Origin: Candidatus Zhuqueibacterota bacterium
GTDB taxonomy: Bacteria > Zhuqueibacterota > Zhuqueibacteria > Thermofontimicrobiales > Thiofontviventaceae
Direction: 5' to 3'
DNA length: 64,000 bases
Assembly: GCA_016931935.1 (NCBI GenBank)
Contig: JAFGDW010000090.1
Coordinates: forward strand, 199 to 64,198
Part shown: one piece after another, positions 1 to 64,000 of the stretch
Layout of the letters: each line of letters opens with the position of its first letter
Numbering within the stretch: the first letter of the stretch is position 1
Made by a program: the position numbers and the translations under genes
Notes under the pieces: generated by a model
Databases searched by the model: none
What the model saw: the letters and a program-made list of their open reading frames with translations, nothing else
Told to the model about the DNA's origin: nothing

Positions 1-222
1 CGGATTTGATACACCTCCGGGAACCGCTTTATTTGATAGAAGCACTCCTATTTGGAGCATGTAAATTTAGACACATGCCATTATAAGCTAATAACCAACA
101 CAGCCAATAGCAATTCATAGAATTACTACTCATGCGCAATCATTAACGCCCCCTTGTCTGTCCTGAAGTTACAATCTTTTACAATAATCGTCTTGACTTT
201 TTCAATGCATTTTAATATTATT

Positions 223-237
223 AACTACAGTGTAGTT
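223..237. promoter_or_regulatory. Perfect 7-1-7 dyad AACTACAgTGTAGTT 29 bp upstream of the blaI-like start; candidate BlaI/MecI-type operator (TACA/TGTA half-sites)
   Basis: Palindrome read directly in sequence; BlaI/MecI/CopY-family repressors bind TACA-N-TGTA-type dyads upstream of their own operon (established for Staphylococcus/Bacillus BlaI/MecI). Confidence 0.5.
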
Positions 238-265
238 ATATAACGACAATATACAAAGGATCACA

Positions 266-646
266 ATGAGAAAGAAAGAATCTATTCCTGAACTTACAAA
301 AGCCGAATATGATATCATGCGCATTCTCTGGAAACACGGCGAACAATCTGTGCGGGAAATTTACGATGCACTAAAGGACACACAAGGCTGGGCGCTTACC
401 ACCGTACGAACCATGATGGATCGGATGGCGAATAAAGGTTTATTGGAAAAAGAGAATTATCATGGCGTTTTCATTTTCAAACCGATGATTTCCCGTCCTG
501 CCGGCCTGGCACGGATGGTACGGTTTTTCGCCGACCGGGTGTTGGAAACTGACACGAACACGGTTGTGGCTATGTTTTCCAATACTAAAGGACTCAGCAC
601 GGATGAAATTGATGAATTAAAAAAATTACTCGATGAGGATGAATAA
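266..646 (+). CDS. BlaI/MecI/CopY-family (penicillinase-repressor type) winged-helix transcriptional repressor
   Basis: 126 aa; N-terminal wHTH with AEYDIMRILW and TVRTMMDRMANKGLL motifs, which align well with S. aureus BlaI (AEWDVMNIIW / TIRTLITRLYKKEII); followed 6 bp later by an M56 BlaR1-like gene. Confidence 0.8.
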   Translation: MRKKESIPELTKAEYDIMRILWKHGEQSVREIYDALKDTQGWALTTVRTMMDRMANKGLLEKENYHGVFIFKPMISRPAGLARMVRFFADRVLETDTNTVVAMFSNTKGLSTDEIDELKKLLDEDE

Positions 647-651
647 CACCG

Positions 652-2148
652 ATGAATTCAACCATCATGAATGTAATAACCAACATATCTGCAATTGTTA
701 TTCATTTTTTCTCATCGCAGATCGTTTACTCCCTCATTCTGTTTGCTTGTGTTTTTAGCCTGATCAAACTGTTTAAGCTCAAATCCCATTTTTTACTGTT
801 TGGCCTGTGGACATTCATTTTCATTCGATTGTTACTCCCACCTGACCTTTCATTCGGTTTATCCGGTCGTATGCTATTGCAGCAAATTTTCCCGGCAATC
901 AACCGACCAGCAGCGCTCGCGCAACCACTTGATGAAAAATCATTAGGCACCCAGGCAGAATCAGTTCAAATTCTGAACACTAGTCAAAAAAACGTGCTGC
1001 ATCCAGCAGATGGACATTTAACGCTCGTTCTGTTTATTTTATGGCTGTCTGGTTTCGTTATGTTAAGCAGCACTTATCTCAGACGATTAGCTGCCTATCG
1101 CAGACTGATCCGGCAATCGATAGCATGTACGAACAATCAGATAAACTCTTTAGTGGTTCGCTGGCAGAATCTATTTGGCATCGATCGACATGTGCAATTA
1201 CGATTCGGCGAACAGCAAATTTCCCCATTTACTATGGGAATGCGTAGGCCAGTAATTTACATGCCGTACATTTTCCACGTTCAATATGACATAAACACTA
1301 TTGAAACTGTGATTGCTCATGAAATGTCTCATATCAAACATTATGATACATTATGGATAAAATTGCAGAATTTCATCCAGTTTATCTATTTTTTCAATCC
1401 GGTTGTATGGTTGGCAGGAAGGCAGATTCAGCAGATTCGGGAAGAAATGTGTGATGCTGCTGTGTTATCGAAACAGGTTTTATCCAAAAAAGCTTACGGA
1501 TATGGCCTATTGAATGTCGTACAAATCGGATTGCCGGAATCGAATCACCTGCTGATCCAGCCAGGTTTTTCCAATCGAAAACAATTGCTAACACAGCGAA
1601 TTCAGCACATCAAGAATGCAACACTGATCCATAAATCGCAGGTAATTATTTCGGTTTCAGCGCTCGCGATTTTGGCAGTTCTACTCCTTCCTATGGCCGA
1701 TAAATCGCATTTTGCACTGCACCCCCAATCTGATAAACTCATACTTACCTCCCCTGTTCCTGATGGTCAAATAGTCCTGGAATGTGGTAATGATTGGGAT
1801 CGAGATAGCAAAGCCTTTTATTTCCATAAGGGTGTGGATATTGTTAACGGCAGCAACCAAATCGACATCCTTGCCGCTGCGGCAGGCACAATTGTTTCCA
1901 CAGGTCAGGATGAAATTTTTCATCAATTTTGGGAAATTACAGTTCAACATCAGAATGGTTACAAGACCCGTTATTTGCATCTGACTTCACTTTCGGTAAC
2001 CCCGGGAGATATTGTGACTCAGGGTCAGAAAATTGGCGGTACCGGTTTTTGCCTGCATTTCGAGGTGCTAAAGGATGGTGTGGTGCAGGATCCGGCGGAT
2101 TATTTATCACTTCAGAAAAAGTTAATAAGGCATGTAAAAAAGGATTAA
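652..2148 (+). CDS. BlaR1-like peptidase-M56 family membrane signal transducer with C-terminal M23 (LytM-type) metallopeptidase domain
   Basis: 498 aa; N-terminal TM helices; zinc motif HEMSHIKH (HExxH) typical of M56; C-terminal region carries HxxxD (HKGVD) and HxH (HLHFEV) motifs of the M23/LytM fold; no penicillin-binding sensor domain. Confidence 0.7.
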   Translation: MNSTIMNVITNISAIVIHFFSSQIVYSLILFACVFSLIKLFKLKSHFLLFGLWTFIFIRLLLPPDLSFGLSGRMLLQQIFPAINRPAALAQPLDEKSLGTQAESVQILNTSQKNVLHPADGHLTLVLFILWLSGFVMLSSTYLRRLAAYRRLIRQSIACTNNQINSLVVRWQNLFGIDRHVQLRFGEQQISPFTMGMRRPVIYMPYIFHVQYDINTIETVIAHEMSHIKHYDTLWIKLQNFIQFIYFFNPVVWLAGRQIQQIREEMCDAAVLSKQVLSKKAYGYGLLNVVQIGLPESNHLLIQPGFSNRKQLLTQRIQHIKNATLIHKSQVIISVSALAILAVLLLPMADKSHFALHPQSDKLILTSPVPDGQIVLECGNDWDRDSKAFYFHKGVDIVNGSNQIDILAAAAGTIVSTGQDEIFHQFWEITVQHQNGYKTRYLHLTSLSVTPGDIVTQGQKIGGTGFCLHFEVLKDGVVQDPADYLSLQKKLIRHVKKD

Positions 2149-2149
2149 T

Positions 2150-2947
2150 GTGATGAAAAAACGTATCGCGGTCGTTGCTATAATAATGATTCAAATCTGT
2201 GCTCAACGAATATCTTTTGGACAGACGGATAAATCCCCCATTCCCTGTGGTCATTACCGGACAATAGATTCAAAGATTCTTGGTGAGCAGCGCACAGTAT
2301 TAATTCACCTGCCAACAGATTACGAAGTCTCAGATGAAAGATTTCCGGTGTTGTACAGATTAGACGGGGAAACCGACTTTTTCATTCAATCTGTCTCAAT
2401 GGTTGAATATTTACATGCGATGGCGAAAAAAATCCCTGGCTATATTGTGGTTGCAATCCCGAACACAGACCGATTTCGCGACATGGTAACCGGTCGAAAC
2501 TATTTCCATCTGTTCATCAGGAACGAGCTTATTCCTTTTATTGATTCGAACTATCGAACTGTTGACTCAAGAATTTTATGTGGTCAATCCACAAGCACAC
2601 TTTTTGTGTTTTATTCGTTTCTGAATGATCCGGGTTTGTTCAATCTGTATGTTCTTTGTAGCTTTGGTTGCCCGAATAATTTTAAGGATGACTTCCTGAA
2701 CAGTATCAGCAATTCTTCGGAGATTAAAGTCATTGAAAACCGATCATTGTTTTTTACCAATGCAAAAAAAGATAGCTATGATCCGACCGGCGCTATAAGA
2801 CATAATGGGGAAATGCTCATCGAAACACTTAAAACATCAATACCTGTTTCGAACCGGATCATGTACAAAATGTACGATGATGAACATCATGTTCCATTTC
2901 CCAGTCTTTACGATGGGTTAAAATGGTTTCATCGAAGCAGTAATTAA
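2150..2947 (+). CDS. Secreted putative esterase (alpha/beta-hydrolase, esterase-D/enterochelin-esterase-like family)
   Basis: 265 aa, signal peptide, YRTIDSKILGEQRTVLIHLPTDY...FPVLYRLDG resembles N-terminus of the 'putative esterase' family; nucleophile elbow degenerate (GQSTS); translationally coupled to the M56 gene (stop/start overlap). Confidence 0.55.
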   Translation: MMKKRIAVVAIIMIQICAQRISFGQTDKSPIPCGHYRTIDSKILGEQRTVLIHLPTDYEVSDERFPVLYRLDGETDFFIQSVSMVEYLHAMAKKIPGYIVVAIPNTDRFRDMVTGRNYFHLFIRNELIPFIDSNYRTVDSRILCGQSTSTLFVFYSFLNDPGLFNLYVLCSFGCPNNFKDDFLNSISNSSEIKVIENRSLFFTNAKKDSYDPTGAIRHNGEMLIETLKTSIPVSNRIMYKMYDDEHHVPFPSLYDGLKWFHRSSN

Positions 2948-3038
2948 GAACCTATTGAAATATTTTCCTTAACACGAGAAACCACTGCTAAACTAAATTA
3001 TGTAGGCAGATTGTCTTCTCTATTTTTAGGGATACCAT

Positions 3039-3053
3039 AACTACAATGTAGTT
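3039..3053. promoter_or_regulatory. Second copy of the dyad AACTACAaTGTAGTT (flanks TAACTACANTGTAGTTA are shared with the copy at 223-237), ~380 bp upstream of the SBBP/T9SS cargo gene
   Basis: 17-bp match to the operator-like palindrome upstream of blaI, differing only at the central base; read directly. Confidence 0.45.
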
Positions 3054-3145
3054 AATTTTTTACATAGTAGGTAATTTCATGATATTTTTTTTATCAATAT
3101 TTCTTATTTTATTAGCTCCAAACCTTAAAATATAATCAGTTAAGT

Positions 3146-3401
3146 CTCTACATCTGCGGCTATCCAGTTAACTCAGCAAAGCAAAATCATCGTTCCGCCT
3201 GTCCCCTGGCGGAACGCAGCTTCGTCGCGCTGCGACGATTACAATACAAGAGATTATATATAATCTCATTTACTTTAGAATGTTAAGACTGGACGCAGAG
3301 CGTCCGTAATCAATTCCGCCGGAGACCGGCGTAACGATTTAAGTTCTTATTTATTTAGAAATAGACCGTTCGGACTAAACTGGATAACCGAACTCTACAT
3401 C
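3146..3401. mobile_element. Candidate MITE: ~238-bp element (3155-3392) flanked by 9-bp direct repeat CTCTACATC (3146-3154 and 3393-3401), with imperfect terminal inverted repeats GGCTATCCAGTT / AACTGGATAACC and four internal GC-rich hairpins
   Basis: Direct repeat and TIRs read in sequence; internal palindromes cgttccgcc..ggcggaacg, tcgtcgc..gcgacga, ggacgc..gcgtcc, cgccgg..ccggcg in an otherwise AT-rich spacer; sits between the operator-like dyad and the start of the downstream gene. Confidence 0.45.
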
Positions 3402-3433
3402 ATTTATCTTTGACAATATTCGAAAGGATTCTT

Positions 3434-5242
3434 ATGAGACGAGTTGTATTATTTATTCATAGCTTATTGGCGACAATAATTTGGTTCATAATTACCTTTT
3501 CGCCTACCTTGGCACAAACACTACATCTGGAATATTCCACCTACCTCGGCGGCAGTTCCGACGACAGAGCACATGGTCTCGCAATCGATCGACAGGGCAA
3601 CGTTATAGTAACAGCGCCAATTCAATCTACAAATTTTCCGACAACACCTGACGCATTAAAAACGACGGCGACAGGAATTTATGTGGCGAAAATGAGTACA
3701 ACCGGCGACTCACTCTTATTCTCCACTTATCTGGGTGCATCTGGCGGCGCCAATTACGCGCACGGTGTGGCAGTGGACAATGACGGTTACATTTACATCG
3801 CTGGCAATACTACCAATGCCAGCTTCCCCACTACTGAAGGCGCATTCGACCGTACCTACAATGGCACGTCCGGCACGGATTCACATGGGGATGCATTCGT
3901 CGTGAAGCTGAATCCCCAGGGAAATGAAATCATTTACTCTACGTTCATCGGTGGCAGCGGCATGGATATTTGCGGTAAAATTGTGGTTGATGCGGAGGGC
4001 TGCGCGTACATTCTCGGTTCCACATCGTCACAAAACTTCCCGGTTACTAATGGTGCGTTTGATACCAGCTTCAACGGCGGCAACAGCGACGGCCGCGATG
4101 ATATTTTCGTCGCCAAACTTAACGCGAACGGTAGTGATTTGATATATTGCACATATATGGGCGGTTCAGCAACCGAATTATACGGCGACAATATTCTGAT
4201 CGATGAAGCGGGTTGCGTCTATTTTGCAGCGACCACAGCATCGCCGGATTTTCCCGTCACAAATGACAGCTACGATCCATCGTACAATGGCGGTTCCGGC
4301 GTTCGTGGCGCCGGTGATGGCATCGTTGTTAAATTTAACGCCAGCGGATCAGCAATAGAATATGCGACATTCATTGGTGGCAGCGGCGATGATTTTGCCT
4401 TTTGTATTGCCCGTGATGAAACCGGCAATATCTACGTCGGCGGATTATCCGCCTCAGTTGATTTTCCGATTGCACCAATTGCATTCAGCCATGATATGCA
4501 AATGAGTGGCTTTCTGGCAAAATTAAATGCCCAGCTTGATCAACTGCTGTATGCCAGCCGGTGGGATGGTACTCCCCGCGGCATTGCTATACATTCATCA
4601 TCGAACGTATTATTAATAGGTATGACAGAATCAATTCAATTTCCCGTCACGCCCGATGCTAACAACGTCAGTTACGGTGGCAACAGCGATATTTGTCTTT
4701 CCGTGTTCGATCCAACTGGCACCGTACTAAAATATTCCACCTACTTCGGCGGCTCGGGACAGGAATATGGTGTCATGGCGTTGAATAAGCACAACCTTTA
4801 TATTGCGGGCAACACAACGTCGCGCGATTTTCCAATTTCCCAATGTGCTTATGACACGAGCTATAACGGTGGTAATACACCATGGGGTGGAGATGCTTTC
4901 ATCGCAAAATTTTCATGGTCAGATTCATTGACATCAATTGATAAATCGGGATTTCACAAACCCAAACAATTTAATCTTCCGCAAAATTATCCGAATCCTT
5001 TTAATCCTGAGACGACAATTTGTTATTCGCTTGAACATCCATCTCCGTTTAAATTGACAATTTACAATCTGCGGGGGCAAGAGGTTAGAACACTTGAAAA
5101 TTCGCACCAAAATGCCGGTAACTATTCGTTGACCTGGGATGCCACTGATGAAAATAATAGCCCGGTAAGTTCAGGTATTTATATGTGCCGCCTTAAGGCC
5201 AATGCAGCTATTCTTTACAACAAAATGCTTTTAATTCGATGA
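3434..5242 (+). CDS. Secreted SBBP-type beta-propeller repeat protein with T9SS (Por) C-terminal sorting domain
   Basis: ORF track starts at TTG 3410; ATG at 3434 preceded by GAAAGGA RBS gives MRRVVLFIHSLLATIIWFIITFSPTLAQT signal peptide. Repeated YSTYLGGSxxD / NFPxTxGAFD motifs (SBBP beta-propeller repeat). C-terminus NYPNPFNPETTICYSL...SGIYMCRLKA matches Por_Secre_tail/TIGR04183 CTD. Confidence 0.7.
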   Translation: MRRVVLFIHSLLATIIWFIITFSPTLAQTLHLEYSTYLGGSSDDRAHGLAIDRQGNVIVTAPIQSTNFPTTPDALKTTATGIYVAKMSTTGDSLLFSTYLGASGGANYAHGVAVDNDGYIYIAGNTTNASFPTTEGAFDRTYNGTSGTDSHGDAFVVKLNPQGNEIIYSTFIGGSGMDICGKIVVDAEGCAYILGSTSSQNFPVTNGAFDTSFNGGNSDGRDDIFVAKLNANGSDLIYCTYMGGSATELYGDNILIDEAGCVYFAATTASPDFPVTNDSYDPSYNGGSGVRGAGDGIVVKFNASGSAIEYATFIGGSGDDFAFCIARDETGNIYVGGLSASVDFPIAPIAFSHDMQMSGFLAKLNAQLDQLLYASRWDGTPRGIAIHSSSNVLLIGMTESIQFPVTPDANNVSYGGNSDICLSVFDPTGTVLKYSTYFGGSGQEYGVMALNKHNLYIAGNTTSRDFPISQCAYDTSYNGGNTPWGGDAFIAKFSWSDSLTSIDKSGFHKPKQFNLPQNYPNPFNPETTICYSLEHPSPFKLTIYNLRGQEVRTLENSHQNAGNYSLTWDATDENNSPVSSGIYMCRLKANAAILYNKMLLIR

Positions 5243-7566
5243 GGATCACCCGAATGATAAATTTGAGATATTTTACTTCACGCACAATACACAAACAGTT
5301 GTGGCTACGCAAATATTTTCAATCCACACTTTGGTGCATTATCATTCTGTTCATTGAGCTATGTCCGTTCACTGGCAGTTACGCCCAGGTTACATTTCTT
5401 AATAACGGTCAACAGCTTAACAATTTAGCGGGCCGGGGTGTAGCGCTTGCTGATTTCAATCAGGACAATGTACTCGATGCGTTTGTGATCAATGAAGCAG
5501 GGCCGGATGGCAAAGACAATCGCCTGTATTATGGGGATGGTCATGGGCTGTTTTACAATAGCGGTATACGGTTGCCCAATACACCAGTCTGGGGTACAAA
5601 ACCATGCGCTTACGATATCAATAATAATGGAGCAATTGATGCAATCGTTGGCAGAATCATTTGGTTCAACAATGGCGACGGCACATTCAGCGCTGATAGC
5701 TCGCGATTTGTCGATTCGGACAATGGCACGTTCATGCACATGCGGTTGGCCGATGTTAACAACAATGGATTCATTGATGCGTTTGTCATCATCTTCAACA
5801 ACATGTCGACCGAAGGACGAATTTATTTGAATGATGGTCAGGGCAATTTTCAGTACACATCGCAGCCCATTCGGTTAAGCATAATAGGCGCCGGAGAATT
5901 TGGTGATGTGAACAACGATGGCAATATTGATTTGCTTGTCAGCGGCTGGCGCAATACCAGCGGCGCGCCCTGTCCCAATCGTGTGCTGCTGAATGACGGT
6001 GCAGGTAATTTTACAGCAACAAATCAGACGTTTGATCAGGCCATGCGTCATTCGCACTGTGTCGCGTTGGGCGATTTCGACGGGGATAATGATCTCGATT
6101 TTGTTCTGATCATGCAGCTAGCACCTTATGCGAAACTTTATTTTAATGATGGTTCAGGCAATTTTACAGCCGGAAATACGCTTGGCACCGCCAGCGTCGA
6201 AAAAGTCGCTCTGGCTGATTTTGATAATGATAGCGATGTGGACATTTTTCTGGCAGGCGTTGGCGCCAGCGAAGTATGGCTCAATAATGGTGCTGGCGTT
6301 TTCACTGACAGTGGCTTGCGGCTGGGCAGCGAATGGAGTTGGGATGTCGCGCTTGGCGATGTGAATAATGATGGTTGGACTGATATTTTCGCCGCAAATT
6401 TCAAGGTTGATGAATTAACGGCTGAGCCATGGTACGTTCCCCGCGGGCGAGTGGCAGAAGTGTGGTTGAATTCATCCGGAAAAAAAGTCGACATCACGTT
6501 TATCGGCAATGAAGGCTTTTTAATCACGGGCGTCAATGGCCGTGTGCTGATTGATGGTATTTATAATCAGGGCTACGGGCAATATCCGGTTCCATCCACC
6601 GAGGTGCTGACTCAGGAACGTAACGCAATCGCGCCATTCGATCATTTAACGGCGTTACTTTTTACCCACCAGCACCCGGATCATTTTCATGCAGGCTATG
6701 CTGTTGACCATCTGAAAAACGACACCACCTGCATGCTGATTGGGCCATCACAGGTACATACGCTGCTGAAAGCAGTTAACGGTTACAATGCAATCAACGA
6801 CAGAATTATCGACATTTCCTACGTAGCTACGCCGGATATTGACACCACTGTTCAGAATATGAATTTTCGAACCATTGCGCTACCGCACGCCAACAATCCG
6901 GCTGGCAACATTGAAAATATCGGCTTTCTTTTCGATATGAACGGATACACCATATTTCATTGCGGTGATGCTAATTCCACAGATATCCAGGCATTCCAAA
7001 ATGCAAACCTGGCAGAAGCAAACATCGATGTTGCCTTTCTCGCCAAATTTTTCTTCGATCCTGACAACACCACCGGCCAGGAGATCATTCATTACCTGCA
7101 TCCCAAAGCCATTGTGTTGATGCATGTGGATATGACCAAATATGATTACTATCAAAACATCATCAGCTCGTTGCCAGATATTCCGCCAGTATATATTATG
7201 AGAACGCCAATGGAACAGTTGACGATCACCGATAGCTCGTTTGTTACGTCAGTTCAGGATAACAACAGCGGTCATGCTTTACCATTTCATTTTAATCTAC
7301 TCAATATTTATCCCAATCCGTTTAATCCGTCAACCACAATTAAATATCAACTGCCGCAGCTTAGTAATGTCAATTTGAAAATATATAATATACTCGGACA
7401 GGAAATTAAAACTCTGATATTCAATACAATTCAAAATCCGGGTGAATATGTCATCGAATGGAACGGAACCGACGATTCAAATAAAATTGTTAATTCGGGA
7501 ATCTATTTTTGTTCGCTGGAGACGGATGATCATAGTTTACAGAGGAAAATGGTGTTAGTTCGCTAG
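5239..7566 (+). CDS. Secreted fusion protein: FG-GAP/VCBS repeat (integrin-like propeller) region + metallo-beta-lactamase-fold hydrolase domain + T9SS C-terminal sorting domain
   Basis: 775 aa; six-plus repeats of GDFNxDxxxDxxV type (ADFNQDNVLDAFV, GDVNNDGNIDLLVSG, GDFDGDNDLDFVLI...); MBL motif THQHPDHFHAGYAVDHL; CTD IYPNPFNPSTTIKYQL...SGIYFCSLETDD. True start may be a downstream ATG (5254). Confidence 0.65.
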   Translation: MRITRMINLRYFTSRTIHKQLWLRKYFQSTLWCIIILFIELCPFTGSYAQVTFLNNGQQLNNLAGRGVALADFNQDNVLDAFVINEAGPDGKDNRLYYGDGHGLFYNSGIRLPNTPVWGTKPCAYDINNNGAIDAIVGRIIWFNNGDGTFSADSSRFVDSDNGTFMHMRLADVNNNGFIDAFVIIFNNMSTEGRIYLNDGQGNFQYTSQPIRLSIIGAGEFGDVNNDGNIDLLVSGWRNTSGAPCPNRVLLNDGAGNFTATNQTFDQAMRHSHCVALGDFDGDNDLDFVLIMQLAPYAKLYFNDGSGNFTAGNTLGTASVEKVALADFDNDSDVDIFLAGVGASEVWLNNGAGVFTDSGLRLGSEWSWDVALGDVNNDGWTDIFAANFKVDELTAEPWYVPRGRVAEVWLNSSGKKVDITFIGNEGFLITGVNGRVLIDGIYNQGYGQYPVPSTEVLTQERNAIAPFDHLTALLFTHQHPDHFHAGYAVDHLKNDTTCMLIGPSQVHTLLKAVNGYNAINDRIIDISYVATPDIDTTVQNMNFRTIALPHANNPAGNIENIGFLFDMNGYTIFHCGDANSTDIQAFQNANLAEANIDVAFLAKFFFDPDNTTGQEIIHYLHPKAIVLMHVDMTKYDYYQNIISSLPDIPPVYIMRTPMEQLTITDSSFVTSVQDNNSGHALPFHFNLLNIYPNPFNPSTTIKYQLPQLSNVNLKIYNILGQEIKTLIFNTIQNPGEYVIEWNGTDDSNKIVNSGIYFCSLETDDHSLQRKMVLVR

Positions 7567-7602
7567 TATCAAATGAAATAATTCTCTCATGAGGAGGTAA
7601 AT

Positions 7603-8166
7603 TTGGAACGAAAGACATTCATCAAATGCGGTTGTGCTTATGGTTTGCTGTCTCTCATCAACGCATCAGGATTTGCCGGACAAACAAATGATCAGCAGCA
7701 ATCCGAAAAAAAGCATACCGCACAATCGATGAGCCAGAAACAGGTACAGGAGGTTATCAAGTTTATCGAGACATCGTTTGATGATTCAGTCCGAGAAAAG
7801 ATTTTTAGCCAATTGGGCTATGAGTGTTTTCATTCCCGGAGTCTTGACGGTTGGATTGTGCGTTATGTGGGACATGTACAAGCATTCCTGGATTGGGTGA
7901 ATGTGGAGAAGAAATCGAAATACTGGGAACGGTTGGAATTCAACGAGGATCGAACAATCCTGTCACTCACCGGCAGAAAAGTTGCAGGATGCGCGTGTGC
8001 TTATGCAGATTGTCTCAATCCGCCGAAATCGTTGTGTTACTATTGCTGCAAAAATTTCCAGCAGCAATTGTTTGGGATGCTGTTGGGTCAAAGAGTAAAC
8101 GTCGAGATAACCAAAGCCTTTTTGCTCGGTGATGACCGCTGCGACACCAGAATACACCTAATGTGA
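7603..8166 (+). CDS. Hypothetical Cys-rich protein (CGCAYG, CACAYADC, CYYCC motifs)
   Basis: 187-aa ORF with RBS-like GAGGAGG upstream; no family recognised with confidence. Confidence 0.4.
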   Translation: MERKTFIKCGCAYGLLSLINASGFAGQTNDQQQSEKKHTAQSMSQKQVQEVIKFIETSFDDSVREKIFSQLGYECFHSRSLDGWIVRYVGHVQAFLDWVNVEKKSKYWERLEFNEDRTILSLTGRKVAGCACAYADCLNPPKSLCYYCCKNFQQQLFGMLLGQRVNVEITKAFLLGDDRCDTRIHLM

Positions 8167-8257
8167 AAGCGATTATGCAAACTTTGTTATGAATGAGTTG
8201 CTTATTGGAACGCTTCTGAAAGTGTCAAAAATTTTTATTTCAAACAAGAATAAGCTC

Positions 8258-10474
8258 ATGAAAAGAATATTATTTTTTGCAATCTTTTTGCTGTGTGCAA
8301 CAAGCCTTCTTCAAGCTCAAACGCGACCTTTCCCGCAAAATGTCAGCTATCCAAACGGGTACCAAACATCGATAATTTCGACAAATCACTTACAGAATGC
8401 TTACAATCAATGGAAGCGTTCATTTCTTAAAACATATCAAGGGATGTACCGCGTATGCGACGACGATACGACGATCACGATTTCCGAAGGTATGGGATAC
8501 GGCATGTTGCTAACAGCGTATTTTGGCGAGCAAGAAATTTTTGATGGTCTGTTACAATTCTATCAAAGCAAGCGAACAGATAACGCCTACAATCTGATGG
8601 CATGGCGGGTTACGCGCGACGGCATCATCGATCCGGGCAGCGCGACCGACGGCGATCTGGATGTGGCGTTTGCATTAATCGTGGCTCATTGCCAGTGGGG
8701 CGGGAACTATCTCAATGAGGCGAAAACGATATTATCCATCCTGAAAGAACACTATTTTGTAAATTGCCGGGGTATTTGGATCATGAAACCGGGCGGACAT
8801 TTCGGTGGCTGTAATTTGACAGATTTATCATACTACACACCCGGATATTTCAGAGTATTTGCCGATGTGACAGGCGATTCGTTTTGGGAGACTGTTGTAA
8901 CGGATACCTATATCCTGCTGGATAAAACTGCCGACGATGCAACCGGGCTTGTTCCCGACTGGCTGAATTCGGATGGCGCTGCTCAATGCGGGCCAAGTGG
9001 CTGTAATGATTACTACCGCTACGATGCTTGCCGTACACCCTGGCGCATGTCGCTGGATTTTTTGTGGAATGGCAATACCACAGCTCAGGCATGGTGTACC
9101 AAAATCACGAACTTTGCGAATGGTATCGGTGCTGCCAGTATTGTGGATGGTTACAATCTGGATGGCACTACGCGCGGACAATACAACAACAGCGCGTTCG
9201 TCGGTGGTTTTGCCGTCGGTGCGATGTGCAATAGTCAGGCAATCGTCAATAATTTTTCACAACGGCTGGTCACGCTCAATAATGGCGGCTGGGATAATCA
9301 GTATTTCAATCTATCGCTGCGCTGTTTATATATGCTGGCGCTGACAGGTAATTTCTGGAAGCCGGACATCTCTCATGCATATTTGGAGCAACCCCATCCA
9401 GATAATACCGCTGTTCTGTTTGCAAAGGATATCATCTCAAACGGTAATATTCATGGCAGGCTTGTGATCGCTCCCGATGGCAACGAACTGTTATGGAATT
9501 CGGTAAACTTTTCCACAACCACGATAAACATTTACCACGTCGTTTACGCCGACGGCGCCTGGTCATCACCGGAGATTTGTAGTTTCGCTCAGAACGGTTT
9601 AACAGCCAATCCGGTATTTTCATTGGACGGCACGAAACTAAGTTTTGAATTCCGAGCGGATGTAAATTCGAAATGGACGGTCAAGTATATAGAAAAAATA
9701 GATGGTGGTTGGAGTGAGCCGAAGGATGATGAATCCGGCGTAAATGGCTCAGCTTCATTTACCAACACCGGAAAAGTTTACTATTCGGATTATCTGGCAA
9801 ACACCTCCTGGGAGCGGGGCATCTACTGTGCCGATTATGATTCCAATGGACTGTCCAACATTCATGCCCTTGCTGCAGTTATTAATTCTCAATATATCGA
9901 TTACACGCCCTATATCTCTCCCGACGAAGATTTCTTGCTATTCTCTTCCAGCCGTCCATCTTTAAATGAAAATATGTATTTGTACATTAGTTTCAAAAAC
10001 GCAGATGAAACATGGTCGGAACCGGAAAAAATAAATGACACGATCGGTTTTGCGGGCAATGCGCGGTTCCCCTCAATTTCTCCGGATGGCAACTATCTGT
10101 TCTTCTGCGGCGACGACGGGAATATCTATTGGGTGGACATCAAGGCCCTGGATCGCCTATATCTGACGCATATGAAACAAAGCGAAATCCAACCGGATGG
10201 TTTTCAGCTATTTCAGAACTACCCGAATCCATTTAATCCGAGCACAACTATTGCTTATTCGCTTTCGCAGCAATCACTGATTCAAATAACCATCTATAAT
10301 TTAAACGGCCAACTTATTAAGACATTGATCAATCAGCAACAGGCACCCGGTTACTATACGGTCGTGTGGAATGCAACGGATGAGAAAAATAATCCCGTGA
10401 GTTCAGGAATGTATATTTATAAAATTGAAGCCGATGGTTTTACTCTTCAAAAAAAAATGTCACTGGTACGATAG
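8258..10474 (+). CDS. Secreted glycoside hydrolase family 8 (endoglucanase/xylanase/chitosanase family) with PD40/TolB-like beta-propeller region and T9SS C-terminal sorting domain
   Basis: GH8 signature ATDGDLDVAFALIVAHCQW; PD40-like YISPDEDFLLFSS / SISPDGNYLFFCGDDG; CTD FQNYPNPFNPSTTIAYSL...SGMYIYKIEADG. Start placed at ATG 8258 (MKRILFFAIFLLCATSLLQAQT signal peptide) rather than ORF-track 8189. Confidence 0.7.
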   Translation: MKRILFFAIFLLCATSLLQAQTRPFPQNVSYPNGYQTSIISTNHLQNAYNQWKRSFLKTYQGMYRVCDDDTTITISEGMGYGMLLTAYFGEQEIFDGLLQFYQSKRTDNAYNLMAWRVTRDGIIDPGSATDGDLDVAFALIVAHCQWGGNYLNEAKTILSILKEHYFVNCRGIWIMKPGGHFGGCNLTDLSYYTPGYFRVFADVTGDSFWETVVTDTYILLDKTADDATGLVPDWLNSDGAAQCGPSGCNDYYRYDACRTPWRMSLDFLWNGNTTAQAWCTKITNFANGIGAASIVDGYNLDGTTRGQYNNSAFVGGFAVGAMCNSQAIVNNFSQRLVTLNNGGWDNQYFNLSLRCLYMLALTGNFWKPDISHAYLEQPHPDNTAVLFAKDIISNGNIHGRLVIAPDGNELLWNSVNFSTTTINIYHVVYADGAWSSPEICSFAQNGLTANPVFSLDGTKLSFEFRADVNSKWTVKYIEKIDGGWSEPKDDESGVNGSASFTNTGKVYYSDYLANTSWERGIYCADYDSNGLSNIHALAAVINSQYIDYTPYISPDEDFLLFSSSRPSLNENMYLYISFKNADETWSEPEKINDTIGFAGNARFPSISPDGNYLFFCGDDGNIYWVDIKALDRLYLTHMKQSEIQPDGFQLFQNYPNPFNPSTTIAYSLSQQSLIQITIYNLNGQLIKTLINQQQAPGYYTVVWNATDEKNNPVSSGMYIYKIEADGFTLQKKMSLVR

Positions 10475-10604
10475 TATCGATGACAATCTTAATCCGGTAA
10501 AAAAGCCAAAGGAAAACGGAATTATGAAACTGAATTTAATGTAAATAATTGCTGAAGTTCACTTTTCCACGTTTAAACAATTTAACCAATGAAAGGAATA
10601 TTGT

Positions 10605-11399
10605 ATGCACAAATTAACAACACAAATTTCCTTACTTCTAGTCGCCCTGATGATACTCCCGTTGGTGGCACAGGCAGGAGAAAAAAATGCTAAATCAATC
10701 GACTGTGGCAAATTGCTAAAAGGCGTTGCGCATTTCACGGACAACGATGTTCGCTTCAAAACAAAGGATAGCATTGTCATTTTTATCGATCCAATGTCAG
10801 GCCCTGAAAAAGAAATCATAAAACAATGTAATTTCATAACGCCAGATCTAATTTTGATTACGCATGCCCATAGCGATCATTTCCAAATGGAAATTCTTAA
10901 GGCATATTCAAAAATAAACCCTAAAGTTATTATCGCCGGCCCACCAGATATTGTACAAGTGCTTGCTGATTCAGATATAAATAATACCAAATCCCTGGAA
11001 CCTGGCAAAGACTACTCACTTGCAGATGTAAAGTTTGAAACGGTACCCGCCTATTTCTTACGCGGTGATTCGCATCCGAAAGCGAATGGCTGGATGGGAT
11101 ATATTTTAAAAATCAACAATGCTCGCTATTACGTGACCGGCGATACCGAAGCTATCCCGGAGATGGAATCAATAACAGCAGATGTGCTATTCCCGCTGGT
11201 ATATGGCTGCGGTGGCAATGTTGCGAATGTGGTTAAAATGGCGAAAATAATTAAACCTGCGCTTGTGGTGCCGGTGCATACCGGTGGCAATCCGGAAGCG
11301 ATAAAGAAATGTATCGACGCCATGCCCAAAGGTGTCGCCAGCACATATTTTATTGATGGAAAAATGCTAACTGAAAAAATCCAAACAGCATCTGATTGA
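10605..11399 (+). CDS. Secreted MBL-fold metallo-hydrolase
   Basis: 264 aa; signal peptide; ITHAHSDHF (HxHxDH) motif plus downstream His/Asp ligands. Confidence 0.65.
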   Translation: MHKLTTQISLLLVALMILPLVAQAGEKNAKSIDCGKLLKGVAHFTDNDVRFKTKDSIVIFIDPMSGPEKEIIKQCNFITPDLILITHAHSDHFQMEILKAYSKINPKVIIAGPPDIVQVLADSDINNTKSLEPGKDYSLADVKFETVPAYFLRGDSHPKANGWMGYILKINNARYYVTGDTEAIPEMESITADVLFPLVYGCGGNVANVVKMAKIIKPALVVPVHTGGNPEAIKKCIDAMPKGVASTYFIDGKMLTEKIQTASD

Positions 11400-11425
11400 A
11401 CCATAAACTAATAACTTGAAATAAA

Positions 11426-11467
11426 AATCCCACAGAAACCGTTTGCCAATCCGATTCCTGTGGGATT
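11426..11467. terminator. Candidate bidirectional terminator hairpin between convergent genes (10-bp stem AATCCCACAG/CTGTGGGATT, 22-nt loop)
   Basis: Perfect inverted repeat flanked by A-run (5') and T-rich tract (3'), located between + gene ending 11399 and - gene ending 11525. Confidence 0.45.
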
Positions 11468-11524
11468 CACTCTTAATAATTTATTTAATTGGTTTATCGT
11501 CGTGTTACAAATCTGCCAGCAGCT

Positions 11525-12109
11525 TTACATCGATAGTTTCGCTATTTTTAAAAGTTCCGCATTAAATTGTGCTCCCTGATCCTTCGCATTTTGAACATCT
11601 ACAAAAATTTTCGGTGATGATTCCTGTTCATCGACTACCACAGCAACCCCTTTATTAAAATAACTTTTCGTACCAGAGTATGTAAATATTTTTTCCTGTT
11701 TTGCAACATTGATAACCTGCTGCAAATTCTGATCAGAAATTGAAAAGACATACAACGCAGATACGTTCAAGAGTTTAATTTTTTCTTTTAAATTTTCTGA
11801 TGACGAAACGGGTATGAATGAATACTGAATCGATTTTCCCTTTACTGTCCGGTTGTTGGAAATATAATCATAAAAAATATCATCCAGTTGCTGAATTTTT
11901 TTCTCAATATTTGGGACTTGTTCCGAATATAAAATCCCAATTCGAATTTCACGACTGTTGCTTTCAATGGATTTATTATATCCCATAATTTTGATTAGCA
12001 TATCTGCTTGTTTCTCAATTGGCAATTCGACTGCAGAACTGAATGATGCACTTCCCAACGCGATAATGCCGACACTTAATGCTATCATTTTGCTAAAAAA
12101 TCGTTTCAT
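11525..12109 (-). CDS. Periplasmic hypothetical protein, possibly DUF4154/YfiR-like
   Basis: 194 aa with signal peptide; DMLIKIMGYNKSI...IRIGILY and C-terminal ...AELLKIAKL resemble YfiR-family periplasmic proteins; weak call. Confidence 0.35.
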   Translation of the reverse strand: MKRFFSKMIALSVGIIALGSASFSSAVELPIEKQADMLIKIMGYNKSIESNSREIRIGILYSEQVPNIEKKIQQLDDIFYDYISNNRTVKGKSIQYSFIPVSSSENLKEKIKLLNVSALYVFSISDQNLQQVINVAKQEKIFTYSGTKSYFNKGVAVVVDEQESSPKIFVDVQNAKDQGAQFNAELLKIAKLSM

Positions 12110-12868
12110 AATTCACATCCCTTTTATTAAGCATTTCTGTATTGTATTATTATCACCGTTTCATGCAAAGTATATACCAAAAACTGCCGAAAAATACTAA
12201 CAGATAAAACCATTAGGTATTATTAAAGTTAGCCGGCCTAAGCAAATACACTGCTATTTCAGAAATTTAGAATTTTGATCTTTGCAGCCTATGATTTGAT
12301 GATAATAATCAGATGGCTGATTTCAGCCTGTCACAAATAGTATTATTGTTGTATAAATTTAAATGCGACCAAGCGAATTTGTAAATCATGCACTTTTTTA
12401 TGCAATCGAACGTACTAGTACTAAGCAGCGACAACTTGAAACATATTAATTTCACTTCGTGGACGACCATTAACGTTGCCTGTAAACACTAAATGTGAAG
12501 CTATGAAGATAGGAGAAAATCGACATCGCTGGTTTACTAACTTGCTCAAGGAGAAACAGGTTCATCAGAATATCGACTGTTGGACATGCTTTAAGGATAA
12601 GATGTTGTAGGGAAATTCTTTGCCCGGATAGCTGAAACCAATTTTACAAGCAAGTAATTGGACGTTTAAAGTTATCGCGGAATAATAAACACTATCATGA
12701 AAGCCACAACATAAGCTTACTTGATCCATCCACGGTGTGGGAAACTCCTTAACGTGGATTAGCGTTAGACAATTACTATCTAGTTGAGAAATTACCTAGC
12801 GATTGTCCCGCTGAATTGCACATATTCAAGCGATTAAATGCAATTATTATTTTTAAAGGGAATAATCT

Positions 12869-13477
12869 ATGATCATTAAACATCTCGACAAGATTCCACA
12901 AGTTCATAAAACGGCATACGTGGCACAGTCGGCAACCATATGTGGTGATGTAACCATCGGCAAAAACTCGCGCATCATGCACAACAGCTCAATCGTGGCG
13001 GAAGGTAGCTCTATTGAAATCGGTGATAATTGCATTGTGCTTGAAAATGCGGTCATTCGTAGTACTGCGAAATATTCGACAAGTATATGCAATAACGTAC
13101 TTATTGGCCCGAATGCCCATCTTGTTGGCTGTTCGCTTGAGGAATGTGTATTTATCGCAACCGGCGCAGCAATTTTTCACGGTGCACGGATCGGGTATAA
13201 TTCCGAAGTGCGGATAAACGGCATCGTTCATCTAAAAACATTATTACCGCCCAATTCTATGGTACCGATTAACTGGATTGCGGTTGGCAATCCGGCCCAA
13301 TTGTTTTCACCGGACCAACATGAGCAGTTGTGGGAGATTCAAAAGGAACTAAATTTTCCGCTCTCAGTGTACGGTGTTGATCGACCTGCCACAGGGGAAT
13401 CGAATATGCAGGAGATCACCGAGTACTATAGCAAAATGCTCAGTAGCCATAAAGATGACGAATTTTTGGGTGTATAA
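12869..13477 (+). CDS. Gamma-class carbonic anhydrase / hexapeptide-repeat (LbH) family protein
   Basis: 202 aa; tandem hexapeptide repeats (AYVAQSATICGDVTIGKNSRIMHNSSIVAEGSSIEIGDNCIVLENAVI) with conserved His positions typical of the PaaY/CaiE/gamma-CA family. Confidence 0.65.
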   Translation: MIIKHLDKIPQVHKTAYVAQSATICGDVTIGKNSRIMHNSSIVAEGSSIEIGDNCIVLENAVIRSTAKYSTSICNNVLIGPNAHLVGCSLEECVFIATGAAIFHGARIGYNSEVRINGIVHLKTLLPPNSMVPINWIAVGNPAQLFSPDQHEQLWEIQKELNFPLSVYGVDRPATGESNMQEITEYYSKMLSSHKDDEFLGV

Positions 13478-13584
13478 AGAGGTATCAACTTTCAGATCGT
13501 CACCTGCTGCTAAAAGAATAGTCGTAACGAAGTGGTTTTGAAATTCATGTATTAGAACAGCCTATTTATCAGACCAGGGACCAA

Positions 13585-14304
13585 TTGCCCAATCAATGGA
13601 AGGGAAATATGACATCGATGCTTCAGAGACAAAAGATCCGGGATACTGCGTTTAATAACGGTGTAGATTTATTTGGTATTGCCTCGATTGATCGATTTGT
13701 TCACGCTCCGGCAGGCTTTCATCCGCGGGATATTTATTCCAAAACAGCATCGGTGATTGTATTTGCCATTAGGTTACCGACAGAATCAATGTTCGCAGAA
13801 AGTCCGGTACCTTATACTCATGTTAACTCGCTGGTGACCCAAAAGATGGATATGATTTCCTTTGATATTTCAAGCACGCTGGATAGGGCAGGCATTAAAA
13901 ATGTGCTGATTCCTTCGGATGATCCTTACGAATATTGGGATGCCGGGAATCAACATGGTCAGGCAATTCTATCGATGCGCCATGCCGCAGAGCTCGCTGG
14001 CCTGGGGAAATTGGGACGTAACAATTTGCTTATCAATAAAATTTATGGAAATATGATCCAGATTGGGGCGCTACTAACTAATGTCAAGCTTGAGCCTGAT
14101 CCACTTGCAGATTATGAGGTATGTCCCCCGAAATGCAGAATTTGTCTTAATAGTTGCCCACAGCAGGCTTTAACTGGCGATACAGTCATCCAATCAAAAT
14201 GTCGGCCAATTTCGAACGCAAAAAATGAGAAAGGTTATATCATTAAGAAGTGTTTTGAATGTCGAAAAAAATGTCCTCACGCATTAGGAATACGCAGAAA
14301 GTAA
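13585..14304 (+). CDS. 4Fe-4S cluster-containing protein (QueG/reductive-dehalogenase-like ferredoxin domain)
   Basis: 239 aa; CPPKCRICLNSCP and C...CFECRKKCP cysteine clusters; family assignment uncertain. Confidence 0.4.
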   Translation: MPNQWKGNMTSMLQRQKIRDTAFNNGVDLFGIASIDRFVHAPAGFHPRDIYSKTASVIVFAIRLPTESMFAESPVPYTHVNSLVTQKMDMISFDISSTLDRAGIKNVLIPSDDPYEYWDAGNQHGQAILSMRHAAELAGLGKLGRNNLLINKIYGNMIQIGALLTNVKLEPDPLADYEVCPPKCRICLNSCPQQALTGDTVIQSKCRPISNAKNEKGYIIKKCFECRKKCPHALGIRRK

Positions 14305-14493
14305 AATCCGCATAATTTTGACCACCATCCTACGGGAATCAAAATCCATTCGACAATTTGACCCATGCAACGGGACATATAACACTTTTTTTTATAATCA
14401 GATTATCGCTTATTTAATTTTAATGATTATGTACATATCACAACCCTTGAAACATTTTCTCCATTCTAAATAAATAGCGAAATGGAAACGAAA

Positions 14494-14522
14494 CTGTAGG
14501 CCATCTTTGAGATGGACTACAG
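14494..14522. terminator. Strong hairpin (13-bp stem with 1 mismatch, 3-nt loop: CTGTAGGCCATCT-ttg-AGATGGACTACAG) between convergent genes
   Basis: Inverted repeat read directly; lies between + gene ending 14304 and - gene ending 14575. Confidence 0.5.
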
Positions 14523-14574
14523 CTAATTCTGAAAACACCCACTCTAATAATCAATAGCTGAATAAAGTACGCAA

Positions 14575-17500
14575 TCATTTTTTTAAAGATTTCTGATGCT
14601 GTTGCGAAACGAATGCTTTCGCTTGAGCAGTATTTGATTTTGCGCCTGTTAACGAATTTAGTGTCTTCTTAAACGCAACTGCGAGGCTGCGCATATGTTC
14701 AGCGTTTCCGGCCATTTCGTTAACTGCGGCTGCCGTTTGTTCGGCAGCGGATGCATTTTGTTGAATAATCATATTGACCTGATCGATCGCGATATTTAAA
14801 TGAGCAATTCCATCATTTTGTTCAGCCGAACCATTGGCAACGGTAGATAACATATCATTGATTCTATCCATATGCGATTGAATATCTTGCAAGCTATGGA
14901 TAACTTCCCGGTTCATTTCCACACTTTGATCAGCATCCTGTTTGGTTTCAGCTATGTGAACGGCTGTACTTTTGGCTGCTTCAGCGCTTCTCATTGCCAA
15001 ACTACGAACTTCATCGGCAACCACGCTAAATCCTTTGCCAGCTTCACCTGCTCGTGCGGCTTCGATGGCGGCATTCAACGCAAGCAGATTTGTTTGGAAG
15101 GCAATATCATCGATTGTCTTGATCACCTTTGTTGATTGATCTGCAGATGTCTGAATTTTCAATACAGCCGTTGATAATTTTTCGACACGTTCCAACGCCT
15201 GATGGGCGCGCTCGCGAGTCGACTCTGTCAGGTTCTGGACATCTTTGGAGCTTTTCATATTGGTTTGAGCAGTCGATGAAATGACTTGCAGACTACTGGA
15301 TATTTCTTCAATCGATGACGCCTGGTTGCTGGCGCCATTCGCAATTTGATCACTGGAAGTGGAAATCTGATGTGACCCATTCGCAACGGATTCTGCAAGC
15401 TCGGTCAAATTATGAACCCCCTTTGTCAATTGAACTACCGAAGCGTTCATTTTCGCATAAAGGTCACGAAATCTAGCTTCATTTTCCCGTGCATTTTTCT
15501 CCGCCTGTTCCACCTCAAGCAAATGCTGATTCATTTTTTCATTTGCATGTTCAAGTTCCGCGGCCTGTTTTCCAATCTCTTGAGTCCGCTCGTGAACCTG
15601 TCGTTCAAGTTCCCGTTTATTTGACTCGACACTTTTCATACGCTGTCTATAAATGAAGTAAACATTAGAAATAACGATTGTTATCATAAGAATTCTAAAC
15701 CATGCCGTTTTCCAGAATGGAGGGGCAATACTTATTTTAATTTCTGTACCGGCTTCATTCCAAATACCGTCGTTATTCGAAGCCTTGACACGAAACGTGT
15801 AATTCCCCGGATTTAGATTCGTGTAGGATGCAATTCGTTGTGTACCAACATAATTCCAGTTTTTTTCAAAACCGTCAAGCATGAATGCATATTGATTTTT
15901 TTCGGGAACTACATAATTAAGGGCGGCAAATTCAAAACTAAATACCGTGTGTTTGTACGAGAGTGTCAAATGAGATGTAAGGTTGATATCTTGCTGCAAA
16001 GGAGAATCTTCCGCACCAACTTCCACATCTTTATTGAATAATTGAAATTTTGTAAATACAATCGGTGGTTTAAATGAATTGATCTTAAGTTCTTCCGGCT
16101 TAAATTGGTTAAAACCGTTTGTACCGCCAAAATATAAAGTACCATCACTGCCTTTGCAAAATGAGCGCCGGTTAAACTCATTGCCCTGCAGGCCATCACC
16201 AATGTCATAATTCTTAAAAACGGGATTTTCGGGAAGGGATGTACCATTTTCAAACATTGAAAGGCCTTTGTTTGTACTTATCCAAAGATTTCCGCGATTG
16301 TCTTCCACCACGCCTTTGATCTGATTATTAGGCAGCCCCTGTTCTTCTGAATAGCAGGCAAATTTTTTCGTTTCTCGGTCGAACACGTTCAAGCCGTTTC
16401 CCGTACCGATCCAGAAATTACGTTTGCTGTCTTCATAGAAAACAATGGCCCCATTATAACTGATGCTATTTGCATCACTGGTATCTCTTACGAAATGCGT
16501 AAATTCATTCCTGTCTTTATCGAACATATCCACTGCTGAACTTGTAGAGATCCACAGCTCACCGTAGGACGTTTCATACAAAGCTCGCACCCAGTCATTG
16601 GAAATCGACTTTGGATTGTCCGGATCATTAAGATACTTTTTAAATGTTCCGGATTCATAATCGTACAGATTCAATCCCTGCCCCATGCATCCGACCCACA
16701 AATCACCATCCCGATCTTCAAGAATGGCAAACACATTATTACAACCGATGCTGCGATCGTCGTTATCATCATGCAGAAACCGTGTAAATGTTTTATCTTC
16801 CGGATTGTACAAATTAAGCCCCCCGGCCCAGGTGCCGATCCAGATATTACCGCGACTGTCTTTGTGAAGCGCCCAAATAGCATTAGAGCCAATACTTCGA
16901 GAATTTTTGGGATCATGCGTGAAATGGGTATACGATTTGTTTGATTTATTATAAAGGTTTATTCCGCCTTCAGTCCCAATCCAAAGATCATCCCCGTCTT
17001 CAAGAAAGACATTCACGAAATTATTATTCAGACTGTTCGGATTGCCAGCTTCCTGCTTGAAATGCAGAAATTTTTCGGATAGTCGATTGTAAAAGTTTAT
17101 ACCATCACCAAATGTGCCAACCCATATGCCACCATTCGTATCCTCCCATAACGACTGCACCGAATTATTGGAAAGACTTTGACTATCAAACGGATTAAAC
17201 CGATTATGATAAAAAGTGCAATTATCTTCGCGAAAAGTGTTCAGGTCCAGCATATCCAAACCGCCATTTTCCGCACCTATCCATAGCCAACCATGTCGAT
17301 CTTCCAACAGCGCCAAAATCGCCCCTTCGGTTATTGTTTGTTCGTCCCCATTTTTGTGCACGTATTGCCTGATGGTAACCTGTTCAGGATTTGCAGGTGG
17401 ATAACTTAACAAAATCAAGCCGGCACTATTTGTACCGACCCATAATCGTTTTTTACTGTCTTCAAACAGACTCCGTATTTGACCATCACCAAATCGAGGA

Positions 17501-18141
17501 TCTTTCGTATCGATATTAACAAACTTAAACTTATTATTTACATTCCGAATAAAACACAATCCATCCTGACTGCCAATCCAAATTGTGCCCTTGCTATCTT
17601 TTAAAATTGTATTAATATTATTCGTTAGAATACTGTGTTGATCATTGGCATCATGGGCAAAACGTTGAGAAGCATCGGTTGCCGGATCGAATAAATACAA
17701 TCCATGATAACGGCTCGTAATAAAAAGCTTTCCATCTTCCGTTTCTAAAAAGTGAGTAAGCTGACCTTCCGGCCAACTTTTTTTATGGATGAACTCATCC
17801 CGCTGTCGATCATAAAAATTCAAACCATTTTCAGTGCCAATCCACAAATTGCCATTTTTGTCTTCGTAGATGGATTCTATGGCATTATCGCTTAACGTTT
17901 TCGGATTTTTGGGATTGTGTTTATAGACTTTCAGTGTGTAGCCGTCGTACCTGTTCAATCCATCGAACGTCCCAAACCACATAAATCCGTATTTATCCTG
18001 ACATACTGACCGTATCCAGCTTTGGGACAATCCATCCTGAACCGTGATGTGCCTGAATTTTACCTGAAATGGTTGTGCATAACCGGTTTCAAAACACATA
18101 AAAACAAGTATCGCAGCTAAAATTTTTTTCATCGTCTCCAC
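14575..18141 (-). CDS. Methyl-accepting chemotaxis protein with periplasmic double beta-propeller (Reg_prop repeats) + Y_Y_Y sensor domain, single TM, coiled coil and C-terminal MCP signalling domain
   Basis: 1188 aa; N-terminal 800 aa are a close paralogue (about 60% identity by eye) of the sensor domain of the HK at 51622-56187; TM after [10 protein letters not shown]; C-terminus contains canonical MCP core [41 protein letters not shown]; no HisKA/HATPase/REC. Confidence 0.8.
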
Positions 18142-18165
18142 CCATAATACTATATAAAATTCAAT

Positions 18166-21100
18166 TTATAATACTTTTACGACGACATATTTTGACAGTT
18201 TTACCAGTACTTCTTCTATATTTATCGGCTTGGAAATGTAATCATCCATACCTGCATTCAAAAATTTTTCACGATCTCCCTTCATTGCATGAGCGGTCAT
18301 CGCAATAATCGGGATTTCTTTTTTATCGGAAAGCCGAATTCGTCTGGTTGCCTCAATCCCGTCCATTTTGGGCATCTGAACATCCATGAGAATAAGATCG
18401 AAATGTCGGTCAGCAGCGAATACTAAATCAAGCGCTTCCTGGCCGTCGTTTGCGACCTGCACCCGGTGTCCCCACTTCTTCAGAAGATTTATTGCCACTT
18501 TCTGGTTAATGATATTGTCTTCCGCCAAAAGAATATTCAACGAGCTGTTCACATCTGTATTGGCATGCCCATCACCTGAACCCGCATTAGCCTGATCAAT
18601 CTTACCCAGTGTCTCAAGGATTGCATGTAATAAATTCTGCTGACGGATTGGTTTTTGGATGAAATTTTGAATGGCGATTTCCTGCCGCTGTCCATGATTT
18701 TCATCATGCCCTAATGAACTCATCATAATTATTTTGATGTTGTTCCATTCTTCACGAGCACGTATAGCGCGTGCGACTTCCAGGCCATCCATTTCCGGCA
18801 TTTGATGATCGAGCAAGACCAATGAAAATTGTTTATCATTTGTTATCGCACGACTCAATAATTCCAATGCATGAGCGCCATTAATTGCAACGGTGGGTTT
18901 CAATTTCCACTGCGTGAAAAGATCGCTTACAAACGCGCAATTGGTTTCATTATCATCCACAATTAATATTCGCGTACCAACTAAATGTGAGGCTGGCAAT
19001 TCAACACTTTCGCACCCCTGAAAATTACCAGACGCAAAACAGGCGGTAAAGTAAAATGTACTTCCTTTTCCGATTTCACTCTCAACCCAAATATCGCCCC
19101 CCATCAAGCCAGCAATTTTTTGTGAAATCGTAAGCCCAAGTCCGGTGCCCCCATATTTACGCGTCGTGGAGCTATCAGCCTGAGAAAAGCTTTCAAAGAT
19201 TTTACTTATTTTATCTTGTGGGATACCAATTCCTGTATCAACAATAGCAAATCGAAGCTTCATTTTATCTACTGTTCGCGCTTTCGATTCGCTCACCAAT
19301 TCGACCCGAACAACAATTTCACCCTTTTCTGTAAATTTAATACTGTTTCCAATTAAATTAACAATCACTTGTCGCAATCTATCAGGATCGCCCTTCAAAG
19401 CAGTCGGTACATCCCGTTTAATCCCATAAAGAAGTTCCAGCCCTTTGGATTTTGCCTGAATCGCCAAGCTGGAAATGGCGGATTCAATTACATCGTGTAG
19501 CTTAAAATCGACTTCTTCCAGTTCCATTTTTCCGGCTTCAATCTTCGAAAAATCGAGAATATCATTTAACAATTTGAGTAACGATTCCGCTGATTGTTTG
19601 GCCATATGTAAATAGTCTCGTTGCGTTTTATTATCAGCCATTCCGATAGCCAACTCGGTCATACCGATAACGCCGTTCATCGGCGTTCTGATTTCATGGC
19701 TCATATTGGCTAAAAATTCACTTTTGTATTGATTTGCATCTTCAGCGAGTTTTTTTGCAGCCTGCAATTCACGCTCGAAACGTTTACGTTCGGTGATATC
19801 GCGATTGATACCAACCAATCCCTGCACATCGCCGTTCTGGTTACGCAATTGGATTTTCGAACTCAACACATATACTTTATTGCCGGTCAGGGGTTCAACA
19901 CCGTATTCTTCCTTATCAATGATTGTTTCACCCTGTTTGATGATTTTTATATCATCATTAATGAATTGCTCGGCAATTTCTTTCGGAAAAAAATCCATGT
20001 CCGTCCGCCCTAGCAAATCTTCCTGGCATAACTTCCCCATTTTTCTGATATGCGTTTTATTATTCAGAATAAATCGATTATCTACATCCTTGACAAAAAT
20101 GCTTTCGGGAACAATATCGATGACTGATTTCAATAAATAGCGCTCATTGGCAAGTTCTTTTGTCCGTTCTGATACTTTCTGTTCGAGCGATTTATTTTGC
20201 TGACGAATATTGTATGTTCGGATTTTATAAATAAACGCGATCAATCCGGCAATCACGACAATTACAATTACACGAAACCACCATGTCTGCCACATCGGCG
20301 GGGTAATAACAATGCCTAATGAGGTTTTCCGATCAAACCAGATGCCATCGCCATTGGTTGCTTTTGCCTGAAATTCATAATATCCGGCTGGTAAATTTGT
20401 ATAGGTGACAAATCTGCGCTTTCCGACATAATTCCACTTTTCTTCAAAATTAAGTAATCGGTACGCATATTCACATTTATTGGAGGAATTTAAATTTAAT
20501 GAGACATAGTTGAACGATATAATATTGTCTTTATACGACAGCTCAATCTTCTGCGTTTTTGAAACGACTTCCTTTAGAATCGTTCTGCCATCTTTCATGC
20601 TGCCAACAGGAATAGATGTATTAAATAATTTGACATCTTTAATAATTACCGTGGGGCTGCTATAATCATCAATTATTTCATCGGGATAAAAGGCAGTAAT
20701 GCCATATTCGCCACCAAATAATAATCGACCATCGGCTGTTTTAAAACAGGAACGTTTAAAAAATTGCTGATCCAATAATCCATCATTGACATCGTAATTT
20801 CGAAAAGTCTCGTCATCTGTTGAAAACCGCGTTAAGCCATTATCTGTACTCAGCCATAACTGATTATTGTCATCTTCCAGAATACCCATGATGATATTTG
20901 TGGATAATCCGTTCTTTTCAGTATAAACTGTAAAGTTATCCGATTCGGAATTATATCGATTCAATCCATCACGGGTACCAATCCACAATTTCCCGGATGA
21001 GTCGACAAAAATCGTATAAATAAAATCATTGCTCAGACTTGATTCATCATTGACTTTGTTGTGGTACACTGCAAATAATCCGGAATTTTTGTCGAACCGG

Positions 21101-22665
21101 GCCAATCCATAGGTTGTCGATATCCAAACACTATGCTCATAATCTTCCAAAATCTGTCCGCCCCATTTGCTGGGTATTTTTGTTGTATCGTTAGAATTTC
21201 CTTCATAGTGGGTAAACACATTATTTTTTATATCGAAATAATCCACACCGAAATTTTCAAGCGCAAGCCATAAATTATTATTGTGGTCCACATAAATATC
21301 CCGAACATCATTGCCGGCAATGCTGTTTCTGTTTTTCGGATCGTGCACATAACGAATAAATGAATCACCCGTTTTATTGAACAGATTAAGTCCGTTATCA
21401 TAAGTGGCAATCCAGATACGTCCGGACAAGTCTTCAACAATGGAGTAAATCGGACCAAATCCCAAACTGTGTGGATTTTTCGGATCATGTTCGTAGGTAT
21501 TTATTTTCACACCATCGCTATTAAACACATCAATTCCCCCGGCCATGTAACCTATCCATAGGTTGCTATTTTTGTCGACCAGAATTGTATTGACTTTCTT
21601 TTTGCTTAAACTATTTTTATCAGTCACGTTCCGAATGTATTGCTCAAACGCTTTTTGCTTTAAGTGATAACTAATTCCAAAGTTATCATGACCCGCCCAA
21701 ATATTTCCTTTACCATCCTTGAACACGCATGAAACATGCATGTTCTTAATACCGTTGCTGTTGTATTCGGAATAGGCATATGTCTGAAAAATATTTTTAC
21801 CGATATCATATAATTTGAGGCCTTCGCCGGTTGCCAACCAAATTTTATCCTTGCTATCTTTATAGAAGGAACGGATAAAGTTATATTCATTACTTTTTTG
21901 GATTCGGGTAAATTTTCCGGAGGTCCGATCGTAAATTGATAATCCGTAGCGGACAATGCCGATCAGAATATTTTTATTGCCATCGAAATAGAGCGCGGAA
22001 ATATTATTATCCGGCAGGCTGTTTTTTCTTTCGGGATTATGCTGAAAATGTGTAAACGAATTACTGTGAGTGTCGAAGAAATCAAGACCTGCTGGTGTGC
22101 CAATCCACAGATTATCATCATCATCAATTATCAGCGATTTGATATTGTTATTAATCAGGCTATTTATATTCTCTGAATTTTCAAACAAGGTGAACGTGTT
22201 TGCTCGGCTGTCATATTTATAAAATCCTACGCCATCGGTGGCAATCCAGAGATTATTCTTTTTGTCGTCAACAATGGAAACAATATTTGTATGAAGTTGA
22301 TTTTTCAAATAAGTTGTAAACGAATCCGTTTCACGCTCATATTTGCATAAACCATTGAATGTGCCAATCCACAGTACGCCGTTTTTATCTTCAAATAATG
22401 ATTGAACGTATGAATTGCACAGGCTGGACTGATTATTCGGTTCGGACAAATATACAGCAACGGAATAGCCATCGTATTTATTCAATCCTTTATCTGTTCC
22501 AATCCATAAAAATCCTTCATGATCTTCGAGAATACAATGAATATTATTATTGGAAAGCCCATGTTCCTTGGAAAGATGCTTGAATATGAGTGAACGTGTC
22601 TGTGCATGAAGTGACGGTCCAGCAGCAACCAGGATCATGCATAGTATCAGCATTTTATTTTTCAT
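18166..22665 (-). CDS. Hybrid sensor histidine kinase/response regulator: signal peptide, Reg_prop beta-propellers, Y_Y_Y, TM, PAS, HisKA, HATPase_c, REC, REC; no HTH output
   Basis: 1499 aa; YAYRLLNFEEKWNYV...TPPMWQTWWFR (Y_Y_Y/TM junction); H-box [17 protein letters not shown]; G-boxes DTGIGI, GGTGLGL; two receiver domains (LIVDDN...LLDHQMPEMDG; LLAEDN...LMDVQMPKMDG); 24 bp upstream of the MCP gene. Confidence 0.85.
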   Translation of the reverse strand: MKNKMLILCMILVAAGPSLHAQTRSLIFKHLSKEHGLSNNNIHCILEDHEGFLWIGTDKGLNKYDGYSVAVYLSEPNNQSSLCNSYVQSLFEDKNGVLWIGTFNGLCKYERETDSFTTYLKNQLHTNIVSIVDDKKNNLWIATDGVGFYKYDSRANTFTLFENSENINSLINNNIKSLIIDDDDNLWIGTPAGLDFFDTHSNSFTHFQHNPERKNSLPDNNISALYFDGNKNILIGIVRYGLSIYDRTSGKFTRIQKSNEYNFIRSFYKDSKDKIWLATGEGLKLYDIGKNIFQTYAYSEYNSNGIKNMHVSCVFKDGKGNIWAGHDNFGISYHLKQKAFEQYIRNVTDKNSLSKKKVNTILVDKNSNLWIGYMAGGIDVFNSDGVKINTYEHDPKNPHSLGFGPIYSIVEDLSGRIWIATYDNGLNLFNKTGDSFIRYVHDPKNRNSIAGNDVRDIYVDHNNNLWLALENFGVDYFDIKNNVFTHYEGNSNDTTKIPSKWGGQILEDYEHSVWISTTYGLARFDKNSGLFAVYHNKVNDESSLSNDFIYTIFVDSSGKLWIGTRDGLNRYNSESDNFTVYTEKNGLSTNIIMGILEDDNNQLWLSTDNGLTRFSTDDETFRNYDVNDGLLDQQFFKRSCFKTADGRLLFGGEYGITAFYPDEIIDDYSSPTVIIKDVKLFNTSIPVGSMKDGRTILKEVVSKTQKIELSYKDNIISFNYVSLNLNSSNKCEYAYRLLNFEEKWNYVGKRRFVTYTNLPAGYYEFQAKATNGDGIWFDRKTSLGIVITPPMWQTWWFRVIVIVVIAGLIAFIYKIRTYNIRQQNKSLEQKVSERTKELANERYLLKSVIDIVPESIFVKDVDNRFILNNKTHIRKMGKLCQEDLLGRTDMDFFPKEIAEQFINDDIKIIKQGETIIDKEEYGVEPLTGNKVYVLSSKIQLRNQNGDVQGLVGINRDITERKRFERELQAAKKLAEDANQYKSEFLANMSHEIRTPMNGVIGMTELAIGMADNKTQRDYLHMAKQSAESLLKLLNDILDFSKIEAGKMELEEVDFKLHDVIESAISSLAIQAKSKGLELLYGIKRDVPTALKGDPDRLRQVIVNLIGNSIKFTEKGEIVVRVELVSESKARTVDKMKLRFAIVDTGIGIPQDKISKIFESFSQADSSTTRKYGGTGLGLTISQKIAGLMGGDIWVESEIGKGSTFYFTACFASGNFQGCESVELPASHLVGTRILIVDDNETNCAFVSDLFTQWKLKPTVAINGAHALELLSRAITNDKQFSLVLLDHQMPEMDGLEVARAIRAREEWNNIKIIMMSSLGHDENHGQRQEIAIQNFIQKPIRQQNLLHAILETLGKIDQANAGSGDGHANTDVNSSLNILLAEDNIINQKVAINLLKKWGHRVQVANDGQEALDLVFAADRHFDLILMDVQMPKMDGIEATRRIRLSDKKEIPIIAMTAHAMKGDREKFLNAGMDDYISKPINIEEVLVKLSKYVVVKVL

Positions 22666-22712
22666 CGAGTCTTCTCATAAACAAAATCAACCGAGAGTGA
22701 ATTATGCTGGTA

Positions 22713-22810
22713 ACGAATTGGTTTTCGGATTTCTTTTTTATAAACCTACCCTTACCTTCGACCTTCTTTCAAAAGGAAGGGAATTTAAGATTAAATCCGA
22801 AAACCAATTC
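22713..22810. repeat. 98-bp element with perfect 18-bp terminal inverted repeats CGAATTGGTTTTCGGATT ... AATCCGAAAACCAATTCG (62-bp spacer); candidate MITE or long-stem regulatory/terminator structure in the HK-HK spacer
   Basis: Perfect inverted repeat read directly (22713-22730 vs 22793-22810); no obvious target-site duplication. Confidence 0.45.
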
Positions 22811-22860
22811 GGCCTTAGTATAGTTCAAATCTCGTATAGAACTATTCGTAATGGAACAAA

Positions 22861-25800
22861 TTATCCGTACGATTCGACCACCATTTTAGCATATTTCTGA
22901 ACAGTGCTTTTCACTTCATTCACATTGATCGGTTTCGAAATATAATCATTCATCCCGGCTTCAAGGAAACGTTCGCGGTCGCCTTTCATCGCATGGGCCG
23001 TCATGGCAATAATTGGAATTCGGGCATTACTATTGGATGCAGGCAATTCGCGAATTATCCGGGTAGCCATCATACCGTCCATAACAGGCATTTGCACATC
23101 CATCAATACAAGATTAAATGCTTCTTGCTGGAGATATTCAATTGCTTGTTGGCCGTTATTTGCGATAGCAACGTTATAGCCCCATTTCTGTAAAAGATTA
23201 ATCGCCACTTTCTGGTTTATTATATTATCTTCCACCAGGAGAATGCGTATTTCCCCCGGTCGTTCCTTTTCAACAATCTGCCCTTCATTATCATTTCGGG
23301 AATCAACCTGATTTTCCATTGTTTCCAGCAGAATCCGCAACAGGTCATCACGGCGAATCGGCTTCGGCAAATAATTATCGATTTTCACGCATTGTTGCCA
23401 CGTCGATTCCCGTTGATCGAGGATGGAGCTAATCAGAATAATTTTTACCTGGTCAAATTGCTGATCCGCCCGTACCTTCTCCACAAAACTACGAATATCC
23501 AGGTGGGGACTTTGAAAATCAGAAATAATCAGGCTAAACGGTCGGTTTTCATCTGCTGCAGTACACATAGCCCGGAAGGCGTCTCGCTCGTTGGCGTAGA
23601 CTTGTACACTGCATTTCCATGAATCCAGCATCTGTTGCAATATAATTGGATTTGTTTTATTATCATCCACTATCATCACCCGCATTCCATTGAAATCCAT
23701 GATTTGCAAGGAATTAGTTTCATGAGGTTTTTGATGTTCAATCTTAAACCGAGCAATGAAATGAAACGTACTTCCTTTACCATAGTCACTTTCTGCCCAG
23801 ATTCGACCGTGCATCAGTTCCGTCAGGTTGCGGCAAATCGCCAATCCCAAACCGGTGCCACCATACTTGCGTGTGGTCGAGTTATCTGCCTGGCGGAAAC
23901 TTTCGAAAATTGTTTTCAGCTTGTTTTCGGGAATTCCGATCCCGGTATCCGATATCGAAAAATGCAATTGCATATAATCTTCATTGGTTTGCGTATCGGT
24001 TTCGTCACATGCAACATGGACTGCAATTTCTCCGTTTTCAGTAAATTTAATAGCATTGGCCAGTAAATTGAATATTATTTGCCGCAACCGTCCCGGATCA
24101 CCCTGTAAATTGAGCGGTACATCCGGCTCAATATGATGAAAAATATCGACTCGTTTCGATTGCGCCTGAATTGTCAGCGATGTAATGGTTGAATCCACTA
24201 CCTGACGTAAATCGAAATCCACTTCTTCCAATTCCAACTTTCCGGCTTCAATTTTGGAGAAATCCAGAATATCTTTAAGTAAATTGGAAAGCGATTCTGC
24301 CGATTCTTTGGCAATTGTTAGATAATCGGACTGTTGTTTGCTCAATTTTGTATCAAGCACCAGTTCGGTCATGCCAATAATACCATTCATCGGTGTCCGT
24401 ATCTCGTGACTCATATTGGCCAGAAATTCACTTTTTGCCCGATTGGCAGCTTCGGCAAATTCTTTGGCTTGTTTAAGTTGTTCTTCAAACTTTTTTCGTT
24501 GTGTTATATTGTGGCTTATTCCCACGATTCCCTGAACATCGCCATCATCATTGTAATACAATATTTTTGTGGAAGTCACCCAAAATTTACTACCATCGGT
24601 TTGATCGATAACAATTTCTTCTTTATCAATTTGTGAATTTCCGGTCGCCAGCATTTTTTGTTCATCCTGATAATATTTTTCACCATATTCATTAGAAAAA
24701 ATTTCCACATCAGTTTTCCCCAGAACATCTTCCTGTTTTTTGGCACCTAACAGGTGTAAATGCGATTTGTTATTAAGTACAAACTGGCTTTGCCTGTCTT
24801 TAATGAAGATATAATCGGGTATTAAATCGATCAGTGTCCGTAGCAGATTTTTTTCATTCGCTAATTCACGGGTTCGTTCATCGACCTTTTTGCCGAGCTG
24901 CTTGTTTACCTGGCGGATATTATACGTGCGCAGATTATAAACGCCAATGATAATTAAACTAAGCACAAAAATAATCATTAACCGAAACCACCACGAAGCC
25001 CAATATGGCGGCGTTATTATTATTTTAACCGATGCACCTTCAATATTCCAGATTCCATCATTATTGGATGCCTTGACTCTGAACACGTACTTGCCCGGGT
25101 CAAGATTAGTATACGTCGCTTCACGTTTTTCATTTACATAATTCCAACTTTTCTCGAATCCTTCCATTATATATGCATATTGATTTTTTTCAGTTATAAT
25201 GTAATTCAGCGCCACAAATTCAAATGAAATGACATTCTGAAAATGATTTAATTTAATCTCTTTCGTTTGATTTATATTTGTGTGCAGGATACTTTGATCA
25301 GTTTGCCCGCCAATGGGAATTGACTTATTAAAAATTTTGAAATTGGTGAGATACACAGGTGGAGTGAACAGGTTATCACGTATGCTGTCCGGGTAAAAAT
25401 ATGTGATGCCATCTACTTCACCCCAGAGCAACTCCCCATCATGACTTTGCAAACATGCTGTTGCAAAAAATTCGTTTGATTGCATACCATCACGGCTATC
25501 AAAATTTCTTATGATCCCGGATTCCGGATTAAAACGAATAATGCCGCTATTCGTACTTAACCATAATTCGCCGCGTTCATCTTCGAGAATCCCGCAAATT
25601 CGATCGCTTTGGAATCCGTCTTCGCATAGGTATCGTTTGAAATTCTTTGTTTCCGAATTGAACAGATTCAGCCCTTCTCCTGTCCCAATCCAAATGCGAT
25701 GTTTGGTATCTTGAAATATTGTAATAATTAAATTGTCACTAAGACTAAATCGGTCATTTGGATTATTGCGGAAGTTTGTAATTTCCAGGCTGGGTGTTAA

Positions 25801-27339
25801 AAACGTCACCCCATCAGCCGTTCCGACCCACACGTTATCTTCGGCATCGACCAGTACTTTAAAATTCCAATCATTCGCCAGGGAATGGTAATTATCATTA
25901 ACATTTTGTCGGAAGCAGGTAAACGTCTGATTGTTTGGATTGAATTTATTCAGCCCCCCTCCGTTGGTCGCAATCCATAAATTATGGTGACTATCTTCGG
26001 CAATGGATCGAACATCATTGCTACTAATACTGTTGCGATCGTCGGGATCATGTCGATACGAGATTATTTTTCCGGTTTTTTCATCGAATAATTGTAATCC
26101 GCCTTCGTAGGTGCCCAGCCACATACGATGTTGGCTGTCTTTAAAAATAACATGTACCGTGCCATCGCCCAAACTGAACGGATTATTATTATCAGGTTCG
26201 TAATGTTTTTTTTGCCGTGTTGCTCGATTAATGACATCAATTCCATTGTTATATGAACCAATCCATAAATTTCCATGACGATCTTCACAAATGGCTGAAA
26301 TATTGCTTTTTGTGAGTTTAGGATCCGTATTCTTATTTAAATGATGGAATGGTTTTTTATGAGTAACAATACAAATTCCACCATATTTTACACCGACCCA
26401 TATATTTTTCTGACTATCTTCAAAAAAACATGAAACGCCTTCAGCCGAAAGACTTTTGTTATCATCCTGTGAATGCAAATATTCCCACGCATTGTTGCTT
26501 TTATCATTGAATCGCATCAAACTCAGGCTTGTGCCAAACCAGATTTGTCCCGTGCTAGCGCGTGTAATAAAGTAGATATTTGTTTTTTCGGGAAATATTC
26601 GTGTAAATTTATGAGTGTTCTTATTGTAAATCGAAATGCCCTTGTCGGCTGTACCAATCCACAACTGGTCTTTCTCATGGAACAGACTCAATATATAATT
26701 ATTACTCAGGCTGTTTTCATTCTGTGGTTGACAATGATAACTTGTGAGTTTATCTGTTTCTCGATCATAAAAATACAATCCATTCTGACTACCAATCCAA
26801 AAATTATCATCGTTGTCAATAGTAGCTTTTGTGACATTATTTTTCAAACTGTAGCAAAGTACAAATTCTTTTCCGGTGTTCTCAATTTTATGAATTTCAC
26901 CATCACCGAAAACTACCCAAATATTATTCAAACTATCTTCAAAAATACTGCTTACTTGCTTTATTATGCCACTATTCCCTCTTATGGAGTAATTAATAAA
27001 ATTATCCAATCGTGAATTATATTGGCTAATCCCCCAAATAGTGCCAATCCATAAGCGATGCTGACTATCCATAAACAATGCCGTAATCATATTATGAATT
27101 AGACTGGTCGAATCGCCGGGTATTTTCTTGTAGATTTTATATTGATAACCATCGTACATATTAAGACCATTATCCGTACCAATCCAGATGAATCCGTATT
27201 GGTCCTGGGTTATGTCTGTCACATTGCTACATGACAAGCCCTGATCCGTATTCGAACGTAGAAACTCCAATTCCCCTGCAAAGACACAACTGGCATGTAA
27301 TAATACAAACATCGAGATAAACACTAGTTTTCGTCCCAT
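22861..27339 (-). CDS. Hybrid sensor histidine kinase/response regulator (Reg_prop/Y_Y_Y periplasmic sensor, TM, PAS, HisKA, HATPase_c, REC, REC)
   Basis: 1492 aa paralogue; TPPYWASWWFR TM junction; [17 protein letters not shown]; DTGIGI/GGTGLGL; two REC domains. Confidence 0.85.
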   Translation of the reverse strand: MGRKLVFISMFVLLHASCVFAGELEFLRSNTDQGLSCSNVTDITQDQYGFIWIGTDNGLNMYDGYQYKIYKKIPGDSTSLIHNMITALFMDSQHRLWIGTIWGISQYNSRLDNFINYSIRGNSGIIKQVSSIFEDSLNNIWVVFGDGEIHKIENTGKEFVLCYSLKNNVTKATIDNDDNFWIGSQNGLYFYDRETDKLTSYHCQPQNENSLSNNYILSLFHEKDQLWIGTADKGISIYNKNTHKFTRIFPEKTNIYFITRASTGQIWFGTSLSLMRFNDKSNNAWEYLHSQDDNKSLSAEGVSCFFEDSQKNIWVGVKYGGICIVTHKKPFHHLNKNTDPKLTKSNISAICEDRHGNLWIGSYNNGIDVINRATRQKKHYEPDNNNPFSLGDGTVHVIFKDSQHRMWLGTYEGGLQLFDEKTGKIISYRHDPDDRNSISSNDVRSIAEDSHHNLWIATNGGGLNKFNPNNQTFTCFRQNVNDNYHSLANDWNFKVLVDAEDNVWVGTADGVTFLTPSLEITNFRNNPNDRFSLSDNLIITIFQDTKHRIWIGTGEGLNLFNSETKNFKRYLCEDGFQSDRICGILEDERGELWLSTNSGIIRFNPESGIIRNFDSRDGMQSNEFFATACLQSHDGELLWGEVDGITYFYPDSIRDNLFTPPVYLTNFKIFNKSIPIGGQTDQSILHTNINQTKEIKLNHFQNVISFEFVALNYIITEKNQYAYIMEGFEKSWNYVNEKREATYTNLDPGKYVFRVKASNNDGIWNIEGASVKIIITPPYWASWWFRLMIIFVLSLIIIGVYNLRTYNIRQVNKQLGKKVDERTRELANEKNLLRTLIDLIPDYIFIKDRQSQFVLNNKSHLHLLGAKKQEDVLGKTDVEIFSNEYGEKYYQDEQKMLATGNSQIDKEEIVIDQTDGSKFWVTSTKILYYNDDGDVQGIVGISHNITQRKKFEEQLKQAKEFAEAANRAKSEFLANMSHEIRTPMNGIIGMTELVLDTKLSKQQSDYLTIAKESAESLSNLLKDILDFSKIEAGKLELEEVDFDLRQVVDSTITSLTIQAQSKRVDIFHHIEPDVPLNLQGDPGRLRQIIFNLLANAIKFTENGEIAVHVACDETDTQTNEDYMQLHFSISDTGIGIPENKLKTIFESFRQADNSTTRKYGGTGLGLAICRNLTELMHGRIWAESDYGKGSTFHFIARFKIEHQKPHETNSLQIMDFNGMRVMIVDDNKTNPIILQQMLDSWKCSVQVYANERDAFRAMCTAADENRPFSLIISDFQSPHLDIRSFVEKVRADQQFDQVKIILISSILDQRESTWQQCVKIDNYLPKPIRRDDLLRILLETMENQVDSRNDNEGQIVEKERPGEIRILLVEDNIINQKVAINLLQKWGYNVAIANNGQQAIEYLQQEAFNLVLMDVQMPVMDGMMATRIIRELPASNSNARIPIIAMTAHAMKGDRERFLEAGMNDYISKPINVNEVKSTVQKYAKMVVESYG

Positions 27340-27440
27340 AAATTTCGAGGTCCCATAATTAGTTGGTCAAGGTCATTCTTCTACCTAGTAATCAATGTCA
27401 TTAAGTTAAGCTGATCGTTCTTGATCTTAGATTCCTAATA

Positions 27441-27506
27441 TGCTTCGACTTCGCTCAGCATGAAGCGGTCGTTGACTTCACACTGAGTCCTTCGTCATGC
27501 TCAGGA
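27441..27506. repeat. Hairpin-rich repeat fragment (GCTTCGACTTCGCTCAGCATGAAGCGG...TGACTTCACACTGAGTCCTTCGTCATGCTCAGG), related to elements at 36136, 41400 and 51483
   Basis: Shares GACTTCGAC / GCTCAG / CTGAG words and 20/24 identity with 51483-51506; read directly. Confidence 0.4.
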
Positions 27507-27690
27507 AATACTCCGTCAAAGTGTGAAAAAGTCAAACAACTAATTTTTTTCTTGACTTAATGGCATTGACTTAGTAATTGTTCAAAAATAAATTATCATT
27601 TTGTATTCGTGATGATAATATCTGCAAATTCTGCTTATTCTTTTTATTCGTATGTTGGATGATGCATTAAGTCCACATAAAACGCCATTT

Positions 27691-30600
27691 TTAATTGTGT
27701 GCATTTACCGTATGTTTTATTTTTTGATATTTATTCAACATGCGCTGCATAACGTCTTCTTCAATTGGTTTCGTTAAGAAATCATCCATTCCTGCCTCAA
27801 AACACTTTTCTTTATCAGCCTTCAATGCATGCGCCGTTAGGGCAACAATCGGAGTATGAGAATCATATTCACCCGATAAGGAATTCCGTATTAACCTTGT
27901 CGCTTCAAGTCCGTCCATTTCAGGCATTTGGATATCCATAAGAATAAGGTCAAATGGCTGCTCTTTCAATGATTCGATTGCATGTTTTCCATTCTCGACG
28001 ACGACCACAGAATGCCCCCATTTTTCAAGCAATTTCACCGTGACTTTTTGATTGATTATGTTGTCTTCCGCAAGTAATATTTTAAGCCCGAATGACGATG
28101 ATTCTGAATAAACAGTTTCTGTTACATCATCAACATCATCTACCATACGTTGCTCGACAAGATCAAGATTAATAGTGAAGTGTAACGTCGTCCCTGTCTC
28201 GACGTTACTCTCAATCCAAATCTTGCCGCCCATTATTTCCACCAGCTTTTTAGATATAGTCAATCCGATGCCAATGCCACCGTGCCTTCGTGTGAATGAA
28301 TTATCCGCCTGATTAAACATTTCAAAAATTTTTTCCAGTTTATCATCCGGAATACCAACTCCCGTGTCGGAGACGGTAACATGAACCGGCACTTCGCTAT
28401 GTGGAACGATGCCTTGCTGATCACGTTTTGCAGTTAACGCTATCTCGCCAGCATCCGTAAATTTCAGACTATTACGAATGACATTTAGAATAATTTGCTT
28501 GATAAAATCCGGATCGCCGTAAAGGAAACGGGGCACGTGCGGATCGACTGTGCTTGTAAGTATTAATCCTTTATCCTGTGCCTGCGGCAACAGAAACGCT
28601 GTAGTATTTTTTACTAACTCATGGAAATCAAACGTCTGTTTACTAAGTGTCAATTTGCTCGATTCAATTTCGGTGAAACTTAAAACTTTGTTCAGTATAT
28701 CAAGCAATGAATTTGCTGACCGCTGCACAATGTTGAGGAATTCACGTTGTTCTTCAGTGAGTTTAGTCGATAATGTGAGATTTGTCATGCCGATGATTCC
28801 ATTCATTGGTGTTCGGAATTCATGACTAATGTTTGCCAGGAAACGACTTTTGGCATTGTTTGCGGATTCTGCAAGCTCTTTGGCAGCGTGCAGTTCGTTG
28901 TTAATCGTTTTGAGCTCGCGATTTCGACGGCGGATACTATAGGTGCGCACAAAATGGAATATCAACCCGGTAAGTAAAAATATAAGCATGGCAATAGTAC
29001 GAAACCACCAGGTTTGCCAGAACGGCGGAATAATTTTTATGGCTAATGATTTTGCAGCTTCGTTCCAGATGCCATCATTATTGGACGCTTTTACTCGCAG
29101 TGTATAATTTCCGGGGTCAAGATTGGTATAGGTGACAAATCGCCGGGATGAATTATGGTATGTCCATTTATCTTCAAATCCTTCCAATTTGCAGGCATAC
29201 TCATTTTCGGCAGGCGACGCATAATGCAAGGCTGAAAATTCGATGGAAAATATTTTATCGCTGTAATTCAATGTTATCGCATCGGATTCGGTAATTGACT
29301 TTTTTAATCGAGCATTTGCATCGTCACCAATTATGACCGGTTCATTGAATATTTTTAAATCGGTGAACACAATTTGCGGTGTATATGTATCATCACGGAT
29401 GCTATCGGGATGAAATATTTGAAAACCATTTGGACCCCCAAAGTACATTTCTCCGGTATGTATATTCTTCCAACACGAGTTTACAAAAAATTCATTACTG
29501 ATTAAACCATCGGTAGTATAGTAATTTGAAAACGTCTCTTTTGTCGGATTAAATTTGGAAAGCCCCTTGTTTGTACCGATCCACAAATTTCCATGATCAT
29601 CTTCCAAAATGCTCTGTACCGTATTGTTTGCCAGGCCGTCCTTTTCTTGATAGTTTTTAAATATCAAATATCCATCAGCCTGACACATAAGCTTGTTTAA
29701 ACCGTTCCCGGTACCAAGCCAAAAATTACCAGCTTTATCTTCATGTAAAACGAGCACCTTATTATCGCTAATACTTTGAGGATCATCGGGATTATGCCTG
29801 AAATGTACAAATTCACCTTTTTCGCGGTCAAACCTGTTTAAACCACCGAATCCGGTAGCAATCCAAAAGTTACCCTTACGATCTTCTAACATCGCCCAAA
29901 TAGTGTTATCACTTATACTGTATGGATTATTTATATCTACTTCGTAATGAACAAATCTTCCGGATTTCCGATCAAACTGATGAATTCCCTTATTATAGGT
30001 GCCTATCCATAAATCACCTTGCCTATCTTCGTAAATTGACCAAATGACGTTTTCACGTAGGCTGTATGAATTATCCGGATCTAACTTGTAATGTGTAAAT
30101 TCATAGGTCCGGGGATCAAATTCATCCAAACCATTTTCTGTGGCAATCCACAACATACCATGCCGATCAAAATATAGATAACGAACTAAATCGTTTGCTA
30201 TGCTTTTCGAATTATGCTGATCATTTTTAAACCATTTAAATCTTGGATATTCGTTCGGACAAAGGCGATTTAGACCACCGCCCTTTATGCCTAGCCAGAT
30301 TGCACCGCTACTGTCGCCAACAATTGCCTTCACCGTACTGAGACTGAGACAATCCGTTTGATATGGCCGATTGCTGTATGTTGTAAAAAATCGCCAGCGA
30401 GAATAGTATTTATTAACTCCACCATTTTCTGTTCCCACCCATAGGTTGCCGTTACGATCTTCAACGATACACCGGACATAATTATGTGAAAGGCTATTAG
30501 GATCATTCGGATCGCGCATAATTCGTGTAAAATGTTGTGTTTTTTGATCGAACACATTAAAGCCTCCACCCAGTGTACCGATGAGCAGATTACCATGCCT

Positions 30601-31440
30601 GTCCTGATAAATTGTTTTAATTTGATTATTGCTGAGGCTATTTGGGTCATGTGGATTGTATTGATATCGTGTAAATTGTTGACTCTCGAAACTGAACCTG
30701 TTTAACCCCGCTGAACTGGTGCCAATCCACAGATTGCCAGTTTTATCGCTGAATATTATATGAATTTCATTGCCACTCACACTGTAAGGATTGCCTGGTT
30801 CATGCTTATAATGGCTAAATTTTCCGGTGTTCAGATCCAGACAGAATAGACCTTCGATTCCGCCTGTCCACAAATTTCCATATGCATCTTCGCAGATGGT
30901 GTTAATTTTGTTTACGTTTATTTCTCCCGGTAATAATTTAAAAAATGTGAAACGATCGTCGTCTGGATTGTAACGATACAATTTCCCGTCAAACGTCCCG
31001 ACCCACAGTCGATGTTTGGAATCTTCATAAATATCGCTCACACGATTGGTATTAATATTCTGTGGATCAATAGAATCGATCTGATAACGAATGAAATTTT
31101 CTTTCGAACGGTTAAAACGGTATAATTTACCGCTATATGTACATATCCACATCGTACCGCTATTCACTTCAATAATTTTTTTAATTGTATTGTCAGTAAT
31201 ACCGTTGGGATTATTGGGGTCGTATTTGTACTGTTTAAATGAATATCCGTCGAATCGATTAAGCCCTTCAAACGTGCCAAACCACATAAAACCTTTGCTA
31301 TCCTGAATAATTGATGTGATACCACTATTTGAAAGCCCATCCTCGTTGGTTATATGTTCGAATTTAATATTTTCATACGCTGAAAATACTTGATTCTGAA
31401 CACCAACAATTAAAGCAATTATATATACAATTCGCCGCAT
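27691..31440 (-). CDS. Hybrid sensor histidine kinase/response regulator, short variant (Reg_prop/Y_Y_Y sensor, TM, HisKA, HATPase_c, single REC; no PAS, no second REC)
   Basis: 1249 aa; [11 protein letters not shown]; H-box [16 protein letters not shown]; single receiver LLAEDN...[11 protein letters not shown]. Confidence 0.85.
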
Positions 31441-31576
31441 AATCGTTCTCCGCCAACCATCACATTTAATTTATATCTTTCAATAACGCATTCATTTCAC
31501 ATGCAAAAAAATTTAATTTCTGTCGCGTGACATTTCTTTGCACCAAGTGCGCTGTTATTTTTATTTTGGTGCTTTC

Positions 31577-31630
31577 ATGTTCCCTTCGGCAAGCTCAGGG
31601 GACGTACGCCAAGCTTGTCGAAACGTACAT
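31577..31630. repeat. Repeat fragment in reverse orientation (CCTTCGGCAAGCTCAGGGGACGTACGCCAAGCTTGTCGAAACGTAC) related to the 36136/41400/51358 elements
   Basis: Reverse complement CCCCTGAGCTTGCCGAAGGGAACATG matches 51358-51381 GCCTGAGCTTGTCGAAGGCAACATG at 21/24. Confidence 0.4.
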
Positions 31631-31663
31631 TTTAAACTTGACATGACACTGGCTTTGTCGCAT

Positions 31664-34600
31664 TTATGTATTATGCACGACTTCAGCATTTTTGGCGATC
31701 CGCACTGCAAACGATTTGATAACAAGGAATGCTTCTTCCACATTCAGTGGTTTTGAAATATAGCCATCCATTCCTGCTTCCAGAAAGCGTTCCTTATCGC
31801 CTTTCATGGCATGCGCTGTCATGGCAATAATCGGAATTTTAGTGTTTATCCCGGGTGATGTTGAATTTCTGATTTCGTAAGTTGCCTGCATGCCGTCTTT
31901 AACGGGCATTTGGACATCCATTAAGACCAGATCGAAATCGTCATTCTCCAACATATTAATGGCTTCCTGGCCGTCGTTTACGATTGTAACACGATGCCCC
32001 CACTTTTTAAGCAGGCTTCGCGCTACTTTTTGATTGATTATATTATCTTCGGCCAGTAATATTCTGAGTGCCGGGACTGCTTCACCTATTGAATTGGTGA
32101 TCGCATTTTCTTCCGTTGGCTGGATTGCTAATCCCAACGTTTGTAAAATACTGTAGTATAAATCATCCTGCCTGATAGGTTTGTACAGAAAATCGCTGAC
32201 ACCAATCGCTCTGTAAGAATCCATACCATCTTTATAAACAACTGAACTCATCATGATAATTTTTATATTGCTCCACTCCGGTCGCGATCGTACGATTCTG
32301 GTGAACTCAAAGCCATCCATTTCGGGCATTTGATAATCGAGCAATATCAGTGAATACAAGTTACGATTTTCCTCAGCAGTTTTCAGTAATTTCAGTGCAT
32401 TCTTGCCACTCCACGCGATATCTGATGTGAATCCACACGAAGCCAGCATATCGCGCACAATAATGCAATTTGTATTGTTATCATCAACAATGAGCACAGG
32501 CATTTTCGCGCAATGCTGTAATTTATTTTTATAAACCAAACTTTCTTCGCGCCATCCCGATTTCAATAAAGCAGTAAAATGAAACGTACTGCCAGCGCCA
32601 ACCTGGCTTTCAACCCAAATTTCCCCACCCATTAATTCAGTCAACTTTTGTGAAATGGTAAGTCCTAAACCTGTGCCACCATATTTACGCGTCGTTGAAT
32701 TATCCGCCTGCGAAAATTTTTCAAATATTGTTCCCAATTTATTTTCGGGAATTCCAATACCAGTATCGGTAATCAGAAAATGTAAACAATTGACCAGTTC
32801 GTCATTATCAGGCTGAGATTGCTCTATTTGAACTCGCACGACGATCTCTCCCTTTTCAGTGAATTTAATGGCATTCCCAACTAAATTTACTATTATTTGT
32901 CTAAGTCTGTTTGGATCGCCCTTTAAAGCTACTGGTACATCGGGTTTAACATCACATAATAGTTCAAGCCCCTTTGAATGCGCTTGAACTGCCATTGTTG
33001 CCGTGACTGTCTCAACAATTTTTCGTAAATCAAAATCGGTTTCTTCCAATTCCAACCTGCCTGCCTCAATTTTGGAAAAATCAAGGATATCATTCAACAA
33101 GTCGAGCAGCGATTCTGCGGATTGTTTGGCGATCTGCAAATAGTCTCGCTGTTTCTTCGTTAATTCCGTATCGAGAGTCAGCTCGGTCATACCGATGATA
33201 CCATTCATCGGGGTTCGGATTTCGTGACTCATGTTTGCAAGGAATTCACTCTTTGAGCGATTCGCCGCTTCTGCCATTTCTTTTGCGGTCCGCAATTCAT
33301 CGTTTGTCGCTTCTAATTCGGCTGTGCGCTCATCTACCCGTTTCTTTAGCAACTTGTTGCCCTTGCGAATATTATAAGTCCGATATTGATAAAAGGAGAC
33401 GAGTAATAGTGAAACACTGATAAGGCCTGTAACACGAAACCACCATGTCTGCCAGATTGGTGGGGCAATATCAATTACAAGGACTTTCCCGGATTCATTC
33501 CATAATCCATCGCTGTTTGTCCCTTTTACATTGAATCTGTAGTGGCCGGAGTTTAAATTTGTGTAGGTTACAAACCGCCGATCATTAACATAATTCCAAT
33601 CCTTTTCGAATCCTTCCAACCTGTATGCATATTTATTATTCTCTGGCGAATTATAATTAAGAGCTGCATATTCGAATGAGAAAACACGATCTTTGTAGGA
33701 TAATGCCAGATGTTTCGTTTCTTCAATTGTTTTTTCCAGGATAGTACGACCATTCGTTTGCATTCCTGGATAGATCGATTTATTAAAAAGCTGAAAATCG
33801 GAAATAATCATCGGTGGGATATGTGGATCATTCTGAATTTCTTTAGGGTAAAAGGCATTAAAACCATTTACTCCCCCAAAATATAATTTCCCATGATCAT
33901 CTTTAAAACAGGCATTAACACTGAATTCACTGCTTTGTAATCCGTTATTTACCGTGTAAGTACGAATCGTTTTAGTTGCCCGCTCGAACCGGGACAAGCC
34001 ATTATTCGTGCTGATCCATAAGTTTCTGTTTTCATCTTCCAGTATACCATGAATGGTATTGCTCGCTAAGCCATCCTTGGTTGTGTAACAGTTAAATTGC
34101 CCTGTGGTCCGGTTGAAATGGTTGAGTCCGCGCGTTGTGCCTAACCATAAATCACCCCTATAATCTTCAAAGATTATAAGTACTTTATTATCGCTAATAC
34201 TGAATTCATTTGCCGGATCAGTAGTGTAATTGATAAATGTATAGCCCTGGTTTTCATGAGTTTCATTCTCGACACCTTCATCAAGCTCTGGTTCTGATGG
34301 AACCAGCCTATTCAAGCCACCATTATTTGTCCCAACCCAAATATCTCCCTGACGGTCCTGAAGAATCGACCAGATCGTATTGTCACTCACACTTTGTGGA
34401 TCATCGGGATCGTGGTTGTATTGTGTAAACGATTCTGTTTTCCGATCAAATTTATGTAAACCGGTTCCCCAGGTACCTGCCCAGACATTATCTGACCGAT
34501 CGACATAAATCGAAAACACATTGTCATCACTCAAGCTTCCGGGATTGGTCGGATCGTTCATATAATTTGTAAACTGTTCAGTTGCAGGATTAAACCGACT

Positions 34601-35953
34601 AATGCCATTATTGGTAGCAATCCAAAAATCCCCGGCCTGATCGATGCTTAAAGCACGAACCAAATTATTACAAATGCTGTTGGGATTATTCATATCGTTT
34701 TGGTAATAGGTATATTGACCGGTATTCAAATTTACTTTTTTCAATCCGCTTTCAAGCGTACCCAGCCAAAGGATATCATCATTCTGCTCCTTTGTCATAT
34801 AAATCGCTGTGATGATATTGCTGTTGGCCCCAAATTCATTTTCCGAATTAAGTGTATAGTGATGAAATTGCAGATTACGTTTGTTAAATTTATTCACCCC
34901 TCCGAAATCCGTTCCGATCCACAGCAAACCGGCACTGTCTTCATAAATGGAACAAATGGAATTATTACTCAAACTATTGGGATCATTCGGATCATTAAGA
35001 TAATGGATAAACGTTTCCGATTGACGATTCAACATGCTTAAGCCGCCACCATTCATACCGATCCAAATATTTCCTGCGATGTCTTCAAATACTGAACGGA
35101 CGACGTCGTGACGCAAACCAGTGGGATCATCGGGATTTGCCCGGAAGCGTTTCACTTCGTTTGTTTTCAGATCATATCGATATAAACCACTGCCCCAGGT
35201 GCCAATCCATAAAAATCCATCCCGGTCTTCGATCATGGTAATTTTTCGAAAATTAGTAACGTTGGGATCGATGTCTACTTTTATAAACTGTTCTTTTTTT
35301 CTGTCAAATCGGCTGATACCATCATCATTTCCAATCCAGATTGTTCCGTTGCTGTCTTTATAAATTGCAGTGACATTATCATTAAATAGACCATTTGGTT
35401 TGTCAGCGTTGGAACAATAGTGCCTAAAAAGTCCTTCGGGATTACTCCCTGTCCGCGTATCGTGTTCTGCATTAGGTTTTGAAAATATATTGATTCCGCC
35501 GCCATAGGTCGCAATCCACAATGCGCCATCCTGATCTTCAACAATCGATTGGATTCTGTCATTTGTCAACCCGTTGTCGACTCCCGGATTCGCATTGTAT
35601 ATGATAAAACAATCTTTGCCCCGATCAAATTTGCAGAGTCCGCTTTCGGTCCCAATCCACAACGTGGCATCCCGATCTTCATACATGACATTAATAATGT
35701 TATTACTTATCGTGCTCGGCTCTTTTGGATCATTTTTGTAGATTTTAAAATTATAACCATCGTATCGGTTCAGGCCATCATATGTTCCGAACCACATAAA
35801 CCCCTTACTGTCCTGGAAGATAGAGATGACGGAACTCTGAGACAAACCCTGATCTTTCGATATCCGCTGAAAACGGATATTTTCATTCAATCCGTACAGG
35901 TCAAGACATCGAGAAATGAAAAATAGTATGAGAATAATTTTTGTTTTCATCAT
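31664..35953 (-). CDS. Hybrid sensor histidine kinase/response regulator (Reg_prop/Y_Y_Y sensor, TM, HisKA, HATPase_c, REC, REC)
   Basis: 1429 aa; [11 protein letters not shown]; [17 protein letters not shown]; two REC domains. Confidence 0.85.
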
Positions 35954-36135
35954 AGGCTATAATTAAAAAATAGTTGATAAAATTATAATGTAAATTATAT
36001 AAAATTTACCTATTCAGGCATCCTGCCAATTGACAGCTGCGATGTTCTATCACGAGATTCACGTACTGCTATAATTAGTTTTTTAGTAAACGATCTATCA
36101 ATGGAACAGGCAAAACTATTTAGGGCAAAATTATT

Positions 36136-36293
36136 GTATCCTTTCAATATTGGTTGGTTCTGTTGACTTCGACACGCTCAGTCAACGGTATGTTCCGTAC
36201 CCTGAGCTTGCCGTCTCGCAACGGCGTGCCGCCGCAGTTCGCGGCACGAACGGTGCCGAAGGGTACTCTCTCCATCATTTATTGAACAGATAC
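36136..36293. repeat. Structured ~158-bp intergenic element 'R1' (GTATCCTTTCAATATTGG...GTTGACTTCGACACGCTCAGTCAAC...GTACCCTGAGCTTGCCGTCTCGCAACGGC-GTGCCGCCGCAGTTCGCGGCAC...CGAAGGGTAC...CATCATTTATTGAACAGATAC), nested stem-loops
   Basis: About 85% identical to the 136-bp copy at 41400-41535 apart from an extra ~25-nt GC-rich hairpin insertion; read directly. Confidence 0.5.
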
Positions 36294-36629
36294 AAATTAT
36301 TTTTAAGTAAACACTATTCAGATATGAGTTGTGAACTCCTCTCGGAAATTATTTTTAATTATTTTGCCCTTAATTTGTTTGCCATCATTTTGCATCCGCT
36401 CAATATTTTCCGGCTTTGTTGGCCCACCGCGGTGAGCCCAGCCTACATTCCTTGTCTCGTAGTATTGAAGCGGGAAAAACGAAACACTTGAACAACTTTA
36501 TAAATTTGATATGCCCTCAATTCGTGTGCAATGTTAAGTGTTAACCTCCGTATTTATCAGAAGGTGACATTCACTGTAATTTTTTTATACTCCCGACTCA
36601 GCACGTACTATGTATTTTCGTTCAGACAG

Positions 36630-39600
36630 CTACACATTTCGCATGGCGACCGGAACATACTTTTTCAGCATTTGCATCACTTCATTTATGTCGATGGGTT
36701 TGGAAATATAATCATCCATTCCTGCATTAAGAAATGATTCCTTATCGTCTTTCATTGCATGCGCCGTCATTGCAATAATCGGTATTCCGGAATTTGATAA
36801 AAATTCATCGCTTTTCCGGATTATGCGTGTGGCTTCTACACCATCCATGTTCGGCATTTGAACATCCATAAGTATTAAATCAAATTGTTTCTGTTTTAGG
36901 ATTTCAATAGCTTCTTTTCCATCATTGGCAACTGTCACCTGGTGTCCCCATTTTTTCAAAAAGTTGATTGCAACTTTCTGATTAATGATATTATCTTCTG
37001 CCAACAATATCTTCAACGATGGATTTTCAACTTTACTTGATCCTTCCGCGGCTTCATAACCATCGACTTCATCCACCTTGCCAAGTGTCAACAATATTGT
37101 TTGAATCAAATCGTCCTGACGTACCGGTTTTTGTAAATAGTTATTTATACCAATATTTTTACTGCGCTCAAGATAGCCTTTTTCATTTATCGAACTCATC
37201 ATAACGATTTTCACGTCGTCCCAGGCGTGATTCGCACGGATTTTTTCTGCAATCTCAAATCCATCCATCTCCGGCATTTTTAAATCAAGCAAGATTAACG
37301 AAAACAATTTCTTGTTATCGGAATCGTCACTCATTTTATTCAACGCTTGACTGCCACCCATTGCAATTACCGGATCAAATCCCCATGAAATTAATACATC
37401 ACGTAAAATGATGCAGTTTGTATTATTATCATCGACAATCAGCACGCGCGGCGCTTCCATTTCATGGAACCAATTTCGATAAACCGGTGATTCTTCATCG
37501 GAACCAGGATGAAAAATTCCGGTAAATTGGAACACGCTCCCTTTTCCAACTTCACTTTCAACCCAAATACGCCCCCCCATTAATTCAGATAGTTTTTGTG
37601 AGATCGTAAGTCCAAGGCCAGTACCACCATACTTTCGAGTGGTCGAGACATCAGCCTGGGAGAAACTTTCAAAAATTTTATCGAGCTTGTCGGCTGGGAT
37701 ACCAATTCCCGTATCAGAAACAGAAAAGTGAAGCCCTATCTGATCCGGGTTTGATGCTTTAAAAAATGAGTCGAAATCCACACGAACGATTATTTCACCT
37801 TTTTCCGTAAACTTAAGGGCATTCCCGACAAGGTTGACAATTATTTGGCGCAAACGTCCGGAATCTCCCCGCACTGAAACAGGAACATCATTTTTAATAT
37901 CACATAACAGTTCAACGCCCTTTGTATGCGCCTGAATAGCGAAAGTGGTCAGTGCAGTTTCGATGACATTACGCAGATTGAAATCAACTTCTTCCAACTC
38001 CAGTTTTCCGGCTTCAATCTTCGAAAAATCAAGAATATCGTTTAACAGGTCAAGTAGTGATTCCGCCGATCGTTTCGCAATATTCAAATAGTCGCGTTGC
38101 TGTTTATTGGGGGCTAAATCCAGCGCCAATTCGGTCATGCCAATAATACCGTTCATGGGTGTGCGAATTTCATGACTCATATTAGCCAGAAATTCACTTT
38201 TTGACTGACTTGCAGCTTCAGCATCGAGCTTGGCCTTCTTTAATTTAGCCTCAAATCGTTTGCGTTCATTAATGTTACGTGAAATGCCAACAATCCCCTG
38301 GACGTTTCCATGACTATCCAATATCCGCACTTTAGAGGTTGACACCCAGTTTTCCAGTCTGGAAATCGGATCAATCGCCTTTTCATCTTTATTTAAAATC
38401 GCTTGCCCTGTTTCCATTATTCGCTTTTCATCATGATGAAATTCATTAACAAATTCGGGCGGAAAGAAATCCATATCTGTTTTACCAACCAAATCATGTT
38501 GATCTTTCATTCCTAACGATCGTATATGAGTGAGATTGTTAAGCAGGAATTTGTTCTCCTTATCTTTCATGTAAATAGAATCCGGCACCATATCGATAAC
38601 TGTCTGCAGGACATTTTTTTCATTTGCCAACTGCTGAGTGCGTCGCTCAATAATTTTTTCCAAATGTTTATTATGTTGTTTTACGGTATACATTCTAAGG
38701 AGATGAGCAATGAAAAATGATATCAGCAAAACAAATATAATTATGGAACGGAACCACCATGTTGCCCAGTATGGCGGTGTAATCACAATCTTAATTGCCG
38801 CCCCGGTTTCATTCCAGATTCCGTCGTTATTTGATGCCTTAACATTAAACGTATAAGTCCCTGGATTTATATTCGTATAGGTTGCTTCCCGTTTCGCTCC
38901 GACATAATTCCAGTTTTTATCAAAGCCTTCCATTCTATAGGCATATTCATTCTTTTCAGGATTGATGAAATTCAACGCAACCCACTTAAAACTAAGCATC
39001 TTCTGATTATGCGACAATTTTAGTTGTTGAGTAAAACGAATATGTTGTGGGAGTACGGATTGCGCATTATCGTTGGTAATCGGAACAGATTTATTTAGTA
39101 ACAGAAAATCCGAAAGGTACACAGCAGGCGGTTCCGTATTCGACCGTATGCTGTCTGGATTGAATTGAATAATCCCGTTGACTCCTCCAAAAAGTAATTC
39201 TCCGGCTTTACTTTTAAAGCATGAATTCTCAAAAAATTCAGCTATGTCCAATCCATCATCCAAATCAAAATTTTTGAAGTGTTGAGTATTAAGGTTCAAT
39301 CGAGATAGACCTTCTTTTGTACTGATCCATAAATTGTCATTATTATCTTCAAGCAAAGCACAAATATAATTGCTGATTATGCCATTGTTTTTATAATAGT
39401 GAACAAACGCATCTCGTTGTCGATCGTATTTATTAAGTCCATCCGATGTACCAATCCAAACATTGTGGCGGGAATCTTCATAAAGCGTAATGATATAGTT
39501 ATTACTGATCGAAGCTGAATCATTTGGATCAAAAAAGTAGCTGGTGAATGAATTTTCATTATCTAATCTGGACAATCCTGCCACAGTAGCAATCCAGATG

Positions 39601-41120
39601 CTGCCATCACTGGTAGCATAAATATGAAATCCCCATTCACTCGCCATTGCATGGGGGTCGTCGTGAATTGATTTGTAGGTTATAAACGTTTCATCCTCTT
39701 TATTAAACCGGCTGATTCCGGTGCCATGTGTGACAATCCATAGATTACCATTTTGGTCTTCCGTAATGGAACGAACGTCGTACCCCGGAATACTCTTTTT
39801 GTTACGAGGACTGGGTTCATAATTTTTGAAACGATTTTCCGATTTAATGAACCGCTGTAATCCGCCATCATAACTTCCGACCCATATTTCACCATCGCTA
39901 TCACAGAAAATTTCAAAGACACTTCCACGTTTCAAATCCTTGTTTCCATCCCCGGGTGCAAAATATTTTACAGTACCATTTTTCCGATTGACGACGTTGA
40001 TACCACCGCTATAATAACCAATCCATAAGTTACCATCATGATCTCCCGTAATCGCAGACACTGTGCCGGAAATTGCATCTGTTTTTTCGGGTGGCGTATA
40101 TTTAATGTGCTTGAATGATTGCTGATTCTTCGTCAAGCTTATACCGCCAAAGTTCATTCCCAGCCAGATATTCTCCTGTCGGTCCTGATAAATGGTATTT
40201 ATCGCAATGCCGGAAAGCGATGATTCATTACGAATGTCATGCACATATTGTTGAAAGGATAAATCTTGTTGATTGTAAATTCGCAATCTATCTATATCAC
40301 TCACCCAAACATGGCTATCTTTATCCTGGAAGATAGTCTTTATATAACCAGTACTCGATTTAACGGATTGAAATTTTAACGATGTTTTATCAATAATAAA
40401 AATACCATTCTCTCTTGTACCAACCCAAATAGCTTTGTCATTTTCCATCAACGTCGTAATTGAATAATTTTTCCAGCCACTGTCGGGGATATATGGCGAG
40501 AGCTTATGCTCCTGGAAGGAATAAACAAATAATCCATCTTTGCCGCCTATCCAGAGATTTTCATTTTCATCCTGAAGTATATATTCAACATGTATTTTTA
40601 AATCGACGACAAATTTAAATACCTGATTATCCCGATTCAGTGTATACAGTACCCCACGATCGTTAATCACAAACAATGTACCGTTGCGATTTTCAAAAAA
40701 GCCACGAATATCGGATAAATGGCCGCTGTCATCAGCTTGACGGATATAATTTGTAAAATTATCATTTTTGGGATTGTATTTGCTGATGCCATCCTGAGTG
40801 CCAATCCATAGCTCCGAGCATAAAGAGTAGTACAGAATATTTATATAATTATGTAAAATGCTGGTGGTATCCCGATGGCTTCTACGATAGATTTGAAAAT
40901 TATAGCCATTAAATTTATTCAACCCATTTGTTGTGGCAATCCACACAAATCCTTCGGCATCCTGCTGGATATCGGTCACAATACTGTTGGACAATCCATC
41001 GGCGGTGCCGTAATGCTTAAATTTAAGATTGCTAACATCAATCGCACCCAATGATGTGCTGTTGTAAACAACCAGAACAATCAAGGCTAATAATTTGGCA
41101 ATCTGCTTCATGAACCACAA
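36630..41120 (-). CDS. Hybrid sensor histidine kinase/response regulator (Reg_prop/Y_Y_Y sensor, TM, PAS, HisKA, HATPase_c, REC, REC)
   Basis: 1496 aa; TPPYWATWWFR; [17 protein letters not shown]; two REC. Confidence 0.85.
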   Translation of the reverse strand: MWFMKQIAKLLALIVLVVYNSTSLGAIDVSNLKFKHYGTADGLSNSIVTDIQQDAEGFVWIATTNGLNKFNGYNFQIYRRSHRDTTSILHNYINILYYSLCSELWIGTQDGISKYNPKNDNFTNYIRQADDSGHLSDIRGFFENRNGTLFVINDRGVLYTLNRDNQVFKFVVDLKIHVEYILQDENENLWIGGKDGLFVYSFQEHKLSPYIPDSGWKNYSITTLMENDKAIWVGTRENGIFIIDKTSLKFQSVKSSTGYIKTIFQDKDSHVWVSDIDRLRIYNQQDLSFQQYVHDIRNESSLSGIAINTIYQDRQENIWLGMNFGGISLTKNQQSFKHIKYTPPEKTDAISGTVSAITGDHDGNLWIGYYSGGINVVNRKNGTVKYFAPGDGNKDLKRGSVFEIFCDSDGEIWVGSYDGGLQRFIKSENRFKNYEPSPRNKKSIPGYDVRSITEDQNGNLWIVTHGTGISRFNKEDETFITYKSIHDDPHAMASEWGFHIYATSDGSIWIATVAGLSRLDNENSFTSYFFDPNDSASISNNYIITLYEDSRHNVWIGTSDGLNKYDRQRDAFVHYYKNNGIISNYICALLEDNNDNLWISTKEGLSRLNLNTQHFKNFDLDDGLDIAEFFENSCFKSKAGELLFGGVNGIIQFNPDSIRSNTEPPAVYLSDFLLLNKSVPITNDNAQSVLPQHIRFTQQLKLSHNQKMLSFKWVALNFINPEKNEYAYRMEGFDKNWNYVGAKREATYTNINPGTYTFNVKASNNDGIWNETGAAIKIVITPPYWATWWFRSIIIFVLLISFFIAHLLRMYTVKQHNKHLEKIIERRTQQLANEKNVLQTVIDMVPDSIYMKDKENKFLLNNLTHIRSLGMKDQHDLVGKTDMDFFPPEFVNEFHHDEKRIMETGQAILNKDEKAIDPISRLENWVSTSKVRILDSHGNVQGIVGISRNINERKRFEAKLKKAKLDAEAASQSKSEFLANMSHEIRTPMNGIIGMTELALDLAPNKQQRDYLNIAKRSAESLLDLLNDILDFSKIEAGKLELEEVDFNLRNVIETALTTFAIQAHTKGVELLCDIKNDVPVSVRGDSGRLRQIIVNLVGNALKFTEKGEIIVRVDFDSFFKASNPDQIGLHFSVSDTGIGIPADKLDKIFESFSQADVSTTRKYGGTGLGLTISQKLSELMGGRIWVESEVGKGSVFQFTGIFHPGSDEESPVYRNWFHEMEAPRVLIVDDNNTNCIILRDVLISWGFDPVIAMGGSQALNKMSDDSDNKKLFSLILLDLKMPEMDGFEIAEKIRANHAWDDVKIVMMSSINEKGYLERSKNIGINNYLQKPVRQDDLIQTILLTLGKVDEVDGYEAAEGSSKVENPSLKILLAEDNIINQKVAINFLKKWGHQVTVANDGKEAIEILKQKQFDLILMDVQMPNMDGVEATRIIRKSDEFLSNSGIPIIAMTAHAMKDDKESFLNAGMDDYISKPIDINEVMQMLKKYVPVAMRNV

Positions 41121-41399
41121 CTCCAGACAAAATCATATAAAACAATTGCAATAATTGAATTCGGGGGTATATAATAATTCTATTCTATTTATCGGTTTGA
41201 CTTAAAAATTATCCAGACCTATCGTACAAGATTTTTTAAATTTCATCTGTATTTCGGTGCATGTATGCGATTCAAAATAGATCCGCATTTTTCCAGATTC
41301 GATTTATCAGTGCAGAATTTAATTTTGGGATAACCAATTTGTGAAGACTGTTGAAGGACTATATAAACTTGACTTTTGAGGATGTGAATAATATTAATT

Positions 41400-41535
41400 G
41401 TATCCTTTCGATATTGGATGGTTGTGTTGACTTCGACAAGCTCAGTCAACTGTATGTCCCGTACCCTGAGCTTGCCGTCTCGCAGCACGAACGGTGGTCG
41501 AAGGGTACAGCCACCATCATTTATTGAATGGATAC
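41400..41535. repeat. Structured 136-bp intergenic element 'R2' with imperfect ~25-bp terminal inverted repeats (GTATCCTTTCGATATTGGATGGTTG ... CCACCATCATTTATTGAATGGATAC) and internal nested stems (GTTGAC..GTCAAC; AAGCTCAG..CTGAGCTT; GTACCC..GGGTAC; CTTCGAC..GTCGAAG); candidate MITE or structured RNA
   Basis: Read directly; terminal arms match 19/25 as inverted repeat; paralogous to R1. Confidence 0.5.
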
Positions 41536-41774
41536 TATTATGTCCACACCCTTAAAAAAATGTGAAACACTGTACTAAGCTCTTATATTAGGCGTTGAAT
41601 CCTTATGTAATTATCGGATTATTCAATGAAGTTGAAATTAGTATCTGAGAAGTTTTTTCTGCCATATTTCCACCCTAGCGGATTTTCAATTGGCAGAAAA
41701 TTCAAAAGCATTTTGGACAGGATAACTGGTGGAAATCCATATAATCCTGTTAATTTCTATTGCTTGGTTCTGGT

Positions 41775-44534
41775 TTATCGAGGTTGGGCATTAATCTTTA
41801 TGGCTGCATACTTCATAATGAGATTACGGACTTCGTCGACATTTATCGGTTTGGAAACATAACCATCCATACCGGCATCCAAAAATCGTTCGCGATCGCC
41901 TTTCATGGCATGCGCTGTCATGGCGATTATGGGTATACTCGATTTGGATGATCGCCGAATAATCCGGGTTGCTTCAATACCATCCATATTTGGCATTTGT
42001 ATATCCATCAGCACGATATCGAAGTCTGTTGAATTTACAAGGTGAACAGCTTCCCGGCCATCGTTAGCAACTGTCACGTCATGCCCCCATTTTTTTAACA
42101 AGCTTGTGGCAACTTTTTGATTTATTATATTATCTTCTGTCAGCAGAATATGTAACGGCGTCATACTGTCATTAGTCTTTTCCTCATTTGTTATTGAACA
42201 ATCATCTGACGTTTTTTCGAGTGCAGCTAATATCGAGTTATATAGATCGGATTGTCGAATAGGCTTTTGGAGAAAATGATTGATTCCGATAATTTTACTG
42301 CGCCGGACATCACTGCGGTGAATGACCGATCTCATCAGGATAATTTTAGTTTTGTCCCAATCCGTATTCATTCGAACTTTTTCCGAAAACTTAATTCCAT
42401 CCATTCCAGGCATATGAACATCGACAAGCATCAGCGCGAATTTCTGTTCACTTCCTGATGATTTATTCAGTAATTCAAACGCAATATTCGCACTATTAAC
42501 ACAGATAACATTAAAACCAAAACATAATAATGAATCCTTAAGGATAGTACAATGTGTAGCATTATCATCAACAATCAAAACTTTAATTCCATCCATCCTG
42601 CTCAGGTTATTACGATAGACTTGTGTGCATTCAATATTGCCTGGTTTAAACTTTGCGCTTAATTTAAAAACACTACCTTTCCCCATCTGACTTTCAACCT
42701 GAATATTCCCGCCCATTAATTCCGCCAGGCGTCGGGATATCGTTAAACCCAGACCGGTGCCACCATATTTTCGCGTATTTGAATTATCCACCTGGGAAAA
42801 ACTATCAAAGATTGTATTAAGCTTTTCGGTGGGGATGCCAATGCCTGTATCCACGACCGAAAAATGAAGTTCGAGTATGTTTTCGTCCCCCGTTTTGTTT
42901 GCCTCAATCATCTCAACGCGGAGAATAATCTCTCCGGTCTCTGTAAATTTGATGGCGTTACTTATCAAATTAATCAGAACCTGGCGTAATCGACTTGGAT
43001 CCCCTTTAATCGCCGAGGGGACTTTTTGTTTTATATCACATAATAACTCCAGCGATTTCGCATGTGCCTGAACAGCAAGCGTGGTTACAACTGTTTCCAG
43101 GACTTTTCGCAAATCAAAATCAATCTCTTCAAGTTCCAGCTTGCCTGCCTCGATTTTCGAAAAATCAAGGATATCATCTAAAATATCAAGCAAGGCTTCC
43201 GCTGATTGTTTGGAAATATTAAGATGTTCACGCTGTTGGTTTGTAAGCTCCGAATCCAACAATAGTTCAGCCATGCCAATTATGCCATTCATCGGGGTAC
43301 GGATTTCATGGCTCATATTTGCCAGGAATTCACTTTTTGCCTTGTTTGCAGCTTCCGCATCTTGTTTTGCTTTTTCTAGTTACTGTTCATATTTTTTTCG
43401 TTCAATAACTTCCCGTTGAAGCGAATCACGTGAAACGGTTGTTGTATTTAAATTTCTGACCATTTCATTAAAACAGATTGTCAATTCCCCGATTTCATCC
43501 TGGGTCTGTGCTTCCATAATTTCATTCAACTGACCTTTGCTAATAGCTTTAGTCGCATCCCTGAGATCTATAATGGGTTTGGTAATTCTTTTTGAGAGAT
43601 AGAAACTGACAACAATAGCCAGGCCAAAACTAAAAACCATTGTTATTATCGACATAATAATAATGGTAAAAACAGTTTCATAGGCTTCCCAAAGCGGTAG
43701 TTCAACTACGACTGCCCAATTAGGCATGCCAAGATGTTCGTGAGTTGTAAGAACGACAGTATTGATAATTCCTCTTGAAATTTCAGCGCCGCTATGATGA
43801 ACCTGTTCGCTGCCATTTACAAATTCCTTAATTTCTTTCAGATTGGCCAAATTTTCATGTTTAAGCACCCGGCTGATATCTGTAAATGCGATAAGATCAC
43901 CCTGCAAATTAACTACATAAACCGATCCATGTTTGCCAATTTTTATTGTTTCAATTAAATCCCACATGAATTTCAAATTTAATTCGGCCATGAAAACACC
44001 CTGAAAATCTCCAAAAACATCTTTAACCGGTACAGCAATAATAACCTGAGGTTCACTTGTTACCTCATCGAAATATAATGGACTTATGTATCTATTGTGA
44101 GTCGCCAGAACCGCAGCAATTTCATCTGTTTTTTGAAATGCCAACTGGCTAACTGATAATCCGGATAAGCGCGAGACTTTCAAGATTTTTTGGCTATTCT
44201 TATTCCTAATAGCTATCTGCCGGAAAGCTATTTCAGATCCCAACAACTTTTCAAGCAACATTTCCTGTGATTCACTCCCGGCGGTTGCTAAGCCACCAAC
44301 ATAAGCAATAGTTTCCAGTTGCTTGAATTTATCATCTATATAGTAACTTACTTGCTCAGCAGCTTCTTTAACAATTAATTGCAATTGCCCGTCAATTACC
44401 TTTTGTTGAGTTTGGTAACTGAAATACAATTCAAAACTGCTAAAAATCAGCATTACAATTGCAATCACTAAAAAGAATGCTATTTTTAAAGTTCTCGTCA
44501 AACTATGGAATTGTTTTGCGGATTGTTCTATCAT
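41775..44534 (-). pseudogene. Hybrid histidine kinase (2 TM + periplasmic sensor, HAMP, HisKA, HATPase_c, REC, REC) interrupted by a single in-frame TAA stop (43380-43382) between the HAMP/coiled-coil and the H-box
   Basis: ORFs 43380-44534 and 41775-43316 are in the same frame; translation across the stop reads ...[39 protein letters not shown], aligning with intact paralogues (e.g. [26 protein letters not shown]); stop equals one-base change from GAA/CAA. Confidence 0.6.
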
Positions 44535-44805
44535 ATTTTAATTTTCATTGCAGTGTCGATTTTGTGTAGACTCAAAAAAAAATGTCGTTTTCGAAGCTAT
44601 TCATCGCACAGCTCTGCTATGAGCATAACAATTGATTTTTCAATTTCACGTATCCATTCAATAATTAAGGATTTTTGAATCCATACAATTTCAAATTTCT
44701 AAATTTTCAATTTTTTCTACAATTACTATATTGAACACGGCCATTGATTAAACATCTAAATAAGCCAAACTATGAACATAATATTGATCGCTTTTAACCT
44801 TTGCC

Positions 44806-44834
44806 TATTAGCTAATGGCCAACAGCTAATAGCG
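44806..44834. terminator. Hairpin CTATTAGCT-aatggccaac-AGCTAATAG (perfect 9-bp stem) downstream of the - strand binding-protein gene
   Basis: Read directly; ~110 bp past the stop at 44942. Confidence 0.35.
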
Positions 44835-44941
44835 TGTTAAGGATAGGTATTGAACGAGCCGCTCAATTAATATGTTTGAAATATGACCGTTTGAAGTACA
44901 ATATTAGTAATGATACATCGTCGCACCAACGATGGATATGC

Positions 44942-45964
44942 TTATCGAATAATTTTATCCGCCATACTTAACAATCCTTCACTTACGTTCAGTTTAAAAT
45001 GTCTGGACGTATTATAATCAAACTCGAAAAAGCTCTCCGCCGAGACAACCGCAACGTTGCCAGGATTTGTGCCCTTTAAAATTTTATCCGCCAATAACGC
45101 TGCCTGCTTACCTGTGGAAATCAAATCGACATTCACACCAAAAATTGATCGATAGCCATTGACCGACATTAGTGCGCCGCCAATCGGAATTTTATGTTGA
45201 TAGGCAAATTTACCCATGACTTCAAAGGCATCGGCAGTGACAGAAAGGGGTTCAGCCACAAACAAAATTGCATCCATGCCAATATCTTTTTGACGCCCAC
45301 GTTTCTCTAAATAGTTTTGAATTTCCAGCGCATTATCCGCAGGAAATTCTTCCAAACTTACTCCGTTTGATAGAGCTGCGGGTTGCAATGCCTTGATTTG
45401 ACTGGCGACAATGGGATAACCGCGCTGATAGGGAATCCATATTCGTTTCGCATTTGGCACGAGTTCCAGCATTATTTCAAATCTTTTAATTGCAATATCC
45501 GGCCCCGGATAACGAACACCAGTTACGTTCCCGCCCGGATGGCTGACACTTTGGACAAGATCCGTGCCTTCAATATTGGCGAAGCAAAATAACACGGGAA
45601 TGTCACTACCTTGCGTGATCGCCTTGGCTGTCATTGACACTTCAGTCGGGAATGTCAGAATAAGATCGACCTTGCTCTTGACAAACTGTTTCAGGATTTG
45701 CTCTTCTTTATCTGGTTCAAAGTTCGTCTTTTCTATATCGTAAACAATATTTTCACCTTCAATATATCCCTTTTCGTTCATCCCGGTTTTAAATCCATCG
45801 ATTACATTGGAAATGTAATCCAGTCCGCATAAAATTCCCACCTTACGTACCTTTTGTTGCTGCGGGTTTTGCTGACAGTTTATCAGTGAGAGCAACAATA
45901 AAAGTACAACGCATTTGGAAAAATCTTTAGTAGGAATTATCCACCTAAATTTTTTCATATTCAT
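44942..45964 (-). CDS. Periplasmic ABC-transporter-type substrate-binding protein of the ABC_sub_bind family (solute-binding protein usually partnered with sensor kinases)
   Basis: 340 aa, signal peptide; KVGILCGLDYISNVIDGFKTGMNEKGY...VDLILTFPTEVSMTAKAITQGSDIPVLF typical of ABC_sub_bind periplasmic binding proteins; no permease/ATPase genes adjacent, flanked by sensor kinases. Confidence 0.6.
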   Translation of the reverse strand: MNMKKFRWIIPTKDFSKCVVLLLLLSLINCQQNPQQQKVRKVGILCGLDYISNVIDGFKTGMNEKGYIEGENIVYDIEKTNFEPDKEEQILKQFVKSKVDLILTFPTEVSMTAKAITQGSDIPVLFCFANIEGTDLVQSVSHPGGNVTGVRYPGPDIAIKRFEIMLELVPNAKRIWIPYQRGYPIVASQIKALQPAALSNGVSLEEFPADNALEIQNYLEKRGRQKDIGMDAILFVAEPLSVTADAFEVMGKFAYQHKIPIGGALMSVNGYRSIFGVNVDLISTGKQAALLADKILKGTNPGNVAVVSAESFFEFDYNTSRHFKLNVSEGLLSMADKIIR

Positions 45965-46193
45965 CTCTCCATAATAGTTAGTAAGGTAATTTTTGTATCA
46001 TTATCCCAACCTGGACAAGCCAGAGCCAAAATAAGAATTCCAACCACGGAATGCACTTATTAACACGGAAAAAGATTAGGTAAATTCGCGTATTCTTTTC
46101 TGTGTTATTCTGTGACTTCAGTAGTAAACAAAACTTTTGTACCAATTGAAAATCAGCCGTGATGGAAAGGGACAGAAAATTATTCGTCTGTTA

Positions 46194-49100
46194 CTAAATT
46201 TTATTTGTTGTGGCTGTTTTCACTTTAATCGAATATTTATGTAATATTCTTTTAATTTCATCGACATTGATCGGCTTGGAAATATATTCATCCATGCCGG
46301 CATCCAGGAATCGTTCACGGTCCCCCTTCATGGCGTGTGCGGTCATAGCGATAATGGGAATATGTTTATTTAAATTGAGCAATTTAGAGTTTCGAATTGT
46401 CCGGGTAGCTTCAATTCCATCCATATTCGGCATTTGTACATCCATGAAAATGATATCAAATGAATTCAATTCCAAAGCCTCCAAAGCCTCCTTACCATCA
46501 TTCGCAATGGTTATATTATGCCTCCACTTTTTAAACAAACTGGCGGCTACTTTCTGATTCACCAAATTATCTTCTGCAAGTAATATTTCCAATCGGTTCA
46601 TTTCAGTATTGTCCGAATTGATGAAGCCATTTCCATCAGTCTGTTCCCTTTTTCCAAATGCCGATAAAATTGTTTGTATCAAATCCACTTGCCGTACCGG
46701 TTTTTGGAGAAATTCATCAATTCCGTTTACTTTACTACGTTCCAAATCGCCACGATCGACAACCGAGCTCATCATAACAATTCGAATACCACTCCATTTG
46801 ACGTTCGCTCTCACTTTTTCAGTGAATTCAAAACCATTCATTTCCGGCATCTGGTAGTCGAGCAGAATTAAATCAAACAGACTTTCTTCAACAGTTGCCT
46901 GATAGAGTTTATTTAACGCTTCCTTTCCATTCCAGGTAATTGTTGCATCAATCCCATAGACTTTCAGAACATCATGCAAAATTATGCAATTCGTATTATT
47001 ATCATCAACAATGAGTACACGCATGTCGCCGAGTTCTGTAAATCGCTTTTTAAAATCATTAATTTCTACCACTTTTCCTGGCTTAAGATATGCCGTAAAC
47101 TGAAAAGTACTACTACATCCGAATTCACTCTCTACCCAAATTTGGCCATCCATCAATTCAGACAGTTTTTGAGAGATGGTGAGTCCAAGTCCGGTGCCGC
47201 CATATTTCCTGGTCGTTGAGGCGTCAACCTGAGAAAAACTTTCAAAAATTTTATTCACCTTGTCCGCTGGAATTCCAATGCCCGTGTCTTTAACAGCTAC
47301 GTGAATGCCGATGAATCCATCCTTTTTATGTTCAGCCAGTTGAACCTGAACAACAATCTCTCCTTTTTCCGTGAATTTAATTGCGTTCCCGATTAAATTG
47401 ACAACAATTTGTCGGAGCCTGCCAGGATCGCCTTTGAGTGCATGCGGAACATCTGGCGCTATATTCAATAGCAATTCCAGTTTCTTGGTGTTTGCCTGAA
47501 TGGCAAGTGTTGTCACGGCTGTTTCAAAAACTTTGCGCAAATCAAAATCAATTTCCTCCAATTCCAATCTGCCCGCTTCAATTTTTGAAAAGTCAAGTAT
47601 ATCATTGAGTAAGTCCAAAAGTGATTCTGCGGATTGTTTCGCGATATTCAAATAATCATGCTGCTGCTTTGTCAATTCCGTATCAAGCATAAGTTGGGTC
47701 ATGCCAATAACACCATTCATCGGCGTGCGAATTTCATGGCTCATATTGGCTAAAAATTCACTTTTTGAACGGCTAGCCGCTTCAGCAATTTCTTTTGCTT
47801 GTTTTAATTCTTGTTCAATTCGTTTTATCTCATTAATCGGACGACTGATTCCTACAATTCCCTGTATTTCTCCATTATTATTTAAAAATGGAACTTTCGA
47901 TGTTAATACCCAATTTGTTTCGCCGGTCGATTCATTTATTCCGTTTTCTTCTTTGTTCAATATTGATCTTCCGGTTTTTAATATTTCATTTTCATCTTTA
48001 TGAAAATCATTTACTCTATCAACCGGGAAAAAATCCAGATCCGATTTGCCTAAAACGTCATCCTGACTTCTAACTCCTAGAGATTCATAATGCGCACGAT
48101 TATTCAGGAGAAAATGATTGTTAGTGTCCTTTAAATATAATGAATCCGGAACCAAATCGATAAATGTTCGAAGCAGTTTTTTCTCTTCTTCAACCTGAAG
48201 CGTTCGTTCTTCAACTTTTCGTTCAAGTAATTTATTTCGCTCCCTAATATTTCGTGTTCGAATTTGATAAATGACCATAATCATCAAAACAGTGAAACTT
48301 ATGAGAATTAATCTGAACCACAGCGTTTGCCAAAAAGGTGGAGTAATCGTAATGTTAATAGCTGTTCCTGTTTCGTTCCACACATGGTCATTATTCGATC
48401 CCTTCACTCGAAACGTATAGTGACCGGGATCAAGGTTGGTGTAAGTCGCCATCCGCTGGTCTGCCGGCACATAATTCCACGACTTATCAAATCCTTCCAT
48501 CTTATAGGCGTACTGATTTTTTTCAGGCGCCACAAAATCGAGCGCTGCAAACTTAAACAAAAAGACTGATTGTTTGTAAGATAAAATAAGCTTTTCAGAT
48601 TCAGTAATTTGTTTTTTTAAGGGTGATGCTTCCCCACCTATTTTGACAGATTTATTAGAAATCTGGAAATCAGTAATAACAATAGGTGGCATCATTGCGT
48701 TATCTGTTATTTGATCAGGATCAAATACATTAAATCCATTATCACCCCCAAAGTACATTTTCCCAACTCTGGATTTAAAGTGGGATTTTTTAATAAACGT
48801 ATTACTCTGTAATCCATCCGCTTTGGTATAGTTCTTGAAAGTCTCATTAACCTGATTGAACCGGGAAAGCCCGCCATTTGAACTGATCCACAGGAATCCG
48901 TTATTATCCTTTTCAATTCCGAAAATCATATTATTGGGCAAGCCATCTGTGGTGAAATATCTTTTAACTGCGCCAGATTTTCTATTAATTCTATTGAGGC
49001 CATTTAAGGTGGCGATCCATAGAGTGTTGCTATCCTCTTCGAAAATGGAAGTGATGAAATTATTAGACAAACTATTGACATTATCCTGATGATGAGTATA

Positions 49101-50756
49101 ATTGACAAACGTTTCGGTTTTTGGGTTAAAGATTGTGAAACCTTCCGTTGTACCGATAAGTAAATTTCCCCTTGAATCCGTTTTTAAAACCTCAACATAA
49201 TTATTGATTAAACCACTATTTTCAACATTGTAAGCCTTAAATGATTTCTTATTTTTATTAAATTTTGTAATACCATTCTGTGTTGCAAGCCATAAGTTTC
49301 CATTTCGATCTTCGACAATATCAAAAACATTGTTATTTGATAAAGCAGAATTTTCAGATGTCCACGTTTGAAACGTTTTTGTTTTGAGGTTGAACCTACT
49401 AATTCCACCAGTCCATGTACCAATCCATAATTCATTTTCAGAATCAACGTAAACTGTCAGAACACCATCAGAATTTAAATTTGAATTTTTAGAATTATAA
49501 CTTTCGAACTTTTCCGTATGTGGGTTAAATTTATTTAGTCCCCCACCGGCAGTTGCGATCCAGATAATACCTTGTTGATCTTCACTAAATTCCCAAACAA
49601 AATTATGGCTTAGGCTGTTGGCTTGTTCAGATTTAGTTTTGTAATGAATAAATCCTTGTTTATTGTAGTGAATAACATTAATACCACCTTCATATGTTCC
49701 AACCCAAATATCCCCAATGTTATCGCAATAAATAGATTGGATTGAACTACTACTCAAACCGAATGGATCGTTCAGATTACTATTGAAATGTACAAATGTT
49801 TTCCTATCCTTTCGAAGAAAATCCAGACCACTATTTTCCGTTCCGATCCAAATACATCCGCTTTTATCATTGCATAATGTTAATACTCGATTGAACGAAA
49901 GGCTATTGTTGTTTTCCGGATTATGGCTATAATTAGTAAAATAATTTGCTGTTATATCATCTACGTGAATCGATGAAAGTCCATTTCCCAGAGAGCCAAA
50001 CCATAAATAACCATCAGAATCTTCAAGTATTGAAGTAATTGAATTTCCTGACAAACTATGAGAATTGTTCTCGTGATGCTTGTACTGGATAAAATCTTTG
50101 GTTTCATAATTATAAATATTTAATCCAGCATCTGCCGTAGCAATCCACAAATTTCCTTTACTATCTTCGAATAGTTGTCTTAGAGTATTACTACTCAAGC
50201 TATTTGGATCGCTTGGATCCGTTAAATATTGAATTGTCTGATTGTTTACCGAATCAAATAATAATAATCCATTTCCATTCGTGGCAATCCACAGGTTGCC
50301 TCGACTATCTTTGATTACGCTCCATAAATTATAGCTTTCGAGGTTATAACCATTCTGTTTGTTGTAGTTTATAAAACAATCCCGATCGCGGTTATAGCAA
50401 CTTAATCCCTGAAAGGTAGCAATCCATAAATTACCTTGTTGATCTTCACATATAGACCGAATTGAATTTGAATTTATACTCGTGGAATCATCTGGCTTAT
50501 GGCGATAAACAGTGAAATTATAGCCATCAAATTTATTAAGTCCATCAAAGGCGCCAAACCACATAAATCCCTGATGATCCTGGAAAATGCACGACACGTT
50601 GGAGTGGGAAAGTCCGTCATCCGTGGTGAGATGATCAAATTTTATATTATTTAAATTCGAAGAAATTAATACGGGGATTTGAAAACCGAATATGAACAAT
50701 ATAAAAGGGAATACCATAAAGAATTTTCTGAACTTATAAACCATAATCTCTATCAC
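46194..50756 (-). CDS. Hybrid sensor histidine kinase/response regulator (Reg_prop/Y_Y_Y sensor, TM, PAS, HisKA, HATPase_c, REC, REC)
   Basis: 1520 aa; [11 protein letters not shown]; [17 protein letters not shown]; two REC; N-terminus closest to paralogue 56219-60796. Confidence 0.85.
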
Positions 50757-51357
50757 CTCAATTTTTTATGAATCAGCCTATTTAACCATACAGGAATATA
50801 GACACTTGACTATACTCCTTATCATCACACCAGGCTGGCATCGTAGTTTGCAGCATACAACGTCCGTATTTTCATCGAGTGCAATTGTTTTATCGCACAT
50901 ACTCAAAACTGATCTTTGCGAAAGTCCGGTATGTATAGAATGATGCTCGCATGGATTATGTTGTGCTGACAATATTCCAGGCATGTGCGTAAACGAAAGC
51001 GTTTGCATCAGGTAGCGGGCACGTTCGTTCAGTAGATGTACAATAATTGAGTGGGAAAAATTGATATGTATCGGAAGAAGCTGCACTCTTACATGCTTAT
51101 GGCACACAAGAAAACAGCAAAATATGGTAAACAATGGTATAATAAATTTCAACATTCCACACAACATCATCGTCGTCTTCTCGCACATTTCATAGAAAGA
51201 AATTTGAACCGCTACAATAACTTACATGGATTCACTCGCATCACTATCAATTGCATGTTTGCATTCCTGCACATGATTCAACATCGTTTTTAGTTTAGCA
51301 ATATTATACTTTAAACTAGCATGACTTGAACATTTTTGCTTTCCTGGTCGATCAGTT

Positions 51358-51506
51358 GCCTGAGCTTGTCGAAGGCAACATGTACGCCATTGTATTTTCG
51401 AATTTTGTGGGGCTGTATCAAAAGTCTTGTCAAATTTCATCCTGAACGTAGTCGAAGGATGATAACTCACGATAAAACAACATGCTTCGACTTCGCTCTG
51501 CATGAA
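51358..51506. repeat. Two repeat fragments in the 865-bp spacer: TTGCCTGAGCTTGTCGAAGGCAACATGTACGCC (51355-51388, core 51358-51381) and TGCTTCGACTTCGCTCTGCATGAAG (51483-51506), related to R1/R2 and to 27441/31577
   Basis: Sequence identity to other copies read directly. Confidence 0.4.
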
Positions 51507-51621
51507 GAAATTATACGAATTTTGACTTTTTATACAGCCTCGTTAGCTGATGTCAGGTTCCTAAAAAAGTGGTCATATTTTTGAATCGATAAATTAGGGT
51601 TTATCAACGGGCAGTGTTTGC

Positions 51622-54600
51622 TCACGTTTTGCTTTCAGTTCCGTTACCTACGATAGCAAATGCAGCAATCTTGCTACGCACTTCCTCCACATCAATTGGC
51701 TTGGCAATGTAATCGTTCATTCCGGCATTTAAAAATGCCTCACGGTCTCCCTTCATTGCATGCGCGGTCATGGCGATAATAGGAATTTCCAGTTTCAAAG
51801 TCTGACGAATCTGCCGGGTTGCTTCAATACCATCGATATTAGGCATCTGTACATCCATAAGAACAAGATCAAAAGAACGCTTACCAAGAATACTAATCGC
51901 CTCCTGGCCATCGTTTGCTACCGTTACTTCGTGCCCCCATTTTTTCAACAGACTAGTTGCCACTTTCTGATTGACAATATTATCTTCGGCCAACAGAATA
52001 TGCAACGACGGCATCTTGTCATCGATAGAAAATGATCTCCCTATGCAATCCAAATCGGTACAGGCTTTGCCCAAAAGCGTTAAAATGGAATACATTAAAT
52101 CCGTTTGCCGGATCGGCTTTTGCAGAAACTCATCGATGCCATCAATCTTGTTTCGCTTCAGATCACTTCGGTCTACAACCGAACTCATCATAATTATTTT
52201 TATGCTGTCCCATTTTGTGTTGGCGCGAACACGCTTTGTAAATTCATAACCATCCATTTCCGGCATTTGAAAATCCAGCAAGATCAGGCTGAATTGTTTT
52301 TCTTCAACTGTTGCCTCGTATAGTTTATTTAATGCTTCCATGCCATTCCAGGCAATCGTTGGCTGAAATCCGTTTGCTTCCATTACGTCGCGCATGATAA
52401 TACAATTGGTATTATTATCGTCGACAATTAATACTCGCATGCCTTCAAGTTCTTTCACACGTCGAGCAAATTTTTCGGATTCCTTTATCTTTCCCGGCTT
52501 AAAATAGGCTGTAAATTGAAAGACACTTCCTTTTCCCAATTCGCTTTCTACCCAAATTTTTCCGCCCATCAAATGAGTGAGCTTTTGGGAGATTGTCAAG
52601 CCCAAACCGGTACCCCCAAATTTTCGTGTAGTAGAATTATCCGCCTGGGAAAAGCTTTCAAAAATTTTATCGAGCTTATCTTCAGGAATACCAATTCCGG
52701 TATCCGAAACTGAGAATTGAAGCCCGATTAATCCATCATGTTGGGTTGCATCCTTTTCGAGTAAAGACACCTTTACAAGAATTTCCCCTTTTTCGGTGAA
52801 CTTGATTGCATTCCCAATCAGGTTAACAATAATTTGACGAAGCCGTCCCGGGTCTCCCATCAATCCCACAGGCACATCATGTTTTAAATCATAAAGCAGT
52901 TCAATCCCTTTGGAATTCGCTTGTATTGCTAACGTTGTAATCGCAGTCTCCATCACCTTGCGAATATCAAAATTAATGATTTCCAGCTCCAATTTTCCGG
53001 CTTCAATTTTGGAAAAATCCAAAATATCATTGAGTAAGTCAAGCAACGATTCCGCTGATTGCTTGACAATTCGCAGATAGTCCTGCTGCTGACGGTTAAG
53101 ATCTGTTGCCAGTGCGAGTTCTGTCATGCCAATAACACCGTTCATCGGTGTACGAATTTCATGACTCATGTTGGCAAGGAACTCGCTTTTACTGCGATTT
53201 GCCGATTCAGCTATCTCCTTGGCAATTTGTAATTCTTCTTCAAATTTTTTACGATCATTAATAAGTCGGCTAACCCCGACGATTCCATCGACCTCCCCTT
53301 TATTATTTTTGAATTGAACTTTTGAAGTCAAAATCCAGTCAATTTCGCCAGTTAAAGGATTTACTCCTTTTTCTTCTTTATTGATGATTGGAATACCGGT
53401 TTTTATTATGTTGATTTCATCTTTATGGTAATCATCCACATGTCCACCGGGGAAAAAATCGGCATCGCTTTTTCCTATCATGTCCTCCTGCCTGGTAATC
53501 CCTACTGATTCCATATGCGCCCGATTATTAAGAATAAACCGTGAGTGCCGATCCTTCACAAAAATCGGGTCAGGCACAAGATCAATAACAGTTTGTAACA
53601 GGTTTTTTTTATCCTCAAGTGCATTATTTGCTGTCAGCAAATCCTTGGTGCGTTCAGCAACTTTTTGTTCAAGCTGTTTATTTTGGATACGAATGTTTCT
53701 GGTTCGTATCTGATACAGTGCAAATATTAATAACATCAATAAATTGAGCACCATCGTTCGAAACCACCACCTGTGCCAGTAAGGCGGCGTTATAATAATT
53801 GTAAGTGAGGCGCCGGTTTCATTCCAGATACCATCATTATTCGATGCTTTCACGCGGAATGTATATGTACCCGGATCAAGATTTGTATATGTCGCATCAT
53901 GCTGATTCCCGACGTAATTCCACTCGGTATCGAATCCCTCCATTTTATAAGCGTATTGGTTGCGTTCGGGAGCTATGTAATTTAAAGCGACAAATTCAAA
54001 CGAGATCACAGAATGCTGGTGGGACAATGTCAGACTACTTGTCGTGACAATGTTTTCCATCAAAGGCGAATTTCCCCCTTTAATTTCCACATCTTTATTG
54101 AAAAGCTGAAACTTTGTAATGACAACCGGAGGTTTGGCCAAATTTATGCGGAGACTTTCCGGATTAAACACATTGAAACCATTCGGGCCGCCAAAATACA
54201 TTTCACCGTCCGCCGCTTTCATGCATGATCGGCGATTGAACTCATTACCTAGCAATCCGTCATCTACGCCGTACACAATAAATTGCGGATTCTTCGGCAC
54301 ATTGGTACCATTAACAAATTTTGCAATTCCCCTGTTAGTGCTGATCCACAAATTGGCATGGTCATCTTCCAGAATGCCTTTTATTTGATTATTTGGCAAT
54401 CCCTGCTCTTCAAAATATCCTCGAAAATCTTTTTTTTCGCGACGATAAACATTTAATCCATTATCGGTGCCAATCCAAAGATTTTTTCGACTGTCTTCAA
54501 AAAAAATAATGGCGGTGCTATGACTAATGCTATTTATATTGCTCGTATCGTGCCTGAAATGTGTAAATGATTCATTTGCAGGATCAAACAGGTCGATCGA

Positions 54601-56187
54601 TGACGTTGTCGATATCCATAGCTCATTATAGCTGTTTTTATAAATCGTCCGAATCCAGTCATTAAAAATGCTTGTGTTATCCGTATCATCGTGTAAAAAT
54701 TGCTTATAGGTTTTTGTCACTTCATTGTAACGGATTAATCCCTGCCCCATGCATGCAAGCCACAGGTTTTTGCCATCTTTCAGGATACTGAAAACATTTT
54801 TGCACGGAAGAGTTTTATTCTGTTCAGAATTGAACCGGATGATTGTGTTATCCTTCCGATCTAGCAAATTCAATCCACCTTCCCACGTTCCAACCCACAA
54901 TTTCTGTTGGTCATCTTTACACAGCGACCAGACTGCGTTCGAGCTCAGCGTGTTCGGATTGTGAGGATCATTAATGAAATGTGCAAATGTCTTATCCCGC
55001 TTGTTGAACAGGTTCAGTCCCCCTTCTGTCCCGATCCATATGGAATCACCATCTTCCAGAAATGCATTGACAAAGTTGTTGCTTAGGCTGGCAGGATTAC
55101 CGGGTTCATGAGAGAAGGAAACAAACTTTTCTGTTAGTTGATTATAGAAATTGATTCCGTTAGCGAAGGTCCCAGCCCACATGCTGCCGTAAGAATCCTG
55201 GTACAATGAATAAACGCTATTGTTTGATAAGCTAAATGGATTTAGCGGATCGTTTCGATAATGATAGAAACAGACATCATTCGAGTTTGAACTTCCGGGT
55301 TCCAGGATGTCCAAACCATTATTTTCAACCCCAATCCATAATCTGCCACCGCTGTCTTCCGATATAGAACGGATTGCTCCGTTGGCAATTGACGATTCAT
55401 CACCATCCCGATGCGCATAGTGAACACATTCGAGTATTTTCGCTGTTTCCGGTTCATATTTTATCAAGCAAAGACCATTGCTATTTGTGCCTACCCATAA
55501 CTTTCCATTCTTATCAGTATGAAGTGAAATTATATGGTTGTCCGTAATTCCAGCGGCATTCATGATATTATTCAATCTTACAAATTTTTGAGTCGACACA
55601 TCAAAGCGATTCAGCCCGTTCGCAGTTCCTACCCAAACATTGTTATTTTTATCAATTACTATATCTTCGACATTATAATTGCTAATTGTGCTTTCATCCG
55701 TGGCATTTGGCACAAATGAAACTGTTTTGTCGTTCTCCGGATTAAATAACAACAGACCATGTGCAGCGGTACCAATTAAAAACCGGCCATCATCCAATTC
55801 AACAATATTCTGCACTCCTTCCTGAGGCCAGCTTGTTTTGTGCGAAAAATTATCATTCTGACGATCGTAGCGGTTCAAACCTGCAAAAGTCGCGATCCAC
55901 AATTGTCCCTTTTTGTCTTCATAAATTGCTTCGATCGTGTTACTTGAAATACTTTTTTTATTACGCGGATTATATTTATAAATTGTAATTGAATAGCCAT
56001 CGTAGCGGTTAAGGCCGTCATTTGTTCCGAACCACATAAAGCCATACGAATCTTCACAAATGGATTTCACCCAGCTCTGTGATAATCCATCCTGAACAGT
56101 AATATGTTTAAATTTTAGAGACAATTGCTCTCCGGACGCTGCATGAGCGACGGGCAGTAACAACAATAGAAATAGTATTTTCTTCAC
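51622..56187 (-). CDS. Hybrid sensor histidine kinase/response regulator (Reg_prop/Y_Y_Y sensor, TM, PAS, HisKA, HATPase_c, REC, REC); sensor domain is the closest paralogue of the MCP at 14575-18141
   Basis: 1521 aa; [16 protein letters not shown].. N-terminus and YHYRNDPLNPFSLSNNSVYSLYQD... region closely match the MCP gene; TPPYWHRWWFR; [17 protein letters not shown]. Confidence 0.85.
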   Translation of the reverse strand: MKKILFLLLLLPVAHAASGEQLSLKFKHITVQDGLSQSWVKSICEDSYGFMWFGTNDGLNRYDGYSITIYKYNPRNKKSISSNTIEAIYEDKKGQLWIATFAGLNRYDRQNDNFSHKTSWPQEGVQNIVELDDGRFLIGTAAHGLLLFNPENDKTVSFVPNATDESTISNYNVEDIVIDKNNNVWVGTANGLNRFDVSTQKFVRLNNIMNAAGITDNHIISLHTDKNGKLWVGTNSNGLCLIKYEPETAKILECVHYAHRDGDESSIANGAIRSISEDSGGRLWIGVENNGLDILEPGSSNSNDVCFYHYRNDPLNPFSLSNNSVYSLYQDSYGSMWAGTFANGINFYNQLTEKFVSFSHEPGNPASLSNNFVNAFLEDGDSIWIGTEGGLNLFNKRDKTFAHFINDPHNPNTLSSNAVWSLCKDDQQKLWVGTWEGGLNLLDRKDNTIIRFNSEQNKTLPCKNVFSILKDGKNLWLACMGQGLIRYNEVTKTYKQFLHDDTDNTSIFNDWIRTIYKNSYNELWISTTSSIDLFDPANESFTHFRHDTSNINSISHSTAIIFFEDSRKNLWIGTDNGLNVYRREKKDFRGYFEEQGLPNNQIKGILEDDHANLWISTNRGIAKFVNGTNVPKNPQFIVYGVDDGLLGNEFNRRSCMKAADGEMYFGGPNGFNVFNPESLRINLAKPPVVITKFQLFNKDVEIKGGNSPLMENIVTTSSLTLSHQHSVISFEFVALNYIAPERNQYAYKMEGFDTEWNYVGNQHDATYTNLDPGTYTFRVKASNNDGIWNETGASLTIIITPPYWHRWWFRTMVLNLLMLLIFALYQIRTRNIRIQNKQLEQKVAERTKDLLTANNALEDKKNLLQTVIDLVPDPIFVKDRHSRFILNNRAHMESVGITRQEDMIGKSDADFFPGGHVDDYHKDEINIIKTGIPIINKEEKGVNPLTGEIDWILTSKVQFKNNKGEVDGIVGVSRLINDRKKFEEELQIAKEIAESANRSKSEFLANMSHEIRTPMNGVIGMTELALATDLNRQQQDYLRIVKQSAESLLDLLNDILDFSKIEAGKLELEIINFDIRKVMETAITTLAIQANSKGIELLYDLKHDVPVGLMGDPGRLRQIIVNLIGNAIKFTEKGEILVKVSLLEKDATQHDGLIGLQFSVSDTGIGIPEDKLDKIFESFSQADNSTTRKFGGTGLGLTISQKLTHLMGGKIWVESELGKGSVFQFTAYFKPGKIKESEKFARRVKELEGMRVLIVDDNNTNCIIMRDVMEANGFQPTIAWNGMEALNKLYEATVEEKQFSLILLDFQMPEMDGYEFTKRVRANTKWDSIKIIMMSSVVDRSDLKRNKIDGIDEFLQKPIRQTDLMYSILTLLGKACTDLDCIGRSFSIDDKMPSLHILLAEDNIVNQKVATSLLKKWGHEVTVANDGQEAISILGKRSFDLVLMDVQMPNIDGIEATRQIRQTLKLEIPIIAMTAHAMKGDREAFLNAGMNDYIAKPIDVEEVRSKIAAFAIVGNGTESKT

Positions 56188-56218
56188 AATAACGACTCTT
56201 AATTTATTTTATGCGCGT

Positions 56219-59200
56219 TTATGCAGATACAAATTCTGATTTGTGAACGACAAATTTATTTAACACGCGAATAATTTCATCGACATTAATGGGTTTTGCC
56301 ACATATTCATCCACACCTGCTTCAAAGAAACGTTCACGGTCGCCTTTCATCGCGTGAGCTGTCACAGCAACAATTGGAATTGTCGGTGGTACGGCCAGTG
56401 AGTTTGAAGCTCGGATCGCTTTAGTCGCTTTAATGCCATCCATTACGGGCATTTGGATATCCATCAGGATCAAATCGAAATGTTTATCTTTCAAAATTTC
56501 CAATGCTTCCTCGCCGTGTTGAGCGATGGTTACATAATGTCCCCACTTCGATAATAATTTCTGAGCAACCCTTTGGTTAATAAGATTGTCTTCAACCAAT
56601 AGAATGTCTATCGGATGAATTTCTTCGTTTGAAGTTGCTGATTGGTCTTTTCCACGACGATCATTCTGTAAATTTTCGATGTTTTTTCTGATTGCCATCC
56701 ATAATTCCGAATGTCGTATTGGTTTCGCAAGACAATTTTCGCGACCAATTCGCTTACATGTTTCATGCTTATAATCTTCAACGAGTGAACTAAGTAAAAT
56801 AATTTTTATATTTTTCCACTCCGCGTTTTCCGACATCCGCTCGATAACTTCCATCCCCGTCATTCCAGGCATTTGGCAGTCCATTAAGACGAGCTGAAAT
56901 TGTTTAGCAGGATTGTGGATTTCATCGAGCATAGCTATTGCCTTATTTCCACAGTTTGTAACACTAACTTTCGCGCCGTGTCGTTTTAGCAGTTTTTCGA
57001 GAATCAATCGATTGGTTTCATTATCATCAACCACCAAAATTCGAATGCCTTCCAAATTAACAGTTTCAGCATCGTGCATTTCTTCAGATGCATTCCCTGG
57101 TTTCACTTTTATTGTAAAATGAAAAGTGCTTCCTTTACCTACCTGACTTTCTACCCACATCCGTCCGCCCAGCAAGCGTGTTAATCGACGGGATAATGTC
57201 AGTCCAAGACCCAACCCACCATACTTCCGGGTTAACGATGCATCCAACTGAGAAAAGCTTTTAAATATTTTATTTATTTTATTCTTGGGAATTCCAATAC
57301 CACTATCAGTTACTGTAAAATGTAAGGCGATTAAATCATTTGCTACCTGTCGCGACGATTTCTCGATTTCAACACCCAGCTTAATTTCTCCCTGTTCTGT
57401 GAATTTAACAGCATTACTCAAAAGGTTAACAAGTATTTGATGCAATCGACTGGAATCACCAAACAAGTGGCGTGGTACATTTTCATCAATATCATAAATA
57501 AGCTCGATATGTTTGTTCGCAGCTGCCGACGCAAAGCTTACAAGCGCCCGTTCGATTAATTTGCACAAATTAAAATCTGTCTGGGAAATTTCAATTTCAC
57601 CGGATTCAATTCGTGAAAAATCAAATACACCTTTTAACAAATCAAGCAGTGACTCTGCCGAATGCACAACGACTCGAAGATATTCATGGATTTGCTCCAA
57701 ATTGTGCTCACTACCTGCCAATTCTGCCATCCCGATTACCCCGTTTAAAGGTGTGCGGAACTCATGACTCAAATTTGCCAGAAATTCGCTTTTGACACGT
57801 GCCGCACTCTTAGCAGCCTGCTTGAGTTTTTGCTCCATTTGCTTTCGCTCGGTTATATCACGACGGATACCGACCAACCCAAGAATTTTTCCATCTTTAT
57901 CGCGAAGTGGTACTTTCGATGTCAATACGCACACTTGTTCACCCGTTTCTAAGGCACGTCCGTATTCTTCTTTATTTATGATAGCTTCACCATTGTGCAA
58001 CACACGGTCATCGTCAGAGTCAACCGTATTAAAATCTATTTGATTATCAGTGAAAAAATCTTTGTCGTGTTTACTTATAAGTTCAACCTGATCGCTACAA
58101 CCCAGATCTTTGATGTGCTTTAGATTATTCAAAATGAACCTTTTTTGTACATCCTTCACGTAAATGCTATCCGGTACAATATCAATGACTGTTTGCAACA
58201 GATTTCGTTTATTTTCAAGCTCAAGCGTACGTTCTCTGACTTTTAGTTCAAGGTAGCGATTGCGTTTTCGAATGCTCTGCGTTCGCAGGTAATAAATGGA
58301 CACAACAAAGAACGATATGGCAAAAAACATTATTGTCCGAAACCATGCTGTCTTCCAAAATGGTGGTGTAATTATAATCTGAATTGATCGACCCGCGTTA
58401 TTCCACACGCCATCATTATTCGTACCGCGCACATGAAAAGTATATTTTCCGGGATTGATATTGGTATAGGTTGCAATTCGTTTATTCCCTACATAATTCC
58501 AATCTCTGTCAAATCCTTCCAACCGATACGCATATTGATTTTTTAGCGGTGTCGTAAAATCAAGAGCAGCAAATTCGAATGAGAATACAGAATTTCGGTA
58601 CGATATAGTTATTTCATCTGACAACAAAATATTTTCTGACAGCGGTGATTTTTCAATTCCAATCGGAACTTGTTTATTCATAAGTTGAAAATCTGTAATA
58701 ACAATATTTGGTATGAATGTATTTTCTTGTACATCATCGGGATAAAAGTCATTAAATCCATTCGTACCACCAAAATACATTCTTCCATTTCGTGCAGTTA
58801 GACTGGATTTTTTAATAAACGTATTGCCCTGTAATCCATCCAATTTTGTAAAACTCTTAAATTGATTGGTTTTTAAATTGAACCTGGAAAGGCCACAATT
58901 TGTGCTAATCCATAAATACCCGTTCATATCTTTTTCAATACTATAAATAAGATTATTGGGCAAGCCATCTATATCAAAATAACGTTTAAAGGATTTGTCA
59001 TTTTGATCAAACTTATTCAAACCATTGGTTGTCCCTACCCATACGGTACTGCTGTCTTGTTCGAATATGGTTGTTATAAAATTGTTTGATATGCTGTTAA
59101 TATCATTTTTGTTATGTTGATAAAGTACGCTTTCTTTTGTATCCGGATCAAAAACAATAAAGCCAAATGTAGTTCCAATAAGCAGATTTCCATTCGAAGC

Positions 59201-60796
59201 CAGTTCCACTAATTCTATGTGATTGCTAAACATTTTGTACTTTTTTAAATCGATATTGTGAAAAGACATATCATCTATATAGAAGGTATTTAATCCTCCT
59301 GTTGTTGCCAGCCATAATCGCCCCTTTTTGTCTTGAACAATATCGTAAACATGATTGTTATTTAAACCACTATTTTCTGATGTAAACGTAACAAATTTTT
59401 TTTGATCCTGATCAAATCTACTAAAGCCGCCGTCGTATGTGCCAATCCACACATTATTATCAGAATCAACGTAAACGGTTAGCACAGCATCCACATTTAG
59501 ATTCGTAGTCTCAGTATTATATCTTTCAAATGTATTTAAAAAGGGATCAAATAAATTTAAACCACCGCCATCCGTAGCAATCCAAATTTTTCCATCATTA
59601 CTCTCACTGAATTCCCACACTGAATTATCACTTAAACTGGATTGCACACCCGGAACATTTTTGTGATGCTCAAATGCATGCTTTTTGTTCTTTATAATAT
59701 CTAATCCCGCATCATACGTGCCAAACCACATATCGCCTGCTTTATCCTGAAAAATTGAATAAATCGCATTACTATTTATGCTAGCAGGATTTTTGAAATC
59801 ACTTTTAAAATGCGTAAACGTCTTTCGGTCAGGATGCAGATAATTCAGTCCCCCATTTTCATTGCTAATCCACAACCCATCACTTGCATCGACTTTAATT
59901 ACTCGTATCGATTTGCCCGTAAGGCCATATTTACCGTGTCGATCAATTCGATAATTCTTAAACTTGCCGTGTTTCAAAACATCTTTGTGAATGCAGGACA
60001 GTCCTCCTTCAATGCAACCGAACCAGAGATAGCCTTGTTTATCTTCATCAATTGAATAGACATTATTACTTACCAAACTTGTAGAATCATTTTCGTTGTG
60101 CATGAGATGAATAAATTTTCCGGTAGCTCTATCCAGAATATTTATACCTCCCCTGACACTCCCAATTATAAAATTTCCGTTACTATCTTCAAAAATGCTT
60201 CTGATATCAGAAGAAAACAGACCTGATGGATTATCCTTATCATAACCGTAGTGAATGTATTCATGCGTCTGTGGATTAAACCAGTAAAGTCCATTGTGGT
60301 GGGATGAGAGCCACAAATTCCCTTTCCGATCGGGATATATACACTGAATATTAAATGTGATGAATCCCTCAATGTCATTATAATTAATAAATCGATCAAA
60401 TTTCCGATCATATAACGACAAGCCAATTTCAGTGCCAATCCACAGGTTTCCATTATCATCTTTCGCCAAACATTCAATGAGATTGGATTGAATGCTATTA
60501 GAATCATTTAAGGAATGTCTGTATACCTTGAATTGGTAGCCATCGTATCGGTTTAGTCCATCAAAAGTACCAAACCACATAAAGCCCAGATCGTCCTGTA
60601 ATATGCACCTTACATTGGCATGAGAAAGCCCGTCATCAGTCGTCAAGTGATCAAATTTCAGATAGTGATCAATCGTTTCTGATTTCAAGATTGACGGATA
60701 TATCCATAATGCAAGCAGCATTATCATCGTTAATTTAATTACATGACTCCAATATTTTTGATTAAAAATCTTCATAAAGCAGAACCCCATCCCCAA
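56219..60796 (-). CDS. Hybrid sensor histidine kinase/response regulator (Reg_prop/Y_Y_Y sensor, TM, PAS, HisKA, HATPase_c, REC, REC)
   Basis: 1525 aa; [11 protein letters not shown]; H-box SEFLANLSHEFRTPLNG; two REC. Confidence 0.85.
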   Translation of the reverse strand: MGMGFCFMKIFNQKYWSHVIKLTMIMLLALWIYPSILKSETIDHYLKFDHLTTDDGLSHANVRCILQDDLGFMWFGTFDGLNRYDGYQFKVYRHSLNDSNSIQSNLIECLAKDDNGNLWIGTEIGLSLYDRKFDRFINYNDIEGFITFNIQCIYPDRKGNLWLSSHHNGLYWFNPQTHEYIHYGYDKDNPSGLFSSDIRSIFEDSNGNFIIGSVRGGINILDRATGKFIHLMHNENDSTSLVSNNVYSIDEDKQGYLWFGCIEGGLSCIHKDVLKHGKFKNYRIDRHGKYGLTGKSIRVIKVDASDGLWISNENGGLNYLHPDRKTFTHFKSDFKNPASINSNAIYSIFQDKAGDMWFGTYDAGLDIIKNKKHAFEHHKNVPGVQSSLSDNSVWEFSESNDGKIWIATDGGGLNLFDPFLNTFERYNTETTNLNVDAVLTVYVDSDNNVWIGTYDGGFSRFDQDQKKFVTFTSENSGLNNNHVYDIVQDKKGRLWLATTGGLNTFYIDDMSFHNIDLKKYKMFSNHIELVELASNGNLLIGTTFGFIVFDPDTKESVLYQHNKNDINSISNNFITTIFEQDSSTVWVGTTNGLNKFDQNDKSFKRYFDIDGLPNNLIYSIEKDMNGYLWISTNCGLSRFNLKTNQFKSFTKLDGLQGNTFIKKSSLTARNGRMYFGGTNGFNDFYPDDVQENTFIPNIVITDFQLMNKQVPIGIEKSPLSENILLSDEITISYRNSVFSFEFAALDFTTPLKNQYAYRLEGFDRDWNYVGNKRIATYTNINPGKYTFHVRGTNNDGVWNNAGRSIQIIITPPFWKTAWFRTIMFFAISFFVVSIYYLRTQSIRKRNRYLELKVRERTLELENKRNLLQTVIDIVPDSIYVKDVQKRFILNNLKHIKDLGCSDQVELISKHDKDFFTDNQIDFNTVDSDDDRVLHNGEAIINKEEYGRALETGEQVCVLTSKVPLRDKDGKILGLVGIRRDITERKQMEQKLKQAAKSAARVKSEFLANLSHEFRTPLNGVIGMAELAGSEHNLEQIHEYLRVVVHSAESLLDLLKGVFDFSRIESGEIEISQTDFNLCKLIERALVSFASAAANKHIELIYDIDENVPRHLFGDSSRLHQILVNLLSNAVKFTEQGEIKLGVEIEKSSRQVANDLIALHFTVTDSGIGIPKNKINKIFKSFSQLDASLTRKYGGLGLGLTLSRRLTRLLGGRMWVESQVGKGSTFHFTIKVKPGNASEEMHDAETVNLEGIRILVVDDNETNRLILEKLLKRHGAKVSVTNCGNKAIAMLDEIHNPAKQFQLVLMDCQMPGMTGMEVIERMSENAEWKNIKIILLSSLVEDYKHETCKRIGRENCLAKPIRHSELWMAIRKNIENLQNDRRGKDQSATSNEEIHPIDILLVEDNLINQRVAQKLLSKWGHYVTIAQHGEEALEILKDKHFDLILMDIQMPVMDGIKATKAIRASNSLAVPPTIPIVAVTAHAMKGDRERFFEAGVDEYVAKPINVDEIIRVLNKFVVHKSEFVSA

Positions 60797-60925
60797 TATT
60801 CACAAGCGACGGTTTATATATTTATGTACATCGGAATGGCTATCCGGGGGATAGATATTCCTGTAATCACTTCCTGCAGTAAATATAAATTTAGTTTTAG
60901 ATGTCACTAATTACTGGTCACAAAA

Positions 60926-63900
60926 TTATCCATTTTTGGATTCAACAGTGATATGTGCAAATTTTATCAGGACTCTTTTCACTTCATCCACATTAATCGG
61001 CTTGGAGATATAATCATCCATGCCTGTATCCAAAAATTTTTCCCGGTCGCCCTTCATGGCATGGGCAGTCATCGCAACAATCGGAATCATCGAATTTAAT
61101 GATTTACGAATAAAGCGAGTTGCTTCAAGACCATCCATGTTTGGCATTTGTACATCCATAAGAATTATATCAAATTCTTTTTCTTTGAGCTGTTCGATTG
61201 CTTCTTTGCCATCATTGACAATAGTAACGGTGTGTCCCCATTTTTTCAGCAAGCTGGTAGCAACCTTTTGATTCACCAGGTTATCTTCAGCAAGCAAAAT
61301 TTTTAACGGAACACTCGTTTCATCGAATGGGCTGTTGGCACCATTGACATCCACTGATGTGTTCTTGTTTCCAAACAAGGTAAGTATCGTGCTAAAAAGA
61401 TCATTCTGACGCACAGGTTTTTGTAAAAACTCATCAATTCCAATATCTTTGCTCTTTACGACATCCCCTTTTTCCACGATCGAGCTCATCATAATGATTT
61501 TACATTTATCCCATATCGAATTGGAACGAATTTTTACAGCGAAATCAAAACCATTCATTTCCGGCATTTGAAAATCCAATAAAATTAATGCGAATGGTTT
61601 TTCATCCACTGTTGACTTATACATTGCGTTTAACGCATCTTTACCGTTCCAGGCAGTTTGTGTTTCAAATCTACACGATGAAAGCACATCTCTTAAGATG
61701 ATGCAATTCGTAGCATTGTCATCCACAATAAGGACCCGAGTATCGGAAAATTCTTTCATTCGGTTACGATACACCTGAGAATTTTCCACCTTGCCACGCA
61801 TTAACTGAGCTGTGAAATGGAACAGGCTCCCTTTTCCGATTTCACTTTCGCACCAGATATTTCCTCCCATAAGCTCCAATAGTTTTTTTGAGATAGTAAG
61901 CCCGAGCCCAGATCCCCCATACTTTCGTGTGGTTGAATTATCAGCCTGGGAAAAACTGTGGAAAATTTTATCAAGCTTGTCTGCCGGAATGCCAATACCG
62001 GTATCACGAACTAAAAAATGAAGTTTGATGTGGTTCTGATCCGTTGGTTGTTCACCATTACGATCGGCATCATTTTCAAGTTGTACGGTCAGCACAACTT
62101 CCCCCTTGTCGGTGAATTTGATCGCATTACCAATCAAATTAACAATAATTTGCCGCAAACGTCCAGGATCTCCCTTCAGCTCTACAGGCACGTCAGGCCG
62201 AATATCACATAGCAATTCCAACTTTTTTGTGTGAGCCTGCACAGCAAGTGTACTAATAGCAGTATCCACAACTTTACGCAAATCAAAATCGATGGATTCC
62301 AACTCCATTTTGCCAGCTTCAATTTTGGAAAAATCAAGAATGTCGTTTAACAAATACAGCAGAGATTCGGCCGATTGTTTGGCAATTTTCAGGTAATCGC
62401 GTTGCTGTTTGTTTTGCGAAACGTCCAGCGCCAATTCTGTCATCCCGATAATGCCGTTCATTGGTGTGCGCAGTTCATGACTCATATTAGCCAGAAATTC
62501 GCTTTTCGTTTTATTGGCAATTTCAGCAGCCAATTTTGCGGCTTGCAATTCCTGCTCTTTTCGTTTTAAATCAGAAATATCCCGGGAGATAGTAACAATT
62601 CCATGGATATTGCTTTCGTCATCTTTAATCGGTACTTTTGATGTCGACATCCATCTAGACTTTCCATCCGGGAATTCAATTTCTTGTACGTCGTTAATAA
62701 GGTGCAGCCCGGTTTGAATGATATCACGGTCCTCGTTCATTATGTCACGAGCAAATTTTTCAGAAAAGAAATCGAAATCAGTCTTGTTAATAACCGAGTC
62801 AGGTGACTTAAGCTTTAGCATAGTGGCATAAGCGCCATTCATTCTTAAATACCGCCCCTGGTTATCCTTAAAAAATATGGAATCCGGAATATTATCCATG
62901 AGCAACTGTAATAAATTCCGTTCATCGTTTAGCGCGGTTTCGGCTTTCTTCTGTTCAGTGATATCATTTGCCGAACAGACCACATAGTCAACATCGCCAG
63001 TTTCATTCACGTGGGGCATTCGGGTTATTGCCAAAAGCCGGGATTCACCTTCACAATTCGTGATCCACTCTTCGGTGTATTTCTTCTGTTTCGATTCAAA
63101 CGCCTGTCTGTTATTCTGGAGAATGACATTGGTCTCTTTCATCGGGAAGAAATGCAAAATTTTTTTATGTTCTATATCACTTTTTTGTTTTCCCAGAAAC
63201 TGTGCATGAGAGTTGTTCACAGAACCATATGTCCTATAATTCACAAGATACCAAATTTGTGTTTCGATATTATCGGATAATAATTTAAGTTCATTTTTTT
63301 GGTGCTCAAAATTCAGAATCATATCCCGGGAATCTTTCCGGATCATGGCTACTGCATCAAACAGATCGGAAAACGGATCATGTTCCGGGAGACCATCAAT
63401 GAGACTTTCATCTGATGTATCCCATGATAATCGCCCCAATAGACCGAATAATTCATGAATCCGCTTGCTTTGATGATTGATAATTGTTTCTTTTTCCTGT
63501 AACAGTTGCCTGGCAAAACTGTTTAGTTCCTTTTTCTTTTTGGGAATTATATTTTTTTGTGCTATCTCTTGAGTCTGCTTATTTTCTTTATGCTTTAAAA
63601 CACGCATAATTGCCGAATTAAAATCTGAGTCGACAAATATTTTGTTCATGAATTTATGTGAAAATAATTTGCCAAACTTCACGATGCCCTTCAATGCCGG
63701 ACTTAAGCCGAAGAAAATGGTTAACGCAATTGAATCAATATTATTTACAAACCAGGCAATAATTAGCTTCCTGATCGCTAATGATGCCCCGATTGAATTA
63801 CTTAAATCATATAACAAATAATACTTTTCGCCTTCAGGAATGGTATGTTCAACAACCGTTTGTAATGTTTTCATTGAATCGAACACATGTTCGTCAAGAT

Positions 63901-63937
63901 ATCCAGTCACATGCATCAAGATGATGTTTTCATCCAT
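60926..63937 (-). CDS. Hybrid histidine kinase without propeller sensor: N-terminal ~120-aa domain of unknown function, two PAS-like regions, HisKA, HATPase_c, REC, REC
   Basis: 1003 aa; [17 protein letters not shown]; DTGIGI/GGSGLGL; two receivers (LIVDDN...LLDFQMPEMNG; LLAEDN...[11 protein letters not shown]). Confidence 0.8.
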   Translation of the reverse strand: MDENIILMHVTGYLDEHVFDSMKTLQTVVEHTIPEGEKYYLLYDLSNSIGASLAIRKLIIAWFVNNIDSIALTIFFGLSPALKGIVKFGKLFSHKFMNKIFVDSDFNSAIMRVLKHKENKQTQEIAQKNIIPKKKKELNSFARQLLQEKETIINHQSKRIHELFGLLGRLSWDTSDESLIDGLPEHDPFSDLFDAVAMIRKDSRDMILNFEHQKNELKLLSDNIETQIWYLVNYRTYGSVNNSHAQFLGKQKSDIEHKKILHFFPMKETNVILQNNRQAFESKQKKYTEEWITNCEGESRLLAITRMPHVNETGDVDYVVCSANDITEQKKAETALNDERNLLQLLMDNIPDSIFFKDNQGRYLRMNGAYATMLKLKSPDSVINKTDFDFFSEKFARDIMNEDRDIIQTGLHLINDVQEIEFPDGKSRWMSTSKVPIKDDESNIHGIVTISRDISDLKRKEQELQAAKLAAEIANKTKSEFLANMSHELRTPMNGIIGMTELALDVSQNKQQRDYLKIAKQSAESLLYLLNDILDFSKIEAGKMELESIDFDLRKVVDTAISTLAVQAHTKKLELLCDIRPDVPVELKGDPGRLRQIIVNLIGNAIKFTDKGEVVLTVQLENDADRNGEQPTDQNHIKLHFLVRDTGIGIPADKLDKIFHSFSQADNSTTRKYGGSGLGLTISKKLLELMGGNIWCESEIGKGSLFHFTAQLMRGKVENSQVYRNRMKEFSDTRVLIVDDNATNCIILRDVLSSCRFETQTAWNGKDALNAMYKSTVDEKPFALILLDFQMPEMNGFDFAVKIRSNSIWDKCKIIMMSSIVEKGDVVKSKDIGIDEFLQKPVRQNDLFSTILTLFGNKNTSVDVNGANSPFDETSVPLKILLAEDNLVNQKVATSLLKKWGHTVTIVNDGKEAIEQLKEKEFDIILMDVQMPNMDGLEATRFIRKSLNSMIPIVAMTAHAMKGDREKFLDTGMDDYISKPINVDEVKRVLIKFAHITVESKNG

Positions 63938-64000
63938 GCATTCTGTTTTTAAATGATAGCCTTTATCCGGGTTGGAAAGATTCCACTTTTCATCCTGAAT

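What the first reader, a model, noticed from the sequence alone, without database searches (positions are those of the whole stretch)
14575..18141. Chemoreceptor built on a hybrid-two-component-type propeller/Y_Y_Y sensor: sensor-domain sharing between an MCP and a histidine kinase
The last gene of the array has the ~800-aa periplasmic double-beta-propeller + Y_Y_Y module that otherwise defines Bacteroides-type hybrid two-component sensors (oligosaccharide sensors in B. thetaiotaomicron). It replaces the entire kinase/receiver output with a canonical methyl-accepting chemotaxis signalling domain (…[36 protein letters not shown]…). Its sensor is the closest paralogue (about 60% identity over long stretches by eye) of the sensor of the kinase at 51622-56187, 37 kb away. 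This suggests the same ligand class is routed both to a phosphorelay and to chemotaxis. Reg_prop/Y_Y_Y ligand-binding domains on MCPs are at most rare; this architecture would be a new chemoreceptor class and implies chemotaxis towards glycan-type cues in a T9SS-bearing FCB-group organism.
Basis: partly seen in the sequence, partly recalled or inferred. Interest (0 to 1): 0.75.

Follow-up and report, generated by a model that had tools for sequence, protein, structure and literature searches.

The report
Propeller-sensor chemoreceptor in a KSB1 bacterium
This is an intact chemotaxis-receptor gene whose outside-facing sensor is the large double-propeller module normally found on sugar-sensing kinases; the combination is real and rare, but it is already listed in a chemoreceptor census, recurs in several phyla, and has never been studied experimentally.

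Summary
Window 14575-18141(-) encodes one intact protein of 1185-1188 aa. It has a signal peptide, two 7-bladed Reg_prop propellers, a Y_Y_Y domain, one TM helix, a 72-aa helical linker without HAMP, and a 36-heptad MCP signalling hairpin. The source is a candidate division KSB1 MAG. An independent assembly contains the same gene.

The closest in-window paralogue of the sensor is the hybrid kinase at 51622-56187, at 53% identity rather than ~60%.

The novelty claim does not hold. At least 38 database proteins from several phyla share the architecture. A published census (PMC8547431, Table S2) already lists Reg_prop as 0.052% of chemoreceptor ligand-binding domains.

- The fusions arose repeatedly. 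Sensors sit in 16-22 separate clades, and outputs fall into five length groups (about 30, 36, 38, 40 and 44 heptads).
- The swap boundary is a conserved juxtamembrane helix (E-R-T motif, always 38 residues after the TM start).
- In nine of the ten direct fusions that keep the x-R-T motif, the motif-to-tip distance keeps heptad phase (153/160/181/188, all 6 mod 7). This fits signalling through a continuous coiled coil.

A glycan ligand and a Che pathway in this genome are plausible but untested.

The parts
14575..18132 (-). Whole chemoreceptor gene. NCBI start is ATG 18132 (1185 aa); the alternative GTG 18141 gives 1188 aa. Stop codon at 14575-14577.
   Evidence: An identical intact gene is in an independent Logan assembly.
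18073..18132 (-). N-terminal signal peptide [20 protein letters not shown]. Its hydrophobic core of ~11 residues is too short for a TM helix, so the mature protein is inferred to be single-pass.
   Evidence: translation. In the model, helix 2-13 is followed by a low-confidence stretch at 14-20. Cleavage is inferred, not shown.
17053..18063 (-). Seven-bladed Reg_prop beta-propeller 1. This is the part most diverged from the 51622 kinase paralogue (28-70% per 50 aa).
   Evidence: (28 strands in 7 blades).
16093..17052 (-). Seven-bladed Reg_prop beta-propeller 2.
15718..16077 (-). Y_Y_Y beta-sandwich domain. In BT4663 it acts as a membrane-proximal spacer and dimerisation domain.
   Evidence: Pfam PF07495 E 5e-20; model strands 691-802; role taken from PMC5121618.
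15646..15702 (-). Single transmembrane helix [19 protein letters not shown].
   Evidence: The model helix starts at residue 810.
15430..15645 (-). 72-aa helical linker with no HAMP. Its first ~35 aa form the kinase-type juxtamembrane helix carrying the motif [14 protein letters not shown] (15568-15615). The Arg of E-R-T is always 38 residues after the TM-start Trp. Beyond that motif, homology to the kinases ends.
   Evidence: (no HAMP hit). AlphaFold confidence is low for residues 849-891.
14671..15429 (-). 36-heptad MCP kinase-control hairpin of 253 aa. It aligns without gaps to E. coli Tsr 263-515.
   Evidence: NCBIfam alignments to Tar and Tap of equal length; Foldseek match to 3zx6.
15028..15063 (-). 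Hairpin tip [12 protein letters not shown], the CheA/CheW-contact region in Tsr. It sits in a 39-residue block ([40 protein letters not shown]) that is identical in the paralogue P0007.
15304..15309 (-). Candidate methylation site: EE pair in [10 protein letters not shown], aligned with Tsr E303/E304.
14737..14742 (-). Candidate methylation/deamidation site: EQ pair in [10 protein letters not shown], aligned with Tsr E492/E493.
14578..14670 (-). 31-aa C-terminal tail with no NWETF-type pentapeptide.
18166..22665 (-). Upstream hybrid kinase (Reg_prop, Y_Y_Y, PAS, HisKA, HATPase, 2 x REC). It ends 24-33 nt before the MCP start with no terminator-like site between, so the two genes are probably co-transcribed. 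Sensor identity to the MCP is 32%.
51622..56187 (-). Hybrid kinase whose sensor is the closest in-window paralogue of the MCP sensor (53%).

Best explanation
The gene encodes a functional, single-pass, HAMP-less transmembrane chemoreceptor.

Origin. It was built by joining a kinase-type sensor cassette to a native KSB1 36-heptad MCP output. The cassette is a signal peptide, two 7-bladed propellers, Y_Y_Y, a TM helix and a ~35-aa juxtamembrane helix ending in an E-R-T motif. The recombination boundary lies just after that motif.

Proposed mechanism, by analogy with BT4663.
1. The periplasmic domain dimerises.
2. A ligand, most likely an oligosaccharide, binds the propellers.
3. The Y_Y_Y C-termini move in a scissor-like way.
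4. That movement passes through the two TM helices into a continuous coiled coil.
5. The coiled coil runs without interruption into the MCP N-arm and sets CheA/CheW activity at the hairpin tip.
6. Adaptation would use methylation at the EE (945-946) and EQ (1134-1135) sites.

Shown: the architecture, the fold, the 36H class, the conserved tip and two site motifs, repeated independent fusions, and heptad-phase conservation.

Inferred: dimerisation, the scissor motion, ligand chemistry, coupling to CheA/CheW, and methylation.
For: Architecture and fold.

36H class: gapless alignment to Tsr 263-515, with EE and EQ at the positions of Tsr sites 304 and 493.

Not a decaying gene. The ORF is intact in two assemblies. 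The paralogue P0007 in the same MAG has 49% output identity and a 39-residue identical tip block. The output is 42-50% identical to an ordinary KSB1 MCP, P0147.

Swap boundary. The motif N-x-x-L-E-x-x-V-x-E-R-T-x-E-L, 38 residues after the TM start, is shared by kinases and MCP fusions.

Continuous coiled coil. The distance from the motif Arg to the hairpin tip is 153, 160, 181 or 188 residues in nine of the ten direct fusions that keep the x-R-T motif. All four lengths are 6 mod 7. The model has one helix from 810 to 881.

Repeated fusion. Sensors fall in 16-22 all-MCP clades in 100 bootstraps, and P0007 lies outside the target's sensor clade in 96 of 100. Outputs fall into five length groups: 36, ~38, 40, 44 and ~30 heptads.

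Glycan hint. BT4663 senses heparin/heparan sulphate (PDB entry title) and binds disaccharide ligands on the propeller entry faces (PMC5121618). Relatives lie beside GH30 + SASA, a GH31 fragment, a GDSL esterase, and GH106/MFS/GH94. A GH8 T9SS cargo gene lies 4 kb from the target.

KSB1 clades II and IV carry flagellar and chemotaxis genes (PMC9012183).
Against: - No cheA/W/Y/R/B gene was seen. None is in the window or in any fetched locus, and none is next to any of the five relatives whose neighbourhoods could be retrieved.
- The rest of this MAG could not be searched. It is not a GTDB representative, and its KSB1 clade is unknown.
- Three of the five Tsr methylation positions are not conserved.
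- The linker is modelled with low confidence, pLDDT below 50 at 849-891.
- Ligands are known only for Bacteroides HTCS. CAZyme genes are common in such genomes, so the context evidence is weak.
- One direct fusion (P0273) and the short class break the 6 mod 7 rule.
Confidence: 0.6

Rival explanations
1. The receptor is functional, but its cue is not a soluble glycan. It could sense another molecule, or it could sense indirectly through a periplasmic or outer-membrane partner protein.
For: Ligands for Reg_prop/Y_Y_Y sensors are established only for Bacteroides HTCS. The same sensor family is coupled to many outputs of unknown input: GGDEF, PP2C, PAS-only and plain kinases. PorZ of the T9SS has the same double-propeller build and handles anionic LPS (NCBIfam PorZ hit). 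One relative, P0264, sits among redox and cytochrome genes rather than CAZymes.
Against: The best structural and sequence match is the heparin/heparan-sulphate sensor BT4663. Four of the five relatives whose neighbourhoods were retrieved have carbohydrate-active enzyme or esterase genes within 10 kb, and a GH8 gene lies 4 kb from the target.
Confidence: 0.3
2. The MCP feeds a chemosensory pathway that does not steer flagella. The output could be type IV pili, gliding, or an 'alternative cellular function' such as gene expression or biofilm control.
For: Flagellar and che genes are reported for only some KSB1 clades. The same architecture occurs in a Reichenbachiella MAG; from my own knowledge, that Bacteroidota genus is known for gliding rather than swimming. 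The gene lies in an array of phosphorelay kinases rather than near motility genes.
Against: The 36H module is collinear with E. coli Tsr, Tar and Tap, which are flagellar chemoreceptors. The link between 36H modules and flagellar systems rests on my own knowledge and was not tested here.
Confidence: 0.2
3. The gene is an orphan or decaying fusion in a genome without a Che pathway.
For: No che gene could be found with the data available, and the MAG could not be searched.
Against: The ORF of 1185 aa is intact. A 39-residue tip block is identical between two paralogues that share only 42% sensor identity and 49% output identity. The alignment to Tsr is gapless. Heptad phase is kept after a 7-residue indel between the paralogues. 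Ordinary MCPs exist in KSB1 (P0147).
Confidence: 0.05
4. The gene is an assembly or binning chimera that joins a kinase sensor to an unrelated MCP gene.
For: The source is a metagenome-assembled genome with many near-repeated sensor genes, a setting prone to mis-joins.
Against: An independent Logan assembly of SRR13394437 gives the identical gene with the same neighbours. Twenty-nine full-length proteins from other samples have the same architecture. The junction lies in a conserved, in-phase helix.
Confidence: 0.02

Closest known systems
BT4663 of Bacteroides thetaiotaomicron, a hybrid two-component system that senses heparin/heparan sulphate (PDB 4A2L/4A2M; Lowe et al. 2012 as cited in PMC8534201 and PMC5121618)
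   Same: The periplasmic module is the same: two 7-bladed Reg_prop propellers plus Y_Y_Y followed by a TM helix. Sequence E-value is 3e-143 over residues 3-812. TM-score is 0.87-0.89 with 33% identity. It supplies the presumed dimeric, scissor-type signalling model.
   Different: The output differs. BT4663 carries HisKA, HATPase, REC and HTH_AraC in one chain and regulates transcription. The target has none of these and carries a 36H MCP hairpin instead. The ligand of the target is unknown.
E. coli Tsr/Tar/Tap, 36-heptad methyl-accepting chemotaxis proteins
   Same: The cytoplasmic kinase-control module is collinear without gaps (253 aa against Tsr 263-515). The tip is highly conserved. EE and EQ pairs sit at the positions of Tsr sites 304 and 493.
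   Different: Tsr has a ~150-aa four-helix-bundle sensor, two TM helices, a HAMP domain and an NWETF tail. The target has a ~790-aa propeller sensor, a cleavable signal peptide with a single TM helix (inferred), a 72-aa coiled-coil linker instead of HAMP, and no pentapeptide.
Reg_prop / Y_Y_Y ligand-binding domains in the chemoreceptor census of Sanchis-Lopez et al. 2021 (PMC8547431, Table S2), and database proteins such as P0007, P0028, P0241, P0243 and P0245
   Same: The domain combination is the same: Reg_prop + Y_Y_Y + MCPsignal. All 29 full-length examples are confirmed by Pfam. The type is rare, at 38 LBDs or 0.052% of the census.
   Different: The census only counts the domain and gives no description, ligand or mechanism. 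Members differ in output length group (36, ~38, 40, 44 and ~30 heptads) and in linker (direct, HAMP in 8, PAS in 5). The target belongs to a HAMP-less 36H group so far seen only in sample SRR13394437 (P0001, P0007, P0241, P0244).
The window's own hybrid kinases (for example 51622-56187) and KSB1 HTCS-type proteins P0035/P0036
   Same: They share the sensor lineage (50-53% identity), the TM helix and the juxtamembrane E-R-T helix at fixed spacing.
   Different: The kinases continue into PAS and/or HisKA-HATPase-REC(-REC or -AraC). The target continues into an MCP hairpin.

Membership tests
Methyl-accepting chemotaxis proteins (MCP) | MCPsignal (PF00015) domain above the gathering score | tested here: met
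   119 bits against a cut-off of 34.6, E 2.3e-34.
Methyl-accepting chemotaxis proteins (MCP) | Antiparallel helical hairpin with a conserved tip (E-x-A-R-A-G-E-x-G-x-G-F), collinear with a recognised heptad class | tested here: met
   Gapless 253-aa alignment to Tsr 263-515, giving 36H. Arm lengths are 128 and 125. Foldseek match to 3zx6 has TMt 0.72.
Methyl-accepting chemotaxis proteins (MCP) | Methylation-site Glu/Gln pairs in the adaptation region | tested here: inconclusive
   EE at 945-946 and EQ at 1134-1135 align with Tsr sites 304 and 493. The positions of Tsr 297, 311 and 502 are not E/Q. Methylation itself was not tested.
Methyl-accepting chemotaxis proteins (MCP) | Partner CheA and CheW (and CheR/CheB) encoded in the same genome | not testable with these tools
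   None is in the window or the fetched loci. The MAG is absent from the searchable genome set. The literature reports che and flagellar genes only for KSB1 clades II and IV, and this MAG's clade is unknown.
Methyl-accepting chemotaxis proteins (MCP) | HAMP domain between the TM helix and the signalling domain (typical of transmembrane MCPs, not obligatory) | tested here: not met
   No HAMP hit. A 72-aa helical linker takes its place. Eight of the 29 related fusions do have HAMP.
Bacteroides-type hybrid two-component systems (HTCS) | Periplasmic Reg_prop double propeller plus Y_Y_Y sensor | tested here: met
Bacteroides-type hybrid two-component systems (HTCS) | HisKA, HATPase_c, receiver and HTH_AraC output in the same polypeptide | tested here: not met
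   None of these domains is in the target, so it is not an HTCS. The eight array kinases have HisKA, HATPase and one or two REC domains but no HTH_AraC, so they are hybrid kinases and not HTCS in the strict sense.
Reg_prop-LBD chemoreceptors (rare type counted in PMC8547431 Table S2) | Reg_prop (with or without Y_Y_Y) as the extracytoplasmic domain of a protein with MCPsignal | tested here: met

The most novel reading that the evidence does not exclude
Reg_prop/Y_Y_Y chemoreceptors may be a recurrently invented class of direct oligosaccharide chemoreceptors. They would signal by a scissor-type movement through a single TM helix and a HAMP-less, phase-locked coiled coil. In this KSB1 genome, one sensor lineage would route related glycan cues in parallel to a phosphorelay (51622-56187) and to chemotaxis. 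That would make the protein the largest known chemoreceptor sensor, a natural test of whether an MCP hairpin can be driven without piston motion or HAMP, and a handle on how polysaccharide degraders find their substrates.
Probability: 0.3. Interest if true: 0.65.

Novelty: new member of a known kind. Interest (0 to 1): 0.4.

Why it matters
Receptors for chemotaxis towards polysaccharide breakdown products are largely unknown, although such behaviour matters for carbon turnover by polymer-degrading bacteria. This protein family offers candidates.

It also offers a clean natural experiment in transmembrane signalling. A sensor whose solved homologue works by scissor-like closure is wired directly to a Tsr-collinear 36H hairpin, with no HAMP domain and apparently only one TM helix per subunit. 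The heptad-phase rule found here is testable.

Because the output aligns to Tsr without gaps, the receptor or simple chimeras might be assayed in E. coli.

The finding does not establish a new class. The architecture is already counted in a census and recurs in several phyla.

Tried and rejected
1. Che genes in this genome.
- The species-representative genome scan did not contain this MAG, and none of its 80 loci was an MCP fusion.
- Exact-protein look-ups for P0007, P0147 and P0245 found nothing.
- The supplements of the KSB1 phylogenomics paper contain no MAG from this project (searches for 'Zod', 'JAFG', 'GCA_0169' and 'Zodletone' found nothing), so the clade is unknown.
- I ran no further search on a generic CheA query, because its best 120 hits could not be tied to this MAG.

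2. Ligand-site comparison with BT4663. The Lowe 2012 paper is not held, so contact residues could not be mapped.

3. Recent gene conversion between the MCP and the 51622 kinase. Rejected: identity is patchy at 28-70% per 50 aa, and the longest identical run is 16 aa.

4. Foreign origin of the output, suggested by its higher GC (44% against 40% for the sensor part). I attribute this to the Ala-rich MCP composition. That is an inference, and the output is closest to KSB1 MCPs.

5. The two stand-alone receiver proteins next to relative P0244 are generic REC domains and not specifically CheY.

6. The word-indexed junction search failed to return the query's own protein, so it is not exhaustive. 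The exhaustive representative search was used for counting instead. Only its top 150 are visible, so the count of ~30 clusters is a lower bound.

7. The main catalogue of chemoreceptor sensors (MMBR 2017) is not held.
Full report
**What is there.** Window 14575-18141 (minus strand) is a single uninterrupted ORF. It is identical to NCBI protein JW960_06665 of a candidate division KSB1 MAG, which starts at the ATG at 18132 and is 1185 aa long. Pfam finds many Reg_prop repeats (E 1.8e-62), Y_Y_Y (5e-20) and MCPsignal (2.3e-34), and no HAMP, kinase or receiver domain. An AlphaFold model built on 29 homologues has mean pLDDT 83, with the sensor mostly above 90. It shows two seven-bladed propellers, a beta-sandwich at residues 691-802, and then one long helix starting at residue 810. 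The sensor superposes on the periplasmic domain of the heparin/heparan-sulphate sensor BT4663 (4A2M/4A2L), with TM-score 0.87-0.89 normalised to the target and 33% identity over ~794 columns. The C-terminal part superposes on Tsr. Sequence search gives 4a2l_A at E 3e-143. Feature coordinates were checked by translation.

**Is it real?** A Logan assembly of run SRR13394437 contains the identical gene with the same neighbours. The same MAG has a full-length paralogue, P0007, on another contig. So this is not a mis-join.

**The output module.** The cytoplasmic part aligns to E. coli Tsr 263-515 without a single gap, 253 residues each. The NCBIfam alignments to Tar and Tap are also of equal length. 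It is therefore a 36-heptad module. The tip is highly conserved. An EE pair (945-946) and an EQ pair (1134-1135) sit at the positions of Tsr methylation sites 304 and 493. Three other Tsr sites are not conserved, and there is no C-terminal pentapeptide. A 72-residue predicted helix with no HAMP lies between the TM helix (814-832) and the module. The N-terminus looks like a cleavable signal peptide, so the mature protein probably has one TM helix per subunit (inference).

**The paralogue claim.** The sensor (residues 1-~812) is 52.6-53.5% identical to that of the hybrid kinase at 51622-56187. It is 32-39% identical to the other seven Reg_prop kinases of the array. Identity is patchy, at 28-70% per 50 aa. 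It is lowest in propeller 1 and reaches 60-68% from residue ~550 through Y_Y_Y. The longest identical run is 16 aa, so the split is old and not a recent conversion. All eight array kinases have HisKA, HATPase and one or two receivers but no HTH_AraC. They are hybrid kinases, not HTCS in the Bacteroides sense. True HTCS-type proteins with 50-53% identical sensors do exist in KSB1 (P0035, P0036).

**Novelty.**
- A junction-centred word search found further Y_Y_Y + MCPsignal proteins, one of them from Gemmatimonadaceae.
- An exhaustive phmmer scan of 1.84 billion cluster representatives, classified with my own probes, raised the total to 38 proteins.
- All 29 full-length ones carry Reg_prop, Y_Y_Y and MCPsignal by Pfam. 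Eight also have HAMP and five have PAS.
- Named sources are KSB1, an unclassified bacterium from the same sample (JW948), Reichenbachiella sp., Vicinamibacteria and Gemmatimonadaceae. JGI labels several of them 'methyl-accepting chemotaxis protein/ligand-binding sensor domain-containing protein'. All are MAG or metagenome sequences.
- I found no main-text discussion of this sensor on chemoreceptors.
- Table S2 of Sanchis-Lopez et al. 2021 lists Reg_prop (38 LBDs, 0.052%) and Y_Y_Y (10, 0.014%) among chemoreceptor LBD models. A second supplementary table (file 2) counts 28 Reg_prop LBD clusters.
- The type is therefore rare and uncharacterised but already catalogued. The 'new chemoreceptor class' claim falls.

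**How it arose.** Sensor and output histories disagree.
- The target's sensor is closest to plain kinases (P0002-P0006, 56-58%), to the MCP P0028 (54%) and to the 51622 kinase (53%). It is only 42% identical to the sensor of its genomic sibling P0007.
- Its output is 49% identical to P0007's and 42% to that of an ordinary KSB1 MCP (P0147). It is only 23-26% identical to P0028's.
- In NJ trees of 263 sensors, the MCP-linked ones fall into ~20 separate clades. In 100 bootstraps of a 67-taxon subset there were 16-22 such clades. P0007 lay outside the target's clade in 96 of them, and target and P0007 never shared an all-MCP clade.
- The outputs fall into five length groups: 36 heptads (target, P0007, P0241, P0244), about 38, 40, 44, and a short group of about 30.
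- The propeller cassette has therefore been joined to MCP outputs many times.
- The boundary is visible. Kinases and MCP fusions share a juxtamembrane motif (N-x-x-L-E-x-x-V-x-E-R-T-x-E-L) whose Arg is always 38 residues after the Trp that opens the TM segment. Similarity to the kinases ends just after it.

**How it probably works.** BT4663-type sensors are dimers. They bind disaccharide ligands on the propeller entry faces and use Y_Y_Y as a dimerising spacer. Ligand binding is reported to close the C-termini like scissor blades (PMC5121618 and PMC8534201, both citing Lowe et al. 2012). Here that movement would have to reach the MCP hairpin with no HAMP domain.

Evidence for a rigid, continuous coiled coil comes from the direct fusions (no HAMP, no PAS). 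Ten of them keep the x-R-T form of the motif. In nine of these ten, the distance from the motif Arg to the hairpin tip is 153 (P0241, P0244), 160 (P0028, P0243, P0247, P0251, P0311), 181 (target) or 188 (P0007). All four lengths equal 6 modulo 7. The tenth, P0273, is out of phase at 147. The four-member short class, whose motif reads x-A-T, is at 129, which is 3 modulo 7. The model has one uninterrupted helix from 810 to 881, but confidence in the linker is low. Coupling to CheA/CheW and methylation are inferred from conservation only.

**Ligand and pathway.** Context gives weak support for glycans.
- P0028 lies next to GH30 and a SASA esterase.
- P0241 lies next to a GH31 fragment.
- P0243 overlaps a GDSL esterase gene and lies near beta-helix T9SS cargo.
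- P0244 lies between GH106, an isomerase-like gene and an MFS transporter on one side, and two receivers, a Reg_prop kinase, a hybrid kinase and GH94 on the other.
- The target lies 4 kb from a GH8 T9SS cargo gene.
- P0264 has no such neighbours.

No che gene was found near any of them, in the window or in any fetched locus. The MAG itself could not be searched. The literature reports flagellar and chemotaxis genes in KSB1 clades II and IV (PMC9012183), and this MAG's clade is unknown.

**Verdict.** Sensor sharing between kinases and an MCP is real, and it is a general, repeated evolutionary pattern. The architecture is not new to databases or to the chemoreceptor census. Glycan chemotaxis and parallel routing of one ligand remain hypotheses.

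I score it as a moderately interesting new member of a rare, catalogued but unstudied receptor type.

Noticed in passing
window 18166-60796 (-): Eight tandem, same-strand genes encode 1249-1525-aa hybrid kinases. Each has Reg_prop, Y_Y_Y, usually PAS, HisKA, HATPase and one or two REC domains. None has a DNA-binding or Hpt domain. Their sensors are 32-53% identical to the MCP sensor. This is an unusually dense paralogue array whose downstream partners are unknown.
   Followed up: partly
window 41775-44534 (-), stop at 43380-43382: A dCache_1 + HAMP ORF (43380-44534) and a HisKA-HATPase-REC-REC ORF (41775-43316) are in the same frame. A single TAA separates them (...[35 protein letters not shown]...). 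This is one sensor kinase gene interrupted by an in-frame stop: a pseudogene, a sequencing error or a split gene. An ABC_sub_bind gene lies just upstream at 44942-45964.
   Followed up: partly
window 3410-10474 (+): Three consecutive genes carry the T9SS C-terminal sorting domain (Por_Secre_tail). One is an SBBP/NHL beta-propeller protein, one an FG-GAP plus metallo-beta-lactamase-fold protein, and one a GH8 glycoside hydrolase with PD40 repeats.
   Followed up: no
window 652-2148 (+): A BlaR1-type M56 peptidase domain is fused to an M23 peptidase domain in one 498-aa protein.
   Followed up: no
L087 (GCA_016930535.1, JAFGGN010000105.1) 3214-21013: In a second genome from the same sample, the propeller-MCP P0244 sits in a carbohydrate-type cluster. 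The gene order is GH106, xylose-isomerase-like, MFS transporter, MCP, two stand-alone receivers, a Reg_prop/Y_Y_Y kinase, an REC-HK-REC kinase, and GH94. The MCP is again paired with a propeller kinase.
   Followed up: partly
proteins P0272, P0278, P0292, P0300 and P0273: Four propeller-MCP fusions have a short output of about 30 heptads (arms 105/106) that I could not assign to a named MCP class. Their motif-to-tip distance is 129, which is 3 mod 7. P0273 is 147, which is 0 mod 7. Both break the 6 mod 7 rule seen in the other direct fusions.
   Followed up: no
The word-indexed homology search with the 497-aa junction query did not return the query's own protein (P0001) or P0007 and P0028. The exhaustive search found all three at the top. 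Counts from the indexed search should not be treated as complete.
   Followed up: yes
proteins P0245 and P0277 (Reichenbachiella sp. MAG): A Bacteroidota (Cytophagales) MAG encodes two 44-heptad propeller-MCPs with HAMP. From my own knowledge, that genus is known for gliding rather than flagellar motility. This raises the question of which chemosensory pathway these receptors feed.
   Followed up: no

Follow-up and report, generated by a model that had tools for sequence, protein, structure and literature searches.

What does a bacterium gain from a dozen sensing genes on one strand, and where do their signals go? The question is raised by a locus of about 50 kb in an uncultured KSB1 bacterium, a phylum that to our knowledge has no cultured members. 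We analysed a stretch of 64,000 nucleotides (the window) from a contig of 64,937 bp. Positions 14575-63937 hold 12 consecutive sensing genes on the minus strand: eight double-propeller/Y_Y_Y hybrid histidine kinases, one propeller/Y_Y_Y chemoreceptor (MCP), one cytoplasmic PAS kinase, a binding protein and a dCache-HAMP kinase (Table 1; genes are named below by their leftmost coordinate). As the original prediction had stated, the run from 14.5 kb on consists of signalling genes on the same strand: every ORF of at least 150 aa in this interval lies on the minus strand, and all encode signalling proteins according to Pfam. The outermost gene, 60926, starts 63 bp short of the window end, so the array may extend past the contig end. 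Intergenic gaps range from 24 to 865 bp, the 24 bp lying between the end of 18166 and the downstream MCP gene. Two long gaps contain copies of a structured repeat (RNA fold z = -5.6 for copy 1) that had no match in Rfam. The 64-kb window contains no SusC/SusD, as had been predicted, and no CAZyme or transporter operon adjoins the array. The nearest CAZyme is a GH8 gene with a T9SS tail (8189-10474) on the opposite strand, at a distance of 4.1 kb rather than the 6 kb given originally.

Table 1. Genes and other features of the array, with positions in the window.
Feature	Position	Strand	Basis
MCP with double-propeller/Y_Y_Y periplasmic domain, 1188-aa ORF (GenBank MBN2009008.1, JW960_06665)	14575-18141	-	Pfam, tip motif
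Propeller/Y_Y_Y-TM-PAS-HK-REC1-REC2 hybrid kinase, 1499 aa	18166-22665	-	Pfam, TM motif, receivers
Propeller/Y_Y_Y-TM-PAS-HK-REC1-REC2 hybrid kinase, 1492 aa	22861-27339	-	Pfam, TM motif, receivers
Propeller/Y_Y_Y-TM-HK-REC hybrid kinase, 1249 aa, without PAS, one receiver of REC2 type	27691-31440	-	Pfam, receiver alignment
Propeller/Y_Y_Y-TM-HK-REC1-REC2 hybrid kinase without PAS, 1429-aa ORF (GenBank version 1393 aa, P0009)	31664-35953	-	Pfam, TM motif, receivers
Structured intergenic repeat, copy 1, in 676-bp gap upstream of 31664-35953	36133-36293		blastn E 1e-34 to copy 2
Propeller/Y_Y_Y-TM-PAS-HK-REC1-REC2 hybrid kinase, 1496 aa	36630-41120	-	Pfam, TM motif, receiver alignment
Structured intergenic repeat, copy 2, in 654-bp gap upstream of 36630-41120	41397-41535		blastn and alignment to copy 1
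dCache_1-HAMP-HisKA-HATPase-REC1-REC2 hybrid kinase, about 919 codons, stop-interrupted	41775-44534	-	two ORFs, one frame
In-frame TAA within dCache-HAMP kinase gene	43380-43382	-	reading frame and alignment to intact homologue
Periplasmic binding protein, ABC_sub_bind family, 340 aa	44942-45964	-	Pfam E 4e-33
Propeller/Y_Y_Y-TM-PAS-HK-REC1-REC2 hybrid kinase, 1520 aa	46194-50756	-	Pfam
Propeller/Y_Y_Y-TM-PAS-HK-REC1-REC2 hybrid kinase, 1521 aa (GenBank MBN2009018.1)	51622-56187	-	Pfam; sensor sister to MCP sensor
Propeller/Y_Y_Y-TM-PAS-HK-REC1-REC2 hybrid kinase, 1525 aa	56219-60796	-	Pfam, TM motif, receiver alignment
Cytoplasmic hybrid kinase, 1003 aa: unassigned N-terminal ~200 aa, then PAS x2, HisKA, HATPase, REC1, REC2	60926-63937	-	Pfam; receivers keep acid pocket

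[quoted passage not shown] The eight propeller hybrid kinases of the original prediction are therefore present, while its statement that all end in two receivers fails for 27691, where Pfam finds one; PAS is absent from 27691 and 31664. Gene 60926 encodes a weak 19-residue hydrophobic stretch (58-76) only and was for this reason read as cytoplasmic. The H-box SHE(I/F/L)RTP and the G1 motif D(T/S)G(I/V)GI occur in all ten kinases. Strict patterns matched the N box of nine and the G2 box of seven; 27691 has variant forms by eye, and the G2 boxes of 56219 and 60926 lie outside the strict pattern. The predicted lack of an HTH output was confirmed: HTH families gave no match at E<=0.01 in the full array proteins and none at E<=1 in C-terminal 300-residue pieces of three representatives, and the kinases stop shortly beyond the second receiver (after about 14 residues at most), which leaves no room for an HTH.

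This HTH-free HK-REC-REC plan had been taken for a departure from the Bacteroides design, and database relatives suggest otherwise. Among the best 120 matches to 51622-56187, core-REC1-REC2 was found in 99 and PAS-core-REC1-REC2 in 10, while PF12833 was found in none; the HTH-free plan is the usual one there. Of the 40 listed, 38 end 0-18 residues past the last receiver, and the two exceptions are Hpt-fused. The HTH-free relatives include Bacteroidota (Larkinella, Dyadobacter and Mucilaginibacter), and the single-receiver design of 27691 recurs in two relatives (P0005, P0011). Elsewhere, the same MAG encodes an HTCS with an AraC-type HTH (P0149, HTH_18) and probably a second (P0198); their sensors share 45-50% identity with the MCP sensor. 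One sensor clade is joined to HK-REC-REC, MCP, HK-only and AraC-HTCS outputs. When related loci were viewed within 10 kb either side of the match, about one-fifth contained propeller sensors in tandem, up to six per set. Many public genomes already show this protein design and likewise its arrangement in tandem, and the array is a large but ordinary example of both.

Where the signal leaves these kinases is suggested by what they conserve. The fraction of invariant alignment columns was 10.5% for the sensor, 11% for PAS and 11% for REC1, rising to 28% for the kinase core and 30% for REC2. The REC2 pocket E-D-D-T-K (CheY D12/D13, D57, T/S87, K109) is kept in all ten kinases, and the REC1 pocket D-D-D-S-K in eight of nine, the stop-broken dCache kinase having Arg at position 87. 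The equivalents of D57 and K109 and the acidic pair at 12/13 are kept in both receiver classes. The only single-receiver paralogue retains a receiver of the REC2 type. The kinases most likely signal through a phosphorelay in which the conserved REC2 hands the phosphate to an Hpt protein encoded at another locus. Among the best 120 propeller relatives, 8 have an Hpt domain (PF01627) fused behind the last receiver, as do 23 of the best 120 cassette relatives (P0050 and P0059 are core-REC1-REC2-Hpt), which indicates an ordinary His-Asp-His-Asp relay and makes the output route less open than the original prediction claimed. The window contains no Hpt gene (ad hoc Hpt HMM; Pfam on the flanks) and no response-regulator gene.

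On balance, we consider it probable that the array is an old, reshuffled cluster of sensor genes whose propeller inputs pass through REC2 to a separate Hpt relay, with one branch to chemotaxis. Nine proteins would expose a periplasmic sensor of the BT4663 type, composed of two beta-propellers and Y_Y_Y, and ligand binding would control a histidine kinase in eight of them. The kinase would phosphorylate its own C-terminal receiver, REC2, from which the relay would continue to a separate Hpt protein and on to a response regulator, both encoded elsewhere in the genome. Several or all kinases probably share one downstream Hpt, since conservation is concentrated in REC2 and the kinase core; it could also stem from general fold constraints. 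Given their divergent transmitters, 27691 and 56219 may be wired differently. REC1 varies as much as the sensors yet has a full phospho-acceptor pocket, and would most likely be a paralogue-specific modulator, for instance a competing acceptor or a gate. The PAS kinase and the pair of binding protein and dCache kinase, with the same cassette, would feed the same relay. The ninth propeller sensor, fused to an MCP signalling domain, would route the same type of input to chemotaxis. A bolder version, which we put forward tentatively and with considerable doubt, is an integrated glycan-sensing organ: about ten ligand-diversified sensors would converge through their near-identical REC2 domains on one Hpt, REC1, fast-evolving but still able to be phosphorylated, would weight the inputs, and the 14575 lineage would have been rewired to chemotaxis, so that the cell swims towards, and responds transcriptionally to, the same ligand family.

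Alternatively, each hybrid kinase may signal to its own unlinked Hpt or regulator, in which case the clustering would reflect history only. We regard this as unlikely. Paralogous two-component pathways are usually insulated, REC1 differs strongly between the paralogues (26-66% identity), the transmitters of 27691 and 56219 match the others at no more than 43-55% identity (56219 is an outlier against all others), and most array genes are 130-865 bp apart, making separate transcription possible. However, the usual partner-recognition surface, REC2 helix alpha-1, reads EDN(I/L)(I/V)NQ(K/R)V..LLKKWGH with hardly a change in ten of ten kinases, and eight kinase cores are mutually 61-76% identical with near-identical DHp helices. 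Such helices would also permit heterodimers. A further alternative is cross-regulation of the RetS/HtsH kind, in which the kinases would assemble into heteromers, or would drain or remove phosphate from each other or from a master kinase as sinks or phosphatases, the tandem receivers being sinks and not relay steps. RetS has the same HK-REC-REC layout (DHp-CA match to 6DK8, E 4e-44), and the Lysobacter HtsH kinases interact mutually and with RpfG (PMC8463545). Nevertheless, catalytic motifs and both phospho-acceptor pockets are kept, with nothing hinting at a non-kinase role, and the Hpt-fused relatives favour a forward relay, leaving cross-regulation quite improbable.

The nine sensors fall into at least four diverged lineages and for this reason probably bind different ligands; a ligand-diversified sensor battery, as first proposed, is a reasonable reading. 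The sister pairs named at that time are recovered in the sensor alignments, 46194 with 56219 at 50% identity and 51622 with the MCP at 53%. On the other hand, the repeated tandem duplication offered as their origin oversimplifies. In the array, just one sister pair lies side by side, which does not fit simple serial duplication; some sensors are nearer to proteins of other phyla than to their array mates; and one transmitter cassette is carried on three unrelated sensor types (propeller, PAS-only and dCache-HAMP). The 46194 sensor is 57% identical to Desulfobacterota proteins P0003, P0006 and P0011, the first two of which are encoded in a conserved block with a GH8 gene just upstream. By analogy with BT4663, oligosaccharides are the likeliest ligands; we infer the glycan link from homology and from this one GH8-linked syntenic block in Desulfatiglans-like genomes.

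The HAMP kinase of the original prediction exists, with a dCache_1 domain, as a single gene split by an in-frame stop. A dCache_1-HAMP ORF (43380-44534) is followed in the same frame by a HisKA-HATPase-REC-REC ORF (41775-43316), a 513-aa ORF matched by a GenBank protein of this contig (P0235). Together they align with an intact 917-aa homologue (P0234) at 54% identity over 902 aa, gap-free across the stop, where the TAA is aligned to a Glu. The TAA reflects a nonsense mutation or else an erroneous base; provided that the sequence is correct at this point, the kinase is at present inactivated. The ABC_sub_bind protein encoded at 44942-45964 is probably the ligand-binding partner of the downstream dCache-HAMP kinase, and such a pair is likewise adjacent in another KSB1 genome. 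The stop, the Arg at the conserved Ser/Thr position of its REC1, the long gaps with their repeat elements and, at about 41166-41240, a very faint resemblance to REC1 might suggest a largely redundant or decaying array, the remnant of a past amplification heading for pseudogenisation. This is very improbable: the catalytic motifs are retained, and 11 ORFs of 340-1525 codons are intact despite overall protein identities of 37-51% between the array paralogues, which requires long-term purifying selection. Finally, an assembly artefact of collapsed or falsely joined repeats is hardly credible, and the array stands as genuine, since, although this is a short-read MAG contig with many related segments, the copies show the same low protein identity and at best ~84% DNA identity over 77 nt only (typically 60-77%), neither composition nor strand skew changes along the array, and GenBank holds the same proteins from one contig of 64,937 bp.

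The rarest part of the array is the propeller-type chemoreceptor, a ligand-binding class of which we found no description in the literature searched. Known MCP ligand-binding domains are of the 4HB, Cache, PAS and other types, together with a HAMP linker. In 14575-18141 ligand binding falls to a Reg_prop/Y_Y_Y domain with one TM segment after it, and the cytoplasmic part gave no HAMP match at E<=1. Its MCP signalling domain is clear (PF00015, E 2e-34), with the canonical hairpin tip motif. CheA, CheW and CheY are absent from the window; flagellar and chemotaxis (che) genes are reported from KSB1 clades II and IV (PMC9012183).

The locus illustrates in a small space how nature rewires the modules of bacterial signalling, with one sensor fold serving four outputs in a single genome: phosphorelay kinase, chemoreceptor, HK-only kinase and AraC-type HTCS. 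The MCP adds a further type to the ligand-binding domains of chemoreceptors, which may thereby extend to oligosaccharides. Should one Hpt serve all the kinases, they would be a good system for many-to-one signal integration and would help clarify what the extra receiver does in HK-REC-REC kinases, which are very common but hardly studied. Current concepts remain unchanged, and the locus mainly supplies candidates for experiments.

Among known systems, the HTCS BT4663 of Bacteroides thetaiotaomicron (PDB 4A2L/4A2M) combines, like the window kinases, a periplasmic double propeller and Y_Y_Y, one TM segment, HisKA, HATPase and a receiver in one polypeptide, and residues 3-806 of the 51622-56187 sensor align to its whole periplasmic domain (4A2L, E 7e-138). 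Unlike HTCS, the window proteins lack the AraC-type HTH, have a second receiver (27691 excepted) and usually a PAS, and adjoin no SusC/SusD or PUL. Pseudomonas aeruginosa RetS also has two tandem receivers, no Hpt and a carbohydrate-type periplasmic sensor. That sensor is a 7TMR-DISMED2 without a propeller, and RetS acts on GacS, not through a relay of its own. The same DHp-CA-REC1-REC2 order, with the last receiver signalling to a separate Hpt protein, is seen in ShkA (PDB 6QRJ) and in plant kinases of the cytokinin-receptor type (PDB 7P8E; Pfam Receiver_CRE1), with both of which the 51622-56187 transmitter can be aligned over its whole length (E 1.5e-70 and 6.7e-86, respectively). Caulobacter ShkA relays from Rec2 to the Hpt protein ShpA; its Rec1 is a c-di-GMP-binding pseudo-receiver and its linker carries a DDR motif (PMC6969517). 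ShkA is soluble, whereas the propeller kinases have a TM segment, and REC1 in the window keeps the full acid pocket, unlike ShkA Rec1. With only two of five c-di-GMP contacts kept in 51622-56187 (R324 and R344; Y338 is F, S347 is D and Q351 is S; numbering of PMC6969517) and SFS in place of DDR in the 6QRJ alignment, this kinase does not fit c-di-GMP gating of the ShkA type.

As for the arrangement, other FCB-group arrays (among them L009 of Ignavibacteriota, L029 of Bacteroidota, L026 of Ferruginibacter, and L003) consist of 2-6 adjacent same-strand propeller/Y_Y_Y genes over at most 26 kb; no nine-member array occurs among the FCB-group loci viewed (10 kb either side of the match). Their outputs are mostly HK-only or PAS-type, unlike those of the window array, and two members of L003 belong to the 14575/51622 sensor clade, with 50-56% identity. 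In Lysobacter enzymogenes, HtsH1, HtsH2 and HtsH3 are encoded by three consecutive propeller kinase genes in one operon, show 50-53% mutual identity, and reportedly bind a promoter as well as interacting with RpfG (PMC8463545). The window kinases agree with the definition of HtsH-type consecutive propeller hybrid kinases given there, receiver number and HTH lying outside the comparison, and extend the run from three genes in one operon to eight or nine.

Every ORF of at least 150 aa between 14575 and 63937 lies on the minus strand according to the ORF listing, and the Pfam assignments agree with the array of signalling genes described in the original prediction, which is real apart from three details. 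Besides the eight propeller kinases, Pfam identified one Reg_prop/Y_Y_Y protein carrying MCPsignal, one PAS-PAS-HK-REC-REC protein, one ABC_sub_bind binding protein, and two successive ORFs, the first of dCache_1-HAMP and the next of HisKA-HATPase-REC-REC type. N-termini resembling signal peptides occur in all nine propeller proteins, and Y_Y_Y is succeeded in them by a transmembrane segment of conserved sequence, PP(F/Y)WxTWWFR. The protein of 51622 (genes are called here by their start coordinates) matches GenBank MBN2009018.1 at 100% identity. That record is annotated as 'response regulator [candidate division KSB1 bacterium]' and comes from a contig of 64,937 bp, so the window is nearly the complete contig of an uncultured KSB1 MAG. 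The 51622 sensor (residues 3-806) aligns with the periplasmic domain of Bacteroides BT4663 along the full length of that domain (4A2L; E 7e-138).

Coordinates of the features discussed in the text
Position	Strand	Feature
266-2148	plus	BlaI-type repressor (Penicillinase_R, E 2e-29), then BlaR1-like M56 sensor-protease fused to an M23 peptidase domain
3410-10474	plus	SBBP beta-propeller repeat protein; FG-GAP and metallo-beta-lactamase-fold protein; GH8 and PD40 protein; between them a 187-aa protein of no assigned family
11525-12109	minus	YfiR/HmsC-like DUF4154 protein among plus-strand genes, 2.5 kb off the array
14575-18141	minus	Chemoreceptor (MCP)
27691-31440	minus	Propeller kinase
31576-31599		Intergenic repeat, core fragment
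31664-35953	minus	Propeller kinase
36133-36293		Intergenic repeat, long copy
41166-41240	minus	Receiver-like trace in a 654-bp gap
41397-41535		Intergenic repeat, long copy
41775-44534	minus	dCache-HAMP kinase
43316	minus	First ATG past the in-frame stop of the dCache-HAMP kinase
43380-43382	minus	In-frame TAA of the dCache-HAMP kinase
44942-45964	minus	Binding protein
51353-51380		Intergenic repeat, core fragment
51622-56187	minus	Propeller kinase
63248-63937	minus	PAS kinase (60926), residues 1-230

Tandem receivers, which had been expected throughout, are present elsewhere, but 27691 has a single receiver; it is also without PAS by Pfam, as is 31664. The GenBank version of 31664 has 1393 aa, 36 codons fewer than the ORF. 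The longer start looks more likely, because the GenBank call drops a signal-peptide-like N-terminus found in all other paralogues. The gene described as a HAMP kinase does contain HAMP and kinase parts, but it is cut by one in-frame TAA, which splits a single frame into 384 aa and 513 aa. When joined, the two ORFs align without gaps to an intact 917-aa KSB1 protein at 54% over 902 aa, with the TAA opposite a Glu. The downstream 513-aa ORF has a matching GenBank protein from the same contig (P0235). The first ATG past the stop lies one codon before the phospho-His, so late that a restart product would be without part of DHp helix 1. For the N-terminal ~200 residues of the PAS kinase there was no Pfam match at E<=1. 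A beta-alpha-beta pattern and, after it, a long coiled coil were seen there, and the region looks STAS-like by eye; the single-sequence AlphaFold model of the N-terminal 230 aa had a mean pLDDT of 51.6, too poor for a fold search.

A collapsed or duplicated assembly and recent gene conversion are both excluded, because long high-identity DNA tracts are absent: related array segments are 60-77% identical at the DNA level (the top value being 84%, over 77 nt), the proteins are 37-51% identical overall, and base composition is even along the array.

The original prediction also held that the kinases have no HTH, and this was borne out for cryptic domains too. No HTH was found in the array proteins by a full-length Pfam search at E<=0.01, nor in three representative C-terminal pieces at E<=1, and REC2, the C-terminal receiver, stops only a few residues (<= about 14) short of each C-terminus. 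The view that this design is unusual did not hold. Among the best 120 database relatives of 51622, 99 have the order core-REC1-REC2 and 10 the order PAS-core-REC1-REC2; PF12833 occurs in none of the 120, and the precomputed Pfam lists used for them do record HTH_18 when it is present. In the 40 listed relatives the C-terminus lies 0-18 residues past the last receiver, except in two, both Hpt-fused. The relatives belong to Desulfobacterota, Aminicenantes and many Bacteroidota (Larkinella, Dyadobacter, Telluribacter, Mucilaginibacter), and their usual annotation is 'hybrid sensor histidine kinase/response regulator'. As for the MCP sensor, about 26 of its best 120 relatives are classic HTCS (Bacteroides-type AraC-HTH hybrid systems) with PF12833. 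Two of these, P0149 (MBN2011276.1) and P0198 (MBN2007764.1), end in a typical AraC HTH, and their sensors share 50% and 45% identity with the 14575 sensor. P0149 is encoded by the same MAG, because its accession falls between two proteins with the JW960 locus tags of this MAG, and P0198 probably is as well. The organism thus holds both HTH-less and AraC-HTCS designs, with nothing unusual about the former.

The paralogues had been attributed to repeated tandem duplication. We cut the proteins into sensor, PAS, kinase core, REC1 (the first receiver) and REC2, and computed identity module by module. Pairwise identities, with the share of invariant ungapped columns in brackets, were 31-53% for the sensor (10.5%), 29-59% for PAS (11%), 43-76% for the kinase core (28%), 26-66% for REC1 (11%) and 43-71% for REC2 (30%). 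The sister sensors are 46194/56219 and 14575/51622, two kinships that had been predicted and that the module identities confirmed, together with 27691/31664 and 22861/36630; 27691/31664 is the sole adjacent pair. The sensor tree and the transmitter tree are discordant, with 56219 and 27691 as transmitter outliers, and the PAS-only and dCache-HAMP kinases nest within the propeller kinases in the transmitter tree, their cores being 61-73% identical. Several sensors are closer to sequences outside the genome than to any inside: the 46194 sensor is 57% identical to Desulfobacterota proteins versus 51% to 56219, and the 14575 sensor 58% identical to HK-only proteins versus 54% to 51622. The transmitter cassettes of the array are marginally nearer to one another than to any external sequence recovered. 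Because the two trees disagree and the sensors have nearer outside relatives, we infer that the array is old and was built by domain swapping as well as by the duplication originally proposed.

When the receivers were aligned to CheY, REC2 showed E-D-D-T-K in all cases and REC1 D-D-D-S-K in 8/9, so that both classes look phosphorylatable. Helix alpha-1 is almost invariant in REC2 of 10/10 kinases and variable in REC1; the sole receiver of 27691 falls into the REC2 class. All ten kinases have His boxes and G1 motifs, and the N and G2 boxes fit strict patterns in most. Among 120 propeller relatives, 8 have an Hpt domain behind the last receiver, as do 23 of 120 cassette relatives; these tails carry an HxxKG motif, and two such proteins (P0050 and P0059) have the order core-REC1-REC2-Hpt. 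An HMM built from the fused tails gave no match for an Hpt in the six-frame translation of the window. Along its entire length, the array cassette can be aligned with a plant kinase-receiver chain (7P8E) and with Caulobacter ShkA (6QRJ), whose phosphorelay leads from Rec2 to ShpA, an Hpt protein (PMC6969517). Residue comparison does not support a ShkA-like c-di-GMP gate in the array kinases: the array REC1 is not degenerate, 2/5 contact residues are shared and the DDR linker motif is absent. Judging from sequence, the most economical and most likely model is an ordinary phosphorelay, in which REC2 would pass phosphate to an unlinked Hpt and REC1 would be a modulator specific to each paralogue. 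REC2 helix alpha-1 is nearly identical among the array kinases, a hint that they may share this Hpt.

The chemoreceptor 14575 (GenBank MBN2009008.1, locus tag JW960_06665) combines a canonical signalling hairpin with a ligand-binding domain of propeller/Y_Y_Y type and has no HAMP match in Pfam. Its Y_Y_Y-TM-MCP part was searched with HMMER against 1.84 billion cluster representatives, the background being 23,005 MCP-like matches at E<=1e-30. Besides 14575 itself, the search recovered another copy encoded by this MAG, P0126 (MBN2011833.1, JW960_21070), 53% identical over that part and 44% overall, together with clear full-length representatives (P0361, P0364, P0436), a fragment (P0378) and weak cases (P0354, P0357). 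A separate relative search of the MCP gave a further case (P0143), and a full-text literature search for a propeller-type chemoreceptor gave Lysobacter papers only. No other element of the locus is as rare as this propeller-MCP fusion. An MCP in the array fits the flagella and chemotaxis genes reported for KSB1 clades II and IV (PMC9012183). In this MAG, a single sensor clade is joined to at least three outputs, namely phosphorelay kinase, MCP and AraC-type HTCS; a fourth, HK-only output was seen in other organisms only.

Outside the genome, the sensors nearest to that of 46194 occur in Desulfatiglans-like loci (L001 8069-14326, L002 8489-14515, L083 6399-12506, L084 1-5074), where a GH8 gene is followed directly downstream by the 46194-type sensor kinase and then by an SBP_bac_11/TOBE ABC transporter; in L084 the upstream gene, a putative GH8, is truncated at the contig edge. 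This linkage is weakly consistent with glycan sensing. As a sensor target, the GH8 of the window is a hint at most: it is 24% identical to the sensor-linked GH8s, which are 82% identical mutually, and the four contigs are a single syntenic block. The genes upstream of the array fit an FCB-group organism, because the products of three of them (within 3410-10474) are secreted and bear sorting tails for type IX secretion. Nearer the array, the DUF4154 protein belongs to a periplasmic family often associated with signalling enzymes.

In the long gaps of the array, blastx for gene remnants found nothing significant. The trace in the 654-bp gap matches the C-terminal part of REC1 of seven paralogues at one common spot (blastx E 0.4-4); it may be what is left of a lost kinase gene, or a chance similarity. 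Small ORFs in the gaps had zero Pfam matches, and no Rfam family reached gathering score across the whole window. Terminator counts were the same as in shuffled sequence, and promoter-like sites lay mostly within genes under the sigma-70 consensus, which may not apply to this phylum. A structured repeat of ~140-160 nt, with GC above its surroundings, is located in long gaps upstream of kinase genes. Its two long copies are 77% identical, it is bounded by the terminal inverted repeats GTATCC.TTCAATA ... TATTGAAAGGATAC, and its RNA fold has -69 kcal/mol (z = -5.6). It has no match in Rfam and resembles an element of the MITE or REP type.

Scanning genomes with the 1521-aa 51622 protein gave 79 loci from many phyla, and with purpose-built module HMMs 16/81 loci were found to hold at least two genes for propeller sensors within <=26 kb. 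There are six such genes in an Ignavibacteriota locus (L009), five each in loci of an uncultured bacterium (L028) and a Bacteroidota member (L029), and four each in an uncultured bacterium (L003), Bacteroidetes (L004) and Ferruginibacter (L026); two L003 genes belong to the 14575/51622 sensor clade. The other KSB1 loci L040, L047, L061 and L064 showed one propeller sensor copy each, and in the KSB1 genome GCA_020431365.1 the pair of binding protein and dCache kinase occurs alone. Overall, the locus is a large and old cluster of hybrid sensor kinases of a common class, with a history of domain shuffling. A propeller-type chemoreceptor, which is rare, belongs to it, as does one member interrupted by a stop codon. 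The earlier interpretation made these proteins seem more unusual than they are. In Lysobacter, one operon encodes three consecutive Reg_prop/Y_Y_Y hybrid kinases, HtsH1-3, which are 50-53% identical (PMC8463545). These and the other tandem loci represent the same phenomenon, of which the nine genes in a row of the window are a large case.

Follow-up and report, generated by a model that had tools for sequence, protein, structure and literature searches.

Composite repeats in the kinase spacers

The window, that is the whole 64,000-nt stretch of DNA analysed, contains a co-directional array of about 11 kinase paralogues, which share at most 63% amino acid and 68% nucleotide identity. Repeats are the only sequence common to the spacers of the array, and only 5 of about 12 spacers bear copies. 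The largest, R1 (36136-36293, 158 bp) and R2 (41400-41535, 136 bp), occur in two spacers only and are genuine repeats with sharp boundaries, their flanks being unrelated to each other. The initial annotation recognised their homology but put the identity at about 85%, which is too low: 122 of 135 aligned positions (90.4%; blastn, MAFFT) are identical, the left 85 nt reaching 93% and the right 49 nt 86%. As it had also stated, the length difference is due to an extra GC hairpin, a GC-rich indel of 23-24 nt present in R1, and the termini are imperfectly inverted. The ends of R1 (GTATCCTTTCAATA / GTATCTGTTCAATA) agree at 12 of the 14 outermost positions and, taken over 30, at 17-20, and the terminal inverted repeats (TIRs) of both copies are AT-rich and 22 nt long.

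R1 is enclosed by a putative 8-bp target-site duplication, AAATTATT (36128-36135 and 36294-36301), identical at 8/8 positions when scored at the boundaries fixed by the R1/R2 alignment, and the flanks of R2 (TATTAATT / TATTATGT) agree at 6/8. A 37-nt mini element at 44650-44686 consists of the inverted ends only (GTATCCATTCAATAA...TTGAATCCATAC), matches the right end of R2 at 15/15 positions and is flanked by AATTTCAC / AATTTCAA (7/8). The duplications sit in AT-rich DNA, and the chance of such agreement is estimated at ~1e-4 to 1e-3 for 8/8 and ~1e-2 for 6/8. Scanning for the R-end pattern gave 10 matches against 3.2 expected, and every match with at most one mismatch was an R end or the mini element.

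The GC-rich core of R1 and R2 is a pair of ~25-nt hairpins in (-)(+) order. A covariance model trained on 96 hairpins, all from other organisms, was applied to the window and matched module A of both R1 (36160-36188, minus strand, GTTGAC TGAGCGTGTCGAA GTCAAC; 37.2 bits, E 1.4e-8) and R2 (41424-41452, minus strand, GTTGAC TGAGCTTGTCGAA GTCAAC; 40.6 bits, E 1.4e-9). Module B, on the plus strand, has its loop broken by nested GC-rich hairpins, with one more in R1 (36197-36266, GTACCC TGAGCTTGCCG[...]CCGAA GGGTAC; from sequence, R1/R2 alignment and fold) than in R2 (41461-41508, GTACCC TGAGCTTGCCG[20-nt nested hairpin]TCGAA GGGTAC; from sequence, with a marginal model match at 41465-41504, E 3.7).

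Judged by their sequence, R1, R2 and the mini element look like miniature transposons (MITE-like), in agreement with the MITE reading, one of two first offered for R1 and R2. Small size, lack of coding sequence, TIRs, 8-bp duplications on either side and neighbouring DNA that is unrelated between the copies all fit it. Genome and metagenome scans returned no full R copies elsewhere, so the family consists of two full copies and one mini copy. An autonomous element sharing the R ends was not found, nor is any parent IS known whose ends match.

Another proposal was that R1 and R2 encode structured small RNAs or serve the kinase paralogues as a cis-regulatory 5' leader; we regard this as very improbable. 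Compared with shuffled sequence, both copies fold much better (z -4.7 on the plus and -6.1 on the minus strand of R1, -5.0 and -4.6 for R2) and lie 183-280 nt upstream of a minus-strand kinase start codon, but long inverted repeats fold well whatever their function, and R is present at only 2 of about 11 paralogues. Folding energy shows no consistent strand preference, contrary to the asymmetry in favour of the minus strand that had been described, as R1 folds better on the minus strand (-66.0 vs -61.9 kcal/mol) and R2 on the plus strand (-54.5 vs -48.0 kcal/mol). Promoter and terminator signals were not above chance, Rfam gave no match even at E<=10, and the TIRs, flanking duplications and ends-only relative indicate transposition. 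The idea of a conserved leader or small RNA fares no better for the repeats taken together, which occur in both orientations, at variable distances and in a minority of spacers. Nor is there support for the suggestion that the repeats mediated the tandem kinase duplications: at 90% identity against at most 68% for the paralogues, the R copies are of much more recent date than the duplications and thus not their cause.

A hairpin with a conserved loop

Shorter segments at 27441-27506, 31577-31630, 51358-51388 and 51483-51506 had been taken for R1/R2 relatives sharing the words CCTGAGCTTGCCG / TCGAAGG / GACTTCGAC. The words are present, but the segments are not fragments of R1/R2: every short copy forms a complete hairpin on a stem of its own (ATGC, TCC, CCC, GTTGCC, TCATCC, CATGC), and the loop alone is common to all. 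The unit is ~25-30 nt long, with a variable stem of 3-7 bp and a conserved loop of 13-14 nt, TGAG-S-YW-S'-TCGAA. The window has eleven copies, 6 on the minus and 5 on the plus strand, solo or as (-)(+) doublets. This ~25-nt unit, like the gene link described below, had been overlooked in the initial annotation.

Two solo hairpins lie on the minus strand at 27440-27461 (ATGC TGAGCGAAGTCGAA GCAT, 14-nt loop; marginal model match, E 1.1; 93% identical over 29 nt to 51479-51507) and 27488-27506 (TCC TGAGCATGACGAA GGA; marginal, E 2.6), with a degenerate GTTGAC-type module between them at about 27470-27487. A doublet follows, its first half at 31577-31605 on the minus strand (CCC TGAGCTTGCCGAA GGG; 23.9 bits, E 1.4e-4) and its degenerate second half at 31601-31628 on the plus strand (GTACG CCAAGCTTGTCGAA ACGTAC; from sequence and fold, with a partial model match at 31612-31621, E 5). 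The top model match of the window is the solo hairpin at 51353-51381 (plus strand, GTTGCC TGAGCTTGTCGAA GGCAAC; 42 bits, E 5.2e-10). Two further solo copies were called at 51435-51464 (plus strand, TCATCC TGAACGTAGTCGAA GGATGA, 14-nt loop; motif scan, model E 1.1) and 51481-51504 (minus strand, CATGC AGAGCGAAGTCGAA GCATG, one loop mismatch; motif scan and sequence comparison). Four window copies were clear with the foreign-only model (E 5e-10 to 1e-4), and the remaining hand-called copies were all among its marginal matches. Exact matches to TGARC-N3-4-NCGAA fall in the intergenic 9.5% of the window in 7/8 cases, each flanked by a complementary stem of 3-6 bp, and with at most one mismatch allowed in the loop motif all 8/8 window matches are intergenic.

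Stem pairing was assessed in 121 distinct viral-contig copies picked on loop sequence only. The two loop-proximal stem pairs are paired in 84% and 79% of these, with CG, GC, AU and UA all occurring, and the covariation score of 0.426 compares with 0.19 in shuffles (0/500 reached 0.426) and 0.11-0.18 with slid partners. Among 229 loops picked only by their TGA..GAA ends and a stem, positions 5 and 8 are G-C in 154, C-G in 70 and other in 5, and G4 (97%) and C10 (99%) are conserved; within the loop, S and S' thus covary as a pair, which a G-C pair closes. As the loop can in addition form tandem G.A/A.G pairs, the whole unit is one irregular hairpin.

Distribution of the hairpin and its link to a GIY-YIG gene

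A 23-mer identical to the R2 module A hairpin occurs at 37 genome loci in about eight phyla, its hosts being Bacteroidota, Ignavibacteria (Melioribacteraceae), Chlorobi, Chloroflexota, Acidobacteriota, Latescibacterota, Desulfobacterota and Alphaproteobacteria. Most hairpin copies (89/120) lie outside ORFs, though non-ORF DNA makes up only 17.7%, and some are in-frame inside ORFs, including an HsdM-like ORF. Copies in the other phyla adjoin unrelated genes and not sensor kinases in particular, and in 50 tandem-gene contexts they are 27 sense and 23 antisense, without strand bias. The family is thus spread over many phyla, mostly intergenic and independent of orientation.

The hairpins could be a host RNA signal that stabilises transcript ends, terminates transcription independently of a U-tract or insulates the tandem kinase genes from one another, kept as each spacer needs one, with R1/R2 as larger versions. 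All window copies are placed between convergently oriented gene ends in the co-directional array, after one kinase stop and ahead of the following start; the hairpins are stable, their stems covary, and the loop resembles a CUUG-type tetraloop closed by G and accompanied by tandem G.A pairs. For E. coli REPs, a regulatory role in the 3'UTR is proposed in the available part of one preprint (bioRxiv 10.64898/2026.03.23.713779). However, because the loop lacks self-complementarity, a copy in the opposite orientation would not yield the same RNA, yet both orientations are used in the window and elsewhere alike. A T-run terminator was looked for and none was detected, more than half of the spacers lack a copy, the TIRs and flanking duplications of R would be superfluous for an RNA signal, and copies stand in-frame inside ORFs elsewhere. 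We consider such a role unlikely.

In 8/37 genome loci the hairpin abuts a GIY-YIG gene, whose product, at about 95 aa, amounts to a bare catalytic domain of the UPF0213/YhbQ family (PDB 1zg2, E 4e-19). In the reverse direction, 80 metagenome loci were picked by the GIY-YIG protein alone; these proteins are 70-100% identical to one query and almost all presumably from Bacteroidota, so that the generality of the link across phyla is only sampled. Hairpins were found within 300 nt of the gene in 75/80 loci, at 7.97/kb just downstream and 2.62/kb just upstream, and beyond 1.2 kb there were none except three ~3.6-3.9 kb downstream. The nearest downstream hairpin is (-) in 66/74 loci, usually followed by (+), the doublet typically starting about 30 nt past the catalytic domain, and in 57/80 loci the GIY-YIG ORF has a hairpin at its 3' end. 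Loop type is uniform per locus (53 loci G-C only, 19 C-G only, 0 mixed) and tracks protein relatedness, with 66/72 nearest neighbours agreeing vs 61% expected. Near-identical strains differ at these loci solely by whole hairpin units, and a Calditrichaeota locus has the same layout. In FCB-group bacteria the hairpin is thus physically tied to a small UPF0213-type GIY-YIG gene. We found no description of this link, and neither an Rfam family nor a paper in the literature searched matched the repeats.

The gene could target pre-existing hairpins, or the hairpins could regulate the gene. In the former case the hairpins would be independent in origin and function, and the gene a free-standing homing endonuclease for which they are a safe place to land and which had no part in either the making or the spread of the window copies. 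Its fixed position relative to the (-)(+) doublet is compatible with landing, as are the direct repeats on either side of it, made up of the doublet or of upstream sequence and expected after homing into an array, and the 29/37 genome loci and all viral-contig copies without such a gene nearby. REPs, moreover, are documented IS targets in the available text of PMC1525189. On the other hand, the flanks of the 80 loci, ~250 kb in all, are almost hairpin-free away from the gene, so these genomes seem to have no large independent target pool, and loop uniformity per locus tracking the protein tree is more in keeping with co-evolution or local generation than with opportunistic targeting. We hold this explanation to be possible but rather doubtful.

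Discussion

It is likely that two layers of repeats lie in the kinase spacers of this KSB1 organism, mobile hairpins with a nuclease as their cis partner and the MITE-like R elements, both as passengers and not as kinase regulators. The first layer would be the ~25-30-nt hairpin, the second R1, R2 and their 37-nt relative, with a (-)(+) doublet as core. On sequence grounds, the hairpins appear to be DNA-level selfish repeats acting as the cis partner of the GIY-YIG nuclease, for which they could serve as substrate or homing site in a relationship analogous to that of REP and RAYT. A partner nuclease in the KSB1 organism is only assumed, since no GIY-YIG gene of this subfamily is present in the window, and the window hairpins would then be orphan, non-autonomous derivatives.

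REP/REPIN sequences, small intergenic hairpins rich in GC, have been put forward as non-autonomous partners of the RAYT (Y1, HUH) gene, as far as the available parts of PMC3116915, PMC3333891 and PMC3733652 go. On that description the present hairpins are similar in being GC-rich, intergenic, often inverted doublets, and dispersed as orphans yet also flanking one small nuclease-type gene. In contrast, the conserved part here is the loop with its inner mini-stem instead of a 5' GTAG or CGTC tag at the foot, the gene encodes a UPF0213 GIY-YIG nuclease and not a Y1 transposase, and in the sampled Bacteroidota loci the hairpins cluster at the gene, unlike the dispersed classical REPs. T4 seg genes are free-standing GIY-YIG homing endonuclease genes (PMC2988022, PMC2330249, in the parts available). 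The present gene likewise stands alone between host genes, as at locus L165, where it is inserted between R-M genes, and is flanked by duplicated sequence. Enzymes of the Seg type carry an extra DNA-binding domain and act at long asymmetric duplex sites, whereas the protein here is the bare domain beside repeated hairpins.

R1, R2 and the mini element resemble bacterial MITEs in being non-coding and <200 bp, with ~22-nt imperfect TIRs, 8-bp duplications and AT-rich intergenic sites. Unlike in typical MITEs, the core is a doublet of an unrelated pan-phylum hairpin and not a transposase remnant, and only three copies were seen. The same hairpin lies within a different TIR-bounded composite repeat in a Melioribacteraceae MAG (at least 8 copies). 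Rickettsia palindromic elements, of 100-150 bp and restricted to one lineage, are palindromic and may sit in-frame in protein-coding genes, as the hairpin does in the HsdM-like ORF and at the GIY-YIG ORF end, but the window hairpins are all intergenic. The small dispersed repeats (SDR) of Nostocaceae, reportedly described by Elhai et al. 2008 (Genome Res 18:1484), are said to be 21-27-nt hairpin-forming repeats with compensatory changes, nested in each other and in mini-transposons. Nesting is also seen in module B of R1 and R2, broken by nested hairpins. We know of no nuclease partner of SDRs. They are reported to be confined to Nostocaceae, in the available part of PMC5861425, unlike the many-phylum hairpin.

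R1 and R2 were probably mobilised by a separate, DDE-type transposase generating 8-bp duplications. In the KSB1 organism, the repeats are likely passengers of AT-rich spacers, neither regulators of the kinases nor the cause of their duplication.

Anatomy of the repeats in the window

The two full copies of the repeat in the spacers of the kinase array, R1 (36136-36293) and R2 (41400-41535), matched in blastn along the first 85 nt (93% identity) and the last 49 (86%). In the global alignment 122 of 135 positions were identical (90.4%, rather than the about 85% of the initial annotation), with one 23-24-nt indel, an additional GC hairpin present in R1. The similarity is bounded exactly by GTATCC at the start and GGATAC at the end, and the flanks are unalignable. 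The ends are imperfect inverted repeats, agreeing at 12 of the outermost 14 positions and at 17-20 of the outermost 30, and both these termini and the hairpin indel, described initially, are real. The end motif had 10 matches in the window against 3.2 expected, and those with at most one mismatch were all at R ends or in a third family member absent from the initial annotation. This mini element (44650-44686, 37 nt) consists of the two ends only (GTATCCATTCAATAA...TTGAATCCATAC), and a 15-nt stretch of its left arm reproduces the right end of R2 exactly. With the boundaries set by the R1/R2 alignment, AAATTATT stands at either side of R1 (8/8) and R2 lies between TATTAATT and TATTATGT (6/8), and the mini element has AATTTCAC and AATTTCAA (7/8); these 8-bp flanking duplications sit in an AT-rich context, which weakens them as evidence of a target-site duplication of fixed length.

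None of the three copies found in the 64 kb (158, 136 and 37 bp) has an ORF. A short non-coding length (below about 600 bp), terminal inverted repeats (TIRs) and a fixed-length target-site duplication are among the features by which a MITE is recognised, and the initial suggestion of a MITE fits the length, the TIRs and the 8-bp duplications. Because of the sharp ends, inverted termini, flanking duplications and ends-only third member, we call R1 and R2 MITE-like; in sequence, the family has the look of a MITE with 8-bp target duplications. The mini element suggests that the TIR frame exists without hairpins. Nothing of the full R beyond a hairpin of ~25 nt was found in other phyla when the genome collection was scanned with the R hairpin, an R-specific 22-mer had zero matches in the metagenome scan, and the end motif, which an autonomous insertion sequence sharing the ends would also have, was absent from 1.79 Mb of fetched loci.

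The shorter relatives, first taken for fragments of R1/R2, turned out each to be a complete small hairpin with a stem of its own and not a truncated R. Their stems surround a common sequence of 13-14 nt, TGAGC-N3-4-TCGAA, and they lie at 27440-27461, 27488-27506, 31582-31600 and 51481-51504 on the - strand and at 51355-51379 and 51437-51462 on the + strand, with a degenerate hairpin at 31601-31628 (+). The R core is likewise composed of two hairpins in (-)(+) order. The first is GTTGAC TTCGACA[A/C]GCTCA GTCAAC (-) and the second GTACCC TGAGCTTGCCG[...]YCGAA GGGTAC (+), the loop of the latter being broken by nested GC hairpins, one in R2 and two in R1. Doublets of this (-)(+) type, that is two units in opposite orientation, were found in R1, R2 and at 31577-31628. 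Seven of the eight exact motif matches fall in the intergenic 9.5% of the window, all seven with flanking complementary stems. In module B of R1/R2, one of the two hairpins of the core, CGAACGG is part of the nested insert, and this insert may be what is left of the outer stem CCGTTCG…CGAACGG that is common to many phage-contig hairpins (viral loci L038-L157).

The repeats and the kinase array

The window has a G+C content of 39.5%, and from 14.5 kb to its end about eleven tandem - strand genes encode hybrid sensor kinases of ~1,500 aa, whose domains are Reg_prop, Y_Y_Y, PAS, HisKA, HATPase and receiver. When one of these kinases was compared with 5.8 billion proteins, the nearest other protein was only 30-35% identical, so the window is without a close relative in the protein search. 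The kinase paralogues share at most 63% amino acid and 68% nucleotide identity, compared to 90% for R1/R2, and the repeats are the only sequence common to the spacers; thus, the repeats are much younger than the kinase duplications and arrived independently of each other. R is present in two spacers only and a hairpin of any kind in 5 of about 12. It had been suggested that the repeats mediated the tandem duplications by recombination, and with these identities and this distribution the suggestion is ruled out: judged from the sequences, they cannot have done so.

The other initial reading was that of a conserved structured leader or small RNA of the kinase genes. A cis-regulatory leader would keep one position and orientation ahead of its genes across paralogues or orthologues. 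The hairpins of the array occur in both orientations and at variable distances, they are absent from most spacers, and elsewhere they do not adjoin kinases; no kinase family was recurrent among the ORFs neighbouring the copies in other genomes. The strand asymmetry proposed initially did not hold, the more stable fold being that of the - strand in R1 (-66.0 vs -61.9 kcal/mol) and that of the + strand in R2 (-54.5 vs -48.0). Around R1/R2, scans for promoters and terminators gave nothing above chance, with no terminator-like site in 35900-36700 or 41100-41800. A further explanation at the RNA level is that the hairpins serve as terminators or stabilisers. An intrinsic terminator combines a GC-rich hairpin with a T-run, and this candidate was rejected, no T-run following the solo hairpins of the window. 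Among all fetched loci and the window, hairpins between co-directional genes were sense in 27 cases and antisense in 23. This independence of orientation, the absence from most spacers and the TIR and duplication anatomy of R speak against all RNA readings.

Two other features of the array were observed. One unit (41775-45964) is built differently, with a dCache_1+HAMP ORF (43380-44534) and a HisKA/HATPase/2xREC ORF (41775-43316) that lie 63 nt apart, as if they were a split or frameshifted Cache-type hybrid kinase, and with an adjoining gene for an ABC_sub_bind periplasmic binding protein (44942-45964). Between two kinase genes there is also a Cys/His-rich, low-complexity and possibly spurious ORF of 136 aa (50778-51188, - strand) with no Pfam match; just upstream of it is the hairpin cluster at 51353-51504.

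Structure and distribution of the hairpin

Stem covariation was measured in 121 distinct viral-contig copies picked by the loop alone. The positions beside the loop were paired in 84% and 79% of the copies, with CG, GC, AU and UA all used, and the covariation score was 0.426, compared to 0.19 for shuffled copies (0/500 reached 0.426) and 0.11-0.18 for slid partners. In 229 loops of 13 nt, picked only by their TGA...GAA ends and a stem, position 4 was G in 97%, position 10 C in 99% and position 9 T in 95%, and positions 5/8 were G-C in 154, C-G in 70 and other in 5. As positions 4/10 are nearly fixed and 5/8 covary, the 'loop' itself holds a covarying pair that a G-C pair closes, and it has a tip of 2-3 nt and a bulged T. 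The UGA/GAA flanks could, by comparison with known motifs, give a U-A pair and tandem G.A pairs. Conservation is in the loop, and the stems are variable and untagged.

The loops in the window are all of the C-G type. A covariance model built from 96 hairpins, none of them from the window, and run with filters off matched it at 51353-51381 (E 5e-10), 41424-41452 (1.4e-9), 36160-36188 (1.4e-8) and 31577-31605 (1.4e-4); the other hand-called copies were all among its marginal matches (E 1-5). Four window copies (E<=1.4e-4) thus have the conserved loop, TGAG-S-YW-S'-TCGAA with its covarying S-S' pair, by a model of foreign origin. A hammerhead-like core, a mimic of the tRNA T-arm or D-arm, an integron attC site and a CRISPR repeat were considered and fitted the hairpin poorly. 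Derivation of the stems from the target site was also rejected, the stems being GC-rich within an AT-rich spacer and recurrent across phyla.

Scanning one genome per species with a 23-mer of the first hairpin of R gave 37 loci, in Flavobacteriia and other Bacteroidota, Melioribacteraceae, Chlorobi, Caldilineaceae, Chloroflexaceae, Roseiflexus, Ardenticatenaceae, Pyrinomonadaceae, Latescibacterota, Syntrophobacteraceae and Hyphomicrobiales; in none of the 37 did R match beyond the hairpin. A loop-only 15-mer matched at least 120 viral contigs, with a stem of at least 3 bp in 61% of the matches against ~6% expected. Among all fetched loci and the window, 89 of 120 copies were outside ORFs of at least 120 aa, though such DNA makes up only 17.7%. 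In a Melioribacteraceae MAG (Tobar13m-G18), the R-type hairpin and a second one (GTGCAT TGAGCTTGTCGAA ATGCAC) occur in a different TIR-bounded repeat of at least 8 copies. This repeat (L004, L006, L013, L014, L023, L024, L027 and L037) is about 125-190 nt long; its termini are inverted (…GCGTGTTGCA / TGCAACACGC…), and its two hairpin modules are arranged (+)(-). It is thus another TIR element, unrelated to R, with the same hairpins at its centre.

Comparison with known repeats

The closest analogues of the repeats are MITEs and the REP/REPIN-RAYT system, which also has short GC-rich extragenic palindromes, often in inverted doublets. A conserved GTAG or CGTC tag at one stem foot is a criterion of a REP (PMC3733652). 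The present hairpins have variable stems with no such tag, and their recurrent neighbour is a GIY-YIG/UPF0213 gene, not a Y1 (HUH) transposase, of which no cluster was found among the neighbouring ORFs. Membership in REP/RAYT was rejected because both tag and transposase are missing. No Rfam family matched the window at the gathering score, or 27300-51700 at E<=10; the 19 GIY-YIG/hairpin loci gave tRNAs only, and a Calditrichaeota contig (L238) only chance matches to eukaryotic lncRNAs. In the openly accessible literature we found no microbial paper on the hairpin repeat or on its link to GIY-YIG genes, and it is absent from the RepRanger and GTAG/CGTC papers. In annotations the hairpin probably gives rise to spurious 'PELVEG/FDKLR'-type ORFs.

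Association with UPF0213 nuclease genes

Clustering of the ORFs within 2 kb of hairpins brought out a recurrent protein of ~95 aa. Pfam identifies it as a GIY-YIG catalytic domain (E 1e-17 to 1e-19) and the match to PDB 1zg2 (E 4e-19) places it in UPF0213; its gene abuts the hairpin in 8 of the 37 genome loci. In the reverse test, 80 metagenome loci were picked by the protein alone, with search peptides inside the catalytic domain, and hairpins were within 300 nt of the gene in 75 of them. The 300 nt directly downstream of the nuclease gene had 7.97 hairpins per kb, the upstream side had 2.62 per kb, and about 250 kb of flanks more than 1.2 kb from the gene had zero hairpins, bar three at ~3.6-3.9 kb downstream, two of which form a doublet in one locus (L160). 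The nuclease ORF continues through the first hairpin in 57/80 loci, which accounts for annotated lengths of 94-169 aa; for the analysis of orientation, the gene end was consequently set at the end of domain homology. The nearest downstream hairpin was (-) in 66/74 loci, usually followed by a (+), the doublet arrangement of the R1/R2 core, and the nearest upstream hairpin was (+) in 23/29.

That the nuclease gene merely homes into hairpins that were already present is a rival explanation of this proximity. The loop type at positions 5/8 is uniform within a locus (53 loci G-C only, 19 C-G only and 0 mixed, from 248 loops) and tracks the relatedness of the protein: 66 of 72 nearest neighbours agree in loop type, where 61% would be expected. 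Whole hairpin units are all that distinguishes near-identical strains. The link is specific to one GIY-YIG subfamily, since a tandem pair of GIY-YIG genes from another subfamily in Melioribacteraceae (L006, 4423-5154) is without hairpins; each of these adjoins an apparent tRNA 3' fragment. Six-frame hmmsearch found no GIY-YIG gene of the hairpin-linked subfamily in the window, and the window hairpins are therefore counted as orphans.

A Calditrichaeota MAG has the same layout of gene and hairpins, with a duplicated upstream segment after the gene. On its contig (L238, 5844-6030 and 6397-6640), ~190 nt from upstream of the GIY-YIG gene recur directly behind it, a (+) hairpin and the initial codons included, a pattern like that left by a tandem duplication or by homing. 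At L165 (2151-4004; also L163, L164 and L167) hairpin units lie in-frame in the C-terminal part of a 617-aa HsdM-like DNA methylase ORF as PEVLEG/PEALEG-type peptide insertions, the GIY-YIG gene starts at the stop of this ORF, and near-identical strains vary by whole units. In Flavobacteriia (L009, L012, L018, L028 and L035), the GIY-YIG gene is succeeded directly by a hairpin, next by half-units in tandem with an 18-nt period (…cgacaagctcagtcaac…) and finally by hairpins whose loop is of a different type (TGAGGCACTCGAA), and the locus is syntenic across these genomes.

Discussion

For the kinase locus the result is deflationary, as the repeats are uninformative on kinase regulation and were not a driver of gene amplification. 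The feature in the window is ordinary mobile DNA, and it is the wider hairpin family that deserves follow-up. The hairpins are most likely DNA-level, selfish or semi-selfish repeats, whose autonomous form would be a UPF0213 nuclease gene with hairpin doublets, by analogy with the relationship of REP and RAYT, and R1/R2 would be a MITE carrying, or invaded by, a hairpin doublet. In this account the nuclease would act on the hairpin, and KSB1 would have such a nuclease. We tentatively propose, as a possibility rather than a probability, that stand-alone GIY-YIG nucleases of the UPF0213/YhbQ type have the conserved-loop hairpin as their cis-acting partner, be it substrate, homing site or replication unit. 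The pair would then be a second, independently evolved nuclease-plus-hairpin system, analogous to RAYT/REPIN on a different nuclease fold, spread across the FCB group with orphans in many other phyla and phage contigs, and the KSB1 copies, including the core of the R1/R2 MITE, would be its non-autonomous offspring.

The hairpin model could be used to mask false genes and to explain insertions, hypervariable and either intergenic or in-frame, in metagenome assemblies. A tiny hairpin with an internally paired, conserved loop and a freely covarying stem is found from Bacteroidota to Chloroflexota and in phage contigs. In case the nuclease acts on it, this would give a testable function to the huge orphan UPF0213 family, in which the 8,000 candidates scored represent at least 7,999 clusters at 90% identity, and a second long-lived partnership of a bacterial nuclease and a repeat besides REP/RAYT.
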